A stretch of DNA of 45,590 bases. It comes from a virus. A program made the translations under genes and the position numbers. The notes beneath the pieces were generated by a model, which saw only the letters and a program-made list of their open reading frames with translations, had not been told where the DNA came from and did not search any database. The DNA lies in the IMG/VR virus record IMGVR_UViG_3300031228_000012, positions 1 through 45,590 of that record; one strand, written 5' to 3'. This document shows positions 1 to 45,590 of this stretch, piece after piece (positions within the stretch are counted from its first letter, which is position 1; the number at the start of each line of letters is the position of its first letter).

Positions 1-127
1 CGCGCTGGCCGGTATCTGGCGCCAGGCTGACGCTGCCCGCGATGCTGCGCTGAACGACGGCACGGTAGACGTCTCTGCGCTAGCCGACGAGCTGCTGCCG
101 CACCTACAGGGTGCGCTGGCAACCGTG
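1..127. repeat. 127-bp terminal direct repeat identical to 45464..45590 (circular-closure overlap)
   Basis: Read directly: 1-127 and 45464-45590 are the same string (cgcgctggccggtatctgg...gcgctggcaaccgtg). Confidence 0.95.
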
Positions 128-196
128 GTCGGGAAGAACAACCCGGCCCAGGCCAAGGCCGTGGCCGCTGAGATGGCTCGGCGGATGTCTACCTGA
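2..196 (+). CDS. Endolysin, C-terminal end (continuation of 44658..45590 across the circular junction; 5' partial in this window)
   Basis: The frame of the ORF starting at 44658 continues through the 127-bp repeat and stops at TGA 194-196 (..AAEMARRMST*). A strong terminator follows. Confidence 0.85.
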   Translation, partial: ALAGIWRQADAARDAALNDGTVDVSALADELLPHLQGALATVVGKNNPAQAKAVAAEMARRMST

Positions 197-213
197 CCCC
201 CAGAAACAAGAAA

Positions 214-263
214 AGCCCCCTCCCGGGAATCCAAACGGACTCCTGAGAGGGGGCTCTTTTTTT
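214..263. terminator. Bidirectional rho-independent terminator between the convergent endolysin and 268..492
   Basis: The agccccctc / gagggggct 9-bp GC stem has a T7 run on + and an A4 run upstream (T-run for - strand transcripts). Confidence 0.8.
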
Positions 264-267
264 GTAC

Positions 268-492
268 CTAGATGTCCCGGTCGCTAGCTCGCTGGTCCGG
301 GTCTCTCCGGCCCTGCTCAATGTTGTCGGCGTAGTCCCAGGCAGCCTGTTTGAGTTCATCGCTCAACATTCGCAGCATGTCTGCCCGATCATGCTTAGCA
401 GCCCAGACCACCCGCTGCGCTAAGCCCTCGATCTCCAGGCGACTAAAGCCGTCCATAAGCTGAGCCACCAGCTTGTGCGACACCTCACCCAT
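268..492 (-). CDS. Hypothetical protein (74 aa)
   Basis: Track ORF. GGGAGGAAA lies 4 nt upstream of the ATG. The gene ends at the terminator. Confidence 0.6.
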   Translation of the reverse strand: MGEVSHKLVAQLMDGFSRLEIEGLAQRVVWAAKHDRADMLRMLSDELKQAAWDYADNIEQGRRDPDQRASDRDI

Positions 493-722
493 CGTTTCCT
501 CCCGAGAAGTTGGTCGGAGACCAATCCACGCTCTATACGAGGGAACCCGGCCGTCTCGTCTAAGACAATCCGTTCGCGTTGAACTTCTTCCTCATCGGCG
601 CGGGCTTCATCCTCTGAGATGTGTATCGGCACTGGTTCCCGGTCAGTTACGATCCACTCTCCCGGCCCGTCTGCGTCCGCTCTGCCGGCACTGCTACAGA
701 TCCAGGACATAGAAGATCCCAC
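420..722 (-). CDS. Possible hypothetical protein (start uncertain, GTG 722 or ATG 710)
   Basis: Track ORF. It overlaps 268..492 by 73 nt, and the third-position GC I counted is only about 56%. Weak support. Confidence 0.25.
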   Translation of the reverse strand: MGSSMSWICSSAGRADADGPGEWIVTDREPVPIHISEDEARADEEEVQRERIVLDETAGFPRIERGLVSDQLLGRKRWVRCRTSWWLSLWTALVAWRSRA

Positions 723-810
723 CTGAGAGCCGTCCTACATCGCCTGGCTCCACCTGGTGGGAGTCAAGCGACCTTCTCAGCGCTTGAGCGCTGTCCGCTT
801 GGGTATTCAT
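694..810 (-). CDS. Possible small protein (38 aa)
   Basis: ATG is preceded by GAAGGA with a 7-nt spacer. It is below the track cutoff and its codon bias is modest. Confidence 0.3.
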   Translation of the reverse strand: MNTQADSAQALRRSLDSHQVEPGDVGRLSGGIFYVLDL

Positions 811-861
811 TGAGTTGTCCTTCGTGCACCTGCCCGGCTTGTCCGGGCGCGTTCCCTGAGG

Positions 862-1059
862 CTAACCGCTGGTGCGTGCTGTGTCACACACATCAACCAC
901 CGTGTACGTCGTATGGCCTACCAGAACGGTAGAGGCTCCAGCCTCCAGCAGGGAGGCCCCACGTGCCGCCTGGCGCTCCAGCTTCGGCTTGCACAGGTGG
1001 TTCCACCCCACAGCCAACCTGCGCAGCTCCTGGACCAGCTCATCCCTCGTTCCTCGCAT
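862..1059 (-). CDS. Hypothetical protein (65 aa) downstream of int
   Basis: Track ORF. Third-position GC is about 78% in this frame by my count. No clear SD. Confidence 0.4.
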   Translation of the reverse strand: MRGTRDELVQELRRLAVGWNHLCKPKLERQAARGASLLEAGASTVLVGHTTYTVVDVCDTARTSG

Positions 1060-1092
1060 GGAGGCGAGGGTACAAGGCGCGCCGACCCACTA

Positions 1093-2574
1093 TCAGCGCC
1101 GCTCTGCTGCCCGCACCGTCTCTTCGGTGTCGACGGAGTAGAGCTGCACACGGGGAGCACGGGAGGTTCCGGCCAGCGCCATTCGTAGCCCGGCGTTCCG
1201 CATCAGTTCTCCGCGCTGTGTCCAGGTGTCAAGATCTGAGGGGGCGTCTCCTGCCAGCTCCCACTTCTCCCGATACGTGACCCCTGTCGGAATCATTCTC
1301 CAGCCTGCGGACCTACTGGGGGCCTTCTCTAGCTCGCTACGGGCAGCCAGTAGTTCCGCCATCATGGAGTCGTACACCGCCAGGTCCTCGGGCGTGGTGA
1401 ACTCCCGCCTCTTGTACCGAGCGTCCCGCAGATCGGAGATGGACTCGCGGGTCTGCTCCAGCGCGTCGGAGTGGTCCTCCCCGGGCTCGAACTCCTTGCG
1501 GTGCACCTCCGTGGCGCCAACGGCGTCCAGGAACAGGTACTCTGCCCAGTCGTTGACCAGTTCCTCGGTGAGGTAGGTCTTGCACCCTGGCGTGTTGCAC
1601 TTGTACGCGGGCTGGCCCGCCTTGAACACCGAGCGGTAGACATGCTTCCCACAGTCGGCGCACTCTACCACCCCGAGCAGCGGGGTTCCTCCGTGCTTGC
1701 GGGTCTTGGGCCGCACCTTCCCGTCGAGCGTCTGCTGGAGCGTCTTCCACTCGGTGTCGGACAGGACCGGCTCCGCGATCTGCATCGGGAGCCCGTCCGC
1801 ACCACGGAGCGGGCGACCGTTGTGTAGCTTGTGTCCGCGCAGCGCCTCAGAGCGGAGCACGTTCCGCACCTGGACCTGGGTCCACCGGGTACCCCGGGGC
1901 TTCTTATTGGCAGCGGCACGGAGCCTGTCAGCGTTTGTGGGCACCCCGGTTTCGTTCAACCAGCCTGCTATCTGCTGACCCGACCATCCCCCCTCGGTGA
2001 CGAGCCGGTACATCTCGCGAACCACCCGAGACGTCGCCGGGTCCACGGCCAGTGTCCGGCCCGCCTCGCCCGCTACGATCGAGTACCCGTACGGGGCGTT
2101 CCCCCCGTGGAACCGGTCAGGCAGCTTCCGCACGTGGGCACGGGCCTGGAGCAGTCGCTCCTTGGTCCTCTGGACCTCCATGCCCGCGAACACCGCAGCG
2201 ATGTATGCCATCGCCTCGCCCATCGCGGTAGACAGGTCGAAGTTGTCGTCAGCGAAGATGAGGCCCTTGCCGTGCTCCTTGCACCACCGGATCATGTCCG
2301 TGAGGTCAGCGGGAGACCGCACCACGCGGTCAAGCTTCCAGAAGATCATTACGTCGAACTCGCTCGTGCGGTTCTTCATCCAGTCGCCAAGCTGTGGCCG
2401 GTCGATGGGCCGGAACTTCACGGCTGATACGTCCAGGTCCTCTGCGTGCCCAACGATCTCGAACTGGCGGTACACTGCCAGTCGGTCCAGCGTTTCTCGC
2501 TGGCGCTCGGGGGAGGTCGTGGTGTCTGTCATGCTCGACAGTCGGATGCCCGCGAGGGCTCTGGTCTGGGCCAT
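1093..2574 (-). CDS. int: Large serine recombinase (Bxb1-like integrase)
   Basis: The N-terminus TRALAGIRLSSMTDTTTSPERQRETLDR matches the Bxb1 Int N-terminus (MRALVVIRLSRVTDATTSPERQLE) as I recall it. A recombinase domain follows, then a Cys cluster (CADCGKHVYRS..YKCNTPGC) and a coiled-coil tail. Length is 493 aa. Confidence 0.93.
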   Translation of the reverse strand: MAQTRALAGIRLSSMTDTTTSPERQRETLDRLAVYRQFEIVGHAEDLDVSAVKFRPIDRPQLGDWMKNRTSEFDVMIFWKLDRVVRSPADLTDMIRWCKEHGKGLIFADDNFDLSTAMGEAMAYIAAVFAGMEVQRTKERLLQARAHVRKLPDRFHGGNAPYGYSIVAGEAGRTLAVDPATSRVVREMYRLVTEGGWSGQQIAGWLNETGVPTNADRLRAAANKKPRGTRWTQVQVRNVLRSEALRGHKLHNGRPLRGADGLPMQIAEPVLSDTEWKTLQQTLDGKVRPKTRKHGGTPLLGVVECADCGKHVYRSVFKAGQPAYKCNTPGCKTYLTEELVNDWAEYLFLDAVGATEVHRKEFEPGEDHSDALEQTRESISDLRDARYKRREFTTPEDLAVYDSMMAELLAARSELEKAPSRSAGWRMIPTGVTYREKWELAGDAPSDLDTWTQRGELMRNAGLRMALAGTSRAPRVQLYSVDTEETVRAAERR

Positions 2575-2748
2575 AACGACTACTGTAACACGGTAAAGTC
2601 GTCACCAAGACATTACCTCTTTCCAGCGAGAGAGATGTCCCGGTCAACCGCCAATTCTGTGACACGACTGCCAGCGAAATTCACCCGAACGTGTGTGGCA
2701 TACGGCTGGCCCCTTGTGTCCCCCACTCGGGTGTGGCAACACGGACAT

Positions 2749-3036
2749 ATGGAGCCATATCCTCCGCACGATGTGCATAGGTTTGATCAAGCACTGGAGA
2801 CCAACAAGAGACAGGTCATCAAAGGGGCGTCCGCTGTCCGGGACCGGGTCGACAAGGTCGGGACCTTGCGGGCTGTCCGGGAGATGTACGACGAGATCCG
2901 GCAAGGGGGGTCAACGACGCAGTATGACAGAGACACGCAGCTCATCACGGCCATGGTCATGATCTCAGAGGTACTGATCTGGGTCGGCAGTGACCAGGAC
3001 CAGGATGAGACCACCCCGAACAACGGCAACGGCTAA
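2749..3036 (+). CDS. Hypothetical protein, divergent from int. C-terminal hydrophobic segment LITAMVMISEVLIWVG. Upstream ATG 2635 also possible.
   Basis: Part of track ORF 2446..3036. Third-position GC rises from about 60% before 2749 to about 78% after it. The gene is followed directly by a terminator. No SD was seen at 2749. Confidence 0.55.
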   Translation: MEPYPPHDVHRFDQALETNKRQVIKGASAVRDRVDKVGTLRAVREMYDEIRQGGSTTQYDRDTQLITAMVMISEVLIWVGSDQDQDETTPNNGNG

Positions 3037-3056
3037 CAGACCCGGAAACGCAAAAA

Positions 3057-3097
3057 AGCCCCCTCCCAGGAACCCCGAAGGGAACCCGAGAGGGGGC
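3057..3097. terminator. Bidirectional terminator hairpin, near-identical arms to 214..263
   Basis: aaaaaagccccctccc...gagagggggcttggttgttg. It sits between the convergent 2749..3036 (+) and 3108..3389 (-). Confidence 0.75.
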
Positions 3098-3107
3098 TTG
3101 GTTGTTG

Positions 3108-3389
3108 TCAGTCGCTTATCTTCTGGACGCTAAGCTGGTCACCCGGCCTTAGCGCATGGACTTGGCGGGACATTGGGACCAGGGACTCGTCGGTCTCGGA
3201 GTCGAACAACCAGATCTCGACCGTGCGCCCAAGGAGTGATGGTTCCCACGGATCGACGTTGTCAACGTCTACGATCAGATCATCCAACGAATCGCCAACC
3301 CGCACCCGGTAGTTGCAGGGTCCGGTGTTTCCGATACGCTCCCCAGTGGTGACATCCACGGCCTGAATAAACCCACGCCGACTCTTCAT
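3108..3389 (-). CDS. Hypothetical protein (93 aa)
   Basis: Internal ATG of track ORF 3108..3473, preceded by GGGAGGGAGG. Confidence 0.65.
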   Translation of the reverse strand: MKSRRGFIQAVDVTTGERIGNTGPCNYRVRVGDSLDDLIVDVDNVDPWEPSLLGRTVEIWLFDSETDESLVPMSRQVHALRPGDQLSVQKISD

Positions 3390-3421
3390 AATACCTCCCT
3401 CCCACCATGGTAGAGGGTCTG

Positions 3422-3865
3422 TCAAAACTCGCCGGCAGACGCTTGGAGGCAGACCAGCCCGAGCGACCGCCACATGTCGACCACCTGCTGGCGGTCATCG
3501 AGCACGAGCCGGACGTTGTAGTTGTGCCGGATGTGCTTGTCGAACAGCTCCAGCTTCACTTCGTGGTCTTCCCGCTCGTCGCCATCCGCCCTCATGTACA
3601 GCTCCACGTCGTACGTCACCCACCTGCGGAGCCACCTCCTGGTGTCCGCCATGCCGACCTCATTCCGGGCGGTGATGAACACTGGCCGGATTCCCATGGC
3701 GTGCTGAAGGCTGAACACGACGTTGACGACCGGCTGTATCGGCAGGTCCTCCAGGACCCGTGTCATGTCATACGGCGACCGGGCCTGGCGCTGGGATACC
3801 GTGCCATCGATGTCCACAAGGACGACCTTGGGCTTGTCGATCAGGGGTTCATACTTGAGGGTCAC
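3422..3865 (-). CDS. HAD-superfamily phosphatase (polynucleotide 3'-phosphatase / nucleotidase-like)
   Basis: DxDxT motif VLVDIDGTV, then ITAR, a conserved K, and LDDR (HAD motifs I-IV). GTG start overlaps the upstream stop (GTGA). Confidence 0.8.
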   Translation of the reverse strand: MTLKYEPLIDKPKVVLVDIDGTVSQRQARSPYDMTRVLEDLPIQPVVNVVFSLQHAMGIRPVFITARNEVGMADTRRWLRRWVTYDVELYMRADGDEREDHEVKLELFDKHIRHNYNVRLVLDDRQQVVDMWRSLGLVCLQASAGEF

Positions 3866-4041
3866 GGCTGCTCCTCCTCGACTGAGTGCACCGTGACGCG
3901 GGTCCGATCGGGGTCACCGCTGCCCATGCGGGCAGCTTTGGTCATCGCCTCGTCCATGCTGGCGGCGTAGACGGTGACCGGGATTCCGCTCTCCGGGCCG
4001 CGATTGCTGCGGTAAACCGTGGTTTCGTACTTGGCGATCAT
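3862..4041 (-). CDS. Small hypothetical protein (59 aa)
   Basis: One codon below the track cutoff. AAAGGA RBS. GTGA and ATGA overlaps with both neighbours. Confidence 0.5.
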   Translation of the reverse strand: MIAKYETTVYRSNRGPESGIPVTVYAASMDEAMTKAARMGSGDPDRTRVTVHSVEEEQP

Positions 4042-4205
4042 TTGATGCCTGTCCTTTCGACTTCATCAGCGAAGTCCCTGAGCACCTGAGCCAGCACGGA
4101 GGCCGAGTCGTGTGCCAGGGCGGCCTGCGGGATATTCGCGACGTGCGCGGAAATGTCTCCGACCGTGATAATGAGCGGCACTCGGAGTTCGACCGGGATG
4201 TTCAC
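4038..4205 (-). CDS. Small hypothetical protein (55 aa)
   Basis: GTG start follows GGAGGAGGAG. 4-nt overlaps at both ends. Confidence 0.45.
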   Translation of the reverse strand: MNIPVELRVPLIITVGDISAHVANIPQAALAHDSASVLAQVLRDFADEVERTGIK

Positions 4206-4447
4206 TTCTCCTCCTCCAACGGCCAGTCCCGCGCTTTGGCGCGGGTCACCGTCGTTGTCATGGGGGCGTCGTTCTCGTCAAACTCGAAGCCGTGGGCGTA
4301 GACCTCGAACACGACCTGGTGCTCGCTGGCCCCGACCTCGGTCTCTAGCGGAATGGTGTTGGGGTCCACCCCGTGTGCCCTCGCGAAGTCGCACAGCTCC
4401 TCGCGGTGCGCGTTCACGAGCTGTGAGGTAACGGTGTAGGTCTTCAC
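4202..4447 (-). CDS. Hypothetical protein (81 aa)
   Basis: Track ORF in the coupled gene chain. Confidence 0.65.
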   Translation of the reverse strand: MKTYTVTSQLVNAHREELCDFARAHGVDPNTIPLETEVGASEHQVVFEVYAHGFEFDENDAPMTTTVTRAKARDWPLEEEK

Positions 4448-4689
4448 TGGCCCACCTCCGCAAGGTCCATGACGTACATGGCAAACTGCTCACTGCTGTA
4501 AAACCAGTCCCAGGTCCCACCGTCATCGCCGCCGAAGTGAACAATCGCTGCTCGGGCGAAAGCCTTCACCGCGACCTCGGCCATAGCCTCGTAGAAGTCG
4601 TACGCCTCTGGGGGCGTGCCGTCGATGCTGTGCATCTCGGCATCATGCTGCGACATAGCGGTCGCAACCTTGTCGATGATCTCGTTCAA
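4444..4689 (-). CDS. Hypothetical protein (81 aa)
   Basis: Track ORF. TTG start follows AAAGGAGGAGGAG. Confidence 0.65.
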   Translation of the reverse strand: MNEIIDKVATAMSQHDAEMHSIDGTPPEAYDFYEAMAEVAVKAFARAAIVHFGGDDGGTWDWFYSSEQFAMYVMDLAEVGQ

Positions 4690-4713
4690 TGTCTCCTCCT
4701 CCTTTGATCCACG

Positions 4714-4740
4714 AAAAGAGCCCCGCCGTAGCGGGGCCTC
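4714..4740 (-). terminator. Rho-independent terminator inside the leftward operon
   Basis: On the - strand: GAGGCCCCGC-TACG-GCGGGGCTC followed by TTTT. Confidence 0.65.
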
Positions 4741-4757
4741 TCGTGGCGTGCTGTTGC

Positions 4758-4982
4758 CTAGTGTCTAGCCGCTCGTGCCGTCTCGACCTGCGCTATGAGC
4801 CGGACCAGCCGCGCGTGTTCCCGGACGTAGTCAGGGTCGAGCGGGAGCCCGGTGTGGACCTGGAATCTGCGCCCGGTCTTACCGTTCGTGAGCCATGTAC
4901 CCACGGGGGCACCGATGACGCCCTCCCGGGTCTTCTGGGCACGGACGCAGTACAGGATCGGGTTACCGTGTTCGTCTAGCAT
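4758..4982 (-). CDS. Hypothetical protein (74 aa)
   Basis: Track ORF. Confidence 0.6.
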   Translation of the reverse strand: MLDEHGNPILYCVRAQKTREGVIGAPVGTWLTNGKTGRRFQVHTGLPLDPDYVREHARLVRLIAQVETARAARH

Positions 4983-5298
4983 CGCGCCTCCTGCGTCGTT
5001 CTTCGGTCTCCCGGCGCCGGATGGCTCCGGCCCACTGCATCGCTACGGCGGCAACCTGGATCAGTTCCTCGTAGAGCCTGTCGCTGTCCTCTTCAGACAC
5101 CGCCTCGTAGAACTCCTCGCGGAGGATGTCCGCCCACGTGACTGTCCCCGCTGTGGCTCGCCGGTCACACATTCGGCGCGCCGAGTCCGCGAGAACCCCG
5201 TAGTACAGACGACTAGTACCGTCCGGATGGTTCTGCTCGCCCCACCGCTCGTCCTGCCGGAACATCTCGGCGACGGCCTTCTCTACTTCCAGCCTCAC
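4963..5298 (-). CDS. MazG-like all-alpha nucleotide pyrophosphohydrolase
   Basis: GTG start overlaps the upstream stop (GTGA). Motifs W..ILREEFYEAVSEED and EELIQVAAVAMQW are typical of phage MazG-like NTP-PPases. Confidence 0.65.
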   Translation of the reverse strand: MRLEVEKAVAEMFRQDERWGEQNHPDGTSRLYYGVLADSARRMCDRRATAGTVTWADILREEFYEAVSEEDSDRLYEELIQVAAVAMQWAGAIRRRETEERRRRRDARRTR

Positions 5299-5741
5299 CA
5301 CTTGCCCTCCAGCCTTCCCTTGATGTACTCCGAGGCCATGATGTTGAAATAAGACGCAGCGGCGTGATCTTCGTCGGCTTCTCCGTTGAACCACTGCATG
5401 AAGTGGCGGAACGCAGAGGACTTGGCCCGCTCAAGGGCGGCCTCGTCCGAGAACTGCTCCCAATTTCGCGCCGCGTACCGTTCTGCCCCTCTCGACATGA
5501 GAGCGGCCCACCGGGTGAGCATCTGCTCCTCGTACGGGACAGCCTCGGGCTGTAGAAGATCGAACCTGGGCTTGCCAGTCTCTGTGTCCCGGATACCGCC
5601 TCCGGCGAAGTGGGTCTTCATACCGGAGCCCTTGGTGTCATACGGTGCGATGGTCAACTTCCCCTCCTTGGCAGCGGTGAAGATTTCCCGTTCCTGCTGG
5701 TACTCCCAGGGCTCATCGCTAGGCAGCATGTAATCAGCCAT
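5295..5741 (-). CDS. DUF5664-type dATP/dGTP pyrophosphohydrolase-domain protein
   Basis: KPRFDLL, GAERYAARNWE, FRHFMQW..GE.DEDHAAA signatures, recalled from the family. Confidence 0.65.
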   Translation of the reverse strand: MADYMLPSDEPWEYQQEREIFTAAKEGKLTIAPYDTKGSGMKTHFAGGGIRDTETGKPRFDLLQPEAVPYEEQMLTRWAALMSRGAERYAARNWEQFSDEAALERAKSSAFRHFMQWFNGEADEDHAAASYFNIMASEYIKGRLEGKW

Positions 5742-6115
5742 CAGAGCGCAGCCCCCAGGTTCCGAGCGATACGCTCGATCGCAGCTTCTAGGTCACACAG
5801 CGGGACCTCGATTAGAGACGACAGGTCGTCCAACGCGTCCTGGACGGCATCCTCCAGCTCATCGATTCGTGCCTCCAGGTCCCGGGTCTCTCCCTCCATG
5901 TAATCGATCGTGCAGTCCCGGTCTTCCAGGTCGGAATCCAAATCGTTGATCTCGGCATGGGCGTCCGTGAGTGCTAGCCCTCGTCGGTCGACCTGGGCGG
6001 TAAGCTCCTCGATCGTGTCGTCACGGTCGGCTAGCGTGAACTCCAGAGCCTGGACCTCGGCCTCAAGCTCCTCGATCCTGGACGTGCTGCTGAGCAGCAC
6101 ACGGTCAACAGTCAT
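5741..6115 (-). CDS. Acidic coiled-coil protein (124 aa)
   Basis: Internal ATG of the track ORF, preceded by AAGGAGGAGAA. Heptad-like, D/E/L-rich sequence. Confidence 0.65.
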   Translation of the reverse strand: MTVDRVLLSSTSRIEELEAEVQALEFTLADRDDTIEELTAQVDRRGLALTDAHAEINDLDSDLEDRDCTIDYMEGETRDLEARIDELEDAVQDALDDLSSLIEVPLCDLEAAIERIARNLGAAL

Positions 6116-6141
6116 TTCTCCTCCTTGTTTCGTGTTACCGG

Positions 6142-8016
6142 TCACCAAAGACCGGCTGCCTTGATTTCTGCATCCGCCTTCTCCCGCAGTTCCCAGTCCG
6201 GGTCTCCGTTCTCATCGACCTGGTACTCGGAACCCCAGTGCTTCCCTGCCACCACCGGGTCTGTGCTAACCAGCACCGGCCCCATCTGCTCGGTCATCAG
6301 CTCACCGATGCGGTTGGCGCCCCACTCCGCTTTCTCCCGAGGCAGCGAGACCACGACCTCGTCATGGACCGGCAGTCGCAGGTACGGGGTGAAACCGGCC
6401 TTGTGGAGCTTCACCAAGCCCCGGCAGGTGACGTCCCGAGACGTCGACTGCACGAGGTAGTTCAGCGCCGAGTAGGCCCTGTCCGCGTCGACCGGCAGCC
6501 TCCGGCCGGACGGAGTAGTGATGAATCCGTCCCGTCGTGCTTCCTTCTGGAGCTGCTTGGACAGCCGGGCAACACCCGGGTACGCCCTGTCGAACCCGTC
6601 GACCACTGTCTGCGCGGTCTCCTTGTCGAGGCCGGTCTGCTCCTGCACCGTCTTGACACCACCGCCGTAGACACGGCCGAAGTTCACGACCTTGGCGTAC
6701 TTCCTCTCCTTGCTGTCCTTGGTGATGTGCTCGCCAAAGGCAGCCCGAGCGGTGATGAGGTGAAGGTCTGCATCCCGGCTAAACGCCTCGATCATGTTGT
6801 GGTCACCCGAGAGGGCGGCCAGCACACGAAGCTCCTGCGCCTTGTAGTCGACCGAGGCGATGTCGTGCCCCGGGTCTGCCACGAAGCAGCGCCGGATCAT
6901 CCAGTCCGAGGACGGGAGTGTCTGCGCCGGAATCCCCGTGATGCTCATGCGAGCGGTACGCGCTCGCAGCGAGTTGATCGATGCATGGCACCGGCCGTGC
7001 TCGTCAGCCGTGGCAAGGAAAGTGTCGACCCAGGTCGACCTCCACTTGCCTGCCTTCTTGGCCTCCGTGATAGCGATGGCCAGCTCGTCCCCGGCCTCGA
7101 TGAGCGGCTTCAAGACCGCCTTGTCGACCTGGAACTTGCCGCTTGCTGTGCGCTTCTCCAGCTTCACTCCCCGCTGGATGAACGCCTCGGCTACCTGGTC
7201 CGTCGAGTTGACGTTCTCGACGCCCAGCGTTGCTGCGATCTCCTTGTACCGCTCCTCCTGCCCTAGCAACCACGCCGACAAACGCTCGGTATACTCCCGG
7301 TCGAGCAAGAACCCGGTCCGCTCCATGTACGAGCAGATCTCCGAGACCTCGTGCTCGAACGCGAGCAGCGGGCGGGACGATGCGGGCACGAGCGGCAGCG
7401 TCTTCTTCGCCAGCCGTGCGGCCAGAATCGGGTCCATGCCCGCGTAGAGCAGGTAGGTTGGGTCGAACAGGTCGACCTTCTCCCAGATCTTCGCCTTCGT
7501 GGTCTTGTACTGCCGGGCTAGCGCGGTCATCGAGCCCTTGACCTCGTCGGCCACGGCCGGGTCGATGTACGCCCGGGTAAGGGACTCAAGGCCGTGGCCG
7601 TAGCCACCTTCCTCTTGCCCCCGTGGGTCGACCAGGTGGGACACGATCTTGGTGTCCCTGACCTTCGGCCAGAGCTTTTCCATAGGTACACCAAGGTGTT
7701 TGTCCGCCTCCTGGAGGTCGAACGAGCCGTTCTGGAACCACAACTCGCTGACCCCGAGCAGGGTCCGCCGAGTGTCCTCGGCGAACTGACCGCCCAGCTC
7801 TACCGGGATGACCCACGACTCGTGCGCGGTGCCAAACTGCCAGAGCCGGGTACGGTGTCCCGGTGCGTAGGTATCGAGGCCCGTAGCCTCTGAGTCGGCA
7901 GCGAGGACCTTGACGTTGGCCCGGACGAATGTCCTGAAGTCCTCCAGGTCCTCTTCGACCTCAGCGACCTTGATCGAGACCGTGTCGCCGTCGACCTTGT
8001 GTCGGATCTCCTTCAT
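6142..8016 (-). CDS. DNA polymerase I (family A) with N-terminal 3'-5' exonuclease-like domain
   Basis: Motif A DYKAQELRVLA, motif B RKYAKVVNFGRVYGGG, motif C LPVHDEVV, Exo I-like AADSEATGLD. Confidence 0.95.
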   Translation of the reverse strand: MKEIRHKVDGDTVSIKVAEVEEDLEDFRTFVRANVKVLAADSEATGLDTYAPGHRTRLWQFGTAHESWVIPVELGGQFAEDTRRTLLGVSELWFQNGSFDLQEADKHLGVPMEKLWPKVRDTKIVSHLVDPRGQEEGGYGHGLESLTRAYIDPAVADEVKGSMTALARQYKTTKAKIWEKVDLFDPTYLLYAGMDPILAARLAKKTLPLVPASSRPLLAFEHEVSEICSYMERTGFLLDREYTERLSAWLLGQEERYKEIAATLGVENVNSTDQVAEAFIQRGVKLEKRTASGKFQVDKAVLKPLIEAGDELAIAITEAKKAGKWRSTWVDTFLATADEHGRCHASINSLRARTARMSITGIPAQTLPSSDWMIRRCFVADPGHDIASVDYKAQELRVLAALSGDHNMIEAFSRDADLHLITARAAFGEHITKDSKERKYAKVVNFGRVYGGGVKTVQEQTGLDKETAQTVVDGFDRAYPGVARLSKQLQKEARRDGFITTPSGRRLPVDADRAYSALNYLVQSTSRDVTCRGLVKLHKAGFTPYLRLPVHDEVVVSLPREKAEWGANRIGELMTEQMGPVLVSTDPVVAGKHWGSEYQVDENGDPDWELREKADAEIKAAGLW

Positions 8017-8051
8017 TGCTCCTCCTTCCGACTCGTTGGCATGGCTGGGAA

Positions 8052-8309
8052 TCAGGCGTGGTACAGCCCTCGAACGATGCGACTGACGGTCGCTCGGTTG
8101 ACGTCGAACGACCGAGCAAGCTCGACCTGGCGGACGCCGTTCCGGTGCATCTCCCGCATCAGCGCGACCTCGCGCTTTGCGAGACGCTTGCGGTTGGTGG
8201 GGGACTTGAGCCGGCGGTTCTCCACCTCCAGCTCGCGGATGCGAAGCTCCAAGGTGTTGGCGGCCAGGAGCAGTTGCTCGACGGCCTCCGTGGCGGTCTG
8301 CTCGATCAC
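8052..8309 (-). CDS. Helix-turn-helix DNA-binding protein with N-terminal coiled coil
   Basis: HTH GVRQVELARSFDVNRATVSRIV. Confidence 0.75.
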   Translation of the reverse strand: MIEQTATEAVEQLLLAANTLELRIRELEVENRRLKSPTNRKRLAKREVALMREMHRNGVRQVELARSFDVNRATVSRIVRGLYHA

Positions 8310-8497
8310 TGGACGTCCTCCACGTCGTAGAACAGGACGTTGGCCAGTGGGCAGACGGTCTTCTCGCCGGGCTCCGTGTGGATGGTCAGGGCGGTCAGGC
8401 CCTCTTCGATCGTGGCGTTGGTTGCCCCGTGTGTGGTGCCGTTCGTGTGCGTGATCTGGATGTTGACCGGCCCGTAGGGCTGCAAGCTGAAATCCAT
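8306..8497 (-). CDS. Hypothetical protein (63 aa)
   Basis: Track ORF. GAAGGAGGAG RBS. Confidence 0.55.
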   Translation of the reverse strand: MDFSLQPYGPVNIQITHTNGTTHGATNATIEEGLTALTIHTEPGEKTVCPLANVLFYDVEDVQ

Positions 8498-8548
8498 GTC
8501 TCCTCCTTCAGGGAGGAGCCAAGGCCATCGTTGCCTTGACTCCTGCGG

Positions 8549-8565
8549 GTTGTGCGACTTAAAGG
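8549..8565 (-). promoter_or_regulatory. Distal box of the leftward-arm junction motif (partial unit)
   Basis: + strand gttgtgcgacttaaagg, abutting stop codon 8566-8568. Confidence 0.5.
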
Positions 8566-9129
8566 TCAGCGAACGAACTCAGGCGAACACTGTCCAGGGG
8601 TGTCCTTCGGCGTCGGGCAGAAGAAGCCCTTCCACGCGTTGCCAGTCTTCTTCGAGACACCCGATCGGAACACCATCTCGCCGTGGTCGCACTGCTTGGT
8701 CTCACCGTTTGGCGCCTGGGCGGCACCAGCGGGCTTGCCCTGTGTGCGCGGAGCGCTCTGCTGGCCGCCGTTGGTGTTGACGTTGACCGGGGCACCACCG
8801 CCGTACTCCTTGTGGAAGTAGCGAGCTACGCTGGCCGTCTTCTGGATCAGCTTGGCCGCAACCTCAGCGTTCTCGCCTTCGAGCTGCGCGAGGGCGTCAG
8901 CAATGCTGCCACCGTCCACTGTGATCCACGGGGCGTCATACCCAGCGGCAGCCTTGAGGGTGACGCGGACACGGTTCAGGTCGTTGGTCTCGGGCACTGC
9001 GATGATCTCCTTTGTGTTGGTGTTGATGGCGTGCGGCTTGCCGTCCCACGGGCTGCTGGTCGGTGAGTCTGGGGCGTCTGCCTGCGTCTCGTCAGCGGCG
9101 AAGGGGTCGTTGGCGAACGGGTCGGACAT
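8566..9129 (-). CDS. Hypothetical protein, possible DNA-binding protein with C-terminal Cys/His ribbon
   Basis: Track ORF. AAGGAGGAA RBS. Acidic DPF-repeat N-terminus. C-terminal CDHGEMVFRSGVSKKTGNAWKGFFCP. Confidence 0.7.
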   Translation of the reverse strand: MSDPFANDPFAADETQADAPDSPTSSPWDGKPHAINTNTKEIIAVPETNDLNRVRVTLKAAAGYDAPWITVDGGSIADALAQLEGENAEVAAKLIQKTASVARYFHKEYGGGAPVNVNTNGGQQSAPRTQGKPAGAAQAPNGETKQCDHGEMVFRSGVSKKTGNAWKGFFCPTPKDTPGQCSPEFVR

Positions 9130-9147
9130 GTGTTCCTCCTTGTGTTG

Positions 9148-9282
9148 TCAGCCCTCGTAGAGGGACTGCTGAATCTCGTAGTCATCGAGGTCGGCTTCGA
9201 CCCCGGATTGGCCAAGAGGCCGGCCGAACAGGTCGGCGTACTCCACGACGTCGCGGGCAAGGCCCGCCAGGGTCTCCTGCAT
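9148..9282 (-). CDS. Small hypothetical protein (44 aa)
   Basis: ATG shares its A with the upstream TGA (TGATG). The ORF fills an otherwise empty 150-bp gap. Confidence 0.4.
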   Translation of the reverse strand: MQETLAGLARDVVEYADLFGRPLGQSGVEADLDDYEIQQSLYEG

Positions 9283-9932
9283 CAGAACTCCCCCGTCGCA
9301 CCAGCGGTTCGGTCGAGGCTGTAGGCCCCGTCGCCCCCGTACTGGTTGCTGGTCAGCACCGCCGCTCTTGCGTTGGACACGGCCGAGCGTGACCCCGGAC
9401 CCGCCAGGTACGACCGGCCACGGTTCTTGAAGACCTGGTTCATGCAGTCGGTCAGTGCGTCGACCGCCCGCTCCGTGGCCTTCTGGTCAGCCGGGCTCTC
9501 GGCAGGCTCGTCATTCAGGTAACGGCTGCCGATCAGGTTGGCGTAGCGAGGGTTCCGCTTCCGCAGAAGCGCTCCCCCCTCGTCAAGGTCCAACCGCTCC
9601 GAGCGGTTCTTGACTCGCGCCTCGTGCAACCCGCCCTTCTCCAGGAGCTCTCGCACCTCGGTGACGCCGTAGCGGTAGTTCCCGGTGAAGTAGTCGTAGT
9701 CGACCCGCTCCTGTGAAGCGATCTGCGTCCCGATCCGCGTCAGCAGCTCCCGCCGAGCGGGGGCGTCGAACGCTGCGATCTTCGTGGCGCTGTGTTTCTC
9801 CAGCAGGTGAAGGGAAATCTCCTGCTCGATGTCCTCAGCGGTTGTGACCGCTGCCCACTCGCGGCCGACCTTGGCGGCTGCGCGCTGGATCTCCGGCAGG
9901 ATCTCGGCCAGGGCTGTGCTCTGGTCCATCAC
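9282..9932 (-). CDS. Sigma-factor-like / DNA-binding protein (216 aa)
   Basis: AEDIEQEISLHLLEK resembles sigma-70 region 2. Assignment is tentative. Start is GTG 9932 or ATG 9929. Confidence 0.6.
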   Translation of the reverse strand: MMDQSTALAEILPEIQRAAAKVGREWAAVTTAEDIEQEISLHLLEKHSATKIAAFDAPARRELLTRIGTQIASQERVDYDYFTGNYRYGVTEVRELLEKGGLHEARVKNRSERLDLDEGGALLRKRNPRYANLIGSRYLNDEPAESPADQKATERAVDALTDCMNQVFKNRGRSYLAGPGSRSAVSNARAAVLTSNQYGGDGAYSLDRTAGATGEF

Positions 9933-9943
9933 GTGTATCTCCT

Positions 9944-9975
9944 CCTTTACGTTGTGGTGTTGTGTGACTTAAAGG
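9944..9975 (-). promoter_or_regulatory. Junction unit CCTTTA-N20-TAAAGG (stop codon of 9969..10736 inside one arm, SD of 9282..9932 inside the other)
   Basis: + strand cctttacgttgtggtgttgtgtgacttaaagg. Confidence 0.6.
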
Positions 9976-10736
9976 TGGAAGACCCTGCCGTCCACCGTGA
10001 ACTTCTTGCCCTGGATAGGAACGAGCTGCGGACGCACGTGCCGGCCGTCAACGTCGACCACGACAAAGCCCTGCTGCCAGTTCGCCGTGGCTCCCTTGAG
10101 GTACTGCGCCTGGCGCATATCCATCAGGTTGCCGACCTCGACCCCGGTGAGCTGGTGCCGGATGTTCCCTCCGTAGCCGGTGGTGTGGCTGCCCATGCCG
10201 AGGCGGTGAGTGTGGCCCATGATGAGGCTGACGCCCATCTTCTTGGCCGCGTTCAACGCGGTGTTCCCGGCAATGCGGGACAGCCCGATCCCACCACGGT
10301 GCCCGTGGGTCATGATCCAGTTCGTGGCGAACTCGTAGAACTCCGGCAGCACCGAGACACCAAAGCCCTCGAAGTCCAGCAGGACATCGAAGTCGAATGC
10401 CCGGGTACCCGCCAGAGCGGGTGCGTACTTCTCCAGGTACTCCCGGGGCCGGAGGTCGTGGTTGCCCTCAAGCACCCCGACCGGACCCTGGTAGACATCC
10501 CGAAGCGGCTTCAGGAAGTCCCGCTTGGTCTTCTCCGAGTCCTCGTAGACCGAGCCCTCGAACTCCCCGCGCTTGTCCTTGTTCCAGCGTGACGGCTGGG
10601 GGTAGTCCACCAGGTCACCGATGTGCACAACCTCGTCGGGCTGGGTGGCGCCGATGAAGTTGATGACCGCCTTCAGGGCCTTACGGTCGTGGAAAGGCAG
10701 TTGGGTATCACTGACTACGGCCAGTCGCTTACTCAT
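9969..10736 (-). CDS. Calcineurin-like metallophosphoesterase. Candidate recombination directionality factor for the Bxb1-like integrase.
   Basis: Motifs VSDTQLP, GDLVD, GNHD, GHTH. 255 aa. The RDF role is inferred by analogy with the Bxb1 RDF. Confidence 0.85.
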   Translation of the reverse strand: MSKRLAVVSDTQLPFHDRKALKAVINFIGATQPDEVVHIGDLVDYPQPSRWNKDKRGEFEGSVYEDSEKTKRDFLKPLRDVYQGPVGVLEGNHDLRPREYLEKYAPALAGTRAFDFDVLLDFEGFGVSVLPEFYEFATNWIMTHGHRGGIGLSRIAGNTALNAAKKMGVSLIMGHTHRLGMGSHTTGYGGNIRHQLTGVEVGNLMDMRQAQYLKGATANWQQGFVVVDVDGRHVRPQLVPIQGKKFTVDGRVFHL

Positions 10737-11373
10737 TTGTCTCCTTTACGTTGTTGATTTCCAGAACCGACATCAGTTGCCGGCCGACGTACTCGGCGTA
10801 AACAGGGGGAATACATTCACTGACCCCATTCCTACTCATCCACGGAACGCCCATATCCGCGCGCACGTACGGAACTCCGGAGAAGTTTCCGACAGCGTGA
10901 TAAAAGTCCCCCTCACGTAGTTGCCGCCCCATCTTCACGGTTTTTGCAGTGTGCTCAGCATGCTCGGGTACCGTCAGGGGTATGTTGCTTTCAAACAGCC
11001 TGTGCCTATAGGTATGTATGTCGAACATGGAGCCGCACAGTTCTATCGGGTTTTTCAGCGGTGATCCCGGCACGTTCTCGATTACGTAGGGCTTGCCTAG
11101 GACGTCTAGAGCGCCGCGCATATTTGCAACAAGATCGGGATGTTCATTGCCCTGGATACGCTGGGCCAGGGTGTACGCCTGACAAGGCGGTGATGCGTGG
11201 ATCGCATCGAACTCGTGCCCGTGCTCCTTAACGAACTCGATCGCATCGGCTTGGTGGAACTCGAACGGGTATCGAGGCTGAGGGCTCAGGTCCACGCCGA
11301 CTACTTGAAATCCTGCGTCTGCGTACCCCTTTCCCGCCCCTCCCTGGCAGCAGAACAGGTCTAGTAGTCTCAA
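10729..11373 (-). CDS. Compact DNA (cytosine-5)-methyltransferase
   Basis: Motif I DLFCCQGG, motif IV SPPCQ, motif VI ENVPG, RHRLF, C-terminal IPPVYAEYV. TTG start. Local GC is about 47% in a sampled line. Confidence 0.85.
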   Translation of the reverse strand: MRLLDLFCCQGGAGKGYADAGFQVVGVDLSPQPRYPFEFHQADAIEFVKEHGHEFDAIHASPPCQAYTLAQRIQGNEHPDLVANMRGALDVLGKPYVIENVPGSPLKNPIELCGSMFDIHTYRHRLFESNIPLTVPEHAEHTAKTVKMGRQLREGDFYHAVGNFSGVPYVRADMGVPWMSRNGVSECIPPVYAEYVGRQLMSVLEINNVKETNE

Positions 11374-11379
11374 AGAGCT

Positions 11380-11411
11380 CCTTTACGTTGTCGTGTTGTG
11401 TGTTTTAAAGG
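11380..11411 (-). promoter_or_regulatory. Junction unit CCTTTA-N20-TAAAGG
   Basis: + strand cctttacgttgtcgtgttgtgtgttttaaagg. Stop of 11405..12001 lies inside the distal arm and the SD of the methyltransferase gene inside the proximal arm. Confidence 0.6.
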
Positions 11412-12001
11412 CAAAGTACAGACTTCGCCGGTGGATTCTTCAGGTACTCGATAGCTCGCTCGAAGAACTCGATCTCGTCCCGGGCGTGCCCGAGTACGTC
11501 CCGGTTACAGGATTTACAAAGAAGCCCTCGAACACATGTTCCACACGACACGGGTCCTGGGCAACAAGCGTGTGAGTGGTCGACACTGAGTCGCTTCCGC
11601 CCCGTGCCGGTGGCACGCTGGCAGATGAAGCACCGACCGCCCTGCGCCTTGTATATCGCCTGGTACTGCTCCTCCGAGATCGAGTAAGTCTTCTCGACGT
11701 GAGCCGCCCGGGCTTTGGCCCGGCGGTCAGCGAGTACCTGCCTATGGTGAGTAGCGCAGCGTGGCCCCGGGTACATCGCCTCCCTCTTGGTCGTGATCCC
11801 CTCGGACTTGCAGTCCTTGCACCCCTGGCCGCTCCGCGAGCCTGATGACGAGGTCGCCGTGCTGGTCGAGTTCGATCGTGTAGTAGGCCGTGCCGAACGC
11901 CGCCGCTTCGACGATGATCCGGTCGAGTTCTTCTCGGTACTTCCGGATACCCTCGGGGTTCCGCGCTTGGGCGAAGTAGTTCGTCGCTGTCTTGCGCTCA
12001 C
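11405..12001 (-). CDS. Recombination endonuclease VII (only the C-terminal ~139 codons look genuinely coding in this frame)
   Basis: CKDCK..PGPRCATHHR, CFICQ, LSVDHSH, RGLLCKSCN. The N-terminal 60 aa are S/T/R-rich with lower GC3. See the frame-switch finding. Confidence 0.6.
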   Translation of the reverse strand: MSARQRRTTSPKRGTPRVSGSTEKNSTGSSSKRRRSARPTTRSNSTSTATSSSGSRSGQGCKDCKSEGITTKREAMYPGPRCATHHRQVLADRRAKARAAHVEKTYSISEEQYQAIYKAQGGRCFICQRATGTGRKRLSVDHSHACCPGPVSCGTCVRGLLCKSCNRDVLGHARDEIEFFERAIEYLKNPPAKSVLCL

Positions 12002-12005
12002 TCAC
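11742..12005 (-). CDS. Hypothetical protein / possible N-terminal part of a frameshifted endonuclease VII
   Basis: GTG 12005. GC3 is about 84% down to 11823, then the sequence turns non-protein-like. It overlaps the endonuclease VII frame. Confidence 0.5.
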   Translation of the reverse strand: MSERKTATNYFAQARNPEGIRKYREELDRIIVEAAAFGTAYYTIELDQHGDLVIRLAERPGVQGLQVRGDHDQEGGDVPGATLRYSP

Positions 12006-12135
12006 TCCGACCCCCGGATACCGCAGAGCAGACGATCTGCATTGCCTGCGCCTCGGTGAACCCTGCGCCAACCAGGGAATCAAACCACTCGTGCAACTGA
12101 ACCGCCGCCAACGCGAGAGTCGTGAACTCGTTCAC
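11998..12135 (-). CDS. Small hypothetical protein (45 aa)
   Basis: GTGA overlap with the upstream ORF. Below the track cutoff. Confidence 0.45.
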   Translation of the reverse strand: MNEFTTLALAAVQLHEWFDSLVGAGFTEAQAMQIVCSAVSGGRSE

Positions 12136-12254
12136 TTCGCACCTCGCAGGGTCGCGTCAGCCAAACGCTCGGCGTTCTCGCGCCCCGCGTTGTATTGCTT
12201 CTCGAACTGCTGAACCAGTTCTTCTCGCTGATTTGTATCCTTGATGTCTTCCAT
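12132..12254 (-). CDS. Small hypothetical protein (40 aa)
   Basis: ATG follows TAAGGAGGAGAT. Below the track cutoff. Confidence 0.45.
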   Translation of the reverse strand: MEDIKDTNQREELVQQFEKQYNAGRENAERLADATLRGAK

Positions 12255-12263
12255 ATCTCCTCC

Positions 12264-13976
12264 TTAGAATCCGTTGTCGCCCCAAGAGATTGGGACGGCG
12301 GGTGTTAGTGCCGCCGAACTGAGGCGGGTGCCCGGGATGCGGATGTCCTTCAGCTCGAAGGTCCCCCTCCAGGACGTGTCGCCCTCTCGGGCCTTGGCGA
12401 TGCTCATGGTGCGGACGCCCCCCTCGTTCACGAACTTCAGCAACGTGTCGACGTTGCCTCGGATCGGGAACGCACCTGCCGGTTTGTCCAGGTTGGACTC
12501 CGGCGGGTGGTGGAGCACGAGGATCGTGGCTCCTGGGTTGGCCTCTCGGACCCGGTCGAGCTGGGCGATAGCCCGTGAAGCCTCTCCCGGATTCTCAAGC
12601 ACCAGGCCCTCTGTCGCTCGCATCATGGTGTCTACGACGATCAGGCTGGGCCGGAACGCCTTGACCAACTCCTGATGCTCGGCCACCGACTCATCGCTAG
12701 CGAGTAGCAGCCGCATCTTGCGGAGCTGGACGGAACCCTTCGGCGCCTCCTTCTGGTTGAAGACTTCCCATGCCTTACGGCGCACCGCCAGGCGGCGAGT
12801 GCCTTCTCCAGCGAGGTACATCACTCTGCCCGGGTCGACCTCTCGGCCCCAAGCCTTCGTTCCCGTGGCCATGCCGAGCGCCAGGTCGATACCGGCGAAC
12901 GACTTGCCCGCGTTGGGCGGGCCGAACAGGATCACGGTCTCGTTCTTGGGCAGCAGCCCCTCGATGATCCAGTCCCCGGTCCCCAGGTCAGGGTCGAACT
13001 CCAGGATGTCCTCATCGCTAACCCGTGACGGCCGGACCGGCGAGAGCCGGGCCTTGACTTCCTCCCTGATCTTGGCGTCACGAATCCCCCGAGCAACCTC
13101 GGCCTCGAACGCTTCGTCCTCGTCCTCTGGCAGCTCGAACCTGGCGTGCTGCTGAGCCCACTCGATGAACGACTCAAGCTCGTGCTCGGCCGTGCCGCCG
13201 GACTCGAAGTAGGCTTCCCGGGCCAGTGCCGCCACGTTGTGCGGGTCCTCGCCCAGCGTCATGGCGATGCCGAACAATCTGATCATGCGGAGACGCATGG
13301 TGGCGTTCCGCGTGCCGTCCTCCATCGTGCTGAGGTCCCGCAGGATGCGGTCAAGCTTGTTCTGCATCCGCTGTCGCTCGACCAGCGTCAGCGTAGGCTT
13401 GGTGTCAGCTGTGCGGATCTCGGTCTTGCGCGGCTGCAAGACCTCGGCCACGTCCATGGGGAACTCGGGCAGCTCGGCCACCGTGACCATGCCTCGGGGG
13501 TTGATGTACTCGTACGCCCCGCTGCCCGGCACCTCCGTGGGTGGGGCGATGACGATGCCACCCCGGGCGCGGATGTCCACGCCCTCAGCGACCGTGCCGT
13601 TGTTGTCGGACTTGACGGTGACACCTTCGGGCTCCCGGTAGTACCAGTGCTCACCGCCTGACGGCGTTCGCACCTTGACCGGGGTGTCCGGCAGCTCGAC
13701 ACCGGCTGCTCGCAGCGCGTCGAACCCGTTCTTCCCCTTCTTGGTGTCGATGTCGACCACGACCATGCCGGACCTGCCGGTATTGATGATGACCCCGGTG
13801 AAGCCTGTCCAGTGCTCAGCCAGTTCCTCGGGCTCGGTAGGGTATTCCCCGGCTGCCCACTTCCCGTCCTTGAACGAGAGCTGCTTGTCCCCGTCCACGT
13901 CGACCGACACGTTGCACGGGTACGTGGAGTAGCCCCGCTGGGTTAGCGCGCCTGCGAAGTCAACGACGCGGCTCAT
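12264..13976 (-). CDS. Bifunctional prim-pol primase / RecA-fold (RepA/DnaB-like) helicase
   Basis: N-terminal prim-pol signature VVVDIDTKKGKNG. Walker A FGPPNAGKS, Walker B LIVVDT. Start moved to ATG 13976 after AAAGGAGAA. Confidence 0.9.
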   Translation of the reverse strand: MSRVVDFAGALTQRGYSTYPCNVSVDVDGDKQLSFKDGKWAAGEYPTEPEELAEHWTGFTGVIINTGRSGMVVVDIDTKKGKNGFDALRAAGVELPDTPVKVRTPSGGEHWYYREPEGVTVKSDNNGTVAEGVDIRARGGIVIAPPTEVPGSGAYEYINPRGMVTVAELPEFPMDVAEVLQPRKTEIRTADTKPTLTLVERQRMQNKLDRILRDLSTMEDGTRNATMRLRMIRLFGIAMTLGEDPHNVAALAREAYFESGGTAEHELESFIEWAQQHARFELPEDEDEAFEAEVARGIRDAKIREEVKARLSPVRPSRVSDEDILEFDPDLGTGDWIIEGLLPKNETVILFGPPNAGKSFAGIDLALGMATGTKAWGREVDPGRVMYLAGEGTRRLAVRRKAWEVFNQKEAPKGSVQLRKMRLLLASDESVAEHQELVKAFRPSLIVVDTMMRATEGLVLENPGEASRAIAQLDRVREANPGATILVLHHPPESNLDKPAGAFPIRGNVDTLLKFVNEGGVRTMSIAKAREGDTSWRGTFELKDIRIPGTRLSSAALTPAVPISWGDNGF

Positions 13977-13998
13977 GGTTCTCCTTTCTGTGGGCATG

Positions 13999-14022
13999 AA
14001 AAAGGCCCCTCGATGGGGGCCT
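13999..14022 (-). terminator. Rho-independent terminator upstream of the primase gene
   Basis: On the - strand: AGGCCCC-CATCG-AGGGGCCT followed by TTTTT. Confidence 0.65.
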
Positions 14023-14065
14023 GAAGATTGGGCAGAACCGTACCGGTTTCAGTACGCTTTTGCCC

Positions 14066-14500
14066 CTAGGCGTCGGACGTCTCTGCGACCCACAAGCGGG
14101 CGTAGTGCTCCCTCCAAGCCACCGCTACTGCGTGATTCTCACGCCAGTGGTCGCGGTCCTTGGTCATCGTGTCGAGATGCGCCTCAAGTTCCTTGATGCG
14201 CTCGCTGCGCTCAACGCAGAGGGTGAAGTACTCGCCAAGCTTGCGTCTGAGGTCTTCCTTTTGCTTGATCATGTTGTCCAGCTCGCGCCACGACTCGGAG
14301 CCCTGCTTCTCAATGTTGAGTTCGTCCCACCGCTTCAGCCAGTAGTCCCTGTCTTGCCGGGCCGAATCCCGCTGCTTGGTTGCCAGCTCCAGCTTTTCGC
14401 GGACATACTCGGCCTCGAACTCCTGGAGATCACCGATATCTCCGCCGGTCAGGAGGTAGTACACCTCGCCGTTCATCTCGAAGCGTGGATAGATCTTCAT
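14066..14500 (-). CDS. Coiled-coil hypothetical protein (144 aa)
   Basis: Internal ATG after GAGGAGGAG. Confidence 0.65.
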   Translation of the reverse strand: MKIYPRFEMNGEVYYLLTGGDIGDLQEFEAEYVREKLELATKQRDSARQDRDYWLKRWDELNIEKQGSESWRELDNMIKQKEDLRRKLGEYFTLCVERSERIKELEAHLDTMTKDRDHWRENHAVAVAWREHYARLWVAETSDA

Positions 14501-14501
14501 C

Positions 14502-14615
14502 TCACTCCTCCTCATCAATCCCGGCCAGTGCGGTGTACTCCTCGTCATCTGCCATAGCTTCCATGTCCGACCAAAGGTCGGCCCAGAACACGAACAGGGT
14601 CTTGAAGAAACCCAT
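14502..14615 (-). CDS. Small hypothetical protein (37 aa)
   Basis: TGATG overlap with 14615..14818. Hydrophobic N-terminus MGFFKTLFVFWADLW. Confidence 0.4.
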   Translation of the reverse strand: MGFFKTLFVFWADLWSDMEAMADDEEYTALAGIDEEE

Positions 14616-14818
14616 CAGCCTTTCTCCACTTCCTGAACCTCGGCGGGCATGTCCTCTAGCGGAGCCCAATCAACCCAGCCGCTGTAGTAGTCCCAGTCGG
14701 CGGGTCTCCAGCCCATCTCATGCAGGCTGAAATAGGTGAACGACACAATCTCTCCCGCGTCGTATTCCAGCCGATGAACGCCACCGCTCTGGTTGAACCC
14801 GTAGAACGTCCTCATCAC
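14615..14818 (-). CDS. Hypothetical protein (67 aa)
   Basis: Track ORF. Confidence 0.6.
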   Translation of the reverse strand: MMRTFYGFNQSGGVHRLEYDAGEIVSFTYFSLHEMGWRPADWDYYSGWVDWAPLEDMPAEVQEVEKG

Positions 14819-15042
14819 GCCTCCTTACTTTCTCTGTGCCACGCAGCGAAGTTCTTGCTAAACACCCAGCCGTAGGCCAGGCACGATGCAAGGAACCCCC
14901 ACTGCTCGGTTGTCACGGCGTACACGAACCACAGGGCCTGGGCGCCGATCCCGATCGCCCAGCCGAGCTTGTTCTTGCGACCCGCGAAGTACAGCCCGGT
15001 CACGCCGACCACAGTCAACAACCAGGACCACCACCAGATCAC
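14815..15042 (-). CDS. Small integral membrane protein (2-3 TM helices)
   Basis: IWWWSWLLTVVGVTGLYFAG, LGWAIGIGAQALWFVYAV, WGFLASCLAYGWVF. Confidence 0.7.
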   Translation of the reverse strand: MIWWWSWLLTVVGVTGLYFAGRKNKLGWAIGIGAQALWFVYAVTTEQWGFLASCLAYGWVFSKNFAAWHRESKEA

Positions 15043-15215
15043 GCCTCACCTCGCGGGGCGCGGAGCCGTGGATTCAGCCCTCCTGGTTCCGGTACACGTC
15101 GCTCCCGCCAACCGCAGAATTGGCAGACACATCCCTCGGTGAACCATCGGTTGCGCGCGCAACGCAAGCAGAAGTACGTACCAGGGAGCGGGCCGATCGA
15201 CACTGCTTCCCTCAT
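15039..15215 (-). CDS. Small Cys-rich (zinc-ribbon-like) protein (58 aa)
   Basis: ATGA and GTGA overlaps with both neighbours. CLRC..CVCQFC. Confidence 0.45.
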   Translation of the reverse strand: MREAVSIGPLPGTYFCLRCARNRWFTEGCVCQFCGWRERRVPEPGGLNPRLRAPRGEA

Positions 15216-15502
15216 CTCGCCTCACCTCGCAGGGCACGGAGGACAATACGTGCATCACGGCGGTAGCGATCCTTGACATCATCCGTGGCCTTCTCCCAAT
15301 GGGATTCCGGGACGGGATAGGTCCGATGTGCAGTGGCTAGCCACCAGCCCATTGCGAGTCGATCAACCGTCTCGTCGTCCTCGACCACGGGACGCCAGCC
15401 AGCGTTGATAAGCTCCAGTGCCAGGGACCATCTAGTGCGCTCATGGTCGAGAACCGTGATATCCCTGTGCGCTCGCTCGATCAGTTCGTCTCGGTTACTC
15501 AT
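15212..15502 (-). CDS. Hypothetical protein (96 aa)
   Basis: Internal ATG after AAGGAGGCAAGGC. Confidence 0.65.
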   Translation of the reverse strand: MSNRDELIERAHRDITVLDHERTRWSLALELINAGWRPVVEDDETVDRLAMGWWLATAHRTYPVPESHWEKATDDVKDRYRRDARIVLRALRGEAR

Positions 15503-15639
15503 GCCTTGCCTCCTTGCTGTCTCTCCATCTCTGCCAGGAGGTCCTTCCACACCACTCCCCGAACCTCCTGGGGGATTGTGCGTACGGTCTCCTGGTAGTC
15601 GCGGTCGGACAATCGGCCGTCCTCTTCCTCAGTGCTCAC
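15499..15639 (-). CDS. Small hypothetical protein (46 aa)
   Basis: GTGA/ATGA coupled at both ends. Confidence 0.4.
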   Translation of the reverse strand: MSTEEEDGRLSDRDYQETVRTIPQEVRGVVWKDLLAEMERQQGGKA

Positions 15640-15773
15640 GCCGGGTACTCCCGGACGGTGCGGCGCTTAAGCCCCGGTCCCGAATAAACAACGGTCACCT
15701 TCGGGGACCTGGCTCGCATATCGGCCAGCTCCTTCTCGTGCTCGGCAACCCGCTTCTTTCCACCCTTGGACAT
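15636..15773 (-). CDS. Small basic protein (45 aa)
   Basis: ATG after TAAAGGAGGCTTGG. Confidence 0.45.
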   Translation of the reverse strand: MSKGGKKRVAEHEKELADMRARSPKVTVVYSGPGLKRRTVREYPA

Positions 15774-15781
15774 CCAAGCCT

Positions 15782-15813
15782 CCTTTAGTATTTTGTTCTG
15801 TGTGTTTTAAAGT
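15782..15813 (-). promoter_or_regulatory. Junction unit CCTTTA-N20-TAAAGT
   Basis: + strand cctttagtattttgttctgtgtgttttaaagt. Stop codon 15815-17 is adjacent. Confidence 0.55.
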
Positions 15814-15814
15814 G

Positions 15815-16087
15815 TTACTGCGTGAGCCGGTATCTCTCATCAACGACAAGCACAGCAACCCTTGCAAGAGCGTCCCAGTGCGCGTGTGCGTGGTGCCCAC
15901 AGAACATCAGCGAGCCCAGCTTCTTGCCGCCGACGTAGCGAACGGCGACGAAGACGTACGCCTGCGAATCGCACCGATCACACCGATCTGAAACCTTCAG
16001 TACCGCCCAGTCGCCCGACGCCTGCCGGGCCTGCTCCGCCACCTCCTGCGAGGTGGTCTTGCGCCGCTTGTGCAGTGGAAAGCTCAT
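15815..16087 (-). CDS. Cys/His-rich actinobacterial-type small protein (DRCDRC...FCGHH)
   Basis: Track ORF. The Cys/His pattern suggests zinc binding. Confidence 0.7.
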   Translation of the reverse strand: MSFPLHKRRKTTSQEVAEQARQASGDWAVLKVSDRCDRCDSQAYVFVAVRYVGGKKLGSLMFCGHHAHAHWDALARVAVLVVDERYRLTQ

Positions 16088-16296
16088 CCCTTTCCCTCCT
16101 TCTGTAGGGCCAAAAGCTCAAGCGCTAATACCATCCCGCCAAGGATGTAGCTCTTGGCGCGGGCGTTGGTCCATGCCTCTAGCTGTAGCTCCCGAATCTG
16201 GTTGATAACGTGTCGTTCCGGGGACCCGATCGGCCACAACGGGCGTAGGTGCTCCGCGTTGGTGGTCACGGTCGACGGCAGCTCGGCGCTCATCAA
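16084..16296 (-). CDS. Hypothetical protein (70 aa)
   Basis: Track ORF, 4-nt overlap chain. Confidence 0.6.
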   Translation of the reverse strand: MMSAELPSTVTTNAEHLRPLWPIGSPERHVINQIRELQLEAWTNARAKSYILGGMVLALELLALQKEGKG

Positions 16297-16493
16297 GCCT
16301 CCCTTTGGAGGAGTTGCATCCGAACCTCATTGATCGCCTGCCACAGGGCTGCGTTAACTTCCTCGTTCGTCGCCTTCGGCGGCCAGAACACACGGAGATC
16401 GACCGTGACCCAAGGCATAAACCGGTTGGGGTGCTCGCCGCCGTCTGCCGGATGTGCTACGGACGCATAGGCGCTCGATCGTTGGGACATCAT
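16293..16493 (-). CDS. Hypothetical protein (66 aa)
   Basis: Track ORF, 4-nt overlap chain. Confidence 0.6.
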   Translation of the reverse strand: MMSQRSSAYASVAHPADGGEHPNRFMPWVTVDLRVFWPPKATNEEVNAALWQAINEVRMQLLQREA

Positions 16494-16645
16494 GCCTCCT
16501 TGTAGTGCTGCTCGGCGGCGAGTGAACGCCGCAGGTGTCGAAGCTCCAACAGCGCCAGGTCAAGGTCGGCCTGTTGCGTCATCCTCGGGAGTCTCCCGGC
16601 GAAGTCTTTGACGTACTCGATCAGCTCGTCCAGTTCCTCGATCAT
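16490..16645 (-). CDS. Small hypothetical protein (51 aa)
   Basis: ATG after CAAAGGAGAAGGC. ATGA overlap downstream. Confidence 0.45.
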   Translation of the reverse strand: MIEELDELIEYVKDFAGRLPRMTQQADLDLALLELRHLRRSLAAEQHYKEA

Positions 16646-16652
16646 GCCTTCT

Positions 16653-16684
16653 CCTTTGTCTAGTCACGTCGTGCGGATTAAAGG
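16653..16684 (-). promoter_or_regulatory. Junction unit CCTTTG-N20-TAAAGG
   Basis: + strand cctttgtctagtcacgtcgtgcggattaaagg, abutting stop codon 16685-87. Confidence 0.55.
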
Positions 16685-17488
16685 TCACGCAGAAAACGCG
16701 CAGGCGGTTGCCACAGGGCACCGCCGGCACACGTCAGGGTCCGGCTTCGGCTCCCAGTTCTCGGCCCTGATACCTTCATCAGCCGCGTGGAACCGGTCCA
16801 CTACCTCGGACCTGGTCATCTCTGTCAGGTCGTACGGGTGCTTGGTCGGCTTGCCGGTCTTGCCCATCCAGTAGTCGCCAACGTGTACAGGAACCTTGTA
16901 CGTCTCCTCGATCATGACCGCGTACGTCTTGAGCTGGAACGTCTCGCCAGGGCTAGCACCGGTCTTGACGTCCCGGACGCGCAGCTCCCCGTCATCGCCC
17001 GTCGTGATGACCTGGTCGATGAACCCTTTCACCCGGACTCCGTCGAGGTCGACGTCCAGCCCCAGCTCGATGGCTGGGGTACCATCCGGCGTGATCCAGA
17101 TAGCCTCGTGCGAAGCCTTCTCGGCGTAGGCGATGTACCGGTCGACCATCTCCAAGCCGATCCCGTACCGCCGCTCCACGTCTGCCTCGCCCCGATACTT
17201 ACCCGAGCTGAACCAGAAGTTGAAGTTCGGTGTGTCGGCACACAGCGCGTTGATGCCTTTCGCATACTCCTCGCGGAACACGTCGTGCGCCTGCTCCCGT
17301 GTCATGGTCCGGCCGGACTTCTCCCAAGCCTCTATAGCTGCGTGGTCCGCCTTACCGTGGTCCAGCCATGCGGCTGGCCGCTCCCAAGCCTTTACGATGC
17401 GTGCTAGGTAGTAAGAATGGGGACATTGCTCCCACTGTTTCACCTGCGAAACGCTCCGGTGTTCAGGCGGGGACTGGTTGTCTGACAT
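16685..17488 (-). CDS. Cas4/RecB-like PD-(D/E)XK exonuclease
   Basis: N-terminal QCPHSYY Cys plus C-terminal CRRCPVATAC (4-Cys cluster). GFIDQV..D.K nuclease core. RBS GGAGAGGAGGAAG. Confidence 0.85.
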   Translation of the reverse strand: MSDNQSPPEHRSVSQVKQWEQCPHSYYLARIVKAWERPAAWLDHGKADHAAIEAWEKSGRTMTREQAHDVFREEYAKGINALCADTPNFNFWFSSGKYRGEADVERRYGIGLEMVDRYIAYAEKASHEAIWITPDGTPAIELGLDVDLDGVRVKGFIDQVITTGDDGELRVRDVKTGASPGETFQLKTYAVMIEETYKVPVHVGDYWMGKTGKPTKHPYDLTEMTRSEVVDRFHAADEGIRAENWEPKPDPDVCRRCPVATACAFSA

Positions 17489-17804
17489 CTTCCTCCTCTC
17501 CCTTCCTCATAGCTGGGGCAACTGCCGCACGGCAGTCATGGGCGATGTACCCCCCAGGGCACACGTCCCATAGCTTATACGTCCCGCAGCACGCGGCACC
17601 ACCGAACATCCGGTCATCTTCTGTCACTCTTGTCAAGCCTTCTGAAGAACAGCCCGCTTCGATAAGAACGCGCACGGGACTCATCAGCGTGTCTGTATAG
17701 CGCACAGCGGTGCTCCGGTATACCCGGAGCAGCCGCGCACCCTCGGTCACGAACAGGCTGGCGAACAGGAAGGTCTCACTAACGGCGACCTGGAACTCGG
17801 TCAC
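17463..17804 (-). CDS. Hypothetical Cys-containing protein (113 aa)
   Basis: Track ORF. GTG start. Confidence 0.5.
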   Translation of the reverse strand: MTEFQVAVSETFLFASLFVTEGARLLRVYRSTAVRYTDTLMSPVRVLIEAGCSSEGLTRVTEDDRMFGGAACCGTYKLWDVCPGGYIAHDCRAAVAPAMRKGEEEDVRQPVPA

Positions 17805-17819
17805 GACAACCCCTATACG

Positions 17820-18467
17820 TTAGGGCAGCTTCTTAGGCCGCCGGAAAATGATGTGCGCTTCGTCCGACATCTTGGCCAGCCGGTTAACCCGGATAATCAA
17901 GTCGTCGTCTCTTTCCTCGCGCGGGACATAACGCCACCCGCCGTGCGACTGGGTGGGAGTGGGTTGAACACTCGGGTCGTATTCCAGCACCACGCCAAGG
18001 CTTTCTAATTTGCCGTACCAGGTACGTAGCTTGTGGATCTCCGCATCGGATAGCCGACCACTGCCCAGGGCAACGTACTTGACGTGCTCGCGCAGCCTGT
18101 GGTACCCGCTTGAAATCTTGTGATCGGGCGACACCTCCCACGGGATGTGCTCCATGGCCTCCTGGCGAGGGTCCTTGTACGGCTCCCCACCGTGCTTCTC
18201 GTTCAGGTGCCAGTTCACCGCTTGCGGAGTCACGCCGTATTCCAGCGCGATTTCCGTGCGCGTGAAGCCTTTGTTTAGTAGCCGTATGATCTCTTCTCTG
18301 GATAGCCCAGTGTTCATGTACAGTGCTCCCTGTCTCAGCCACGTGCCCGCTTTACCTCCGGCCTTGTGCGGAGTAAAGGGTACCAGGTTCGGTGGCTGGG
18401 CTGGAGTGGTCCGAACTAGCGAAACCTCTACGCGGGGTTGGCGCGGGGTTGGTTCCCGGGCCTTCAC
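17820..18467 (-). CDS. HTH DNA-binding protein, candidate immunity repressor/early regulator (start uncertain, GTG 18467 or ATG 18317)
   Basis: LSREEIIRLLNKGFTRTEIALEYGVTPQAVNWHL. It is preceded by a repeat-rich untranslated region of about 270 bp. Confidence 0.75.
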   Translation of the reverse strand: MKAREPTPRQPRVEVSLVRTTPAQPPNLVPFTPHKAGGKAGTWLRQGALYMNTGLSREEIIRLLNKGFTRTEIALEYGVTPQAVNWHLNEKHGGEPYKDPRQEAMEHIPWEVSPDHKISSGYHRLREHVKYVALGSGRLSDAEIHKLRTWYGKLESLGVVLEYDPSVQPTPTQSHGGWRYVPREERDDDLIIRVNRLAKMSDEAHIIFRRPKKLP

Positions 18468-18470
18468 CTG

Positions 18471-18485
18471 CCGTCTGTCTAAAGG
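18471..18485 (-). promoter_or_regulatory. Distal-box-like motif directly upstream of the HTH gene start (partial unit)
   Basis: + strand ccgtctgtctaaagg. Confidence 0.35.
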
Positions 18486-18733
18486 TTACGCACGCTCAGG
18501 GGACTAATCTACGTGGTGAACACCACGGCAGAACCCGCGTCATGCGGGCTCCGATCGTGCGTCTCCCCTCTCTCGCCCCTTGAAGGGAGAGACGCCGAGT
18601 GCACGCTAGGGGACTGAACCCCAGGCCCGGTCCTCGCCGGCCGGTCGCGCACTCCATCACACTAGGCTTTGGTATCAAGCCTCTTACTCTCGGGTCAAGC
18701 CTTGAAAAGCTCCGGTAACTCGAACGTGCGTGC

Positions 18734-18850
18734 TTAGTCCTCGCGGTCTCTGTGCTTACGCTTGCGCGTGTACCGCGCCTTGTTCTGGTGCGGCTGTGCC
18801 GCGTTACTGCGTCTAAGCTCTTGGACCTGGCGCACCTTTACGGGTGTCAT
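18734..18850 (-). CDS. Possible small basic protein (38 aa)
   Basis: ATG after AGAGAGG. C-terminus KARYTRKRKHRDRED. Confidence 0.35.
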   Translation of the reverse strand: MTPVKVRQVQELRRSNAAQPHQNKARYTRKRKHRDRED

Positions 18851-18865
18851 GCGGCCGTACCTCTC

Positions 18866-19057
18866 TTAGTAATACGACCCAGCGACGTTGTGAAGCCCTC
18901 CGCTAGGACACTCCAGTGATAGCCTGCCGTGCACCCACCATGTCTCCCAGTTGATACGTGGTGCGTACGTCTCGTTACGCCACGTTTCAGGGTCAACCGC
19001 TCTAACAGTGCGCGCGCATTTCAAGCACTTAGTTCGAATACCCGGCTTCACTTTCAT
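18866..19057 (-). CDS. Hypothetical protein (63 aa), CxxC...ECP
   Basis: Track ORF. Confidence 0.55.
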   Translation of the reverse strand: MKVKPGIRTKCLKCARTVRAVDPETWRNETYAPRINWETWWVHGRLSLECPSGGLHNVAGSYY

Positions 19058-19067
19058 CCTCCCTCTG

Positions 19068-19226
19068 CTACGCAGCAGCCGATACGTCCCTTATGTCAGC
19101 CTCCCGCACGGGCACGACGCGGACAAGCGTCAACCCTTGGAAGATGCGTACCTCTATCGTGTCCGGCGCTGTGCGGACGGTCTCCACGAACACGTCACCG
19201 TGCTGGTGGAAGTCGCGCTCAGCCAT
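19068..19226 (-). CDS. Small hypothetical protein (52 aa)
   Basis: Internal ATG in an ATGGCTGA overlap with the upstream ORF. Confidence 0.45.
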   Translation of the reverse strand: MAERDFHQHGDVFVETVRTAPDTIEVRIFQGLTLVRVVPVREADIRDVSAAA

Positions 19227-19386
19227 CCTCGCGCTCCCACTGGTAGAGCTCAAAGATCTCGACCTCGCTAAACGAGGCCATCTCAATCAAGGCGTCGCGC
19301 TTTTGCTCAGCGGAGTCGCGCGTGCGGTAGTAGTACCCGCCGACCGAACAACCGTCCGATAGCACCACGTAGATTGGTTCAGCCAT
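19219..19386 (-). CDS. Small hypothetical protein (55 aa)
   Basis: Below the track cutoff. It fills the gap between 19226 and 19392. Confidence 0.45.
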   Translation of the reverse strand: MAEPIYVVLSDGCSVGGYYYRTRDSAEQKRDALIEMASFSEVEIFELYQWEREDG

Positions 19387-19391
19387 GTCTT

Positions 19392-19601
19392 TTACCTACC
19401 CTTCCCGTACGGCAGTGGGATTATGTGCTGCTCAACCGGCAGTTCAGCAGTATAGGGATTCTCGATATAGCGGATGGCCGCATAGAATCCATCGCAGAAC
19501 GCGGTATCCACGGGCGACTTCGCCCGCTCACGTTCAAGCCTTTCCCTCATCATCTGTAGAATCGTGCGACCAGCACAGCTAAAGCTCTTACCCTCAGCCA
19601 T
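19392..19601 (-). CDS. Hypothetical protein (69 aa)
   Basis: Internal ATG in an ATGGCTGA overlap with 19594..19779. Confidence 0.5.
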   Translation of the reverse strand: MAEGKSFSCAGRTILQMMRERLERERAKSPVDTAFCDGFYAAIRYIENPYTAELPVEQHIIPLPYGKGR

Positions 19602-19779
19602 GGTTCTTAGCCACCTGCTGTTCACGGAAGTATGCGAACCTGGCCGCGAACCAATTGACTAACACCTCGTCCGCGCCCATCCGCTTAAGCGCATCTGCGG
19701 TGTCCCACGGGTCACCGAAAACATCTTCGGTGATGTCTACAAAGTCGGAGTAGGCGCCCTTTTCATCGGTGCTGTTCAT
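19594..19779 (-). CDS. Hypothetical protein (61 aa)
   Basis: Track ORF. Confidence 0.55.
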   Translation of the reverse strand: MNSTDEKGAYSDFVDITEDVFGDPWDTADALKRMGADEVLVNWFAARFAYFREQQVAKNHG

Positions 19780-19781
19780 CG

Positions 19782-19919
19782 TTAAACCTTCCTATCAATA
19801 CGCGCAACCGCGCGGGAGAATTGTTCCGCCTGCTCACGGAGAACAGCGGCCGTGAATTCAACCGCAACAGCGGCAGCGCCGAATAGGTGCTCGGCCAGAA
19901 TGGTGGCGGTACGCATCAT
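19782..19919 (-). CDS. Small hypothetical protein (45 aa)
   Basis: ATGA overlap with 19916..20299. Confidence 0.4.
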   Translation of the reverse strand: MMRTATILAEHLFGAAAVAVEFTAAVLREQAEQFSRAVARIDRKV

Positions 19920-20299
19920 CGATCCGCGTCCGTAATAGCTTCTAGCGCCAACTCAGCCGCAACGACACGGGCGTATGGGTCGCCGAACGGTGCCCCGTCG
20001 CGGCCAAAGTCGACACCGCCCAGTGACGCAATGGAGTACCCGTCACTGTCGTATGCGATAACTCCCCACAACTCCCATGGGCTCGGGTCGTCGCTAAACG
20101 ATGATGAGTCGCTGTCAGGGTCAATGGCCCAGTCGAATGTGACTCCGGTAGCGCGTGCCCACCGTTCGGCGTCCGCCAACAGCAGAGCGCCGCGCAATGC
20201 GCCAACACCCTCTGTCTCCAGGTCCGGCCGGTAACTCCGCGCGGCATTCTCCTGAAAGAACACAACATCAGCCATCGTGACTAGTGCGTTCATTGCCAT
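19916..20299 (-). CDS. Acidic hypothetical protein (127 aa)
   Basis: Track ORF. AGAGAGG RBS. D/E/S-rich centre (DPDSDSSSFSDDPSPWELW). Confidence 0.65.
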   Translation of the reverse strand: MAMNALVTMADVVFFQENAARSYRPDLETEGVGALRGALLLADAERWARATGVTFDWAIDPDSDSSSFSDDPSPWELWGVIAYDSDGYSIASLGGVDFGRDGAPFGDPYARVVAAELALEAITDADR

Positions 20300-20308
20300 A
20301 CCTCTCTT

Positions 20309-20440
20309 TCAACCAACGATGATTATGGGAGGGGAGCCGAGCCATGTGAGAATGACCGGTGCCAGGTAGATATAGACCATGGGCGATATCATCGTGACCA
20401 TGGCAATGGCGTAGAGTCGCCTAGCCCACCATTTAGACAT
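20309..20440 (-). CDS. Small hydrophobic membrane protein (43 aa)
   Basis: ATG after GGGGAGTGGGGG. MSKWWARRLYAIAMVTMISPMVYIYLAPVILTWLG. Confidence 0.45.
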   Translation of the reverse strand: MSKWWARRLYAIAMVTMISPMVYIYLAPVILTWLGSPPIIIVG

Positions 20441-20466
20441 TGCCCCCACTCCCCATTACTTTGGGT

Positions 20467-20522
20467 CCGTTAATGCATGGCCAAGCACGCGCCTAAGCGC
20501 GTGCCTGACTAAGCGCTAACGG
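20467..20522 (-). repeat. Structured intergenic element, copy A
   Basis: Outer stem ccgtta/taacgg. Inner stem gcacgcgc-ctaa-gcgcgtgc. Shared CATGGC and GACTAA boxes. Confidence 0.65.
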
Positions 20523-20528
20523 GATGTG

Positions 20529-20687
20529 TCAGTAACGAGCACGCTCGCGATCAGCGGCGTACGACTCAGCTTCCCCAACCGACTGGAATAGAATCATGTT
20601 GCCGTTGGCGTCATAACAGAACGTCGCGGTGGCTACGTTCCATACGTAGATACGGTCGAAGGACACGCGCGCCTGGAACCACTGCAT
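20529..20687 (-). CDS. Small hypothetical protein (52 aa)
   Basis: ATG after TAGGGAGTGACA. Confidence 0.45.
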   Translation of the reverse strand: MQWFQARVSFDRIYVWNVATATFCYDANGNMILFQSVGEAESYAADRERARY

Positions 20688-20696
20688 TGTCACTCC

Positions 20697-21059
20697 CTAG
20701 AGGTAGTCGCGGTCGTTGTCGAATTCGATCGGGTCGGTACCCGCGTCCACATTCTTTGCCAGCCGTTCGGCATGGCGGTGCGCGCCGGAGCGTGAGGAGT
20801 AACGCTCAAAACCGGTACTGGTCACGGACACGGAACCATCACCGTTGTCACGGACGAATCGCACTGTGTAGAGACGCGGGTAATTCCCCAGAGCATCACG
20901 CTCACTGGTGACAAAGAATCTGCCACCGTAAAGCGACTCGCTCACGCGTGACCGAAAGAACCGCATGGTGTCCGCACTGAAGTAGTGGGGGTTACCGTGC
21001 CGCGTGACAAAGCGCTTAAGCGCGTCGATATCCTCGAACTTTGGGTATGAGTAGGTCAT
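20697..21059 (-). CDS. Hypothetical protein, tandem paralog 1 (120 aa)
   Basis: Starts MTYSYPKFEDIDAL. It shares the 5' leader TGGGAGACAGAAACA-ATG and alignable sequence over the full length with 21156..21521. Confidence 0.7.
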   Translation of the reverse strand: MTYSYPKFEDIDALKRFVTRHGNPHYFSADTMRFFRSRVSESLYGGRFFVTSERDALGNYPRLYTVRFVRDNGDGSVSVTSTGFERYSSRSGAHRHAERLAKNVDAGTDPIEFDNDRDYL

Positions 21060-21155
21060 TGTTTCTGTCTCCCATCTAGTTGCCCCTGTACGGGCGGACA
21101 ATGCCTAGCCGGTACCGAGTACCGGCGAGACACAATCAGTCCATTAGCGGTGATC

Positions 21156-21521
21156 TCAGAGCCATTCGGCGTCCGTGTCGTACTCGAACGGGTCGGTACC
21201 CGCGTCGACGTTCGCAGCTAGCCACTGGGCGCGCCGATGTGCGGCACTGCGCGATGTGAACCACTCGCGGTGAGCATCGGTAACATCTACGTGCCCACTG
21301 CCGTCGTTGACCCGCACAAAGCGCACTGTGTACGTGCGCGGGTGATCGCCCAGGATGCCGTTCCGTTCGCTAGTCACGAAGAACCGACCGCCGTAGAGAA
21401 CGTCACTAATGCGGGAACTAAAGAACCGCAACGTGGCCGCGTCGAAAAAGTGGTTACCGTGTCCCATGACAAAGCTACGTAGCGCGTCGATATCACGGAA
21501 CTGTGGGTATGAGTACGTCAT
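21156..21521 (-). CDS. Hypothetical protein, tandem paralog 2 (121 aa)
   Basis: Starts MTYSYPQFRDIDAL. Shares YGGRFFVTSER, YTVRFVR, NVDAGTDP with paralog 1. Confidence 0.7.
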   Translation of the reverse strand: MTYSYPQFRDIDALRSFVMGHGNHFFDAATLRFFSSRISDVLYGGRFFVTSERNGILGDHPRTYTVRFVRVNDGSGHVDVTDAHREWFTSRSAAHRRAQWLAANVDAGTDPFEYDTDAEWL

Positions 21522-21559
21522 TGTTTCTGTCTCCCAGCTAGTGATTCGGCTAAGCATCT

Positions 21560-21673
21560 TCAGCGGCTAACGGTGACGATTCGGCCATCCGCGTATCGGA
21601 GCAGCCATCCCTTTTCAGTGCGCGTGACTGTCACGACGTCGCCGTGCCGGTCGCGGTATGTGCCTTCACTCAT
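21560..21673 (-). CDS. Possible small protein (37 aa)
   Basis: ATG after GGGGAGATAAAGCT. Confidence 0.35.
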   Translation of the reverse strand: MSEGTYRDRHGDVVTVTRTEKGWLLRYADGRIVTVSR

Positions 21674-21675
21674 AG

Positions 21676-21706
21676 CTTTATCTCCCCACAGTATGTGATT
21701 TAAAGG
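21676..21706 (-). promoter_or_regulatory. Junction unit CTTTA-N20-TAAAGG
   Basis: + strand ctttatctccccacagtatgtgatttaaagg. Confidence 0.5.
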
Positions 21707-21762
21707 CCGCTAAAGCATGGCCGAGCACGCGCTATCACGCGTGCTCGACTAAACCCCAACGG
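21707..21762 (-). repeat. Structured intergenic element, copy B
   Basis: Inner stem gagcacgcg-ctatca-cgcgtgctc. The outer stem pairs fully only in the - sense RNA (one G-U pair). It abuts stop codon 21763-65. Confidence 0.65.
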
Positions 21763-22338
21763 TCACTCGTCCATCGGCGTGCCGTCTTGCCACTCGTCAT
21801 CATGAAACCGCTGAGCGCCAGTCCAGAATCCAGCGCGGTAGTCATCGCTGTCTGGCGACTGGTCACGAGACGGGCGGATGTCTCCTCCGTAAGCGTTCGC
21901 GTAGTTAGCAGCGCCCCACCCGTGGTCCACACCGCGTGCGAACAGTTCCGAGCTTTCGTCAAAGTCACCAAGCGGGACACCGGCGTCGGCCGTAGGGTGC
22001 CATGCCTCCTCAGTCCAACCCGTCGTGCCGTAGAACTTACGCTTGAAGTGAATGGCGTAGGTCCAGACAGTGCCCGTAGCAAAGTCCTGGCATTCGTCAA
22101 CGCCGTAGAACGTGCCGTCGCCGTTGTCTTCTGCGTGGCTATCTACTATGTCGCGCACGCGCTCCCACAATTCGGGGTCCTGCTCACTCATATTGAGCAG
22201 CGGCTCAACGTCGTTACGTGACTCGAATAGCGTAGTGCGCGACCAACTAGGGTCAATCCACCCGTGCCGTTCTGTGTAATCGTCCTCGCCGTGGTGGTCC
22301 ACTGCATCAGCAGTCATGAAAGCAAAGATATTTCCCAT
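21763..22338 (-). CDS. Highly acidic, Trp-rich hypothetical protein (191 aa)
   Basis: Track ORF. AGGGAGCGAACA RBS. By my count about a quarter of residues are D/E, with 9 Trp. Confidence 0.7.
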   Translation of the reverse strand: MGNIFAFMTADAVDHHGEDDYTERHGWIDPSWSRTTLFESRNDVEPLLNMSEQDPELWERVRDIVDSHAEDNGDGTFYGVDECQDFATGTVWTYAIHFKRKFYGTTGWTEEAWHPTADAGVPLGDFDESSELFARGVDHGWGAANYANAYGGDIRPSRDQSPDSDDYRAGFWTGAQRFHDDEWQDGTPMDE

Positions 22339-22369
22339 TGTTCGCTCCCTAATCTCTAAGACCCAAAGG

Positions 22370-22427
22370 CCATTAGGCCATGGCTAGCCACGTGCTGTTG
22401 AGCACGTGACCGACCAAAGCGCAATGG
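22370..22427 (-). repeat. Structured intergenic element, copy C
   Basis: Outer stem ccatt/aatgg. Inner stem cacgtgct-gttg-agcacgtg. It abuts stop codon 22428-30. Confidence 0.65.
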
Positions 22428-22763
22428 TCAGGAAGTCGTGGCGTAGCCGTCGCGGCAGAGCAACAGCGACGTGTCGGCAACGAGGTAGCGGCATCCCTTG
22501 TGAGTGACGCCGAACTCAGTCACCGTACCAACCCACTTGACCCGCTTGGACGGCACGAACTTCGCGTGCCCGTCCTCTATCCGGAACTTGCCACCTGCCG
22601 TGGCAACCCACCGGACATCGGTGTCGGTAGCGTGCGAACGGTGGGCGACGTCTAGTGCCTCATGCCCCGTCTTCTGCGGCTGCGGCTCCGAAGCGGTGAC
22701 CACGCCACCGAGTGCGAGCATGGCGGAAAGGCCGATAACGGTGGTGGTGAGTATCCTGCGCAT
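22428..22763 (-). CDS. Secreted hypothetical protein (111 aa) with N-terminal signal peptide
   Basis: Internal ATG after AAGGGAGAAG. MRRILTTTVIGLSAMLALGGVVTASEP. Confidence 0.65.
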   Translation of the reverse strand: MRRILTTTVIGLSAMLALGGVVTASEPQPQKTGHEALDVAHRSHATDTDVRWVATAGGKFRIEDGHAKFVPSKRVKWVGTVTEFGVTHKGCRYLVADTSLLLCRDGYATTS

Positions 22764-22841
22764 GGTGCTTCTCCCTTTATTTTCTTGTGACGCGATACTG
22801 ACACCGCGTGCCCGCTGCCGAAGCAACGGACCACGGAGTCA

Positions 22842-22961
22842 CTACCGTGTGGTAGCGGCGATTGAGTAGTAGTCGATCAGGCCGGCGATACGGTCAACGT
22901 CGACCGTCATGGCTAGTGAGTAGGTGTCGATCAGTTCGATGATGCGTTCGATGTCAAGCAT
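22842..22961 (-). CDS. Small hypothetical protein (39 aa), first ORF of the leftward arm
   Basis: ATG after CCAGGAGGGCACC. Confidence 0.4.
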   Translation of the reverse strand: MLDIERIIELIDTYSLAMTVDVDRIAGLIDYYSIAATTR

Positions 22962-23522
22962 GGTGCCCTCCTGGCGTTGTGTCTGTTCGGTGCTGAGTGG
23001 CACGTACGGACTCGAACCGTAGGGTCACTGTCATATCGGACCCGCTAACCTGCCGTGCCTCTACGCCCGCTGTGCACCACTGAGTGGCATCGCATGGCGT
23101 AGGGAATATCGTCACTAGGGCCGCACGGTGAAGTTTCAAGCCCTGGTCTCACGCTTAGGTTCGTCCAACCTTAGCTTCCGCGTGAGCCGCTACGTGTCTA
23201 GACGTAGCACCTTGTGTAGTTGTCAAGTTTCGAGATCTTCCGCCTCCCCTGTCCCGGTCTCCCGGGTGGTTCCGCTTCCGATGACACTGACTTTAGGGCA
23301 CACATCGTGCGTTCCGCAAGGACAAACCGGACACGTCACCCGTATGGCGTAGACCCCACACTGTTTCCCCAGCTCGGCTCTCAGCTCATGCAGTCAAACA
23401 TCCCCCACAAGGGTGATCTGGACCACGCTGTGTCCGGTGCTCGTAGAGCCGACAGTGTTCTAACAGTAGGGGAGTAAGAGAGGGAGCGATAGCGACCGAA
23501 CGCACGACCCTCCCAGTTCTCG

Positions 23523-23635
23523 CCGCGCCGTAGAGCGCGGCTAGGACCACGCCGTAGAGCGTGGTCATCCGTATACATCCCGAAGCCGTAAGAGCGAAGG
23601 GATGTTGGACGTTCGGCGCGCGGGGGGAGCGCGCC
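23523..23635 (+). other. Array of four GC-rich hairpins, three of which display CGTAGA / CGTAAGA in the loop
   Basis: H1 23523-40 ccgcgc-cgtaga-gcgcgg. H2 23545-66 gaccacgc-cgtaga-gcgtggtc. H3 23576-604 catccc..gccgtaagagcg..gggatg. H4 23615-35 ggcgcgc-gggggga-gcgcgcc. Confidence 0.6.
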
Positions 23636-23657
23636 TCACTACAGGGGGATAAGAGAC

Positions 23658-24092
23658 TTGCTTTGCGCATGGTTAGACGATGGCTCGCCGTGCGGCGAGA
23701 CCGCAGAAGAGCACATGAACATCCCGCTGTGTGGGGAGCACCGGCTAGTGCAGAAGAGTCGCGTAGCTGTCGCTCGCGGGAGTCTAGCTCGGCAAGCAGC
23801 CAACTACTACCCGCTAGATGAATTCCCCGGCTTCTGTTACTTCGCGCTCCTGCCCGACAGCTCGGTCAAGATCGGGTACTCAAACACAGAGACGCTCATG
23901 TCTAAGCGGTTCAAGGCACTCGGCCGTCAGCATGGCGGACCGGTCGTCAAGCTCGCTGTAGTTCCCGGCGGATTCGTAGCGGAAGCCGTCATGCACGATC
24001 GATTCGCTGAGAGTCGAATACCGGGCGATGGTGAGCGGTTCCGATACACCACTGACATTGCGTCATTCATCGCAGACAGCCAAGCACTCTAA
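23658..24092 (+). CDS. T5orf172 / GIY-YIG-like domain protein with N-terminal Cys/His finger
   Basis: TTG start after GGGGGATAAGAGAC. FCYFALLPDSSVKIGYSNTETLMSKRFKAL ... ERFRY. N-terminal C..C..H..C..H. Confidence 0.65.
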   Translation: MLCAWLDDGSPCGETAEEHMNIPLCGEHRLVQKSRVAVARGSLARQAANYYPLDEFPGFCYFALLPDSSVKIGYSNTETLMSKRFKALGRQHGGPVVKLAVVPGGFVAEAVMHDRFAESRIPGDGERFRYTTDIASFIADSQAL

Positions 24093-24388
24093 TGCCGTGG
24101 TCTACGTCCAACCGACGACAGTCACTGCCGTCCAACTGGACGGCGATACGTATCGATGTACTTCGAGATGCCGGGTACCGATGCGAGATACGAGGACCGT
24201 TGTGCTCGGTTCACGCCACTGACGTTGACCACATCCGCCCAGGCAACGACCACCGACGCAGCAACTTGCGTGCCGCATGCTCCCCCTGCCACGGGCGTAA
24301 GTCGGCTGCTGAGGGACACGCACGCAGAGCCGAGCTTCGGGCACGTCGGCATCGGCCGGCAGACAGACACCCTGGTTCGCTTAGCTAG
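24092..24388 (+). CDS. HNH endonuclease
   Basis: CEIRGPLC...VDHIRP...NLRAACSPCH. The position next to the terminase genes is typical of cos phages. Confidence 0.9.
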   Translation: MPWSTSNRRQSLPSNWTAIRIDVLRDAGYRCEIRGPLCSVHATDVDHIRPGNDHRRSNLRAACSPCHGRKSAAEGHARRAELRARRHRPADRHPGSLS

Positions 24389-24699
24389 GTGTGTGCAGGT
24401 ATCGGCTGGCTTAGGCGCAGGGGTATCCGCACCGCTGTCTGTGCAGGTGGGCACGGGTGTGCGCTGCTAGCTGCGTGTGCTGGGCTGCTGCTCCCCTGCA
24501 CCGGGCACCCTCGCTGACCTGCGGGTACGGGCGTGCTGGGTGTGCACTGTGGACACGGGTACCCCCTACCCCAGGGGGGTATGCCCCCGCCCGCCCGCGC
24601 AGGATCGCCGTGTAATGCGGCTCCCTGGCTCGATGCGTCGCATGCTCCCTCTGTTAGGGGGGTATGCACGAACACTTCAACACCCCGGAAGGAGGGGCT
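24389..24699. other. Non-coding, repeat-rich region between HNH and TerS, the putative cos / packaging recognition region
   Basis: No ORF. Repeated GTGTGC (x4), GTGCAGGT (x2), GGGTAT(C/G)C (x3). Imperfect inverted repeat TACCCCCT-ACCCC-AGGGGGGTA. Confidence 0.4.
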
Positions 24700-25098
24700 G
24701 TGACAGACGCCAAACCGTCTGCGCCAAGAGCCCCCCGGGGGCTCAAATCCGCAGGCCGGAACCTATGGAAAGACATCACCGGGATGTGGGATCTACGCCC
24801 GGACGAGCTTCGCATCCTCGGGGACGCGTGCCGCGAAGCGGACCTCATCGAACGGCTCGAAAAGGGCCTTGAAGAGGCCCCGTTGACCGCGTTTGGGTCT
24901 CAAGGGCAGGAAGTTATCCACCCGTTGTTCTCCGAAGTGCGCCAACACCGCTCTACGCTGGCCGCTCTACTGCGACAGCTCAAGCTCACGGAAGCCGACG
25001 AGGACGTTGACGCCGGGTCCGGTCCCATGAGCCGTCAGGAGAGCGCTACGAAGGCCGCCAAGGCTCGCTGGGGCGCCACTAAGAAGCAGGCGACCTGA
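24700..25098 (+). CDS. terS: Terminase small subunit (P27-family-like)
   Basis: GTG start after GGAAGGAGGGGCT. GRNLWKDITGMWDLRPDELRILGDACREADLIERL. Position between HNH/cos and TerL. Confidence 0.8.
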   Translation: MTDAKPSAPRAPRGLKSAGRNLWKDITGMWDLRPDELRILGDACREADLIERLEKGLEEAPLTAFGSQGQEVIHPLFSEVRQHRSTLAALLRQLKLTEADEDVDAGSGPMSRQESATKAAKARWGATKKQAT

Positions 25099-25352
25099 TG
25101 GCCCGCTCGAAGCGCACTCTGCGGGTCGCTCTGACCCCTGCTGCGCTGGCCCAGATCCTCCCTGCGCGGTTCTGGGAGCCTGAGCTGTCCGATGACCTGC
25201 TGGGCAGTCTCCGGGTCTACCTGGACGATCTCACCGCTTGGGTGGTCGAGCAGGGAATCACGGCCAACCCCCGGGCAATGGCCCTTCAGATCATGTCCGA
25301 GCTCGGAACGTCTCCGGCTGAGTGGTACCGACGAGCAATGGAGACACCATGA
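25098..25352 (+). CDS. Hypothetical protein (84 aa)
   Basis: Track ORF. TGATG overlap with terS. Confidence 0.6.
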   Translation: MARSKRTLRVALTPAALAQILPARFWEPELSDDLLGSLRVYLDDLTAWVVEQGITANPRAMALQIMSELGTSPAEWYRRAMETP

Positions 25353-25507
25353 GGTTCACGCTGAGGCTGTTCGGGTTCGAGATCGTGAGCCTGGACGTCG
25401 AGGAGCTGGTCGACGCAGTAGTCGAGCTGGACTCGGACACCGAGATAGATGACGATAACGAAGATGAAAGCCTGCCGTACGGGTTCGCTCCTCCCGTAAC
25501 GGCGTAA
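25349..25507 (+). CDS. Small acidic hypothetical protein (52 aa)
   Basis: Internal ATG in an ATGA overlap with the upstream ORF. Confidence 0.45.
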   Translation: MRFTLRLFGFEIVSLDVEELVDAVVELDSDTEIDDDNEDESLPYGFAPPVTA

Positions 25508-25837
25508 GACCGGCGGCTCACCCCTTCCTAAGCCTCTCCACGATGCTCAAATGGGAAGGGCGGGGCCGCCCTTGGTTCGGGGTTGAGCGCGGGTGTTTCC
25601 TCCTCCTTTACGCCTGCGCTCCCCCGCCAAACTTCCCGGCCGTAAAACGAGCCGTCCCGAGACAGGGTCGGTCGGCCGGTTCACCGGTTCCGTGGTCGCC
25701 TCTGCTCTAGATCTGCACCGATCGCAAGGAGCAAGCCACCACGGATAGCGCCCTGGCCCATTTTCGAGGCGTGATTGCCGTCCCTAACCCGAGACGGCGA
25801 AATCGGGGCACCCCGCTCGGTGCAAGAGCGGGTTCTT

Positions 25838-25911
25838 GGCTGCGTAGCTCAGACGGTTAGAGCGCCACCTTGTCACGGTGGAGGTCGCCAGTTCGATTCT
25901 GGTCGTGGTCG
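25838..25911 (+). tRNA. tRNA-Asp: tRNA-Asp (GTC)
   Basis: Manual cloverleaf: acceptor GGCTGCG/CGTGGTC (3 G-U pairs), D stem GCTC/GAGC, anticodon stem CCACC/GGTGG with loop TTGTCAC, T arm GCCAG-TTCGATT-CTGGT. No encoded CCA. Confidence 0.75.
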
Positions 25912-25943
25912 CTGAAGGGAGGGGCAACCCTCCCCCACCCCAT

Positions 25944-26018
25944 TCCTTGGTAGCTCAATGGCAGAGCACCCGCCTGTTAAGCGGGTGGTTGGAGGTTCGA
26001 GCCCTCCCCGGGGAGCCA
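25944..26018 (+). tRNA. tRNA-Asn: tRNA-Asn (GTT), CCA encoded
   Basis: Acceptor TCCTTGG/CCGGGGA, D stem GCTC/GAGC, anticodon stem CCCGC/GCGGG with loop CTGTTAA, T arm GGAGG-TTCGAGC-CCTCC, then G-CCA. Confidence 0.85.
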
Positions 26019-26019
26019 T

Positions 26020-26093
26020 TCGGGAGCACACAGGCGCAGTCCAACGGTCTCCAAAACCGTTCGGCGAGGGTTCAAGTCCCTCCTCCCGGGCCA
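26020..26093 (+). tRNA. tRNA-Trp: tRNA-Trp (CCA) with aberrant D-arm, CCA encoded
   Basis: Acceptor TCGGGAG/CTCCCGG, anticodon stem ACGGT/ACCGT with loop CTCCAAA, T arm GAGGG-TTCAAGT-CCCTC. The 17 nt between acceptor and anticodon stem (CACACAGGCGCAGTCCA) gave me no canonical D stem. Confidence 0.55.
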
Positions 26094-26174
26094 TTTCCGC
26101 AGGTCAGATGGCCTGTGTTTGTCCACTTTAGAATCGCGAAAGGCTGCGTGCCTTTTCAACAGGGGGTCTACGCC

Positions 26175-26666
26175 ATGCCGTTCGCCGATCCGCGTGTCTC
26201 CGTGACCCAGACCGATGGGTACAACTGGCGGCTGGACCGACAGGTCTGGTTCTCCGACCACGGCGCGGTCTTCATCGTCCCGAAGGGCTACGTGACCGAC
26301 TTCGCGACGGTGCCCCAGTTCATCTGGTGGCTGATTCCGACCTACGGCAACTACACGGCCGCCACGGTGCTGCACGACTGGCTGATCACCTACGCCTTGC
26401 CGAACCGAAGGGTCTCGTCCCGCCGAGTAGACCGGGTTTTCCGCGAGGCCATGCAGTCTCTAGGCGTCAGCGCCCCTAGGCGCTGGCTGATGTGGGCGGG
26501 GGTGCGCTGGGGCGCACTGGGCAACAAGAGGCGGCGAGCGGGCTCGCTGGGCACCTTCCCGGGCGTCCTGCTGCTGAGCCTGCTAGCGCTCCCGTTCGTT
26601 CTCCCGGCGCTCGCAGTGCTGCCGTCCCTATTCCTGTTCAACCTGCTCGAACGCCTGACGAGGTAG
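26175..26666 (+). CDS. DUF1353-like protein with C-terminal transmembrane segments
   Basis: ATG after AGGGGG. YVTDFATVPQFIWW, TVLHDWL. C-terminal FPGVLLLSLLALPFVLPALAVLPSLFLFNLL. The upstream part of track ORF 25878.. overlaps the tRNAs and is rejected. Confidence 0.7.
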   Translation: MPFADPRVSVTQTDGYNWRLDRQVWFSDHGAVFIVPKGYVTDFATVPQFIWWLIPTYGNYTAATVLHDWLITYALPNRRVSSRRVDRVFREAMQSLGVSAPRRWLMWAGVRWGALGNKRRRAGSLGTFPGVLLLSLLALPFVLPALAVLPSLFLFNLLERLTR

Positions 26667-26692
26667 GAGTCCAATACTGGAGGTGACCGAGG

Positions 26693-28393
26693 GTGCTGAG
26701 CACAGTTGTTCCGCCCTCGGACCTAATCCCCGCCCCGCCGCACATCACCGGGCCGACCTGGCGCCGGCACGCTGACGGCCGGTTCTGGCTCCCCGAGAAG
26801 ACCCTCGGCTGGGCACTTCTCAACTGGATGGTGCTATACCTCCGCGACCCGGAGGACACCGAGCGGCCGTTCCTGCCGACCCAAGAGCAGGCCCGGTTCA
26901 TCCTCTGGTGGTACGCGGTCGATCACCGAGGCAAGTACGCCTACCGCAACGGCGTTCTGCGCCGCCTCAAGGGCTGGGGGAAAGACCCACTGCTCGCGGC
27001 CATGTCACTGGCCGAGCTGTGTGGCCCGGTGCACTTCAGTCACTTCGACAAAGAAGGTAACCCGGTCGGCAAGCTCCGCACCTCGGCGTGGATTCAGATC
27101 GCCGCCGTCTCGCAGGACCAGACCCGTAACACGTTCACGCTCTTTCCCGCCCTGATCTCGGAGCCGCTTAAGGCCGAGCACGGGCTGGAGATTAACAAGA
27201 CCATCATCTACTCCCGCGTCGGCGGGATGATCGAAGCGGTCACCAGCTCTCCGCTAGCCCTTGAAGGTAAACGCCCGACGTTCGTGGTGCTGAACGAGAT
27301 CCAGTGGTGGATCGAGGCCAACAGCGGCCACGCTATGTACGGGGTCGTCAAGGGCAACGTGACCAAAAAGGCAGGTTCGGGCTCGCGGGCGTTGGCCATC
27401 TGCAACGCGCACCGCCCCGGCGAGGAGTCGGTCGGCGAACAGCTCTGGGACACGTTCCAAGACGTTGAGGGTGGAGCGGCAATCAACGTCGGCCTGCTCT
27501 ACGACGCCGTGGAGGCGCCGGCAGACACACCGGTATCGGAGATACCTAACCCCGATCTCGACCCCGAGGGGTTCAAGGCTGGTCTCCAGAAGCTGAGCGA
27601 GGGCCTGGAGATCGCCCGGGGAGACGCGCTATGGCTCGAAATCGAGCCAATGATCGCTGAAATCCTGAACACCCAGAGCCTCATCTCTGAGTCCCGTCGC
27701 ATGTACCTGAACCAGATCAACGCGACCGAGGACTCCTGGATCGCCCCGTACGAGTGGGCGAGTGTTCAATCCAAGGAGCCGATCGAGCTTCAGCCGAAGG
27801 ACCAGATCACTCTGGCGTTCGACGGCTCCAAGTCCGGCGACTGGGCCGCCCTGGTGGCCTGCCGCGTCGAAGACGCTGCGGTGTTCCTCATCAAGGCGTG
27901 GGACCCGGAGAAGTATGACGGGAACATCCCGCGCACGGACGTGGACGCGACGGTCGACTGGGCTTTCTCGCGCTTCAACGTCATCGGCTTCCGAGCCGAC
28001 GTCAGGATGTTCGAGTCCCACGTTGACGCCTGGACCCAGCGGTACCGCAAGAAGCTGAAGATGTATGCGGTACCCGGTAAGCCGATCGCGTTCGACATGC
28101 GAGGCAAGGACAGCTCGACCGTCCGGAAGACGTTCGCCAAGGACTGCGAGCGGTTCTTAGACGCGGTGCTTGAGCACGAGCTGACCCACGACGGGAACAA
28201 GCTCCTGGCAGCCCACATCGGCAACGCCAAGCGGCACCCGACGAACTACGACGCGATCTCCATCCGCAAGGCGAGCAAAGACAGCTCGCGCAAGATCGAT
28301 GCTGCCGTCTGTGCCGTCATGGCCTTCGGCTTGAGGCAGGAATACATGAGCAGCAAGAACTATCGGACTGGAAAGGTGGCGATTCTCCGATGA
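26693..28393 (+). CDS. terL: Terminase large subunit
   Basis: 566 aa. ATPase region LRRLKGWGKD. Nuclease region FDGSKSGDWAALV and KIDAAVCAVMAF. GTG start after GGAGGTGA. Confidence 0.93.
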   Translation: MLSTVVPPSDLIPAPPHITGPTWRRHADGRFWLPEKTLGWALLNWMVLYLRDPEDTERPFLPTQEQARFILWWYAVDHRGKYAYRNGVLRRLKGWGKDPLLAAMSLAELCGPVHFSHFDKEGNPVGKLRTSAWIQIAAVSQDQTRNTFTLFPALISEPLKAEHGLEINKTIIYSRVGGMIEAVTSSPLALEGKRPTFVVLNEIQWWIEANSGHAMYGVVKGNVTKKAGSGSRALAICNAHRPGEESVGEQLWDTFQDVEGGAAINVGLLYDAVEAPADTPVSEIPNPDLDPEGFKAGLQKLSEGLEIARGDALWLEIEPMIAEILNTQSLISESRRMYLNQINATEDSWIAPYEWASVQSKEPIELQPKDQITLAFDGSKSGDWAALVACRVEDAAVFLIKAWDPEKYDGNIPRTDVDATVDWAFSRFNVIGFRADVRMFESHVDAWTQRYRKKLKMYAVPGKPIAFDMRGKDSSTVRKTFAKDCERFLDAVLEHELTHDGNKLLAAHIGNAKRHPTNYDAISIRKASKDSSRKIDAAVCAVMAFGLRQEYMSSKNYRTGKVAILR

Positions 28394-29751
28394 CGGACTA
28401 CACGGCAATGGCGGATCGTCTCATCAGCCAGCTCCAGGGCAACCAGTCCGCGCTGGACGAAAACCTCGCGTACTACGACGCCGAGTACCGCGTCAAGGCG
28501 GTCGGCATCTCGGTGCCCGAGGAGATGCGCGTCCTTCTAGCGCACAACGACTGGGCGAGGGTCTACCTCGACGGCATCGACAACCGTCTCGACGTCGAGG
28601 GCTTCCGCATGGCGGGGTCGGCCAAAGCCGACTCCCGTCTCCGGGACTGGTGGCAGGCGAACGACCTCGACAACGAGGCGCCCCTCGGTCACCTAGAGTC
28701 GATGATGCACGGCCGGGCGTTCATTACGATCGCCGCGCCGGACAAGACCGACCCGCTGATGGACCCGGACTCCCCGCTGATCCGGCTGGAGAGCCCGAAG
28801 AGCCTGTGGGTCAACGAGGACCCCGTCACGCGCAGACCGTATGAAGGCATCCGCCTCTACGGCACGGATGAGGCCACCCTGTTGCTGCCGAACGAGACTG
28901 TTCTGATCAAGCGCAGCAGCGCCAACGGCCCGTGGGAGCCGGTGAGTGCCCCCATCAAGCACAACCTCGGTGTGCTGCCCGTCGTCCCGCTGTACAACCG
29001 CCAGAAGCTGAGCCATCGCAACGGAAGGTCAGAGCTGACCCCCGGGATGCGTAGCTCGATCGACACGGCCTCCCGGCTGATGATGAACCTTGGCGCCACC
29101 GCCGAGCTGATGGCTGTCCCACAGCGGCTGCTGTTCGGCATTGCTGCCGACGCACTCGCGGCGGGCGAGGGTGACTCTGCCGCCACGCTGGAGGCATACA
29201 CGGCTCGGATCATGGCCTTCGAGGACAAGGACGCTCACGCGTTCCAGTGGGCGGCTGCCGAGCTGCGTAACTTCGTGGACGGTGTCCAAGAGGTTACCCG
29301 GCAAATGGCGTCGTTCACGGGCCTGCCCCCGGACTACTTCTCCATCAGCAAGGACAACCCGGCTTCGGCGGACGCCATTCGGGCGGCCGAGAACCGACTC
29401 GTCAGGCTCGCTGAGCGCAAGGCACGGGTCTTCGGCTCCGCGTGGGAGCAGGCGATGAGAATCGCCATGCTCGTCATGGACCGGGAGATACCGAAGGAAG
29501 CGTTCCGCATGGAGGCCATCTGGCGCGACCCGTCGACCCCGACGTTCGCCGCTAAGGCCGACGCAGTGGTCAAGCTCGCCGCAGCCAAGACGGCTGACGG
29601 CCAGCCGATCATCTCGTCCGAGCGTGCTCGGATCGACCTGGGTTACGGCACCGAGGAGCGTGACGAGATCCGCAAGGACCTCGACAGCACCCCCCGCTCC
29701 CAGCTCGCCGGGCTCTATGCGACCCCGGACGCTGCGGGTGAGGCCGCGTAA
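28390..29751 (+). CDS. Portal protein
   Basis: 453 aa, immediately after TerL with a 4-nt overlap. The N-terminal LDENLAYYDAEYR region is typical of actinophage portals. Confidence 0.9.
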   Translation: MTDYTAMADRLISQLQGNQSALDENLAYYDAEYRVKAVGISVPEEMRVLLAHNDWARVYLDGIDNRLDVEGFRMAGSAKADSRLRDWWQANDLDNEAPLGHLESMMHGRAFITIAAPDKTDPLMDPDSPLIRLESPKSLWVNEDPVTRRPYEGIRLYGTDEATLLLPNETVLIKRSSANGPWEPVSAPIKHNLGVLPVVPLYNRQKLSHRNGRSELTPGMRSSIDTASRLMMNLGATAELMAVPQRLLFGIAADALAAGEGDSAATLEAYTARIMAFEDKDAHAFQWAAAELRNFVDGVQEVTRQMASFTGLPPDYFSISKDNPASADAIRAAENRLVRLAERKARVFGSAWEQAMRIAMLVMDREIPKEAFRMEAIWRDPSTPTFAAKADAVVKLAAAKTADGQPIISSERARIDLGYGTEERDEIRKDLDSTPRSQLAGLYATPDAAGEAA

Positions 29752-30671
29752 TGGAGTTCGAGAAGGCTAGTGCCAAACAGCAAGCCCTGGTGGCCGCTGC
29801 GGTCAAGTTCATCCTCGAACTCCTGTCCCCGTTCTCGGGGGGTCTCACCAAAGCAGGGTGGGGCATCTTGATGCGGTCGGCATATCCCGAGGTGGAGCGC
29901 AGACGGCGGGAGTCCGCCGAGCTTGGCCGTGCGTTTCTAGACGCACAGCGAGAGAAACACCTCGGCACCAAGGCCCCCGTGTACCTGGCGAACTACAAGT
30001 TCGAATGGTTCGCGAAGGCCATGGAGCCGGCACGGGAGGTCTTCCAGGACCCCGACCACTCAAGCGAAGACGCGGCTGCCCAGGCGGCGCTGCTCGTCGC
30101 GAAAGAGGTCGAGAACGGATGGCGGCGCACTGTTATCCGCGCCATCCAGGAAGACCCAGCCAACACAGGCTCAGACGAAAGCCCCAGGAGGGCGTCCGTT
30201 GGGTGGGCCAGAGTGGCTACCGGCCGAGAGACATGCGGGTTCTGCCTGGCGCTCATCTCACGAGGCCCCGATTACCAGTCCGCCGAAACGGCGGGCTTCC
30301 AGGGGTCAGACGAGGAAGCAGCCCGGCTGGCACGGCGCATTGACCGAGGCAGCGGCGAGGATGCACAGCTCGCCTCCGAGGCCATGGCCCGGCGCATGAA
30401 GCAGTGGCACGCTGGGTGCGATTGCCGAGTCGTCCCGGTCTACGACGAGGACAACTGGGTCGGTATGCAAGAGGCCGAAAAGGCTTTGCAGATCTGGAAC
30501 AAGTACACGCGGCTGGTCGAGAACAACACCGAACTGCAAGACCCGCAGAACGGAAACCAGCACGCCAAGGGCGAGCGCGAGTGGTCCAAGAATGAGGCCA
30601 TCATGAACGCGATTCGCAAGGCCCTGGAGAACGGCGATATCGATATGCGATCCCTCGCCGCAGCGGCCTAA
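29751..30671 (+). CDS. MuF-like minor capsid / head morphogenesis protein
   Basis: Position after the portal gene. GRETCGFCLALISRG...WHAGCDCRVVPV Cys/His cluster. Confidence 0.7.
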   Translation: MEFEKASAKQQALVAAAVKFILELLSPFSGGLTKAGWGILMRSAYPEVERRRRESAELGRAFLDAQREKHLGTKAPVYLANYKFEWFAKAMEPAREVFQDPDHSSEDAAAQAALLVAKEVENGWRRTVIRAIQEDPANTGSDESPRRASVGWARVATGRETCGFCLALISRGPDYQSAETAGFQGSDEEAARLARRIDRGSGEDAQLASEAMARRMKQWHAGCDCRVVPVYDEDNWVGMQEAEKALQIWNKYTRLVENNTELQDPQNGNQHAKGEREWSKNEAIMNAIRKALENGDIDMRSLAAAA

Positions 30672-30691
30672 TCCCCTTTTCTCTAACCACC

Positions 30692-30716
30692 AGACACCCC
30701 AGGCGGGTGTCTTTTT
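30692..30716 (+). terminator. Intrinsic terminator-like hairpin inside the late operon
   Basis: agacaccc-caggc-gggtgtct followed by TTTTT. Confidence 0.6.
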
Positions 30717-30734
30717 CACGCCCAGGAGGCAGCT

Positions 30735-31289
30735 ATGTCCGAGACGACCACGCAGACCGAGGACGGCCAGGAGGCCACCGAGGTCGAGCAGACCGAACAG
30801 ACCACCACCGAGACGCCCGCAGCGGAGTCGACGGAGGCGGCGCAGGAGTCCAAGACGGACGACCTGCCGGACTGGGCGCGCAAGCAGCTAACCAAGGCCA
30901 ACAACGAGGCGGCAAAGTACCGCACTCGGGTCACGGAGCTGAACGACAAGCTCAAGGGCCTGGAGGATTCCTCCGGGAAGGTCGAGGACCTGTCGAAGCA
31001 GGTCACGGACACATCTGCTGAGGCGGACACGGCGAAGCTGGCGCTACTGAAGCTCCAGATCGCTCTCTCCGTCGAGGGTGTCGAGGCGAAGAACGCCTCC
31101 GATTTCGCAGAACTGCTCCAGGGCTCGACCGAGGAAGACCTCAAGGCCCACGCGGAGAAGGTAAAGAAGCTCTTCGGAGCTTCGCGGTCACCCGCTGTCG
31201 ACCCGTCCCTGGGTCGTGGTGGCGACGTCAAGCCGAACCCCGGCACCGGACAGAACCGCCTGGCTTTCGCCTACAGCAAAAAGACGTGA
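30735..31289 (+). CDS. Scaffolding protein
   Basis: Acidic, T/E/Q-rich N-terminus, coiled-coil centre, position directly upstream of the capsid gene. Confidence 0.8.
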   Translation: MSETTTQTEDGQEATEVEQTEQTTTETPAAESTEAAQESKTDDLPDWARKQLTKANNEAAKYRTRVTELNDKLKGLEDSSGKVEDLSKQVTDTSAEADTAKLALLKLQIALSVEGVEAKNASDFAELLQGSTEEDLKAHAEKVKKLFGASRSPAVDPSLGRGGDVKPNPGTGQNRLAFAYSKKT

Positions 31290-31360
31290 CCCGCTTTTAG
31301 ACCGAGCACCTGACGGGCTAAAGCAACTGTCCAGTTAAATCCAATTAGGAGAGAATACAC

Positions 31361-32314
31361 ATGGCACTTACTGGTGCTCTCCCGCTTGTTGAGGCCGCGA
31401 AGCTCTCGCAGGATGACCTTCAGCGCGGCGTCCTGGAGATGTTCGTCCAGGAGTCCCCGGTCCTCGACCGCTTGCCCTTCCTCACCATCCAGGGCAACAG
31501 CTACAAGTACAACTTCGAGCAGGCTCTGCCGGATGTCGACTTCCGTGCCGTGAACGACGGCTACGCGGGTTCGACCGGTACGACCGACTCCCGCTCGGTC
31601 GCGCTCGTTATCCTCGGTGGCGACGCCGACGTTGACCGGTTCATCGTTGCCACCCGTGGCGACCTGAACAACCAGCGCGCGATCCAGACCGCGATGAAGG
31701 TCAAGGCCCTGAGCTACAAGTTCCAGGACCAGTTCGTCAACGGTGACGTTGTCGCTGAGCCCCTGGGCTTCGATGGTCTGAAGAAGACCGTCACCCGGGT
31801 CGTTTCGGCTGGCACCAACGGTGCCAAGGTCTTCGACGCGGCTAGCGACACTGTGGCGCACACGTTCTTCGACAAGCTCGAAGAGCTGACCGCGTCCGTC
31901 GACGGCACCCCGAGTGCGTTCTACGCCAACGCTTCCGTTATCGCCAAGATTCGCTCTGCGGGTCGACGCATGGGCGGCGTGGAGATCGTGCGCGAGGACC
32001 TGACCGGCAAGCGCGTCACGGTCTGGAACGGCATCCCGTTCCTGGACCTGGGCAAGACCCCCGCTGGCGTGAACATCCTGCCGCAGACCGAGACCGAGGG
32101 CACCAGCACTGACTGTTCCTCTATCTACGCGGTGAAGTTCGGCCAGAACGAAGAGGACGGCGGCGTTGCCGGCCTGACCAACGGTGGCGTGCAGGTCTAC
32201 GACCTGGGCGAGATCGACAGTCAGCCCGTCTACCGGACCCGTATCGAGTTCTACTGCGGCATGGCGCAGTTCGGCGATGGCGGCGCGGCTCGCCTGACCG
32301 GTGTCCAGCTCTGA
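31361..32314 (+). CDS. Major capsid protein
   Basis: 317 aa after the scaffold gene. AGGAGAGAATACAC RBS. High codon bias. Confidence 0.88.
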   Translation: MALTGALPLVEAAKLSQDDLQRGVLEMFVQESPVLDRLPFLTIQGNSYKYNFEQALPDVDFRAVNDGYAGSTGTTDSRSVALVILGGDADVDRFIVATRGDLNNQRAIQTAMKVKALSYKFQDQFVNGDVVAEPLGFDGLKKTVTRVVSAGTNGAKVFDAASDTVAHTFFDKLEELTASVDGTPSAFYANASVIAKIRSAGRRMGGVEIVREDLTGKRVTVWNGIPFLDLGKTPAGVNILPQTETEGTSTDCSSIYAVKFGQNEEDGGVAGLTNGGVQVYDLGEIDSQPVYRTRIEFYCGMAQFGDGGAARLTGVQL

Positions 32315-32523
32315 TGATGGTTTGCCCATGTGGGTCGGATTGGTTCGTTGAACAACGGCTGGTCCGGCCCGCTGGGCTCCCCCGCACTCCCCAACACACT
32401 CCGCTGCCTATACGTGAGCGACCTATTTACCGCTACGTCTGCGCGGGCTGCGGGCTGGAGTACGGCCAAGAGCCCACACCGAAGCCCCGCCGGGGCCGGC
32501 CGTTGAAGAGCAAGACCGACTGA
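32314..32523 (+). CDS. Small Cys-ribbon hypothetical protein (69 aa)
   Basis: Track ORF. CPCG...CAGCG. TGATG overlap with the capsid gene. Confidence 0.45.
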   Translation: MMVCPCGSDWFVEQRLVRPAGLPRTPQHTPLPIRERPIYRYVCAGCGLEYGQEPTPKPRRGRPLKSKTD

Positions 32524-32536
32524 GGAGTGAGTCACC

Positions 32537-32917
32537 TTGGCGTACGCCATAGCTACCGACGTCGAGGACCGATTCATCCGGGCTCTCGACGCCGACGAGA
32601 CACGGGTCGTTAACACCCGCCTCGGAGACGCCGAACGGCTTATCAAGTCCCGCATCACCGACCTGGACGCTCAGATCACCGCTGGGACCATCGACCAGGA
32701 GACCGTCGTCATGGTCGAGGCGGAGATGATTCTCCGGCTCATCCGCAACCCTGACGGGTACACCCAGGAGCAGGACGGTTCTTACGGCTACTCGATCAGT
32801 TCCCGAGTCGCCTCCGGCGTGCTTGAGGTCCTGCCCGGTGAGTGGACGCTGCTAGGCGTCCGCCGTGGTGCTTTCACCATCAAGCCGTATATGCGGATGC
32901 CCTGGAGCGCTGCCTAA
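32537..32917 (+). CDS. Head-tail connector (gp6-like adaptor)
   Basis: TTG start after GAGGAG. AYAIATDVEDRF..DAERLIKSRI is typical of this family. Gene order supports the call. Confidence 0.75.
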   Translation: MAYAIATDVEDRFIRALDADETRVVNTRLGDAERLIKSRITDLDAQITAGTIDQETVVMVEAEMILRLIRNPDGYTQEQDGSYGYSISSRVASGVLEVLPGEWTLLGVRRGAFTIKPYMRMPWSAA

Positions 32918-33282
32918 TGAGCCTCCTGGACAGCCCTAACGCTGAGGTCATCGTCTATCCCCAGGAAGTCTGGACAGACGAGGACGGGAACACGATGCTC
33001 CGGCCGTCTGCCGTAGGCACGACGACCCCCGCAACGGTGCGACCACAGCCACAGTCCGGGACCTCGTCCCGGCGAGCCGAGCAGATGGACGAGGGGTTCT
33101 TCACGGAAGAGGTCTACAACCTCCGGTTCCCGAAGGGCTCCCCCGGTGATCTCCTTGGCACCCTTGGCGCCATGACCCGGGTCGACTGGAACGGCGGGAG
33201 CTGGTCCGTGTTTGGGCCCCCGTTGTTCTACAACGGCTCACGCCGGACACGCAGGCACGAGTACACGATGCGGCGGAACTGA
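32917..33282 (+). CDS. Head closure / head-tail joining protein
   Basis: Internal ATG (TAATG overlap). Assigned by position. Confidence 0.65.
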   Translation: MSLLDSPNAEVIVYPQEVWTDEDGNTMLRPSAVGTTTPATVRPQPQSGTSSRRAEQMDEGFFTEEVYNLRFPKGSPGDLLGTLGAMTRVDWNGGSWSVFGPPLFYNGSRRTRRHEYTMRRN

Positions 33283-33599
33283 TGGCCACGGTCTACAGCA
33301 CCCGTCGTGTCAATCGGATCGTGTCGCACCTGCCCGGTGTGAGAGCCGCTGTGGCGGAAGAGGCGCTGGAGATTGGGGTCCGTGCGGAAGCCAAGCTGCT
33401 CCGGCACCGGGATCGGACCAACCGGACCGACCACAGCGTCGATGTAAGTCAGGGACGAATCGACTCGTACGTGTCGCTCGTAGGCCCCGCACCGCTCTCG
33501 GTCGAGTTCGGCCATTGGTACAAGGGCAATCTCGGTGGAACCCCCCAGTACGTGCCTGGCCTCTACATCATCACCGGAGCCGCAGGGCTCCTCGGATAG
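33282..33599 (+). CDS. HK97 gp10-like neck/tail-joining protein
   Basis: Track ORF. ATGA overlap. Assigned by position and size. Confidence 0.65.
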   Translation: MATVYSTRRVNRIVSHLPGVRAAVAEEALEIGVRAEAKLLRHRDRTNRTDHSVDVSQGRIDSYVSLVGPAPLSVEFGHWYKGNLGGTPQYVPGLYIITGAAGLLG

Positions 33600-33616
33600 G
33601 CAAGGAAACCCAACCT

Positions 33617-34027
33617 GTGGTTGATCGCAAACTACCACGGGTCCAGTCCATCATCCTTCCCGTGCTCCGCACGGAGCTTCCCGGCGTCGATGTCGGCTCC
33701 TGGTACAAGGACGTGGCAAGCCGCACCTTCCCGCTGCTGAATGTTAGGCGGTTAGGAGGGGGCGTTATGAGCCCTCGGTGGCTGGACCGCCCGGTAATTG
33801 AGCTGACCGCGTACACCAAAGACGGCCTGGCCGCGACGGAGGACTTGTACCTCGACGCAAGGCACATCCTTTGGGAAATGGTGGAAAAGCAGACGGTAAC
33901 ACCGTCTGGCTACCTCCATTCTTTTTTTGAAACCATGGGGCCGACCCCTTTTGATGCGCCATTCGAGGACGCTTGGCGTGTTCAAGGGCTCATACAGCTC
34001 GGCGTTCGGCCACCCCGTTCCCTTTAG
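33617..34027 (+). CDS. Tail terminator protein
   Basis: GTG after AAGGAAAC. LPGVDVGSW...PLLNVRRLGG pattern. Position upstream of the major tail gene. Confidence 0.65.
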   Translation: MVDRKLPRVQSIILPVLRTELPGVDVGSWYKDVASRTFPLLNVRRLGGGVMSPRWLDRPVIELTAYTKDGLAATEDLYLDARHILWEMVEKQTVTPSGYLHSFFETMGPTPFDAPFEDAWRVQGLIQLGVRPPRSL

Positions 34028-34055
34028 AACGAATAATACTAGGGAGTAAAGCCGA

Positions 34056-34664
34056 ATGGCTATTAATGACAACGCGGTGTTCACCGCCGCAAAGGGTTAC
34101 GTGCTGTTGGCCGCTGAAGGCACCGCAGCCCCGACCCCCGCCGACGTGGCGGCGTTCGACCCGGAGGTGGGCATCACCTCGCTCGCCGCTGACGGCATCG
34201 CCACTGTCGAGTGGGACAGCGTCGGGCACACCGCAGAAGACGAGCTGCCTGAGTTCGGCTTCGACGGTGGCGACTCTGAGGTCAAGGGCACCTGGCAGAA
34301 CCCGGCGCTCAAGGAAGTCATCACCGACCCGGCAGTTGACTTCATGACCTTCTCCCTGCACCAGTTTGACGAGGCTGCGCTGGAGCTGTACTACGGCGTC
34401 ACTAACAGCTCGGCCACGGTTGGCCAGTACGACGTGGACGACGCGCCGACTACCACCACGAAGCGCGCGCTGCTTGTGATCCTGGTCGACGGTGACATCA
34501 ACGTGGCCTTCCACGCCACCAAGGCCGGCATCAAGCGCGAGGGTGCTATCGAGCTGGACAGGGAAGAGCTGACCACTCTCCCGCTCCGCGCGACCTTCCT
34601 CAAGATGACGGGCAAGAAGCTCTTCTCGTGGATCTCCTTGGGCACAGGCGTTAACCCCGCCTGA
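34056..34664 (+). CDS. Major tail protein
   Basis: 202 aa. GGGAGTAAAGCCGA RBS. Followed by a strong hairpin and the chaperone pair. Confidence 0.85.
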   Translation: MAINDNAVFTAAKGYVLLAAEGTAAPTPADVAAFDPEVGITSLAADGIATVEWDSVGHTAEDELPEFGFDGGDSEVKGTWQNPALKEVITDPAVDFMTFSLHQFDEAALELYYGVTNSSATVGQYDVDDAPTTTTKRALLVILVDGDINVAFHATKAGIKREGAIELDREELTTLPLRATFLKMTGKKLFSWISLGTGVNPA

Positions 34665-34679
34665 CCCTCGCTCGACTAA

Positions 34680-34720
34680 GGGGCCTGGTTTCCTGGCGGA
34701 CCGACCAGGCCCCTTTCCCT
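34680..34720 (+). terminator. Rho-independent terminator/attenuator after the major tail gene
   Basis: ggggcctggt...accaggcccc 10-bp stem followed by a T-rich tract. Confidence 0.7.
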
Positions 34721-34776
34721 TCCTTTGTTCTTTGGTCCGCCTCCCATTCTTTTCTCACTGAAAGGTTCGCCAACCA

Positions 34777-35127
34777 ATGTCTAACTACTCACTCGCCGAC
34801 CTCCGCGCCGCCGTTGAGCAGAAGTATGCGCCCGTCGAAATCGACGGCTACCAGCTCCGCAACCTGCTCCGGCTTGGCGACAAGGAGCGCGAGAATGTTC
34901 TCGCGGCACTGTCCGAGGTCGAGAACACCCAGGACGAGGACGGCGGGGCCGACGCGCTCAGCGCCCTCCTGACCGCCTCCGAGAATGCGCTGGCCCTGCT
35001 CGTCGCGGACGATCGCGGCGAGGAGTTTGTCACCTTGCTCGGACATGACCTCGCTCTGACGCTTGAGGTTCTGTCCAAGTGGACGGAGGCGACCCAGGCG
35101 GGGGAAGCGCAGCCCTCGCAGGGCTGA
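34777..35127 (+). CDS. Tail assembly chaperone (G-like)
   Basis: 116 aa, between the major tail and tape measure genes. Confidence 0.8.
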   Translation: MSNYSLADLRAAVEQKYAPVEIDGYQLRNLLRLGDKERENVLAALSEVENTQDEDGGADALSALLTASENALALLVADDRGEEFVTLLGHDLALTLEVLSKWTEATQAGEAQPSQG

Positions 35128-35528
35128 TCAATCAGTTCGGCGAGGAGCTAGACGCAGACTTCCTTCGGTATTACCACCTCGACCTGACGGACGTCCTGGT
35201 GCCCGGCACCCGGCTCACGCCGCGCCGGGCTCTCGGGCTCATCCGCAACCTGCCACATGGTTCCGCGTTCGTCGCCGCCCAACAGGGCGGGGCGCAGTTC
35301 GCAGGCTGGGCAGTCAACGAGTACCTGCTGGCCGGTCTCATCGACGCGGTCCAGCACAACACGCACGCGTTCGTGTCCGCCCACAGCGAGCGTCGACCGA
35401 AGCCCCCAGAGCCAGCGTACCGGCCCGGGAAGGTGAAGAGGCGCAGCAACAACTTGTTCGCTCAGATGGCCTCCCAGCAGTTCTCGGTGGCCCGAAAAGC
35501 TAAGGAAGTAAGGAATGGCTCTGGATAA
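34777..35528 (+). CDS. Tail assembly chaperone, -1 frameshift product (GT-like). Slip expected at GGGGGAA 35100..35106.
   Basis: ORF 35079..35528 is in the -1 frame relative to 34777, overlaps it by 49 nt and has no RBS of its own. A G-run sits in the overlap. Confidence 0.7.
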
Positions 35529-38517
35529 GGGGCCGGGCGGCAAGATCGTCGGCAAGGTCAGCGTAAAGGTCGTGCCCGACGTCTCCGGCTTCGCCCGGGA
35601 ACTCAAGGCCGAACTCAAGGCCATCGAGCAGAAGCTCAAGGTCAAGATCCCTGTCAACCTGAACACCTCCGGGGTCTCCGAAGAAATCAAGCAGGCCAAG
35701 GAGAAGGCCGAGAAGATCGAGATCGAGTTACCCGTGCTGGTTAACGGGGAGCAGACTATACGGGATACCAGGCGCATCCGGCGGATTGCCCAGGCAGCGA
35801 CCGGTCCTATCAAACTCCTCGCGACCGTCGACCTGAAGCGGTCGTTGGTCAGCATTGCAGCCAAAATGGCGGTCATCCAAGCCGGAGCCAAGGCATACCA
35901 GCTCAGGATTCCTGTCGACCTCGTCGGCATGTTCCAGCTCCTCTCCGTCCTCGGTGCTGTGTCTGGGGGCCTTCTTGGCCTAGGACACGTCATCGTCGGA
36001 GTCGGCGGTGCCGTGTCTATGCTCGGCGCGGCCCTGGCCACCGTGCCCGGCCTTCTGGTAGGCGCTGGCGCTGCGATCGGCGTCCTGGTCGCTGGCAACG
36101 CCGGTATGTGGAACGCACTGATCAACGCCGGTGACCCTGCCATCTTCAAGCGGAAGCTGGAGAAGTTGACCCCCGCAGCTCGGGAGGCCGCCAAGGCACT
36201 AGCTGCGGTCGGCAAGCCGTTCAAGGAGATCCAGCGAGCGACGCAGGAGACCTTGTTCAAGGGGATGGCCGACACCTTCTCGAAGTTGGAGCGGCTGATG
36301 CCCGCGATCAAGCGCGGGTTCGTCAGCATCGCGGGTGGTATCCGCGACATGGGCAAGGCGTGGATCGACATGGCCACAACCAAGGGCTCCGTCAGGGACC
36401 TGGACCTCATCCTCCAGAACACTGGCAAGGGCTTCGAGGAAGCACAGCCCGCGCTAGCCGACTTCGGCCACGCTCTGAAAGACCTGGCGGCGGTCGCGTC
36501 GACCTTCTTCGGTCGGATGGGTAAGTCCATCGCCAACGCTGCTAGGGACTTCCGCGACTTCATTGCAGCCGCCCGCAAGGACGGCAGCCTCAAGAAGTGG
36601 ATGGAAGAGCAGTTCGAGTCCTGGCGCACGCTGGGCCGGACGCTCAAGAACGTCTGGGACGCTTTCGCCAACATCGGCGATGCCATGGGCTTCGGCGGGA
36701 TGCTGAAGACCCTGGAGAAGTTCACTGGCAAGCTCAAGAACCTGACCTCAGAGGCCAAGAACACCAAGGGAATGAAGGCGCTGGGCGATGTCATGCGAGA
36801 GGTCATGAACCTCTCGTGGGACGTCTTCGCGGAGCTGCTTTCCTCTGTTGCGGAAATCCTCAAGGAAGCCAAGCCGTTCTTGATGGCGTTTACCCGGCAG
36901 CTCGCAGTCGCGTTGACGAAGGCGCTGGAGGTAGTCACCCCGCTGCTCAAGAAGCTCGCTCGGTTCCTGAGCCGGAACAAGGAGATAGCTGTCCCGCTCG
37001 CGATCGCACTTGTCAGTGTGGTGACCGGCTTGAAGCTCATCTCCACAGCAGCCAAGGGACTCACGGTTCTCTTTGGGGGCGCCAAGGCGCTTGGTGCACT
37101 CCTCTCCGTATCCAAGGGCTCCAAGAGCAAGCTCGCCGCGACCAGCGCCGGGCTCGTCGGGGTCGGCACGGGCGCAGCTACGGCAGGCAAGGCAGCCGGT
37201 AAGGCAGTCAAGCCGGTCGGCCTGTTCGCTGGAACCCTCAAGAGGTTGGGTAAGGCTGCTGGCGTCACGGCCGTTGCTGTGGCTGGTCTGACGGCCGCAT
37301 CGTCAGGTGTTGGCGACAACATATGGGACCTCGGGGCTACTGACGAGAACATCAAGGACGCCAAGAACGTCAAGAAGTTCCGGGACCTCGTTGTCGGCAA
37401 GGACGGGGACTGGGACCTGAAGGACGCCCCGGGCCTGCTTAGCGGCGGGTTCATGGTCGTTGCCGAGGGTGTCCGGTACCTGTCTGCAAAAATATCAGGC
37501 AATGGCAAGGCACTGCGTCACTGGAAAGAAGACTGGGGCTTCCTTGAAAAGAAGCTGAAAGCCAAGCTCCCGTTCCCGAAGATGACCCGGCAAATGCTGG
37601 GCCTGACCAACTCGCAGAGGGGCCTCAACGCGTCTACCCGGAACCTCAAAAAGGGTTTCAACATCTACGATGCGCTGGGCCTCAAGGTTCAGAAGCTGGG
37701 CAAGAAGGCACCGCAGCTTAGGAACAAGTTCAAGGGTGAGTACGGCGGCCTTATTACCGACACCAAAATGTTCGGGCTGAAATTCGGTGAGCGGCTGAAT
37801 GACGGCATGCACAAGGGTGTCACCGGCGCCAACCGTGTGGTCAACCGGGGCACGGCCATGATCGGGTCCACCATCGTCAAGGGCTCTCAGATAGCCGCTG
37901 GTAAGGCGCGGGTCTTCTCCAACAGTGTGCCTAAGCACTTCTACAAAGGCATGTTCTCCGCGAACAAAAACACCAGGATCGGCCTGAACGGCCTCAGTCA
38001 GACGGTGGCGGATGGCAGCCGGAAGGCCGCCGACAAGGCGAGCGGGTTCGAGTCCCGGATCAAGCACTGGTTCAACATCGACCTGTCTTCGTCTGGTTTC
38101 TCGCTCATGCAGAGCTTCGCGCAAGGCATCGCCTCCGGGCAGGGCATTATCGGCAGCACGATCAACACCGCACTCAGCGCGGCGAAGAACTACTTCCCGC
38201 AAAGCCCTGCGAAGACCGGTCCGTTCTCAGGACGTGGATACACCACGTTCTCGGGTATGGCACTGGTCAAGGACTTCGCTGGTGCGATCGAGAAGTCAAC
38301 CCCCCACGCGGTTCGCGCGGTTGACGGCCTGATGAAGGCAGCCAACTTCGGGTCGAACGCGCAGTGGAGCAACGGCTTCGCCGGTGCCCGTGCCGGGGCG
38401 GGGAACAGCACTGAAATCAACATCGGGACTGTCCGCGCTCATGACTACAACGATTTCAATCGCCAGCTACAACGACGGGCCTTGTCGGCCTCGATCCCCG
38501 GAGGGGGGACCAGATGA
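35515..38517 (+). CDS. Tape measure protein
   Basis: 1000 aa. Coiled-coil N-terminus, Gly/Ala-rich TM-like segments, canonical position. Confidence 0.93.
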   Translation: MALDKGPGGKIVGKVSVKVVPDVSGFARELKAELKAIEQKLKVKIPVNLNTSGVSEEIKQAKEKAEKIEIELPVLVNGEQTIRDTRRIRRIAQAATGPIKLLATVDLKRSLVSIAAKMAVIQAGAKAYQLRIPVDLVGMFQLLSVLGAVSGGLLGLGHVIVGVGGAVSMLGAALATVPGLLVGAGAAIGVLVAGNAGMWNALINAGDPAIFKRKLEKLTPAAREAAKALAAVGKPFKEIQRATQETLFKGMADTFSKLERLMPAIKRGFVSIAGGIRDMGKAWIDMATTKGSVRDLDLILQNTGKGFEEAQPALADFGHALKDLAAVASTFFGRMGKSIANAARDFRDFIAAARKDGSLKKWMEEQFESWRTLGRTLKNVWDAFANIGDAMGFGGMLKTLEKFTGKLKNLTSEAKNTKGMKALGDVMREVMNLSWDVFAELLSSVAEILKEAKPFLMAFTRQLAVALTKALEVVTPLLKKLARFLSRNKEIAVPLAIALVSVVTGLKLISTAAKGLTVLFGGAKALGALLSVSKGSKSKLAATSAGLVGVGTGAATAGKAAGKAVKPVGLFAGTLKRLGKAAGVTAVAVAGLTAASSGVGDNIWDLGATDENIKDAKNVKKFRDLVVGKDGDWDLKDAPGLLSGGFMVVAEGVRYLSAKISGNGKALRHWKEDWGFLEKKLKAKLPFPKMTRQMLGLTNSQRGLNASTRNLKKGFNIYDALGLKVQKLGKKAPQLRNKFKGEYGGLITDTKMFGLKFGERLNDGMHKGVTGANRVVNRGTAMIGSTIVKGSQIAAGKARVFSNSVPKHFYKGMFSANKNTRIGLNGLSQTVADGSRKAADKASGFESRIKHWFNIDLSSSGFSLMQSFAQGIASGQGIIGSTINTALSAAKNYFPQSPAKTGPFSGRGYTTFSGMALVKDFAGAIEKSTPHAVRAVDGLMKAANFGSNAQWSNGFAGARAGAGNSTEINIGTVRAHDYNDFNRQLQRRALSASIPGGGTR

Positions 38518-38963
38518 GCTTTCCCAGCCTCACCGTAACAATCCGAGGCGGCTCTGACGGCCTACCCACTCTGAACCTGACCCCGGCCAACGGCTACTAC
38601 ATGGAGCTGGATGGTCTGGGGCTGGGGACCGGGGAAGTCTGGGCAAGAGAGTACGCGGAGTCCCGATTCGTTTCGGGCTCCGCCCTCATCTCGGCCAAGC
38701 GGGAACACCAGTCCGGGTTCCTGATCGTCTACGTCACGGGTGGATCTGTCACAGAGTTGTGGTCCCGGATCAACACGCTCAAGGCGGCTGTCCGGCAGTT
38801 CTCGTACAAGATCGACGTCTCTATCGGCGCGGTCAGCGAGACATACAACTGCGACCCCGCTGACTCCACAGTCGGAAAGGACAGCGGCGTCATTTCCCCG
38901 TTCGAGCTGGCCGGCAATGAGCCGGGGCTCTCGGTGACGCTGACTATTCCGCACAAACCATAA
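38514..38963 (+). CDS. Minor tail protein (149 aa)
   Basis: 4-nt overlap with the tape measure gene. Confidence 0.7.
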   Translation: MSFPSLTVTIRGGSDGLPTLNLTPANGYYMELDGLGLGTGEVWAREYAESRFVSGSALISAKREHQSGFLIVYVTGGSVTELWSRINTLKAAVRQFSYKIDVSIGAVSETYNCDPADSTVGKDSGVISPFELAGNEPGLSVTLTIPHKP

Positions 38964-38973
38964 GGACCGCCAA

Positions 38974-39195
38974 ATGCATATCGCCCTCGTCCCGATGCTG
39001 CTAGCAGATCAGGACGGGAACCCGGTTCGCCTCTCACAAGGCGAGCCCGTTCCCGCCTGGGTTTCAGCCGACGTCATCAAGGGCTGGGTTGCGGAGGGCG
39101 CCGTTTCCAAACGGAAGCGGAAGCCCGCAGCCGCCACGGCCGACGCCGTGGTGATGACAGCCGACCTCACCGTTACTCCAAAGGAAGACCGATAA
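38974..39195 (+). CDS. Hypothetical protein (73 aa)
   Basis: Track ORF within the tail module. Confidence 0.5.
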   Translation: MHIALVPMLLADQDGNPVRLSQGEPVPAWVSADVIKGWVAEGAVSKRKRKPAAATADAVVMTADLTVTPKEDR

Positions 39196-39612
39196 ATGCC
39201 TAGTCGACTCTCCGACGCCCAGGCCAACAACAGCCTCGACGTCCGGTTCAACGGTGCCGCGTCTACCGCACCCGCCACCTACTACTTCGCCCTGCTGACC
39301 ACTGCCCCGTCAGACAACACGGGCACGGGCGCCGTCGAGGCCACTGGCACGGGATACGCGCGTGTTGGCGTCACCAAGAACGCCACCAACTTCCCCGTCG
39401 CTGCCACCCGTGTAATCAGCAATGGCGTGGCCATCACCTTCGCGCAGGCCGGGGCTTCCTGGGGCACGATCGTTGGCGTGGCGCTCTACGACGCTGCCAC
39501 CACCGGGACCTTCCTCGGCTACGCCGCGCTAGGCACGGCGAAGGCCGTCAACTCCGGTGACACCGCCGAGATCGCTGCTGGTGCGTTCATCGTTACTTCC
39601 GCCGGTTCCTAA
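39196..39612 (+). CDS. Minor tail protein (138 aa, Ala/Thr/Gly-rich)
   Basis: Track ORF. Assigned by position and composition. Confidence 0.65.
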   Translation: MPSRLSDAQANNSLDVRFNGAASTAPATYYFALLTTAPSDNTGTGAVEATGTGYARVGVTKNATNFPVAATRVISNGVAITFAQAGASWGTIVGVALYDAATTGTFLGYAALGTAKAVNSGDTAEIAAGAFIVTSAGS

Positions 39613-39631
39613 GTAAAAGGAGTGACCTGAC

Positions 39632-40855
39632 ATGCCGTCTGTAACGGTTGCGGGGACCTCTACAGTTCCGAGTGCTGCTGCGTCCTCGTTCACCGTTCCG
39701 GTGCCCGCAGGCGCGCAGGGCGGGGACCTCTTCGTTGTCATGATCACCTCAGGTCAGTCCACCAACGGTGACATCAACCCCCCGGACGCTAGCTGGACTA
39801 GCACATCCAAATACTGGTACTCGTCTTCTCCGGGGTCTACGAAGCCCTACGTAAGGGCTCACTATATAGAACTGCCCGCATCTCCACCTGCCAGCTATGT
39901 GTTCACGAACCCGACGAACCTACAGTACGTTCCTGGAATCGGAGGGTATGCCCTGCGCCCCAGCTCTGCGGGCGGAACATGGAGCGTAACGGAGGCGGGC
40001 AGCAACGACACCAAATCTGGCACAACGGTCAGCGCACCGTCGCTATCGTTACCGGACGCGGGTGTAACCATCGTTGGTGTAGGCGTGTACGCCTACGGTG
40101 ACTCCTTGGTGTCTCCAGGGTCACCTTTCGTGCAGGCGTACAGCGGTGTTATATCCGGCAGGGCCGGAGCGTCTGGGTACCAAACGTACTCGTCCCCGAC
40201 GACGGCAGGCCCGTGGTCATTCACGTCGTCGGGCGGCTCTAACATCTTGTACGACGCCGAGATGACCCTCGGTGTCACGTACACCACCGGGGGATCAAGC
40301 GTTAGCCTGGTTCCGTCCACAGCCGAAGACCTTCAGACGGCGGCCACGCTGACCGCGAAGCGGGGCATCACCCCCTCGGTGTCGGAAGGCATCTCGCTGT
40401 CCGCAACCCTGGATGTCAAAGGTAAGATCCCGCTCGACGCGGCGCTCGTCCTGGACGAGTCGCTGTCGTCCAGCCTCGATGTCTCCCGGTCACTAGATGC
40501 GGCCCAGGGACAGGACGTCACCCTCGCCGCCGAGCTGACTGTCCAGGCTGCGGCCCCTGTGGCCCTTGACGCATCGCTTGCTGACGACGTGGGACTGTCT
40601 ACGTCCCTGGTCACGCGCCAGCCCGTTGGCGTGGCGACCCTGGCGGCAGGCGAATCACTAGCCGCGACACTGAGGATCAAGAAGCAGCTCGCAACCTGGG
40701 CCCTAGACCAGTGGAACAAGGCCCAGGAGGATGTCGAGTTGTTCGCTGAGCTGGACACGTTCCCTGAGCCTGTACCGCCGCCGAGCGTTCGCATGATCCG
40801 ACGCAGGTCGGAAACCTACCCAAACCCCACCCTCGTTGACGGAAGGCCCGCGTAA
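39632..40855 (+). CDS. Minor tail protein with internally repetitive C-terminal half
   Basis: AAAGGAG RBS. Repeated SLD/LDA-type segments (LSATLDV..LDESLSSSLDVSRSLDA..LDASLADDVGLSTSL). Confidence 0.7.
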   Translation: MPSVTVAGTSTVPSAAASSFTVPVPAGAQGGDLFVVMITSGQSTNGDINPPDASWTSTSKYWYSSSPGSTKPYVRAHYIELPASPPASYVFTNPTNLQYVPGIGGYALRPSSAGGTWSVTEAGSNDTKSGTTVSAPSLSLPDAGVTIVGVGVYAYGDSLVSPGSPFVQAYSGVISGRAGASGYQTYSSPTTAGPWSFTSSGGSNILYDAEMTLGVTYTTGGSSVSLVPSTAEDLQTAATLTAKRGITPSVSEGISLSATLDVKGKIPLDAALVLDESLSSSLDVSRSLDAAQGQDVTLAAELTVQAAAPVALDASLADDVGLSTSLVTRQPVGVATLAAGESLAATLRIKKQLATWALDQWNKAQEDVELFAELDTFPEPVPPPSVRMIRRRSETYPNPTLVDGRPA

Positions 40856-43194
40856 TGACCTGGCAGCCCAGCAGTGTGGTGGAAGAGGAGTGGGGCTGGA
40901 TTCAGGTGGTGATCGGGGGGCGCCAGCGGAATATGTTCCGGGGTGCTCACACGATGATCGAGGAGTACTCGCTCGAAGAGCCGTACACCTACGGCCCTGC
41001 CACCCTGCTCTTCCCGTCGATCTACGAGTTCGACGTGCTGGGTGAGGGGGACCTGGACTGGCTCCACCCCAACGCTCACGTAGAGCTGAACCGCATCGGC
41101 CCCGAGGGGAACCGCAGGAAGACCCTGTGGGCCGGGTTCGTCATGCTGTGGGACCAGGGGCCAGAAGGCTGCCGCGTCTCGTGTGGCGGCGCCTTCTCCG
41201 GGCGCCTGGGGATCTGGCAGCACCGTGTACCGCTCGTGGACAAGGAGCGGGACGTGCTCGACCACGTCACCCGAGAGGTCTGGTCCGGTAAGGGCCAGGG
41301 CGGCATGACATACACGCCGCACGTACAGAGTGGCATCTCCACCCGCAAGCGCGGCTCCAGGAGCCAGACAGCGCTTGACTTCCTGGACGAGATGCTGGCC
41401 GAAGCCCAGACAGCGGACGGTGGCCAGTGGACGATCTACAAGAAGTCCGGCATGCGCCACTTCTCGGCCAAGCTGAAGGACCGCACCACCCAGGACGCCA
41501 CGGTGCACGTCGGCGGCCGGGGAGTTGTGGTTAACCTCCGCAAGGACCCCACCGCCAACCCCAACGTCATGTACGGCGAGGGCGTTGCCAGCAACGGCGG
41601 CCGGTGGGGCGGGACGGTGTACCCCAACCTGCTGCCCGAGACCCTGCCCGCGTACCCGTACACCGACACGTCGAGAGACGTGGTGCTCGGGGACACCGAC
41701 GACACCGTGGACCGCTGGGGACAGATCCGCGTCTGGCACGTCGAGCTGGCCTCGAACGGCCGGTACTCGTGGTTCCCCTCGGACCGTGACGGCGTGACCA
41801 TGGCCGTCTACGGCCAGGACTCCGTCGAGGCTTGCGAGAAACTTCAGGAGGACGTCGGCCTGCCTGTCACGGGTCGGCTGGACTACGCGACCTGGCAGGC
41901 GACCTGGCAGAACGGCCTCAACGGCTCCGACCTGTCGGGCGCGCACTACTCGCCCCTGGCCTACGGCCCCGGGCTCCATCGGTTCCGCACCAACATCAAC
42001 GGTTCGGTGATCGGGCGGGACCCGAACTTCGACCCGCAGGCGATGCGGGTCGAGGGCTTCCTCTCGTTCGGTGAGGGCGTGCGTAAGGAGCGTGGCCGCA
42101 AGGACGCTAAGAAGATCGTGACCAAGAACGCCAACCCCGGTTGGTACGGCACGATCGATCTGACTTGTGACCCGGAAGAGATGAGCCGTCTTGAGCTTGA
42201 GGCGGGGATGAACATCAGGCCCCGTCGCTGGGCATCAGGTCCCACAGGCCAGGGTCCGCTGCTCCACATCGCAGGTATCACCGTTCGGCCCGAAGATGAG
42301 GGCTGTCCGGTCTCCCTGACCGTGGACGAGCGGGCACGTGACCTGCTGACTGTCGCGCAGATCATCCAGCGTGACCGGGAAGCTCGTCAGGACCCTGCGA
42401 AGAACATCCTGAACCAGAGGCGCCAGTCCACCACGTCGCACGACTCGTTCGTCGGCTGGGACTCGGAGGCCGGCGCGGGGCTTGTCCCGCACCGACAGGT
42501 TCACGGCGGGCGCTGGACGATTATCAAGGTCGTCGGCGCACAGTTCGGTCGTCTGATCGGCATCGACGTACACACCGACCACCCTCGGCGCCTTGCCGTG
42601 GCCATCTTCGGTAACGAGGTACACGCGGAACTGCTCAACAACATCATCCCAGACCCCCTCACGGAGGTCGTGGTCGGTGATGCCGGGTACGTGAAGCGGG
42701 GCCAGGTCAGCGCTGCTGCCTGGGACATCCTTCTCGACAACGCCTGGTACCAGGACGGCGATGACGGCCTGGACGCCCTCTACCCACCCTCTGCCTACGG
42801 CGGTTCGGTGATCTGGGGCGACGTCACGACGGCCGAGTGGAACGCCCTGCTCATCGCAGGCTGGGGTGGCAAAGCGGACGACGGCCAAGAGGCTCTTTAC
42901 CGGCCAGACCCGGCGCGTAAGTATGCCCCGTTCAACCTGCCGCGTATCCAGGATGTCCTCGAAGACAGACAGTGGCTGGAGTCGTGGGGCGGGCCGGAGC
43001 AGGCCGCCGGGTATTGGCCCGGGCAGGAGACGAACGAGCGCGGCGAGAAGAAGCACCCGTTGACCGGACGTCTACGGGACTCGGCGTCGGCAGAGTTCGC
43101 ATCCGGCCAGGCTCCCTGGCTCTGGATGGCCGTCTACGTGGACGGCGAAGACACCAACATCAGTGGCCGATTGTACGCAGCAAGCGAGGAGTAA
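40855..43194 (+). CDS. Large minor tail protein with peptidoglycan-binding-like domain
   Basis: 779 aa. ACEKLQEDVGLPVTGRLDYATWQATW resembles PG_binding_1. Confidence 0.75.
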   Translation: MTWQPSSVVEEEWGWIQVVIGGRQRNMFRGAHTMIEEYSLEEPYTYGPATLLFPSIYEFDVLGEGDLDWLHPNAHVELNRIGPEGNRRKTLWAGFVMLWDQGPEGCRVSCGGAFSGRLGIWQHRVPLVDKERDVLDHVTREVWSGKGQGGMTYTPHVQSGISTRKRGSRSQTALDFLDEMLAEAQTADGGQWTIYKKSGMRHFSAKLKDRTTQDATVHVGGRGVVVNLRKDPTANPNVMYGEGVASNGGRWGGTVYPNLLPETLPAYPYTDTSRDVVLGDTDDTVDRWGQIRVWHVELASNGRYSWFPSDRDGVTMAVYGQDSVEACEKLQEDVGLPVTGRLDYATWQATWQNGLNGSDLSGAHYSPLAYGPGLHRFRTNINGSVIGRDPNFDPQAMRVEGFLSFGEGVRKERGRKDAKKIVTKNANPGWYGTIDLTCDPEEMSRLELEAGMNIRPRRWASGPTGQGPLLHIAGITVRPEDEGCPVSLTVDERARDLLTVAQIIQRDREARQDPAKNILNQRRQSTTSHDSFVGWDSEAGAGLVPHRQVHGGRWTIIKVVGAQFGRLIGIDVHTDHPRRLAVAIFGNEVHAELLNNIIPDPLTEVVVGDAGYVKRGQVSAAAWDILLDNAWYQDGDDGLDALYPPSAYGGSVIWGDVTTAEWNALLIAGWGGKADDGQEALYRPDPARKYAPFNLPRIQDVLEDRQWLESWGGPEQAAGYWPGQETNERGEKKHPLTGRLRDSASAEFASGQAPWLWMAVYVDGEDTNISGRLYAASEE

Positions 43195-43197
43195 GGG

Positions 43198-44355
43198 ATG
43201 CCCTGGTCTGATTGGCAAGTGCGGCCAATGGCCCAGTACGTATCAGACTGGGTCACTGGAGACCTCAACAGCCGCAAGTACACGGCGACAGGCGGTGGTG
43301 CCTCGTGGGGCCGTGCTGACCCGGGTGCCTGGGATAGTTTCGTTCCCGCAGCACACGAGGCCGCCCACACAGCGGCGGCTTCGGGGCAGAACGCCGAAGA
43401 CAGCTTCGGGCTGGGCACTCTCCAGCCACCCTCCGGGTTGGCCAGGGGTGCCGCTCGAAGCGGCTGGCGGTCCGGCGCGTATCCACCGGGATGGGGCGAG
43501 TATTACGAGTCACAGGTATACGTGGGTGCCCAGGCATCTACATGGCGGGGTGTCCCCGAGATCGAGTTCTCACACGAGCCCCGGTTCTTCTGGGACTCAG
43601 ACGTCGCGCGCTTCGGAGAAGAGGGCGTCGACTGGGGCTGGACCATAGACCCCGAGACTGGCGAGGAAGTTGCCTCCCAGTGGGAGAACACCACCGACTT
43701 CGAGGCCGTTTCTGGCTCGGGGATTCTCCAGGGCCTTGCGAGTGTCCGAATCAACCCCAACACCGCATCGACGTCTGAGGTCTCCACAGGAGTGGATATT
43801 GCAGTCGTGACCAACAACACCTGGCCGGCGCAGCCCTTGCGGTACAGCACCGACCCGGCAAGCCCGAACTATCTGGGCTCACTCGGCTGGGACGACAACG
43901 GCGGTTCAATTCTTCCGCTGGGTAGAATCGTAGCGGCAGCAAACGCAACCACCGGGGCCGACCGAAGGGTGGAGTCCCCGAACCTTGCGCTCTCACAGGT
44001 TGATACGAACCTGTGGTTGTGGGACGGCTCGTTTCCGACCGAATTCCTGACACAGGGCAATAACTTCTCCATCACCACCTACGGCGTGCCCGATGAAGCG
44101 GTCGGCACCATCCCCCCGTTTATGGGCGGGGGAGCCTCCTCCGCTACGGGGGGCAAGGAGGGCGGGATCGAGGCCCTATGGTCCCTTCGCCTTACGGCGT
44201 CGTTCCTGTTCCCTCGGTGGCGCTACTGGATTCCGGGTGGGCGTCCTCCCATGCGTCAACGCCAGCGCCCCTCAGGTTCTCGTGGTGATTGGTCACTGCG
44301 TCAGCGGCAGAGTGCATCGGGCGTGGCCCGCTTCCGAGCCAACGGAAACATCTAA
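43198..44355 (+). CDS. Minor tail protein / hypothetical (385 aa)
   Basis: GAGGAG RBS. Last large gene of the tail module. Confidence 0.65.
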   Translation: MPWSDWQVRPMAQYVSDWVTGDLNSRKYTATGGGASWGRADPGAWDSFVPAAHEAAHTAAASGQNAEDSFGLGTLQPPSGLARGAARSGWRSGAYPPGWGEYYESQVYVGAQASTWRGVPEIEFSHEPRFFWDSDVARFGEEGVDWGWTIDPETGEEVASQWENTTDFEAVSGSGILQGLASVRINPNTASTSEVSTGVDIAVVTNNTWPAQPLRYSTDPASPNYLGSLGWDDNGGSILPLGRIVAAANATTGADRRVESPNLALSQVDTNLWLWDGSFPTEFLTQGNNFSITTYGVPDEAVGTIPPFMGGGASSATGGKEGGIEALWSLRLTASFLFPRWRYWIPGGRPPMRQRQRPSGSRGDWSLRQRQSASGVARFRANGNI

Positions 44356-44408
44356 CTACTCCCCCGGCAGCCCGCCTGGTTCAGGCTGCCCAACGACAAG
44401 AGACCTAC

Positions 44409-44648
44409 ATGACAGACGAGACCCCCGGCACGGTCGTCATCACGACCCGGGAGATTTACGACACGCTGCTCGGAATCCGTGAGGACCTTCGAGGCATGTC
44501 CACCACCCTGCCGAACCACAAGGACATGCTGGATGACCACGAGTCCCGGATTCGGTCGCTGGAGCGGGCGAAGTACTGGATCGCCGGCGTAGCCGCCGTC
44601 ATGGGCGCTGGCGCCACAGAGGCGCTGAGCCGAATACCCGGACTGTAA
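44409..44648 (+). CDS. Small protein with C-terminal TM segment, weak holin candidate
   Basis: Internal ATG of track ORF 44289... Coiled-coil region followed by YWIAGVAAVMGAGATEAL. It lies immediately upstream of the endolysin. Confidence 0.5.
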   Translation: MTDETPGTVVITTREIYDTLLGIREDLRGMSTTLPNHKDMLDDHESRIRSLERAKYWIAGVAAVMGAGATEALSRIPGL

Positions 44649-44657
44649 AGGACGACA

Positions 44658-45590
44658 ATGACACAGTTCCTACTCGACATCTCCCACTGGCAGGGCGGCA
44701 ATCCTGACCTCGCGCAGGCTAAGCGTGAGGGGATTGTCGGCGTCATCCTCAAGGCCACCCAGGGCTCCAGCTTCGTAGACTCGGACTTCACGTCCAACCT
44801 CGCCCGTGCCCGTGCAGCGGGCTTGCTCGTCGCTGCGTACCACTACCAGGAGGCGAGCGTCAGCGCTGCCGCACAGGTGGCGCACATCAAGAGGAACATC
44901 CCCCAGGACGTCCCGGTTATCCCGGACGTCGAACACGGTAGCGGGCACACGAACAAGACCCGGACCATCGTCAAGCTCCTCAAGGAGGCTGGCTACCAGG
45001 TCCCGCTGTCGTATATCCCCGGGTGGTATTGGCAGTCGATCGGCTCCCCGAGCCTCGCTGGACTCCCCCCGCTCTGGGCGTCCCGGTACCCCGACAACGT
45101 CCAGAGCTACTACAAGGACGAGTACGCCCAGGTCGAGCGCTCGTTCATGCACTTCTGGGACAGCTACGGCGGGCTCGACGTCAAGCTGCTCCAGTTCACC
45201 AGCTCGGGCCGAGTGGCCGGATACGGCCCTCTGGACGTCAACGCATTCCGTGGAACCTACGCAGAACTCGAAGCCCTGTTCACAGGGAAGAATGGAAGTG
45301 AGGACGAATTGTCCGCTGAGCAGTACAAGGCACTCAACAACAAGCTGACTGAACTCCTTACCGCCGTCCAGAAGGTCCCGGCGCAGTCCGCTACGGAGCT
45401 GCTGAACCGCGACGTCATCGACGTCCCGTTCGAGTCCGAGGACAAGCAGTGGAAGGTGAAGTACGCGCTGGCCGGTATCTGGCGCCAGGCTGACGCTGCC
45501 CGCGATGCTGCGCTGAACGACGGCACGGTAGACGTCTCTGCGCTAGCCGACGAGCTGCTGCCGCACCTACAGGGTGCGCTGGCAACCGTG
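44658..45590 (+). CDS. Endolysin, N-terminal GH25 muramidase domain (3' end continues at 2..196; full length about 333 aa)
   Basis: AAAGGA RBS. LLDISHWQG, VILKATQG, AAYHY, LLQFTSSGRVAGYGPLDVNAF. The ORF is open to the window end, which is why it is absent from the track. Confidence 0.9.
   Translation, partial: MTQFLLDISHWQGGNPDLAQAKREGIVGVILKATQGSSFVDSDFTSNLARARAAGLLVAAYHYQEASVSAAAQVAHIKRNIPQDVPVIPDVEHGSGHTNKTRTIVKLLKEAGYQVPLSYIPGWYWQSIGSPSLAGLPPLWASRYPDNVQSYYKDEYAQVERSFMHFWDSYGGLDVKLLQFTSSGRVAGYGPLDVNAFRGTYAELEALFTGKNGSEDELSAEQYKALNNKLTELLTAVQKVPAQSATELLNRDVIDVPFESEDKQWKVKYALAGIWRQADAARDAALNDGTVDVSALADELLPHLQGALATV
45464..45590. repeat. Second copy of the 127-bp terminal repeat
   Basis: Identical to 1..127. 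Confidence 0.95.

Follow-up and report, generated by a model that had tools for sequence, protein, structure and literature searches.

The window, that is, the whole 45,590-nt stretch of viral DNA analysed here, is the circular 45.5-kb genome of an uncultivated actinobacterial phage and has L5-like architecture. Its genes in L5-like synteny include those for a serine integrase, Pol I, gp49-like and gp53-like proteins, a metallophosphoesterase, endonuclease VII, primase, a Cas4 exonuclease, a gp70-like protein and the repressor. The nearest prophage relatives lie in Amycolatopsis, and nucleotide similarity to Cluster CA phages is limited to 42 nt of the Cas4 gene. The repressor gene (17820-18317, - strand) encodes a 165-aa member of the gp71 immunity repressor family with an N-terminal helix-turn-helix (HTH) domain and a C-terminal 'Stoperator' domain; a repressor product of 165 aa was already recorded for the same contig. 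The protein matches phrog_357 (E=1e-44), is 40% identical to L5 gp71 and aligns over residues 6-161, which cover both DNA-binding domains, with the DNA-bound crystal structure PDB 7R6R (E=1.2e-31). HTH residue R45, essential in TipsytheTRex, is a proline in this repressor. The repressor gene is followed by the gp70-like and Cas4 exonuclease genes, in the same order as in L5.

Five repeat units had been predicted on the - strand (9944-9975, 11380-11411, 15782-15813, 16653-16684 and 21675/6-21706), and all were found there. When both strands of the whole window were scanned, CCTTTA-N20-TAAAGG with at most one mismatch was matched 7 times versus 0.03 expected from shuffles, and the core CTTTAANNCRCAC gave 5 exact and 3 one-mismatch matches versus 0.47 expected; with 2 mismatches, the number of core matches was at chance level. 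The hexamer CTTTAA occurs six times on the - strand, always inside a unit, and is absent from the + strand. Each of the eight core matches (at most one mismatch) is oriented with local transcription and sits at a gene junction, being either intergenic or overlapping a stop codon, and the predicted relations of units to stop codons (inside, abutting or nearby) were correct on checking. Restriction to the leftward arm in one orientation, as originally described, holds for most copies but not for + strand copies at 23290-23321 and, more weakly, at 34021-34052, both of which are oriented with rightward transcription. The total comes to about 8-11 sites, nearly all in the early arm. The proposed architecture of two arms and a loop was not upheld; the conserved part is instead an asymmetric 17-nt core, CCTTTAA-NN-CRCACRAC (5' half, box 1; 3' half, box 2), with a separate (T/C)AAAG box (box 3) fixed 20 nt downstream of CCTTTA, giving a 32-nt unit. 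The 3' arm had also been equated with half of a Shine-Dalgarno sequence, which is the case in 4/6 units (those with upper coordinates 9975, 11411, 15813 and 16684) and not in the remaining two (8534-8565 and 21675-21706).

Unit 1 (8534-8565, - strand; CCTTTAAGTCGCACAAC...TCAAGG) had been noted as a partial copy at 8549-8565 and is in fact a full unit with TCAAGG as its 3' box. It lies directly against the TGA that ends the gp49-like gene (8566-9129). The 3' box is within the stem of a conserved hairpin, and the following gene (start 8497) has its own Shine-Dalgarno, GAAGGAGGAG, ~30 nt beyond the unit. Unit 2 (9944-9975, - strand; CCTTTAAGTCACACAAC...TAAAGG(AGG)) takes in the TAA that ends the metallophosphoesterase gene, and the gp53-like gene has its Shine-Dalgarno in the 3' box of this unit. 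Unit 3 (11380-11411, - strand; CCTTTAAAACACACAAC...TAAAGG(AG)), 91% identical to unit 2 over 34 nt, contains the endonuclease VII stop codon (TAA) and supplies the Shine-Dalgarno of a methyltransferase gene (TTG start 11373). Unit 4 (15782-15813, - strand; ACTTTAAAACACACAGA...TAAAGG(AGG)) begins 1 nt past the TAA stop of the DUF7455 gene (15815-16087), its 3' box again being the Shine-Dalgarno of the following gene, and unit 5 (16653-16684, - strand; CCTTTAATCCGCACGAC...CAAAGG(AG)) is immediately adjacent to the TGA that ends the Cas4-type exonuclease gene. Unit 6 (21675-21706, - strand; CCTTTAAATCACATACT...TAAAGC) precedes a small early gene whose Shine-Dalgarno, GGGGAGA, falls within the 'spacer'; a 56-nt hairpin repeat lies directly upstream, and the same layout is found at position 4975 of the related genome L001.

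The second predicted partial copy, at 18471-18485 (- strand; CCTTTAGACAGACGG), is weak (no 3' box, a poor 3' half and a PWM score of 3.5) and probably non-functional or a relic. A better variant, unit 7, was located at 18349-18379 (- strand; CCTTTACTCCGCACAAGG-...-TAAAGC, 19-nt gap), 30 nt upstream of the likely ATG of the repressor gene (18317), and is predicted to be the repressor promoter with an overlapping operator (-35 TTTACT, 17-nt spacer, -10 TAAAGC). Homologous arrangements that end in a -10 TAAAGT precede the repressor gene in L001, L162, L003, L127, L128 and L129, and in L5 a site with one mismatch lies 66 nt ahead of gene 71. At 23290-23321, a predicted early leftward promoter carries an inverted double operator: on the - strand, CCTTGCGGAACGCACGATGTGTGCCCTAAAGT provides a -35 TTGCGG, an 18-nt spacer and a -10 TAAAGT, and on the + strand a regular site with one mismatch, ACTTTAGGGCACACATC, covers the predicted -10 of this divergent control region. 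L001 has the same inverted double 31-nt arrangement at 4229-4262, with its own 3' half (CGAAC / CGAGC). The early promoter at 23290-23321 is not among the calls of a generic sigma-70 scan. Some 60 nt downstream of it, the sequence at 23210-23227 (- strand; CTTGACAACTACACAAGG), with a perfect TTGACA and one additional base before ACACAA, was assigned by eye as a putative site variant; in L5, too, several sites follow shortly after Pleft. In the rightward direction, 34021-34052 (+ strand; CCTTTAGAACGAATAAT...TAAAGC), flanked by the genes for the tail terminator and the major tail protein, is only tentatively assigned as a unit because its 3' half poorly matches the consensus; the structural arm of L5 has 5-6 co-oriented sites.

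L5 stoperators, which read CTTGACA[G/T]CCACC with transcription, occupy four of the same junctions: the sites after gene 49, after gene 54 (position 36265), after gene 69 (position 42963) and upstream of gene 71 correspond to units 1, 2, 5 and 7, respectively. Ten related genomes each have an asymmetric motif of their own at L5 stoperator junctions, among them CCTTTAAAACGA[G/T]C in L001 and L162, CCTTTAAG[A/C]CGAAC in L130, GTTTACAACTTAGCG in L003, TTTTACCCGTGCCAC in L127 and L128, CTTGAACAACGGCCAC in L129, GGTTGACTAGGAAGACT in L133 and TTTTGACAACGGGA in L160. Such lineage-specific motifs are present at the unit 2 junction in L001, L003, L127, L128, L129, L130, L133, L160 and L162, and sites are present at the unit 1 junction in L001, L130, L127 and L129 and at the unit 5 junction in L001, L003, L127, L128, L129 and L162. 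All of the relatives' motifs have a TTGACA-like hexamer at the start and a variable half after it, the pattern of published Cluster A, A15 and CA stoperators (PMC5559632, PMC13313380, PMC6550527).

Among close relatives, the 5' half CCTTTAA is common, as is the HTH recognition helix of the repressor. The 3' half varies (CRCAC, CGAGC, CGAAC), and so do those positions in the second DNA-binding domain that contact bases. The repressors of the window and L001 have an identical recognition helix (PQAVNWHLNEK), and box 1 is common to both phages; 5/6 positions aligned to the base contacts of the 7R6R Stoperator domain (K75, D78, K79, K81, D104, R108) differ between the two, and box 2 differs also. 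The correspondence between protein and site is nonetheless loose, since L162 and L001 have box 2 in common despite differing Stoperator domains. A correlation between residue 45 and the fourth site base fails across the relatives compared, with L003 and L127 keeping a basic residue at position 45, yet having T as the fourth site base.

The original prediction had offered, as one of two readings, stoperator-like asymmetric sites for one of two HTH proteins, among them that of 17820-18467. This reading is supported by the homology of that gene's product to the gp71/7R6R repressor family, the location of units at L5 stoperator junctions where relatives have lineage-specific versions, the overlap of copies with the predicted early and repressor promoters, and the failure of the hairpin alternative considered below. 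Judged from sequence comparison, the units are probably (at a rough probability of 0.8) operator and 'stoperator' sites of an L5-type immunity repressor, and the gp71-family repressor encoded in the window is proposed as their trans-acting factor. In a lysogen, a repressor monomer would bind the asymmetric core CCTTTAA-NN-CRCAC(RAC), with the N-terminal HTH domain on the 5' half (CTTTAA), which oncoming RNA polymerase would meet first, and the C-terminal Stoperator domain on the 3' half (CRCAC). In the published system, RNA polymerase reaches the HTH first and site positions 8-9 touch the start of the Stoperator domain (PMC9283540). Bound repressor may occlude the -35 or -10 of the predicted promoters at 23290-23321 and 18349-18379, and at gene junctions it would block elongating polymerase in an orientation-dependent manner, such that the early arm is silenced.

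Cluster A phages (L5 gp71, Bxb1 gp69, TipsytheTRex; PDB 7R6R) share with the window a homologous two-domain monomeric repressor, the genome architecture, and asymmetric 13-17-bp sites at junctions or overlapping stops, all oriented with transcription, in which a 5' half resembling the -35 TTGACA is followed by a lineage-variable half; with L5 in particular, the four junctions are shared, as is the presence of copies both at the early promoter and ahead of the repressor gene. The window differs from Cluster A in having TAAAG (CTTTA) for the 'invariant' TCAAG (CTTGA) and a proline for R45, about 8-11 sites, nearly all in the early arm, rather than 20-30, an inverted double site as early-promoter operator, and an extra (T/C)AAAG box exactly 20 nt past CCTTTA in a 32-nt unit. 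L5-like systems outside Mycobacterium include those of Rhodococcus Cluster CA (stoperator TGTCTATTGTCAAG, 25 sites) and Gordonia subcluster A15 (stoperator GGGGATTGTCAAG), each with its own consensus that keeps TCAAG, unlike the TAAAG of the window, and that of Streptomyces R4-like phages, whose low count (8 or more sites) is comparable to that of the window; a fixed downstream box is reported in none of the three. The unit had not been recognised from any described phage system, which stands for the sequence itself and not for the kind of system. The repressor of Streptomyces phage phiC31 also binds many early-region repeats, several beside promoters, a likeness to the units here, although the phiC31 repeats are symmetric 17-bp sites and that repressor is unrelated to the gp71 family. 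Low site number, the near-absence of sites outside the early arm, TAAAG in place of a TCAAG that every described stoperator has, the change of R45 to proline, the uncalled early promoter and the loose protein-site match count against the stoperator reading, as does the fixed-distance 3' box, which has no place in the L5 model.

An analogy had also been drawn with the start-associated sequence of Cluster K, a motif reportedly 13 bp long, with the Shine-Dalgarno inside it and the start codon 3-8 nt away. Both it and the extended form (SAS/ESAS) are, like the units, repeated single-orientation intergenic actinophage motifs upstream of gene starts, some with flanking inverted repeats. The analogy fails because the conserved core here is without the ribosome-binding site, lying upstream of and separable from the Shine-Dalgarno, and the core varies with repressor lineage.

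The units could instead be primarily promoters, with box 1 (TTTAAN) serving as -35 and box 3 (TAAAGN), 18 nt away, as -10. On this view the early arm would consist of a series of small operons, perhaps repressor-gated or read with a phage factor, whose transcripts would start 6-9 nt past box 3, often at the start codon (leaderless). The geometry is that of the predicted early promoter (TTGCGG-N18-TAAAGT) and of the L001/L162 repressor promoters (TTTATG-N18-TAAAGT), the position of box 3 is constant even in units with the Shine-Dalgarno elsewhere, and the start codon lies 6-9 nt past box 3 in most Shine-Dalgarno-type units. Actinobacterial SigA promoters, however, need T at the last -10 position (TANNNT), and this T is present in 1 of ~24 junction units versus 4/5 predicted promoters in the clade, the exception among the latter being the window's own repressor promoter (TAAAGC). 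In GCAAGG and ACAAGG boxes the second-position A is missing as well, TTTAAG makes a poor -35, and the sigma-70 scan found no promoter at any unit; L5 and more distant relatives have sites at the same junctions without a -10-like box, and the gp53-like protein, labelled 'sigma' in some databases, has no significant sequence or fold similarity to sigma factors. We consider a primary promoter role unlikely.

Binding by a phage protein other than the repressor, such as the gp53-like protein or the 85-aa protein of 8052-8309 with a predicted coiled coil and HTH, is very improbable. The inverted pair CTTTA...TAAAG would fit a dimer, and every relative has a unit ahead of its gp53-like gene, but the half-site centres are 25 bp (~2.4 helical turns) apart and hence on roughly opposite helix faces, and a DNA-binding fold was not detectable in the gp53-like protein. 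Relatives with wholly different junction motifs all have the same recognition helix (ATVSRIVRG) in the 85-aa protein, and therefore this protein cannot read the variable half. The orthologous L5 sites, moreover, belong to gp71, being experimentally established gp71 sites according to those passages of PMC5712189 and PMC9283540 that cite Brown et al. 1997.

There is scarcely any room for the other originally proposed reading, in which a CCUUUA:UAAAGG mRNA stem masks the next Shine-Dalgarno and is opened only when a ribosome terminates at the upstream stop, and computation has largely refuted it. Complementary arms are present in units 2 and 3, box 1 overlaps or adjoins the stop codon, and box 3 begins the Shine-Dalgarno in 4 units of the window. 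Against this, the energy of the box 1:box 3 stem ranges from -2.9 to +6.2 kcal/mol and is below -2 in just 4/22 units, no pair among the 22 units is altered on both sides in a compensated change, arm pairing is 75.8% versus 76.6% in shuffles, and breaks affect each of three pairs, the outermost and the two innermost, in 36-50% of units. The 'loop' CRCACRAC is more conserved than the 3' arm and shifts in concert between phages, a change that a passive loop would not need; in about half of units across the clade the Shine-Dalgarno is not in box 3, and there are copies at promoters and, forming DNA palindromes, on the opposite strand. Least credible are RNA signals for host factors (boxA/nut-like antitermination or Cluster K-like translation signals): CUUUAA is the boxA core (rrn boxA, GCUCUUUAACAA) and the units lie in a single orientation just upstream of gene starts, but the 3' half of a host-factor site is not expected to change in concert from phage to phage, no boxB-like hairpin follows the units, there are 8-11 copies per operon instead of one near the promoter, the core lies at least 20 nt upstream of the Shine-Dalgarno, unlike start-associated sequences, and inverted copies occur at a promoter (23290-23321).

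For the downstream box within the stoperator reading, our tentative view is that a 32-nt operator-promoter cassette was copied to give the units. Boxes 1 and 3 would be the counterparts of the -35 and the -10 (TAAAGT), respectively, in the two predicted promoters, and the 3' box would have been retained at junctions for local reasons, mostly as the start of an AAGGAGG Shine-Dalgarno. Operator and stoperator control by the gp71-family repressor would most likely represent a known mode of prophage silencing, from which this phage would depart in the sequence of its sites and in having a further conserved box; what is new is the TAAAG half-site replacing TCAAG and the second box, (T/C)AAAG, 20 nt downstream.

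From its sequence, the repeat system of the window most probably belongs to the L5-type repressor-stoperator class, in which it has its own site sequence and an altered architecture. Systems of this kind are already known, and the mechanism is largely a known one in a new sequence; what is new is the TAAAG half-site, an inverted double operator at a predicted early promoter and a fixed second box downstream of each site. All five units of the original prediction were present on the - strand (9944-9975, 11380-11411, 15782-15813, 16653-16684 and 21675-21706), and the pattern CCTTTA-N20-TAAAGG with up to one mismatch was matched seven times in the window, where shuffles that preserve dinucleotides gave an expectation of 0.03. 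Their description as two arms and a loop did not hold: read on the - strand, the conserved part was an asymmetric core, CCTTTAA-NN-CRCACRAC (box 1, CCTTTAA, and box 2, the CRCAC-type 3' half), separated by about 9 variable bases from a second conserved box downstream, (T/C)AAAG(G/C) (box 3). The core CTTTAANNCRCAC was found in five exact and three one-mismatch copies, against 0.47 expected, beside two or three weaker copies; two-mismatch matches were no more frequent than chance. CTTTAA occurred six times on the - strand, in units only, and not once on the + strand. Markov-corrected k-mer counting placed TAAAGGAG, CGTAAAGG and CCTTTAA near the top, just below Shine-Dalgarno words; in uncorrected counting the unit words were drowned by GC-rich coding words. 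The units at 9944 and 11380 were 91% identical across 34 nt. Rfam gave no match at the units when the entire window was searched at gathering thresholds, nor at permissive thresholds over 18300-23600, which holds the units at 21675 and 18349 and the promoter region.

Two sites first listed as partial copies were reassigned: that at 8549-8565 is real and belongs to a full unit, 8534-8565 (-), and in place of that at 18471-18485 a better variant lies at 18349-18379 (-). The motif had also been described as having one orientation, with no copy noticed in those rightward-arm junctions that had been read. Co-orientation with local transcription was borne out for eight of eight copies and for a weaker copy at 34021. 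The motif is not wholly limited to the leftward arm, having + strand copies at 23290-23321 (a one-mismatch site at the predicted early promoter) and 34021-34052 (weak, upstream of the major tail protein gene). All copies were intergenic or lay across a stop codon. Adjoining the unit at 21675-21706 is one copy of a 56-nt repeat (21707-21762 and 20467-20522, both -, 77% identity) with a perfect 9-10-bp hairpin, GAGCACGCG..GCGCGTGCTC, and no T-run; between the copies lie the tandem paralogous genes 20697-21101 and 21156-21557 (phrog_4655), and the repeat could be a terminator, a processing site or an operator of a second regulator.

The genome has the layout of mycobacteriophage L5 and the Cluster A phages, at a G+C content of 62.5%. 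Bases 1-127 are repeated without a difference at 45464-45590, which makes the contig a circular or permuted assembly, with a genome length of 45,463 bp. On the leftward early arm lie, in order, genes for a serine integrase, Pol I, an 85-aa HTH protein, gp49-like and gp53-like (PF25684) proteins, a metallophosphoesterase, a methyltransferase, endonuclease VII, a primase-helicase, a Cas4-type exonuclease, a gp70-like protein and a 'transcriptional repressor' (phrog_357). It is followed by a rightward structural arm with three tRNAs close to its beginning; the arms meet near 23,300-23,600, where cos probably lies as well. Nucleotide searches detected no close relative in the phage collection; their only matches were to Cluster A Pol I and phosphoesterase genes (72-75% identity) and, over 42 nt, to Cluster CA. 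Just upstream of the tRNA-Asp/Asn/Trp cluster (25838-26093), an abiF RNA match was obtained with Rfam at 25523-25560 (+; 44.3 bits, gathering score 37); a listed ORF that overlaps the tRNAs (25878-26666) is probably spurious.

L5 was scanned for its published 13-mer. Right-arm sites, read in the direction of transcription as CTTGACA[G/T]CCACC, lay directly at gene junctions, usually just 5' of the Shine-Dalgarno, and four of them occupied the positions of window units: 3' of gene 54 (metallophosphoesterase) and 5' of gene 53 (window unit 9944-9975), 3' of gene 69 (exonuclease; 16653-16684), 3' of gene 49 (8534-8565) and, with one mismatch, 66 nt upstream of gene 71 (18349-18379). The L5 structural arm held five to six further co-oriented sites. 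As in the L5-type class, the window has many copies of one asymmetric 13-14-bp sequence, placed at or between gene ends and co-oriented with transcription. It has fewer of them (eight with at most one mismatch and two or three weaker, whereas 20-30 are typical of Cluster A), and in place of the TCAAG that is invariant at site positions 9-13 of the class it has TAAAG (CTTTA in the direction of transcription). Sites of two relatives, L003 and L127, also lacked TCAAG and had TTTAC, and the invariance, defined on cultivated clusters, appears to be a property of those clusters and not a requirement of the mechanism. In this class one site also serves as operator over the early lytic promoter (Pleft), close to where the two arms join, for which the double site at 23290-23321 is a candidate. 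The repressor of the class binds as a monomer and blocks elongation in an orientation-dependent manner, as would be predicted for its homologue in the window.

A repressor of the gp71 family is encoded at 17820-18317 (-); its 165-aa product is also on record from the same contig. It was 40% identical to L5 gp71, matched phrog_357 (E=1e-44) and aligned over residues 6-161, covering both DNA-binding domains, with 7R6R (E=1.2e-31), the crystal structure of the DNA-bound TipsytheTRex immunity repressor. The HTH is N-terminal and the Stoperator domain C-terminal. Protein search of viral contigs with the repressor gave no match, and a metagenome scan with a repressor alignment recovered distant relatives only (34-41% identity).

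Contigs encoding a homologue of either the repressor or the gp53-like protein were collected as relatives and gave ten syntenic loci, each with its own asymmetric motif at the same junctions: CCTTTAAANCGAGC in L001 (10 copies), CTTTAAAACGA[T/G]C in L162, CCTTTAAG[A/C]CGAAC in L130, GTTTACAACTTAGCG in L003, TTTTACCCGTGCCAC in L127 and L128 (an Amycolatopsis prophage and a relative), CTTGAACAACGGCCAC in L129 (Amycolatopsis lexingtonensis), GGTTGACTAGGAAGACT in L133 and TTTTGACAACGGGA in L160. Two of these junctions, 5' of the gp53-like gene and 3' of the gp49-like gene, carried sites in at least eight relatives. All of these motifs begin with a TTGACA-like hexamer followed by a lineage-dependent half, the same pattern as in the published Cluster A, A15 and CA consensus sequences. 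Such concerted change at orthologous junctions indicates a phage-encoded reader instead of passive RNA folding or a factor of the host. Viral contigs were also scanned for the pattern CCTTTAA-N19-TAAAGGA, which gave at least 120 matching stretches; among the 80 loci listed these were single chance matches only. In close relatives of L001 (L131, at 4448-4495 and 5841-5915, and L158 and L159), box 1 was changed from CCTTTAAA to CC[C/G]CTAAA at two separate junctions with almost unaltered flanks, which may reflect either a switch in HTH specificity or decay of the sites after escape from, or loss of, the repressor.

The repressor of this class binds DNA as a monomer, the HTH is the first part met by the oncoming polymerase, site positions 8-9 contact the start of the Stoperator domain, and neither domain binds DNA by itself (McGinnis et al. 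2022, PMC9283540). By analogy with that complex, the HTH would read the 5' half of the window site and the Stoperator domain the 3' half. The recognition helix PQAVNWHLNEK was identical in the window and L001 repressors, and the two phages have box 1, CCTTTAA, in common; at the positions aligned to K75, D78, K79, K81, D104 and R108 they differed in five of six, and box 2 was CRCAC in the window versus CGAGC in L001. L162 and L001 have a common box 2 despite non-identical Stoperator domains. R45, which contacts a guanine in 7R6R, is replaced by proline in the window repressor, and the G of CTTGA by T in the window site, a correspondence that is no more than suggestive; in L003 and L127 a basic residue is retained at this position, yet the site has T.

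At 23290-23321 the - strand reads CCTTGCGGAACGCACGATGTGTGCCCTAAAGT, with a predicted -35 (TTGCGG), an 18-nt spacer and a -10 (TAAAGT), and a regular site, ACTTTAGGGCACACATC, spans the predicted -10 on the + strand. The same 31-nt arrangement, CTTGTCAAACGAACCGCGCTCGGCCTAAAGT, was found at the head of the L001 early arm, with the box 2 of that phage on both strands. We take this element to be the predicted counterpart of Pleft, with a double operator; a generic promoter scan made no call there. Upstream of the repressor gene in the window, L001, L162, L003 and L127-L129, a variant of the site had TAAAGT (in the window TAAAGC) 17-20 nt downstream of it, which looks like a predicted repressor promoter that overlaps an operator. 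The predicted early promoter has a long leader, in which lies a tRNA T-arm-like string, CTACGGTTCGAGTCCGTACG (~23003-23022, -), and similar strings occur in the leaders of L003 (~215) and L001 (~4670); neither ARAGORN nor Rfam made a call on them. The equivalent place in L5 holds a non-coding region that is toxic and highly expressed (PMC5712189).

Box 3 was recognized by an AAG 22-24 nt after CCTTTA in nearly every unit of the four CCTTTAA-type genomes, with a one-base shift in four, and was missing from L5 and the more distant relatives. About half of the units have it as the beginning of a Shine-Dalgarno, AAGGAGG; elsewhere it is a predicted promoter -10, part of a conserved hairpin 3' of the gp49-like gene or the stretch between Shine-Dalgarno and ATG, or is without evident local role. 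Box 1 and box 3 are as far apart as the -35 and -10 of the two predicted promoters. SigA-type promoters have a -10 hexamer TANNNT placed 16-19 nt from a -35-like hexamer. No elements other than the predicted early promoter and, in relatives, the repressor promoters had that arrangement (TAAAGT). The final T was present in four of five predicted promoters of the clade, the exception being the window repressor promoter (TAAAGC), and almost never in junction units, where the position is G or C. Our best guess is that the units would have spread as copies of an operator-promoter cassette, the 3' box then losing its -10 function and serving mostly as a Shine-Dalgarno instead; stoperators are documented to recombine in relatives of L5.

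It seems to us unlikely that the stoperator of this clade is a two-part 32-nt element in which (T/C)AAAG, an inverted copy of the HTH half-site, has a function of its own. In that case box 3 could be a weak or conditional -10, so that each unit at a junction would act as an internal promoter gated by the repressor, or it could be contacted by a second protein or by another repressor molecule, and the early arm would be regulated unit by unit, beyond roadblocks alone. Use of box 3 as an HTH-only half-site by a second repressor is unlikely, since the isolated HTH domain has been published not to bind DNA; an inverted box 2 beside box 3 was absent from junction units, the predicted early promoter being its sole location. 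Around the Shine-Dalgarno, the units at 9944 and 11380 share the context CAACGTAAAGGAG, which has a third copy, without box 1, before the metallophosphoesterase start (10741-10757, -), so it is one translation-initiation module common to three consecutive genes. The hairpin 3' of the gp49-like gene (~8498-8545, -) is G+C-rich, GGAGTCAAGGC..GCCTTGGCTCC, and is kept at the same junction in L001, L130, L131, L127 and L129; it includes box 3 of the unit at 8534-8565 and, in the window, also a 6-codon mini-ORF.

An RNA hairpin in which box 1, as an anti-Shine-Dalgarno, masks the next ribosome-binding site had been proposed beside protein binding, and was not supported: the stem was marginal or unstable and without compensatory changes. 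Stem energies of box 1 with box 3 ranged from -2.9 to +6.2 kcal/mol and were below -2 in only 4 of 22 units. In the alignment of these 22 units from three genomes, no pair was altered on both sides, pairing stood at 75.8% versus 76.6% in shuffles, and the outermost and two innermost pairs were each broken in 36-50% of units. The only persisting pairs are C-G, U-A and U-A, a stem unable to close a loop of more than 20 nt. As to the binding protein, the 85-aa candidate (8052-8309, -; N-terminal coiled coil, C-terminal HTH) drops out as the reader, since its recognition helix, ATVSRIVRG, was invariant in every relative examined while the motifs change; the invariance suggests a conserved target for this protein. 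The gp53-like protein (9282-9932, -) is named 'sigma-K factor' or 'sigma24' in some records, a label left unsupported by PDB searches, which gave no sequence match and no significant fold match (all-helical AlphaFold2 model, pLDDT 78.5; best fold match E=0.75, sigma factors only E=2-3.6). Start-associated sequences of Cluster K reportedly consist of a conserved 13-mer, 3-8 nt from the start codon, with the Shine-Dalgarno inside it, whereas in the window the start codon is 38-46 nt downstream of the core, which contains no Shine-Dalgarno.

The fixed downstream box lies outside what the current stoperator model explains. The probable membership in the L5-type class extends the repressor-stoperator system to an uncultivated actinobacterial phage lineage and to Amycolatopsis prophages. 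The 'invariant' TCAAG half-site is itself able to evolve, through the series TTGAC, TTTAC, TTTAA, the step from TTTAC to TTTAA being accompanied by loss of the arginine whose guanine contact is seen in the crystal structure. Across the relatives the HTH half of the site varies separately from its Stoperator-domain half, a natural series on which the two-domain recognition model could be tested and from which orthogonal pairs of repressor and operator could be designed for actinobacteria.

Follow-up and report, generated by a model that had tools for sequence, protein, structure and literature searches.

A covariation-supported hairpin family between early genes of actinophages: candidate sites of RNA processing or message stabilisation

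Three copies of a structured element, A, B and C, lie directly behind the stop codons of leftward genes in the early operon of an uncultivated actinobacterial phage (IMG/VR record IMGVR_UViG_3300031228_000012), and the question raised by this locus is whether such spacers are maintained for the sake of the transcript or of the DNA, and which function they could serve. The window analysed is the whole 45,590-nucleotide stretch of this record, which has an L5/RGL3-like genome layout; the elements fall within the first 2.5 kb of its leftward early operon, in a lower-GC stretch of ORFans (Table 1). An earlier inspection of the letters and reading frames (the sequence-only reading) had placed each copy 0-6 nt behind a stop codon, and both the coordinates and the distances hold for all three. 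In the direction of transcription, the TGA at 20529-20531 lies 6 nt ahead of element A and the ATG at 20441-20443 comes after it, while elements B and C follow their stop codons (TGA at 21763-21765 and 22428-22430) at 0 nt and have their next ATG at 21671-21673 and 22336-22338, respectively. The gap between the end of an element and the next leftward start codon measures 23-33 nt and holds a Shine-Dalgarno sequence.

Table 1. Positions of the three elements, their parts, and the U-tract terminators of the same genome (window coordinates).
Feature	Positions	Strand	Description	Basis
Element A	20467..20522	-	full hairpin, about 26 helix positions and a UUAG loop	sequence, RNA fold, covariance models
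Element A 3' box	20475..20482	-	GGCCAUGC in RNA; helix positions 16'-9'; pairs with the 5' box
Element A inner hairpin	20483..20506	-	GC-rich, 10 bp and a UUAG loop	RNA fold
Element A 5' box	20507..20514	-	GCUUAGUC; helix positions 9-16
Element B	21707..21762	-	full hairpin	sequence, RNA fold, covariance models
Element B 3' box	21715..21722	-	GGCCAUGC
Element B inner hairpin	21723..21746	-		RNA fold
Element B 5' box	21747..21754	-	GUUUAGUC
Element C	22370..22427	-	full hairpin	sequence, RNA fold, covariance model R2
Element C 3' box	22377..22385	-	AGCCAUGGC, including the palindrome GCCATGGC
Element C inner hairpin	22386..22411	-	11 bp and a CAAC loop	RNA fold
Element C 5' box	22412..22420	-	GCUUUGGUC
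Terminator	211-265		hairpin and U-tract
Terminator	3054-3108		hairpin and U-tract
Terminator	13977-14065		hairpin and U-tract

The sequence agrees with the parts that had been described for the element, namely the outer stems, the GGCCATG and TTAGTC/TTGGTC boxes and the GC-rich inner hairpins. RNA folding and covariation replace the proposed two-stem anatomy by a single one, in which each copy is one continuous imperfect helix of about 26 positions and the 5' box pairs with the 3' box. Across the family the helix has 25-28 positions, corresponding to about 2.3-2.5 turns, with fixed mismatches at positions 7, 11 and 16. From the base inward, a variable outer stem is followed by a fixed mismatch, a conserved duplex, a second mismatch and a variable GC-rich terminal hairpin. 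The conserved duplex consists of GCUUUGGY paired with GCCAUGGC and includes a U.U mismatch; in element A, the 5' box holds U11 of this mismatch together with an A13.C13' mismatch. Among the window copies, element C is nearest to the family consensus (GCUUUGGUC ... AGCCAUGGC).

Folding of the - sense RNA yielded minimum free energies of -38.3, -40.5 and -35.3 kcal/mol for A, B and C, with z values of -6.7, -6.6 and -5.5 and no equally good fold among 200 shuffles, while the z values of the + sense were -3.4 to -4.1. The antisense fold was weaker by 5-12 kcal/mol in all three window copies; across the family, the sense strand folded better in 11 of 14 copies, and an equal or better antisense fold was obtained for three copies from contigs L012 and L168. 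Element B contains six G.U pairs in the - sense, and its outer stem indeed needs the U-G pair, as had been claimed. In helix cells, G.U combinations outnumbered A.C combinations by 31 to 9 in a set of eight copies and by 51 to 11 in 17 sense copies, and covariance models always scored the gene-sense strand above the opposite one. The earlier argument for a function as RNA in the leftward transcript is borne out as far as a gene-sense structure is concerned; that the elements act as RNA is what we infer from it, since the G.T wobble is also tolerated in single-stranded DNA folded on the same strand, and the asymmetry is not a strict proof of RNA.

Covariance models run on the 45.6-kb genome returned exactly three copies, with E-values of ~1e-13 to 1e-21, followed by next best matches of 11-14 bits. 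The scores on the - strand were 73.5 bits (model R1) and 58.7 bits (R2) for A, 79.8 (R1) and 60.8 (R2) for B, and 66.9 (R2) for C. Such a model search had been proposed as a check in the sequence-only reading. Homologous elements of the same hairpin family are present in related uncultivated actinophage contigs. In contig L187, matches occupy about 17 of the 20 junctions among 21 consecutive same-strand genes. Copies recovered by R2 from outside its own training set, at positions 6823, 7324, 7983 and 8860 of L187, 669 and 1031 of L188, 9893 and 10795 of L185, and 1748 of L168, all keep the pairing. Every family copy is oriented in gene sense, lies anywhere from an overlap with the stop codon to ~15 nt behind it, and comes ahead of the next ribosome-binding site. 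Phages whose flanking proteins are mostly unrelated nevertheless share the conserved boxes, which we count as evidence of selection on the element itself.

Searches of reference collections gave few further members. The elements had no match in Rfam 15 at gathering thresholds and only spurious ones of 11-15 bits at E-values up to 10, and megablast and blastn searches of INPHARED phages with the region, the elements and the relatives found nothing relevant. Scanning IMG/VR for the exact pattern with the inner CACG core gave 0 matches, and for the box pattern 24, of which L028 was the sole real one; protein-based searches of IMG/VR yielded nothing useful. A box-pattern scan of metagenomes returned 23 matches, including two real contigs (L168 and L177) and a possible one (L161). 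Among 185,579 species genomes, the box pattern matched at least 120 times as chance-like scattered singles in unrelated taxa, and the matches listed, the majority with a fold unlike that of the element, show no evident host repeat family. Of the contigs with a homologue of the 191-aa gene located between B and C, only L012 carries the hairpins, which are absent from L004, L010, L011 and L181-L184. Rhodococcus phage RGL3, the closest isolated phage, has generic post-stop hairpins and lacks the A/B/C family, and no close relative of the window with differing gene content was found. As far as these comparisons reach, the family is undescribed and marks most early-gene junctions in the related phages.

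Covariation was assessed in family alignments, two of them (A4 and A5) with manual registration and one (A7) obtained by fitting to the covariance model. Pairing was preserved in 94.6%, 95.8% and 94.9% of the paired cells, percentages that are inflated because the fold was in part what identified the members, and a shifted pairing register left only 31-46% pairing. Changes on both sides were found at 14 to 16 of 23 pairs, and the inner-stem pairs covary across the family. The sequence-only reading had based its compensatory changes on A, B and C alone, where the evidence is thin, since A and B are ~80% identical; once the relatives are added, such changes are abundant and decisive, and the observed covariation values were reached in 0 of 500 shuffles. 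In the middle of the helix it is the sequence that is kept: the GCCAUG core of the 3' box is invariant in A4, A5 and A7. Position 13 is a G-C pair in most copies, A-U in the second copy of L028 and A.C in elements A and B, and the canonical subfamily retains the U.U mismatch, where a variant one has an A-U pair. Taken together with the strand and position of the copies, this pattern makes it very probable that A, B and C belong to a selected, structured, cis-acting RNA family.

The AUG of the 3' box was considered as a start codon and rejected: the downstream gene is in frame with it in 9 of 23 copies, about the one-third expected by chance, and in A, B and C a single codon separates it from a stop, with no Shine-Dalgarno sequence ahead. 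The same AUG has misled a gene caller, with at least one downstream gene over-extended (L012 4993). Tiny + strand reading frames inside the hairpins, such as MAKHAPKRVPD, were rejected for want of conservation in C, and over-representation of a restriction site or palindrome was dismissed, as GCCATGGC is not enriched in the genome. CGCUUUGG bears a putative resemblance to a boxA, and this box is base-paired.

The position of very stable, GC-rich hairpins directly behind coding regions calls termination to mind. The longest U-run after the hairpins of A, B and C is UUU, located 4 nt past the helix, with no run of five or more, and a terminator scan of the genome did not list any of the three. 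The genome's own terminators carry U-tracts (Table 1), so A, B and C cannot be counted among terminators of this kind, and the earlier statement that they are not classical terminators for want of a U-run is confirmed. They could still be U-less partial terminators, or attenuators, which would lower transcription stepwise along the early operon. U-less terminators have been proposed for Actinobacteria, while mycobacterial RNA polymerase requires a U-tract in vitro. The early leftward transcript of phages L5 and D29 does drop by more than 90% without a canonical terminator (PMC5712189). However, the operons of the genome studied here end in classical hairpins with U-tracts, termination needs far less than ~26 helix positions, and conserved internal boxes play no part in the intrinsic kind. 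Moreover, with about 17 serial terminators, as in L187, hardly any expression of distal genes would be left if the single terminators were more than very weak. Attenuation is thus an unlikely explanation in our view.

The reading that we prefer, tentatively and at somewhat less than an even chance, is that the elements are RNase III-type processing sites or 3'-stabilising sites of the early polycistronic transcript. After the ribosome finishes the upstream gene, the intercistronic spacer would fold into the very stable imperfect helix of ~26 positions, which would be recognised by a double-strand-specific factor, most likely the host RNase III. If the helix were cut, the early messages would be separated and their ends protected by hairpins; if it were left uncut, it would block 3' exonucleases. 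Either way, the element would set the relative stability and yield of individual early ORFan messages.

The length of the helix, its fixed mismatches and its repetition between early cistrons plausibly fit this role. RNase III substrates such as the early sites of phage T7 have comparable helix lengths and internal mismatches. The T7 sites R0.3, R0.5, R1, R1.1 and R1.3 are likewise conserved hairpins between successive early cistrons, with a helix of about two turns, internal mismatches and no U-tract, and they separate messages whose 3' ends remain hairpin-protected, as would be predicted for A, B and C. All copies of the family lie between early cistrons in transcript sense and form a mismatch-interrupted double-stranded helix of at least about two turns that is supported by covariation. 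The two groups differ in that A, B and C have no sequence similarity to the T7 sites, no Rfam match and an actinobacterial host; in place of the asymmetric internal loop of T7 sites, the family has sequence-conserved paired boxes with the U.U mismatch, and its relatives carry up to ~17 copies per operon. The Bs-RNase III sites of Bacillus phages SP82 and SPO1 are also repeated early stem-loops of phages with a Gram-positive host and combine conserved sequence with conserved structure, although the sequences and hosts are unrelated and cleavage of A, B and C is only putative. For the uncut variant, a parallel is provided by the REP/BIME elements, repeated intercistronic hairpins that can stabilise the upstream message against 3' exonucleases; unlike A, B and C, REPs form a host-chromosome family of hundreds of copies.

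RNase III is not known to depend on sequence-specific boxes. The palindromic 3' box (GGCCAUGG) is more conserved than pairing alone demands, and both features could reflect recognition by a sequence-specific protein or at the DNA level. The element may accordingly be an RNA site for a phage-encoded protein or a host factor other than RNase III that regulates downstream translation or, as at nut or put sites, modifies the transcribing polymerase. This would account for mid-helix boxes, GGCCAUGG in particular, that are nearly invariant between two freely varying flanking stems; when paired, the boxes come close to a CCAUGG duplex of two-fold symmetry, suited to a dimeric binder, and the U.U mismatch is kept in the canonical subfamily. 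Yet the variant subfamily has an A-U pair in its place, and, within the available DNA, no protein common to all element-bearing contigs, as a candidate binder, was found. The helix includes neither the ribosome-binding site nor the start codon of the next gene, which follow after a variable 5-20 nt, an arrangement that makes direct occlusion of initiation unlikely, and anti-termination sites are normally present once per operon rather than once per gene. We give such a protein site a modest probability, on the low side.

Recognition of the palindrome GGCCATGGCC as DNA by a dimeric regulator, in a role like that of the stoperators of Cluster A phages, appears scarcely probable. The stoperators, asymmetric DNA sites of 13 bp to which the repressor binds, are like A, B and C in being intergenic, oriented and multi-copy in genomes of L5/RGL3-like architecture (PMC5712189). 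The 3' box is a perfect palindrome of 8-10 bp in many copies, but GGCCATGC of A and B is not palindromic, GCCATGGC shows no enrichment elsewhere in the genome, and a DNA site needs neither a complementary 5' box nor a conserved helix length nor compensatory changes in the flanking stems. The L5 stoperator GGTGGMTGTCAAG itself was tried and rejected, with six matches at two mismatches against 2.6 expected, none of them within A, B or C; in this genome, a different asymmetric repeat, CCTTTAAnnCnCACrAC, makes the better stoperator candidate.

The sequence-only reading had also suggested recombination hotspots that shuffle the ORFan cassettes. Comparison of L185 with L187 lends this idea some support, since their homology blocks begin and end at elements: of 12 block ends, 9 are no more than 13 nt away from an element, where 18% would be expected at random, a coincidence that is inseparable from ordinary mosaicism by exchange at gene boundaries because the elements fill most of the intergenic space, and that is possibly only a by-product. 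Furthermore, an orthologous 86-aa gene has the element ahead of it in both L012 and L168 at differing places in the gene order, the arrays alternate gene and hairpin in a single orientation, and the window copies lie within the lower-GC ORFan stretch. On this basis, the primary function could be at the DNA level, as recombination sites delimiting exchangeable ORFan cassettes, either through plain repeat exchange of the T4 promoter-stem-loop kind or as folded single-strand sites like integron attC; to these two variants together we assign a small chance. Against the first variant, plain exchange between homologous repeats depends on sequence and not on pairing, whereas compensatory changes and G.U wobbles keep the pairing here.

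T4-type promoter-stem-loop elements are likewise repeated intergenic stem-loops flanking small early ORFan genes, and their module boundaries may have a counterpart in the L185/L187 block ends. In contrast to them, no early promoter was found joined to A, B or C in a scan for the sigma-70 type, though a non-canonical one may be present; just a Shine-Dalgarno sequence occupies the short interval (23-33 nt) from hairpin to start codon, and covariation maintains a pairing that recombination alone does not require.

Integron attC sites also stand directly behind the stop codon of a promoterless cassette gene in one orientation, with structure conserved over sequence, fixed unpaired positions and a variable terminal structure. 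The RYYYAAC/GTTRRRY boxes are absent at the helix base of the present family, where the variable ends (CCGTTA...TAACGG, CCGTG...CACGG, CTGACG...TGTCAG) have the reverse polarity, with GTT at the 5' and AAC at the 3' side, so an attC identity was rejected. The conserved part is mid-helix and the ends vary, the opposite of attC R boxes and of transposon terminal repeats, and the better-folding strand is the coding strand. The genes and Pfam domains listed next to the arrays include neither an integrase nor an integron-type (IntI) recombinase, which is a weak negative on partial contigs. A MITE or transposon remnant is likewise rejected on the variable helix ends, the conserved middle and the lack of target duplications.

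The ESAS elements of Cluster K phages are imperfect inverted repeats with a variable spacer, located in gaps of more than 50 bp between non-structural genes, and they share with A, B and C an actinophage origin, a single orientation and a location upstream of a subset of genes (PMC3203893). Their arms of 17 bp are conserved in sequence and coupled to the SAS GGGATAGGAGCCC, a motif of 13 bp immediately ahead of the start codon (PMC3203893), whereas the A/B/C family is conserved in its mid-helix boxes alone, with variable helix ends and a variable terminal hairpin. A single SAS match at two mismatches was found in the window against 1.5 expected by chance, and the ESAS/SAS assignment was discarded.

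One could carry the recombination idea further and hypothesise a phage gene-cassette system with the hairpins as its junctions and with each early ORFan as a unit that a site of conserved structure bounds, a phage counterpart of integron attC arrays; we regard this as quite improbable. Either the displaced coding strand would fold at the site, or the site would be read as a palindromic duplex; cassettes would be swapped, inserted or deleted there by a recombination activity, dedicated or of the host, and the RNA structure would be a second use or a consequence of the same sequence. Under the preferred reading, as processing or stabilising sites, the elements are probably also by-product sites of homologous exchange between phages, since a conserved sequence is repeated at many gene junctions.

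Hardly any work has addressed how the early operons of actinobacteriophages are organised post-transcriptionally, and the transcriptomes of L5 and D29 contain abundant, processed early RNAs whose 3' ends are unexplained (PMC5712189). The hairpin family provides a defined, mutable and covariation-supported RNA module that is testable in Mycolicibacterium or Rhodococcus. As homology blocks of related phages end at its copies, it also offers a concrete candidate sequence for the shuffling of ORFans. If the elements do act as processing or stabilising sites, actinophages would have their first defined family of this kind, and synthetic operons in high-GC hosts could draw on it as a portable insulator.

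The phage genome carrying the elements is complete and was assembled as a circle. Its ends share an exact 127-nt duplication, which reflects overlap in the assembly; the genome itself, circular or circularly permuted, measures 45,463 bp. It originates from ENA metagenome assembly ERZ27256897 (contig k141_370666), and the same phage is present in a Logan assembly. No similar DNA was found in deposited phage genomes. The large terminase shares about 62% identity with its counterparts in Rhodococcus phage RGL3 and Cluster A mycobacteriophages, and the genome layout agrees with this group, with three tRNAs just upstream of the structural genes and a long leftward operon comprising replication genes and small genes of unknown function. 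With its first gene starting near 22961, this early operon has the hairpin elements A, B and C within its first 2.5 kb. GC content is slightly reduced there (0.58 versus 0.62–0.65), and the genes of the stretch, except for two DUF7447 paralogues, have no known function. Two endonuclease genes face the early operon immediately on the other side of the divergent region; the HNH endonuclease shares 50% identity with a protein of the metagenomic contig L012. An abiF RNA motif match lies between a small rightward gene (25322–25507) and the tRNA cluster, and no abiF-type gene was identified near it.

Features of the phage genome (folding energies refer to the gene-sense RNA)
Feature	Coordinates	Strand	Details
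Terminal duplication	1–127 = 45464–45590		
Element A	20467–20522	-	-38.3 kcal/mol, z -6.7; box AUG CAU UAA (20476–20470)
Element B	21707–21762	-	-40.5 kcal/mol, z -6.6; box AUG CUU UAG (21716–21710)
Element C	22370–22427	-	-35.3 kcal/mol, z -5.5; box AUG GCC UAA (22380–22374)
Boxless hairpins	22764–22841; 21060–21155	-	stable, directly after stop codons
Hairpin and U-tract terminators	211–265; 3054–3108; 13977–14065		first two 76% identical, read as terminators on both strands
Repeat CCTTTAAnnCnCACrAC, perfect	8549–8565; 9959–9975; 11395–11411; 16668–16684	-	
Repeat CCTTTAAnnCnCACrAC, imperfect	15797–15813; 18363–18379; 21690–21706	-	
Early operon	~23.0 kb to ~3 kb	leftward	
Tandem DUF7447 paralogues	20697–21059; 21156–21521	-	85% identity over 91 nt of N-terminal coding region and 5' leader
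GIY-YIG/T5orf172-type endonuclease	23658–24092	+	open rightward arm
HNH endonuclease	24092–24388	+	open rightward arm
abiF RNA motif (RF03085)	25523–25560	+	44.3 bits, gathering score 37
Structural genes	from ~26.7 kb	rightward	

The placement and sequence details of A, B and C given by the sequence-only reading proved correct. Element A starts 6 nt past a TGA stop, B and C directly after their stop codons, and each ends 23–33 nt before the next start codon, the gene there having its own Shine-Dalgarno sequence. Folding of the + sense is weaker by 5–12 kcal/mol. Two covariance models of the family, R1 and R2, detected A, B and C and no other copy in the genome, with the next best match at 11–14 bits. 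An anatomy of two separate stems with free boxes had been proposed; the stem and box sequences were right, but folds and family alignment revealed one continuous imperfect helix. Numbered from its base, with a prime for the partner on the 3' arm, it consists of an outer stem of variable sequence (1–6), a usual mismatch (7/7'), GCU paired with GGC (8–10), a U.U mismatch (11/11'), UGGY paired with GCCA (12–15), a variable pair or mismatch (16/16'), and a GC-rich inner stem of 7–12 bp closed by a loop of 4–8 nt. The 5' box (TTAGTC/TTGGTC) thus pairs with the 3' box (GGCCATG), and the two are strands of one duplex. Position 13 is an A.C mismatch in A and B, G-C in most copies and A-U in the second copy of the provirus contig L028. 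In A, B and C alike, the AUG in the 3' box has only one further codon after it before a stop. In relatives, it shares the frame of the downstream gene about as often as chance predicts, and a gene caller took it as the start of the gene at L012 position 4993.

Between C and B lies the gene for a 191-aa protein, a homologue of which led to L012 (JGI 3300065592). This contig has three copies whose boxes are the same and whose stems differ but are compensated. Pattern scans added two copies in L028 (IMG/VR) and five, including a variant subfamily, in the groundwater contigs L168/L177. In both L012 and L177/L168, elements flank the gene of a membrane protein, and homologues of this protein led to the larger contigs L185/L186, L187 and L188. 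There, R2 matches occur at most junctions between the small genes that form long same-strand runs (about 17 of 20 in L187), all scoring higher in the gene sense and positioned at a stop codon or shortly after it. Two subfamilies are visible there: the CCAUGG-box type, which includes A, B and C and in which some copies have the 5' box GCAUGGUS, giving an A-U pair instead of the U.U mismatch, and a similar type with the pattern GCUAGCGAACAUCGGUG - hairpin - GGCCGUGACCGCUAGGUCA, which may share its origin. L012 also contains two further intergenic hairpin repeat families after stop codons (1800–1896 and 2268–2352; 2778–2835 and 3626–3690), the second of which, GAUCAnCGGUGG ... GCCGUGACCG, matches the latter subfamily, abundant in L185 and L187. 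In the second L028 copy (6388–6464, - strand), a 35-nt insert containing TGTCAAAACTTGACA replaces the terminal hairpin; the related GTCAAGTTTTGAC occurs upstream of the operon (~7960–7985), and both could possibly represent an operator or promoter motif, embedded in the element in the former case. Searches of Rfam, of RGL3 and of six other contigs with homologues of the 191-aa gene did not detect the family, and a literature search yielded no description of it. The phages carrying the family are distant from any isolate, the best protein match being 38% identity to Cluster J mycobacteriophages.

In the alignments A4 (8 copies), A5 (11 copies) and A7 (18 rows, including nine copies left out of R2 building), 94.6%, 95.8% and 94.9% of cells are paired, and 14, 16 and 14 of the 23 pairs, respectively, changed on both sides, with members recognised partly by fold and the register set by hand in A4 and A5 and by R2 in A7. 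None of 500 column shuffles equalled the observed values for any alignment, although the copies are related to each other and these counts are not probabilities. Stronger evidence of covariation is provided by the independently found copies and by sliding the pairing register by 1–3 columns, upon which pairing falls to 31–46%. Among the 17 sense copies of A7, G.U outnumber A.C combinations 51 to 11, indicating that the structure is selected in the coding strand, in line with the earlier argument from the G-U pair in the outer stem of copy B. The family is probably a structured cis-acting RNA, and a function at the DNA level is less likely.

As initially noted, no U-run follows A, B or C, whereas the classical terminators of this genome have U-tracts. 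The early transcript of phage T7 is divided by RNase III sites with comparable features, and the Bs-RNase III sites of phage SP82 are sequence-conserved. Because the elements resemble these sites in transcript-sense pairing, a helix of 25–28 positions, fixed mismatches, location between successive early cistrons and lack of a U-tract, a double-stranded RNA processing or stability site is ranked first, albeit tentatively. On this reading, either cleavage or an exonuclease block at the element would give every early message a hairpin that protects it. The 3' box is near-invariant and palindromic, beyond the known needs of RNase III, so that recognition by an RNA-binding protein with sequence specificity is a further candidate.

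The two boxless hairpins of the early stretch, which the covariance models do not detect, and the generic hairpins after stop codons in RGL3 suggest that a post-stop hairpin is a general requirement, to which the boxed family is one solution. Several short spacers in the leftward operon carry an asymmetric repeat, CCTTTAAnnCnCACrAC, at their start. Its copies lie at the stop codon or overlap it, always in the gene sense, and one is found directly after B; this phage may use the repeat as a stoperator-like or leader motif.

Recombination at the elements had also been proposed, and part of the evidence fits. Between L185 and L187, the boundaries of nucleotide homology blocks in the early region coincide with elements, different genes lie in between, and 9 of 12 block ends (L187 coordinates) lie within 13 nt of an element, compared to 18% for random positions; an orthologous 86-aa gene has kept its upstream element in L012 and L168 at different places in the gene order. 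However, since elements fill most of the intergenic space, this effect is inseparable from ordinary exchange at gene boundaries, and recombination alone would not maintain pairing. Dedicated cassette sites are improbable, and exchange at the elements is likely a by-product.

Altogether, the observation holds and goes beyond three local repeats: the elements constitute a previously undescribed family of structured RNAs in uncultivated actinophages, which is supported by covariation and occurs at boundaries of mosaic modules. Its closest functional analogues would be the RNase III sites of phage early transcripts.

Follow-up and report, generated by a model that had tools for sequence, protein, structure and literature searches.

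L5 and D29 are workhorses of mycobacterial genetics, diagnostics and phage therapy, and their early regulation is of practical interest. In these phages and their relatives, the RNA transcribed from the leftward early promoter P_left outnumbers every other phage transcript throughout infection, and data from L5, D29 and StarStuff describe it as stable, partly essential and toxic to the host (PMC5712189). The L5 P_left start site has been mapped at 51,672, and about 90% of the transcripts end at 51,140-51,190, where no terminator was seen; how this 3′ end forms was called unclear by its describers, and an L5 deletion of 51,195-51,407 could not be recovered (PMC5712189). Late transcripts of L5 start, by RNA-seq, about 230 bp from the genome's left end (PMC5712189).

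An L5-like control region in a metagenomic phage

The window is the whole 45,590-nt stretch of IMG/VR virus record IMGVR_UViG_3300031228_000012, a metagenomic contig that is circular (127-bp terminal overlap), with a genome of 45.5 kb. We studied the 696 bp (22962-23657) between its first leftward and its first rightward gene, which a sequence-only reading of the same DNA had called an ORF-free divergent control region. The alignment bears this out: the region matches, block for block, both promoter regions of L5-like phages, P_left for the early and P_right for the late genes. It very probably controls both early and late genes of a temperate, L5-like siphophage of Cluster A type, as a fused region homologous to L5 P_left and P_right. 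The reading that best explains the locus as a whole is that of an early/late switch, with a leader RNA ending in a tRNA-like module on one side and a hairpin-rich late leader on the other, and we give it a probability of about 0.7. For the window, the result is mostly a re-annotation, of a new and diverged member of a known regulatory layout.

The DNA polymerase gene has about 72% nucleotide identity to Cluster A phages, in the same orientation. For the large terminase, the identity to Amycolatopsis, Nocardia and Rhodococcus prophages and to Cluster A phages is 60-77%. The closest relatives of the window phage are Amycolatopsis-type prophages, and the host is likely a member of the Pseudonocardiaceae, not Mycobacterium. 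Two other assemblies of the same phage are identical to it over 22841-24700 (L058) and 22841-24477 (L059), and the nearest non-identical relatives, L055 and L056, have 66% and 62% identity in the adjacent endonuclease. A search of IMG/VR for relatives by way of that endonuclease found none.

Regarding hidden genes, six ORFs of 61-94 aa lie in or overlap the region, and none matches PHROGs or, by tblastn, the related loci; the flanking endonuclease and HNH genes do have matches. On the left, the first early ORF in the ORF list (39 aa, 22842..22961, minus strand, ATG at 22961) follows a Shine-Dalgarno-like AGGAGGG (22972-22966, minus strand). It has no PHROG or tblastn homologue, and it is placed after the tRNA-like module described below, like gene 89 of L5 and D29. 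On the right, a Shine-Dalgarno-like AGGGGGATAAGAGAC and the first late-arm gene occupy 23643..24092 (plus strand, starting at TTG 23658 or at an ATG further in). This gene encodes a T5orf172/MUG113-type endonuclease (Pfam PF13455; phrog_17889 endonuclease, E = 9e-47), 50% identical to Scowl gp1. Next to it is an HNH endonuclease (24092..24388, plus strand, Pfam PF01844), the last gene before the genome end and conserved in all relatives. All the features that had been listed between these genes, repeats, palindromes and hairpins among them, are present at the positions given. Rfam holds no meaningful family match for any element of the region.

The predicted early promoter and its leader RNA

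A P_left-like early promoter lies on the minus strand at 23290..23319, with a -35 TTGCGG (23319-23314), an 18-nt spacer and a -10 TAAAGT (23295-23290). In an alignment of the window with seven relatives including L5 (alignment A6), the -35, the -10 and a GTCA start motif fall in the same columns as those of the mapped L5 P_left. This housekeeping-type promoter, TTGCGG-18-TAAAGT, heads the leftward early operon and would start transcription near 23282, at the A of GTGTCA. Its -35 is weak, and a generic sigma-70 promoter scan called no promoter anywhere in the region; several relatives have near-consensus versions of it (TTGACC-17-TAAAGT in L019, TTGACA-18-TAGTTT in L031, and TTGACA-17-TAAAGT in L056). 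We also considered CCGCAAGGAC as a site family and discarded it: one of its five copies lies over the -35, and the motif reads as coding bias (codons CGC AAG GAC).

From the promoter to the ATG at 22961 there are about 320 nt, non-coding and without a conserved ORF. Leftward transcription would yield a structured leader RNA of about 285 nt, non-coding and corresponding to the L5 P_left RNA, with a 62-nt tRNA-like module (22998-23059) at its end. By folding, the body of this predicted RNA (23060..23282, minus strand) has a hairpin at 23148-23186 (stem CTCACGC/GCGTGAG around AGGTT-CGTCC-AACCT), another at 23189-23208, where a palindrome had been noted, and a small one at 23075-23088. The small hairpin holds the second copy of the 10-bp direct repeat CTGAGTGGCA (22993-23002 and 23080-23089), a repeat that is weak on its own, as we estimate that about 0.2 such pairs are expected per 700 bp. 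A stoperator-like GTAGTTGTCAAG (23216-23227, minus strand) is also within the transcribed leader. L056 also has the hairpin at 23148-23186, with the same inner AGCUAAGGUUGGACGA and with an outer stem that covaries, and a TTGTCAAG block is common to L019, L021, L026, L015 and L056. Taken as a whole, the RNA predicted for this side folds with no unusual stability (z = -1.3).

A tRNA-like module at the end of the predicted early leader

The most informative feature of the region is the tRNA-like module (TLS), 62 nt long (22998..23059, minus strand), identified both by a structural descriptor and by a covariance model. Its acceptor stem pairs GGCACG (23059-23054) with CGTGCC (23004-22999), for 6 bp. 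A short, D-like linker containing GG and one arm (23053-23022) lead to the T-arm TACGG-TTCGAGT-CCGTA (23021-23005), which has a 5-bp stem and a canonical TTCGAGT loop, and the acceptor is followed by a discriminator A (22998) and the trailer CU. Only 32 nt separate acceptor from T-arm, and there is no anticodon arm of normal size. The stack of acceptor and T-stem is 11 bp in the window and in Cluster A, where a canonical tRNA has 12 bp. The module, at 23059-22999, ends 36 nt before the first early gene.

The sequence-only reading had seen here a T-arm fragment followed by an acceptor-like CGTGCCA, and no cloverleaf. The standard tRNA tools see none either: ARAGORN calls no tRNA at the module (its only three tRNAs are at 25838-26093), and the Rfam tRNA model has no match there at E ≤ 10, so this is not a canonical tRNA gene with a full cloverleaf and an anticodon arm. 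The only Rfam family with even a weak match at the module is mascRNA (E = 7.6; 15.7 against a threshold of 42.5 bits). The idea of a stray fragment has to be given up, as the descriptor and the Cluster A covariance model show a complete and conserved tRNA-like element.

The descriptor consists of an acceptor stem of 6-8 bp stacked on a T-arm of 4-5 bp with a TTCRANY loop. In its strict form it produces 33 hits in 327 kb versus 0.3 in shuffles, and all hits that are not tRNAs are on the early-gene strand except two (L025 and L032, plus strand). We propose an actinophage early-operon TLS whose place is upstream of early genes or between them, on the strand of these genes, as is the case in the window. 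Other copies are in L015, L019 (two), L021 (four), L022 (four), L031, L033 and L055, and also in L5, D29, EagleEye, Georgie2, ArcherNM, Serenity, BobSwaget, AnnaL29 and Twister. At least 18 relatives have the module on the same strand and in the same place, with different stem sequences and the pairing kept, from mycobacteriophages to Amycolatopsis and Saccharopolyspora prophages. The descriptor finds no module in L026. D29 has a single one, with its discriminator at about 47,981; we looked for a second at the reported "63-64 intergenic" small RNA.

Among the copies, the trailer after the discriminator is usually ACU. The module of the window, at 62 nt, is shorter than that of L5 (about 92 nt); elsewhere in Cluster A the length reaches 104 nt. 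L021 and L022 each have four minimal copies (44-51 nt) between early genes, and those of L021 start 8-13 nt past early-gene stop codons. These minimal forms have little beyond the minihelix of acceptor stem and T-arm.

A MAFFT alignment of all TLS copies misaligned the 5′ acceptor strands, and we replaced it with an alignment of concatenated stems. The high covariation score obtained on alignment A3 is partly circular, because the descriptor had required the pairing. A sequence-based alignment of nine Cluster A copies results in a cloverleaf with compensatory changes in 14 of its 32 pairs. A covariance model built from these nine Cluster A phages only (R1) matches the window at 22993-23064 (minus strand) over the full model, with 23.6 bits and an E-value of about 1e-3; that is, the module of the window is recognized by a model built from other members only. 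Model R1 also matches true tRNAs, and thus it shows tRNA-likeness, not a family separate from tRNAs.

Could the module be just a decayed tRNA gene, or what is left of an attachment site, with no function and with the other leftward features due to chance? Such a relic would go undetected by ARAGORN and the Rfam tRNA model, would not need to have a significant local fold (here z = -0.7), and could have left the flanking 10-bp direct repeat as an insertion scar. But a relic is hard to reconcile with a strand and a position that are kept in about 18 diverged phages and prophages, with pairing maintained despite the changes in the stems, or with the four intergenic copies of L021 and L022, or with the L5 region overlapping the module that could not be deleted. 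Besides, the integrase is a serine recombinase, and it is encoded far away, at 1093-2574. We find this explanation extremely improbable. A related candidate, an integration site in a tRNA, was ruled out by that same integrase, about 21 kb from the region, and by the conservation of the element as an RNA fold.

A search of the literature that can be searched without a subscription found no description of the TLS or of the left-end hairpin array. The TLS appears to be undescribed in the sources searched.

A possible origin for the 3′ end of the early RNA

In L5, the module spans 51,135-51,226, and it encloses the zone (51,140-51,190) where most P_left transcripts end, its own 3′ end coinciding with that of the RNA. 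The TLS may explain the 3′ end of this abundant early RNA, and we see about an even chance that it has a tRNA-like processing role. For the phage of the window, the sequences establish the homology, the positions, the conserved pairing and where cos is; start sites, processing and stabilization are predictions by homology.

As to how this could work, host tRNA-maturation enzymes would recognize the module, RNase P acting at its 5′ side and RNase Z or 3′ trimming at its discriminator, possibly with the CCA-adding enzyme. Such processing would fix where the non-coding RNA ends on its 3′ side and shield that end. It would also cut the leader loose from the early mRNA downstream, with faster turnover of the latter. 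That the P_left RNA is processed and stabilized by the tRNA-maturation machinery is a hypothesis that can be tested.

A more general proposal is that L5-like actinophages might use miniature tRNA mimics (acceptor and T-arm, with or without extra arms) as RNA punctuation, cut by RNase P, RNase Z and the CCA-adding enzyme. We advance it tentatively, at slightly less than even odds. If true, punctuation would create a tRNA-capped 3′ end for the P_left RNA and explain its stability, would answer how the early RNA of L5 and D29 gets a 3′ end without a terminator, and would cut the early operon of some prophages into separate messages. It would also be a phage or bacterial counterpart to MALAT1-mascRNA and to mitochondrial punctuation. 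A tRNA-like end could even underlie the toxicity of the P_left RNA, for instance by occupying tRNA-handling enzymes.

The predicted late promoter and its hairpin leader

On the plus strand, alignment A5 places a P_right-like late promoter zone at 23436..23467, equivalent in position to the L5 late starts, with a -10-like TAACAG at 23462-23467. A CGTAGAG copy (23442-23448) sits near the expected -35. The predicted late leader begins with a conserved purine-rich stretch (23468..23515, plus strand), the whole of it closed by GGGAG...CUCCC, and with a core hairpin GAGGGAGCGATAGCGACCGAAC (23480-23501) that we read as containing tandem G.A pairs. The 22-mer of this core hairpin is also present in L026 (recovered too as L053), in L054 and in five unrelated metagenome contigs; this GA-rich hairpin motif of 22 nt recurs beyond this phage group.

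Four GC-rich hairpins follow on the plus strand, at 23522-23541 and 23545-23566 (both with CGTAGA loops), at 23576-23604 (with the CGTAGAG variant CGTAAGAG, which starts at 23587, in an internal loop), and at 23615-23635 (GGGGGGA loop). The hairpin stretch folds better than shuffled sequences (z = -3.0, with 0 of 200 as good), and so does 23470-23660 (z = -3.2). Structured arrays exist in the equivalent place of L5, Scowl, L015, L033, L026, L019, L021 and L055. The fold z-score of the leader is between -3.9 and -10 in most relatives tested, and it is weaker in the window (-3.2) and in L031 (-2.9). The array always comes after the late-start block and before the first rightward gene; cos is on its left in L5 and L015, and on its right in the window, L033, L026 and L021. 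Among relatives the number of hairpins ranges from 1 to 6: L056 has one GC hairpin, and L5 has six with six different loops. The hairpin array of the late-operon leader is conserved, yet it evolves fast, and it keeps its place by the late start and not by cos. The hairpins are best read as RNA, because the equivalent stretch of L5 lies just downstream of the RNA-seq late starts.

One interpretation, put forward in the sequence-only reading, is that the loops are sites for RNA recognition, boxB/put-like or translational operators. The hairpins would then present a common CGUAGA loop to a phage RNA-binding protein, either an N/boxB-like antiterminator or one acting on a translational operator of the late operon. 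This has some appeal, since two hairpins have identical CGTAGA loops and a third has CGTAAGAG, CGTAGAG is enriched in the region (four copies within the 696 bp, starting at 23442, 23529 and 23553 on the plus strand, and at 23059-23065 on the minus strand), and the array is in the late leader, where antitermination sites are expected. In addition, by our reading of the folds, the loops of several relatives end in GAA (CUGAA, UUGAA, UCGAA, UGAAA), and boxB loops are similar. Judged by a refutation that the sequence-only reading had itself named, loops that are not conserved among close relatives, the claim fails as far as the available relatives show. In L055 and L056 the promoter blocks and the tRNA-like module are retained, with different loops (TGGG, TTAG, ATCAA, GGC), and the loops are not kept either in L015, L033, L026, L019 or L5, where all six differ from each other. 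The two CGTAGA-loop hairpins of the window are 89% duplicates of each other over an 18-mer, and we take them to have arisen by recent duplication and not to form a code for recognition. Rfam has no match, and no candidate N-like protein was identified. A search of IMG/VR for GCCGTAGAGCG pairs turned up 10 loci; each was coding or tandem-repeat sequence and none had hairpins. Since neither the number of hairpins (1 to 6) nor the loop sequences are conserved, protein recognition of the CGTAGA loops is unlikely.

A different possibility is that the hairpins act, just past a constitutive late promoter, as pause sites or as terminators lacking U-tracts, and that the late genes are expressed only once a phage factor makes RNA polymerase resistant to them, a checkpoint like the lambda PR'-tR'/Q system. 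The array is directly downstream of the late start in all relatives, as such a mechanism would have it; the timing of late transcription in Cluster A phages is unexplained (PMC5712189), and so is a short left-end transcript, NC5, reported in a D29 preprint. Against this, a terminator scan of 23517-23635 on both strands found none, and no hairpin is followed by a T-run, which together with a GC-rich stem would make an intrinsic terminator. Efficient intrinsic termination by the mycobacterial RNA polymerase depends on a U-tract. Moreover, one hairpin is enough in L056, and reports on early L5 infection mention no short, abundant leader RNA. We judge this possibility quite unlikely.

Returning to the early/late switch, we propose that a late promoter with the -10-like TAACAG would start transcription at the conserved purine-rich hairpin. 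The late transcript would then cross the four GC-rich hairpins, which are separated by, or display, Shine-Dalgarno-like UAGAG/UAAGAG. After the endonuclease and HNH genes it would traverse cos and go on to the terminase and structural genes. TA(A)GRG occurs in 22 copies, versus 8.4 ± 2.5 in shuffles, and the two strands have 22 and 6; L054 has no TAGAG motif. Because the number and the sequence of the late-leader hairpins vary widely, a specific function is hard to pin down. The structured 5′ leader could act generically, shielding the long late transcript from decay that depends on its 5′ end. This role of the hairpin array as a leader stabilizer is a speculative one, drawn by analogy, and we put the odds somewhat against it.

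Genome ends and candidate DNA sites

The cos region is at 24574-24621 (plus strand), and it comprises a G6..C5 palindrome GGGGGGTATGCCCCC (24574-24588), a 10-nt stretch CGCCGTGTAA (24606-24615) predicted to be the cohesive end, and TGCGGC (24616-24621) as the physical left end. This layout matches the ends of L5, the ends of Scowl, and L015:5006-5058. The Logan contig L012 starts exactly at TGCGGC (window 24616), and contig L013 starts with GCTCTTCCGATCT, presumably an Illumina adapter tail, joined directly to TGCGGC. The contigs of the large-terminase relatives (L012-L014) stop at the genome end, so they do not include the region, and for that reason they are informative for locating cos. In the window, cos (24606-24616) comes after the HNH gene, about 950 bp beyond the region on its right, and not between P_left and P_right; nor does the P_left-like promoter stand at the extreme right genome end. 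The cos site is also downstream of the HNH gene in L033, L026, L019 and L021; within the lineage, the position of cos has shifted relative to that gene. Genome ends or a cosB inside the region are ruled out by the cos architecture and the contig starts, which put the ends at 24606-24616.

These positions bear on the last interpretation, raised in part by the sequence-only reading, in which the repeats and palindromes are binding sites for proteins on DNA: an origin, iterons, repressor operators, or cosB-like terminase sites. We found no evidence for an origin, for iterons or for packaging sites. One can point to the long ORF-free stretch adjoining packaging genes, to the CGTAGAG near the late -35, which resembles the L5 stoperator at 8 of 13 positions, to GTAGTTGTCAAG, which also resembles stoperators, and to the clear stoperator repeats in the equivalent region of L031, L021 and L055. 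But the array follows the late start, not cos, which is 950 bp off. A cosB would have a fixed position beside cos. The array has no such position: in the window it is left of cos by about 1 kb, whereas it lies on the right in L5 (at 230-400 bp) and in L015 (at about 700 bp).

Neither does the window have a genome-wide family of sites with extended context. Unlike in L5, L031, L021 and L055, we found no repressor stoperator family in it; instead of an operator over the -35 together with dispersed stoperators, there is a single stoperator-like site, in the leader. CGTAGAG has 15 copies in the window, versus 5.45 expected (0 of 100 shuffles reach 15), and was ruled out as a genome-wide stoperator, because the copies have no common extended context and most are in coding sequence. 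Inside the region, the CGTAGAG copies are 87, 24 and 34 bp apart, with no regular spacing. Finally, the strand specificity of TA(A)GRG fits RNA better than duplex DNA. We consider it very unlikely that the repeats are DNA sites of this kind.

Comparison with known systems

The late leader recalls lambda nut boxB and HK022 put in having stem-loops just past the phage promoter of a very long operon. In boxB/nut and put sites the loop or bulge, which N protein or RNA polymerase recognizes, is kept among related phages. The lineage of the window has no conserved loop or bulge, we noticed no boxA-like element, the number of hairpins varies, and their sequences are not conserved between phages of related hosts. 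The resemblance to ompA-type 5′ hairpins and to the Bacillus cryIIIA STAB-SD is an analogy: a 5′ hairpin with Shine-Dalgarno-like sequences far upstream of the start codon of a long-lived transcript. TA(A)GRG and GGGAG are enriched on the sense strand.

The early leader has two counterparts among RNAs with tRNA-like shapes. MALAT1/MEN-beta mascRNA (RF01684) is eukaryotic and has no sequence homology to the module, whose match is far under the family threshold; in both cases, a tRNA-like fold ends an abundant non-coding RNA in place of a terminator, and mascRNA is processed by RNase P and RNase Z. In mitochondrial tRNA punctuation, tRNA-shaped elements between cistrons are processing signals, as could be the case in L021 and L022, and the C4 RNA of phages P1 and P7 is an example of a bacterial or phage RNA matured by RNase P. 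The modules of the kind found in the window differ from these in not being decoding tRNAs and in that their processing is putative.

The closest system is P_left/P_right of L5 and D29 (Dedrick et al. 2017, PMC5712189). The two promoters of the window are about 190 bp apart without cos between them, and its cos comes after the HNH gene. Relative to L5, the leader is shorter (about 285 nt versus about 540 nt, the RNA of L5 and D29 being of about 500 nt), the module is reduced (62 nt versus about 92 nt), no stoperator family is detected, and the integrase is a serine recombinase. What the two layouts share is an early operon headed by a leftward promoter of housekeeping type; a non-coding leader, several hundred nucleotides long, with the TLS at its end just upstream of the first early gene; and a late start at a purine-rich block, with a hairpin array between it and the nuclease or HNH gene.

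A divergent control region in an L5-like phage

Every feature that the sequence-only reading had listed in 22962-23657 is found where it was placed, so the observation is confirmed, and its interpretation is partly supported. The control region stands, by homology to the P_left/P_right layout (early leftward and late rightward promoters) of the Cluster A mycobacteriophage L5, and so does the reading of the hairpins as RNA; a recognition code in the loops and an origin do not. The claim that the region is free of genes also holds: searches of PHROGs and, by tblastn, of the related loci (loci and contigs with L-numbers below) match the flanking genes but none of the six ORFs of 61-94 aa in or overlapping it.

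The first 127 bases of the window are identical to 45464-45590, which makes it a circular assembly of a genome of ~45.46 kb (about 45,463 bp). Two further public assemblies are 100% identical to it, L058 (ENA, 45,604 bp) over 22841-24700 and L059 (Logan) over 22841-24477. The leftward genes occupy 1-22961. Among them are a serine integrase gene and one for a DNA polymerase with ~72% nucleotide identity to Cluster A mycobacteriophages, in the same orientation. Rightward from 23658 come, in order, a T5orf172/MUG113-type endonuclease, HNH, the small terminase, three tRNAs, the large terminase and structural genes. With 60-77% identity, the large terminase resembles proteins of Amycolatopsis, Kibdelosporangium, Nocardia and Rhodococcus prophages and of Cluster A and Rhodococcus phages. 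The window is an L5-like phage, and its host is probably a member of the Pseudonocardiaceae.

Two repeats were seen among the leftward genes. The first leftward ORF (39 aa) contains a 45-nt direct repeat (22857-22901 and 22911-22955, 73% identity, 54 nt apart), and three exact copies of ACAACGTAAAGGAG, a 14-mer with a Shine-Dalgarno sequence in it, lie on the minus strand (9942-9955, 10741-10754, 11378-11391), each near the start of a long leftward ORF.

The predicted leftward promoter and early RNA

On the minus strand, 23319-23282 has a predicted P_left-like promoter, TTGCGG-18 nt-TAAAGT-CAGTGTCA. In a MAFFT alignment, the window, six relatives and the mapped L5 P_left have in common the TTG of the -35, the -10 and a GTCA start motif. 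Stronger versions are found in L019 (TTGACC-17-TAAAGT), L031 (TTGACA-18-TAGTTT), the Amycolatopsis prophage L021 (TTGAAC-18-TACGGT) and L056 (TTGACA-17-TAAAGT). In L5, transcription starts at 51,672, on the A of GTGTCA (PMC5712189), and by homology leftward transcription in the window would start near 23282. Directly upstream of the predicted -35, and overlapping it, lies a terminator-like hairpin at 23328-23342 on the same strand (CGGGTGACGTGTCCG then GTTTGTCCTT).

In L5, D29 and StarStuff, P_left yields a stable and toxic non-coding RNA of ~500 nt, more abundant than any other phage transcript; a deletion of its promoter-distal part (51,195-51,407) could not be recovered (PMC5712189). The stem at 23148-23186 is, from comparison of relatives, a conserved module of the predicted counterpart of this RNA. 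In L056, the inner part AGCUAAGGUUGGACGA is identical to that of the window and the outer part CUCACGC/GCGUGAG becomes GCGUAGGG/CCCUACGC; L015 has a looser version. The palindrome at 23189-23208 is the next hairpin in the fold.

At 23216-23227, GTAGTTGTCAAG resembles the L5 stoperator and has counterparts at the equivalent position in L019, L021, L026, L015 and L056. It is a single such site, and no repeated set was found in the window. Obvious stoperator-like repeats are present in the equivalent region of L031 (3270-4260, GTTnTTGTCAACT), L021 (3157 and 3849, TCTGTCAGTTCAA) and L055 (2458, 2530 and 2657, CGTTCCATGTCAAG); one copy each in L031 and L021 overlaps the -35 element of the local P_left homologue.

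A tRNA-like module

The T-arm, with the CGTGCCA next to it, had been described as a fragment without a cloverleaf. It belongs instead to a whole, functional-looking element with a complete small fold, at 22998-23059 on the minus strand: an acceptor GGCACG/CGTGCC, a GG-containing linker with one arm, the T-arm TACGG-TTCGAGT-CCGTA and a discriminator A. The descriptor used is strict: it asks for 6-8 bp in the acceptor, 4-5 bp in the T-stem, 11 bp or more in total and a TTCRANY loop. It gives 33 matches in 327 kb of window and relatives, versus 0.3 in dinucleotide shuffles. Apart from true tRNAs and two plus-strand matches in the distant loci L025 and L032, all matches are on the early-gene strand, where they either closely precede the first early gene or sit between early genes. 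The module is found in the window, L015, L019 (2 copies), L021 (4), L022 (4), L031, L033 and L055, and in the phages L5, D29, EagleEye, Georgie2, ArcherNM, Serenity, BobSwaget, AnnaL29 and Twister.

The acceptors vary yet stay complementary (GGCACG, GCCACCCG, GTCACCCG, GCCTGCC, GCGCGT, GGGTAG), and so do the T-stems. The covariation score of the concatenated stems, 0.97 versus 0.21 in shuffles, is partly circular because the descriptor demanded pairing. In a plain sequence alignment, nine Cluster A copies form a four-way cloverleaf with compensatory changes in 14 of 32 pairs. A covariance model built from those nine copies alone finds the window copy in 294.5 kb at 23.6 bits (E ~1e-3); it also matches true tRNAs, as expected of a tRNA-like model.

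The module belongs to no curated family. Neither ARAGORN nor the Rfam tRNA model detects the copy of the window or that of L015, Rfam does not call the module in L5, D29 or L033, and Rfam 15 has no family for it, the sole weak match being the mascRNA/MEN-beta tRNA-like family. We found no description of it in Rfam 15 or in the searchable literature (subscription papers being outside its scope). A second copy of CTGAGTGGCA, 21 nt upstream of the module, repeats its 3′ strand and trailer (UGCCACUCAG), and may be a relic or chance.

The two Amycolatopsis prophages carry minimal modules of 44-51 nt on the early-gene strand, at 3229-3184, 1459-1414, 629-586 and 180-130 in L021 and at 3942-3897, 2175-2130, 1344-1301 and 895-845 in L022, and in each prophage one acceptor sequence is common to three of the four. 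Those of L021 start 8-13 nt past the stop codons of successive early genes, a spacing that resembles punctuation marks.

The acceptor and T-arm stack, with a T-loop and a GG-containing linker, is what RNase P, RNase Z and the CCA-adding enzyme recognise in a tRNA; the anticodon region of the module is variable or absent. We propose that the module may be a processing and 3′-end-protecting signal, which would end and stabilise the non-coding RNA and detach it from the downstream message, in the manner of the MALAT1-mascRNA 3′-end system or of tRNA punctuation. The L5 module spans 51,135-51,226, and the unrecoverable L5 deletion takes out its 5′ third. The module's 3′ end matches both the left edge of the transcript peak as published, which the authors probed from 51,133, and the "termination" zone at 51,140-51,190 (PMC5712189). 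If the module acts in this way, the fall of >90% in L5 transcript level downstream of the P_left RNA (PMC5712189) would also be accounted for. The module offers a testable answer to an open question on one of the best-studied mycobacteriophage transcripts.

The cohesive end

The region under study was first suspected to be a virion-end junction, and this is ruled out by the cos layout and by contig starts at 24616. The cos is at ~24606-24616, between HNH and the small terminase, with the region ~950 bp to its left. The sequence at 24574-24621, GGGGGGTATGCCCCC-N17-CGCCGTGTAA-TGCGGC, matches the layout of the right and left ends of L5 (GGGGGGTTCCCCC...CGGTCGGTTA / TGCGGCC), also found in the phage Scowl at its left end (TGCGGC...). 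This architecture is conserved, with a G-run/C-run palindrome, then ~17-21 nt, the 10-nt end and TGCGGC, at L015:5006-5058, L021:4650-4710, L022:5280-5340, L026:3690-3740 and L033:5520-5580. Two Logan contigs of related phages begin here: the first base of L012 is at TGCGGCTC, window 24616, and L013 starts (1-19) with GCTCTTCCGATCT, which we take to be an Illumina adapter tail, joined directly to TGCGGC, so that the DNA molecule physically ended there. Together they amount to a mapping of physical genome ends from public assemblies.

Comparing window 23468-24616, L015:5050-6220 and L5 1-2628, we find two orders. In the window, L033, L026, L019 and L021, cos comes after the late start, the hairpins, (the endonuclease) and HNH, and before the small terminase; in L5, Scowl and L015 it heads the series, followed by the late start, the hairpins, the nuclease/HNH and lastly the small terminase or other genes. 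By these gene orders, cos has shifted place within this lineage.

The rightward late leader

Common to all relatives is a -10-like element with a purine-rich block, GAGGGAG..AAGAGAGGGAGCGAnAGCGACCGAAC, directly after it. The L5 late transcripts begin ~230 bp from the left end, at the position of this block (PMC5712189). In our reading of the folds, the core of the block is a hairpin that has two tandem G.A/A.G steps and a loop of the form GANA.

Between this block and the first rightward gene, which in every case encodes a nuclease or HNH, lie GC-rich hairpins. By our reading of sequences and folds, there are four in the window (fold z -3.2), six in L5 (-10), five in Scowl (-3.9), L026 (-6.6) and L019 (-4.0), three in L015 (-6.9), L033 (-5.7) and L021 (-4.9), five in L055 and one in L056. 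In the window, 0 of 200 shuffles folded as stably as the hairpin stretch (z = -3.0), and 23470-23660 also exceeds shuffled sequence in stability (z = -3.2). A cosB-type role is excluded, since the array keeps its position whether cos is on the left (L5, L015, Scowl) or on the right after HNH (window, L033, L026, L019, L021).

The heptamer CGTAGAG is over-represented in the window (15 copies versus 5.45 expected), and 4 of the 15 copies are inside 22962-23657; those outside are mostly in genes and have no common flanking context. One of them, at 9144-9172 in GTTGTCAGCCCTCGTAGAGGGACTGCTGA, is part of a small hairpin, CCCTC-GTA-GAGGG, that lies between two leftward ORFs (8566-9129 and 9282-9932). 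The two CGTAGA-loop hairpins of the region are an 89% duplicate of each other. The loop sequences are conserved neither between phages nor, in L5, within the phage. A loop-binding protein driving antitermination, or a Q-like checkpoint, is a less likely reading of the array. No hairpin in the array is followed by a T-run. What is common is a Shine-Dalgarno-like motif, TA(A)GRG, placed between the hairpins in relatives and inside the loops in the window (22 occurrences versus 8.4 +/- 2.5 in shuffles; 22 versus 6 between strands). We therefore take the array for a generic structured 5′ leader on the late transcript, which is the least certain part of this analysis. Most likely, such a leader would shield the late transcript from 5′-end-dependent decay.

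This core, the 22-nt motif GAGGGAGCGANAGCGACCGAAC at 23480-23501, can form a hairpin that contains two tandem G.A steps, and has no Rfam match. It occurs at L054:2001-2022, and exactly in five metagenome contigs (L048:184-205, L049:1106-1127, L050:1909-1930, L051:4649-4670 and L052:32-53), some of low G+C, seemingly unrelated to this phage group. By our rough estimate, this recurrence is beyond chance for 21 fixed bases.

Place among known systems

The region 22962-23657 is no origin; the hairpins in it are RNA. Judged by sequence homology, it belongs, as a diverged member, to the known L5-type P_left/P_right layout, from which the window differs in cos placement, size, integrase type and the lack of detectable stoperators. 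Its interest comes mainly from the tRNA-like module.
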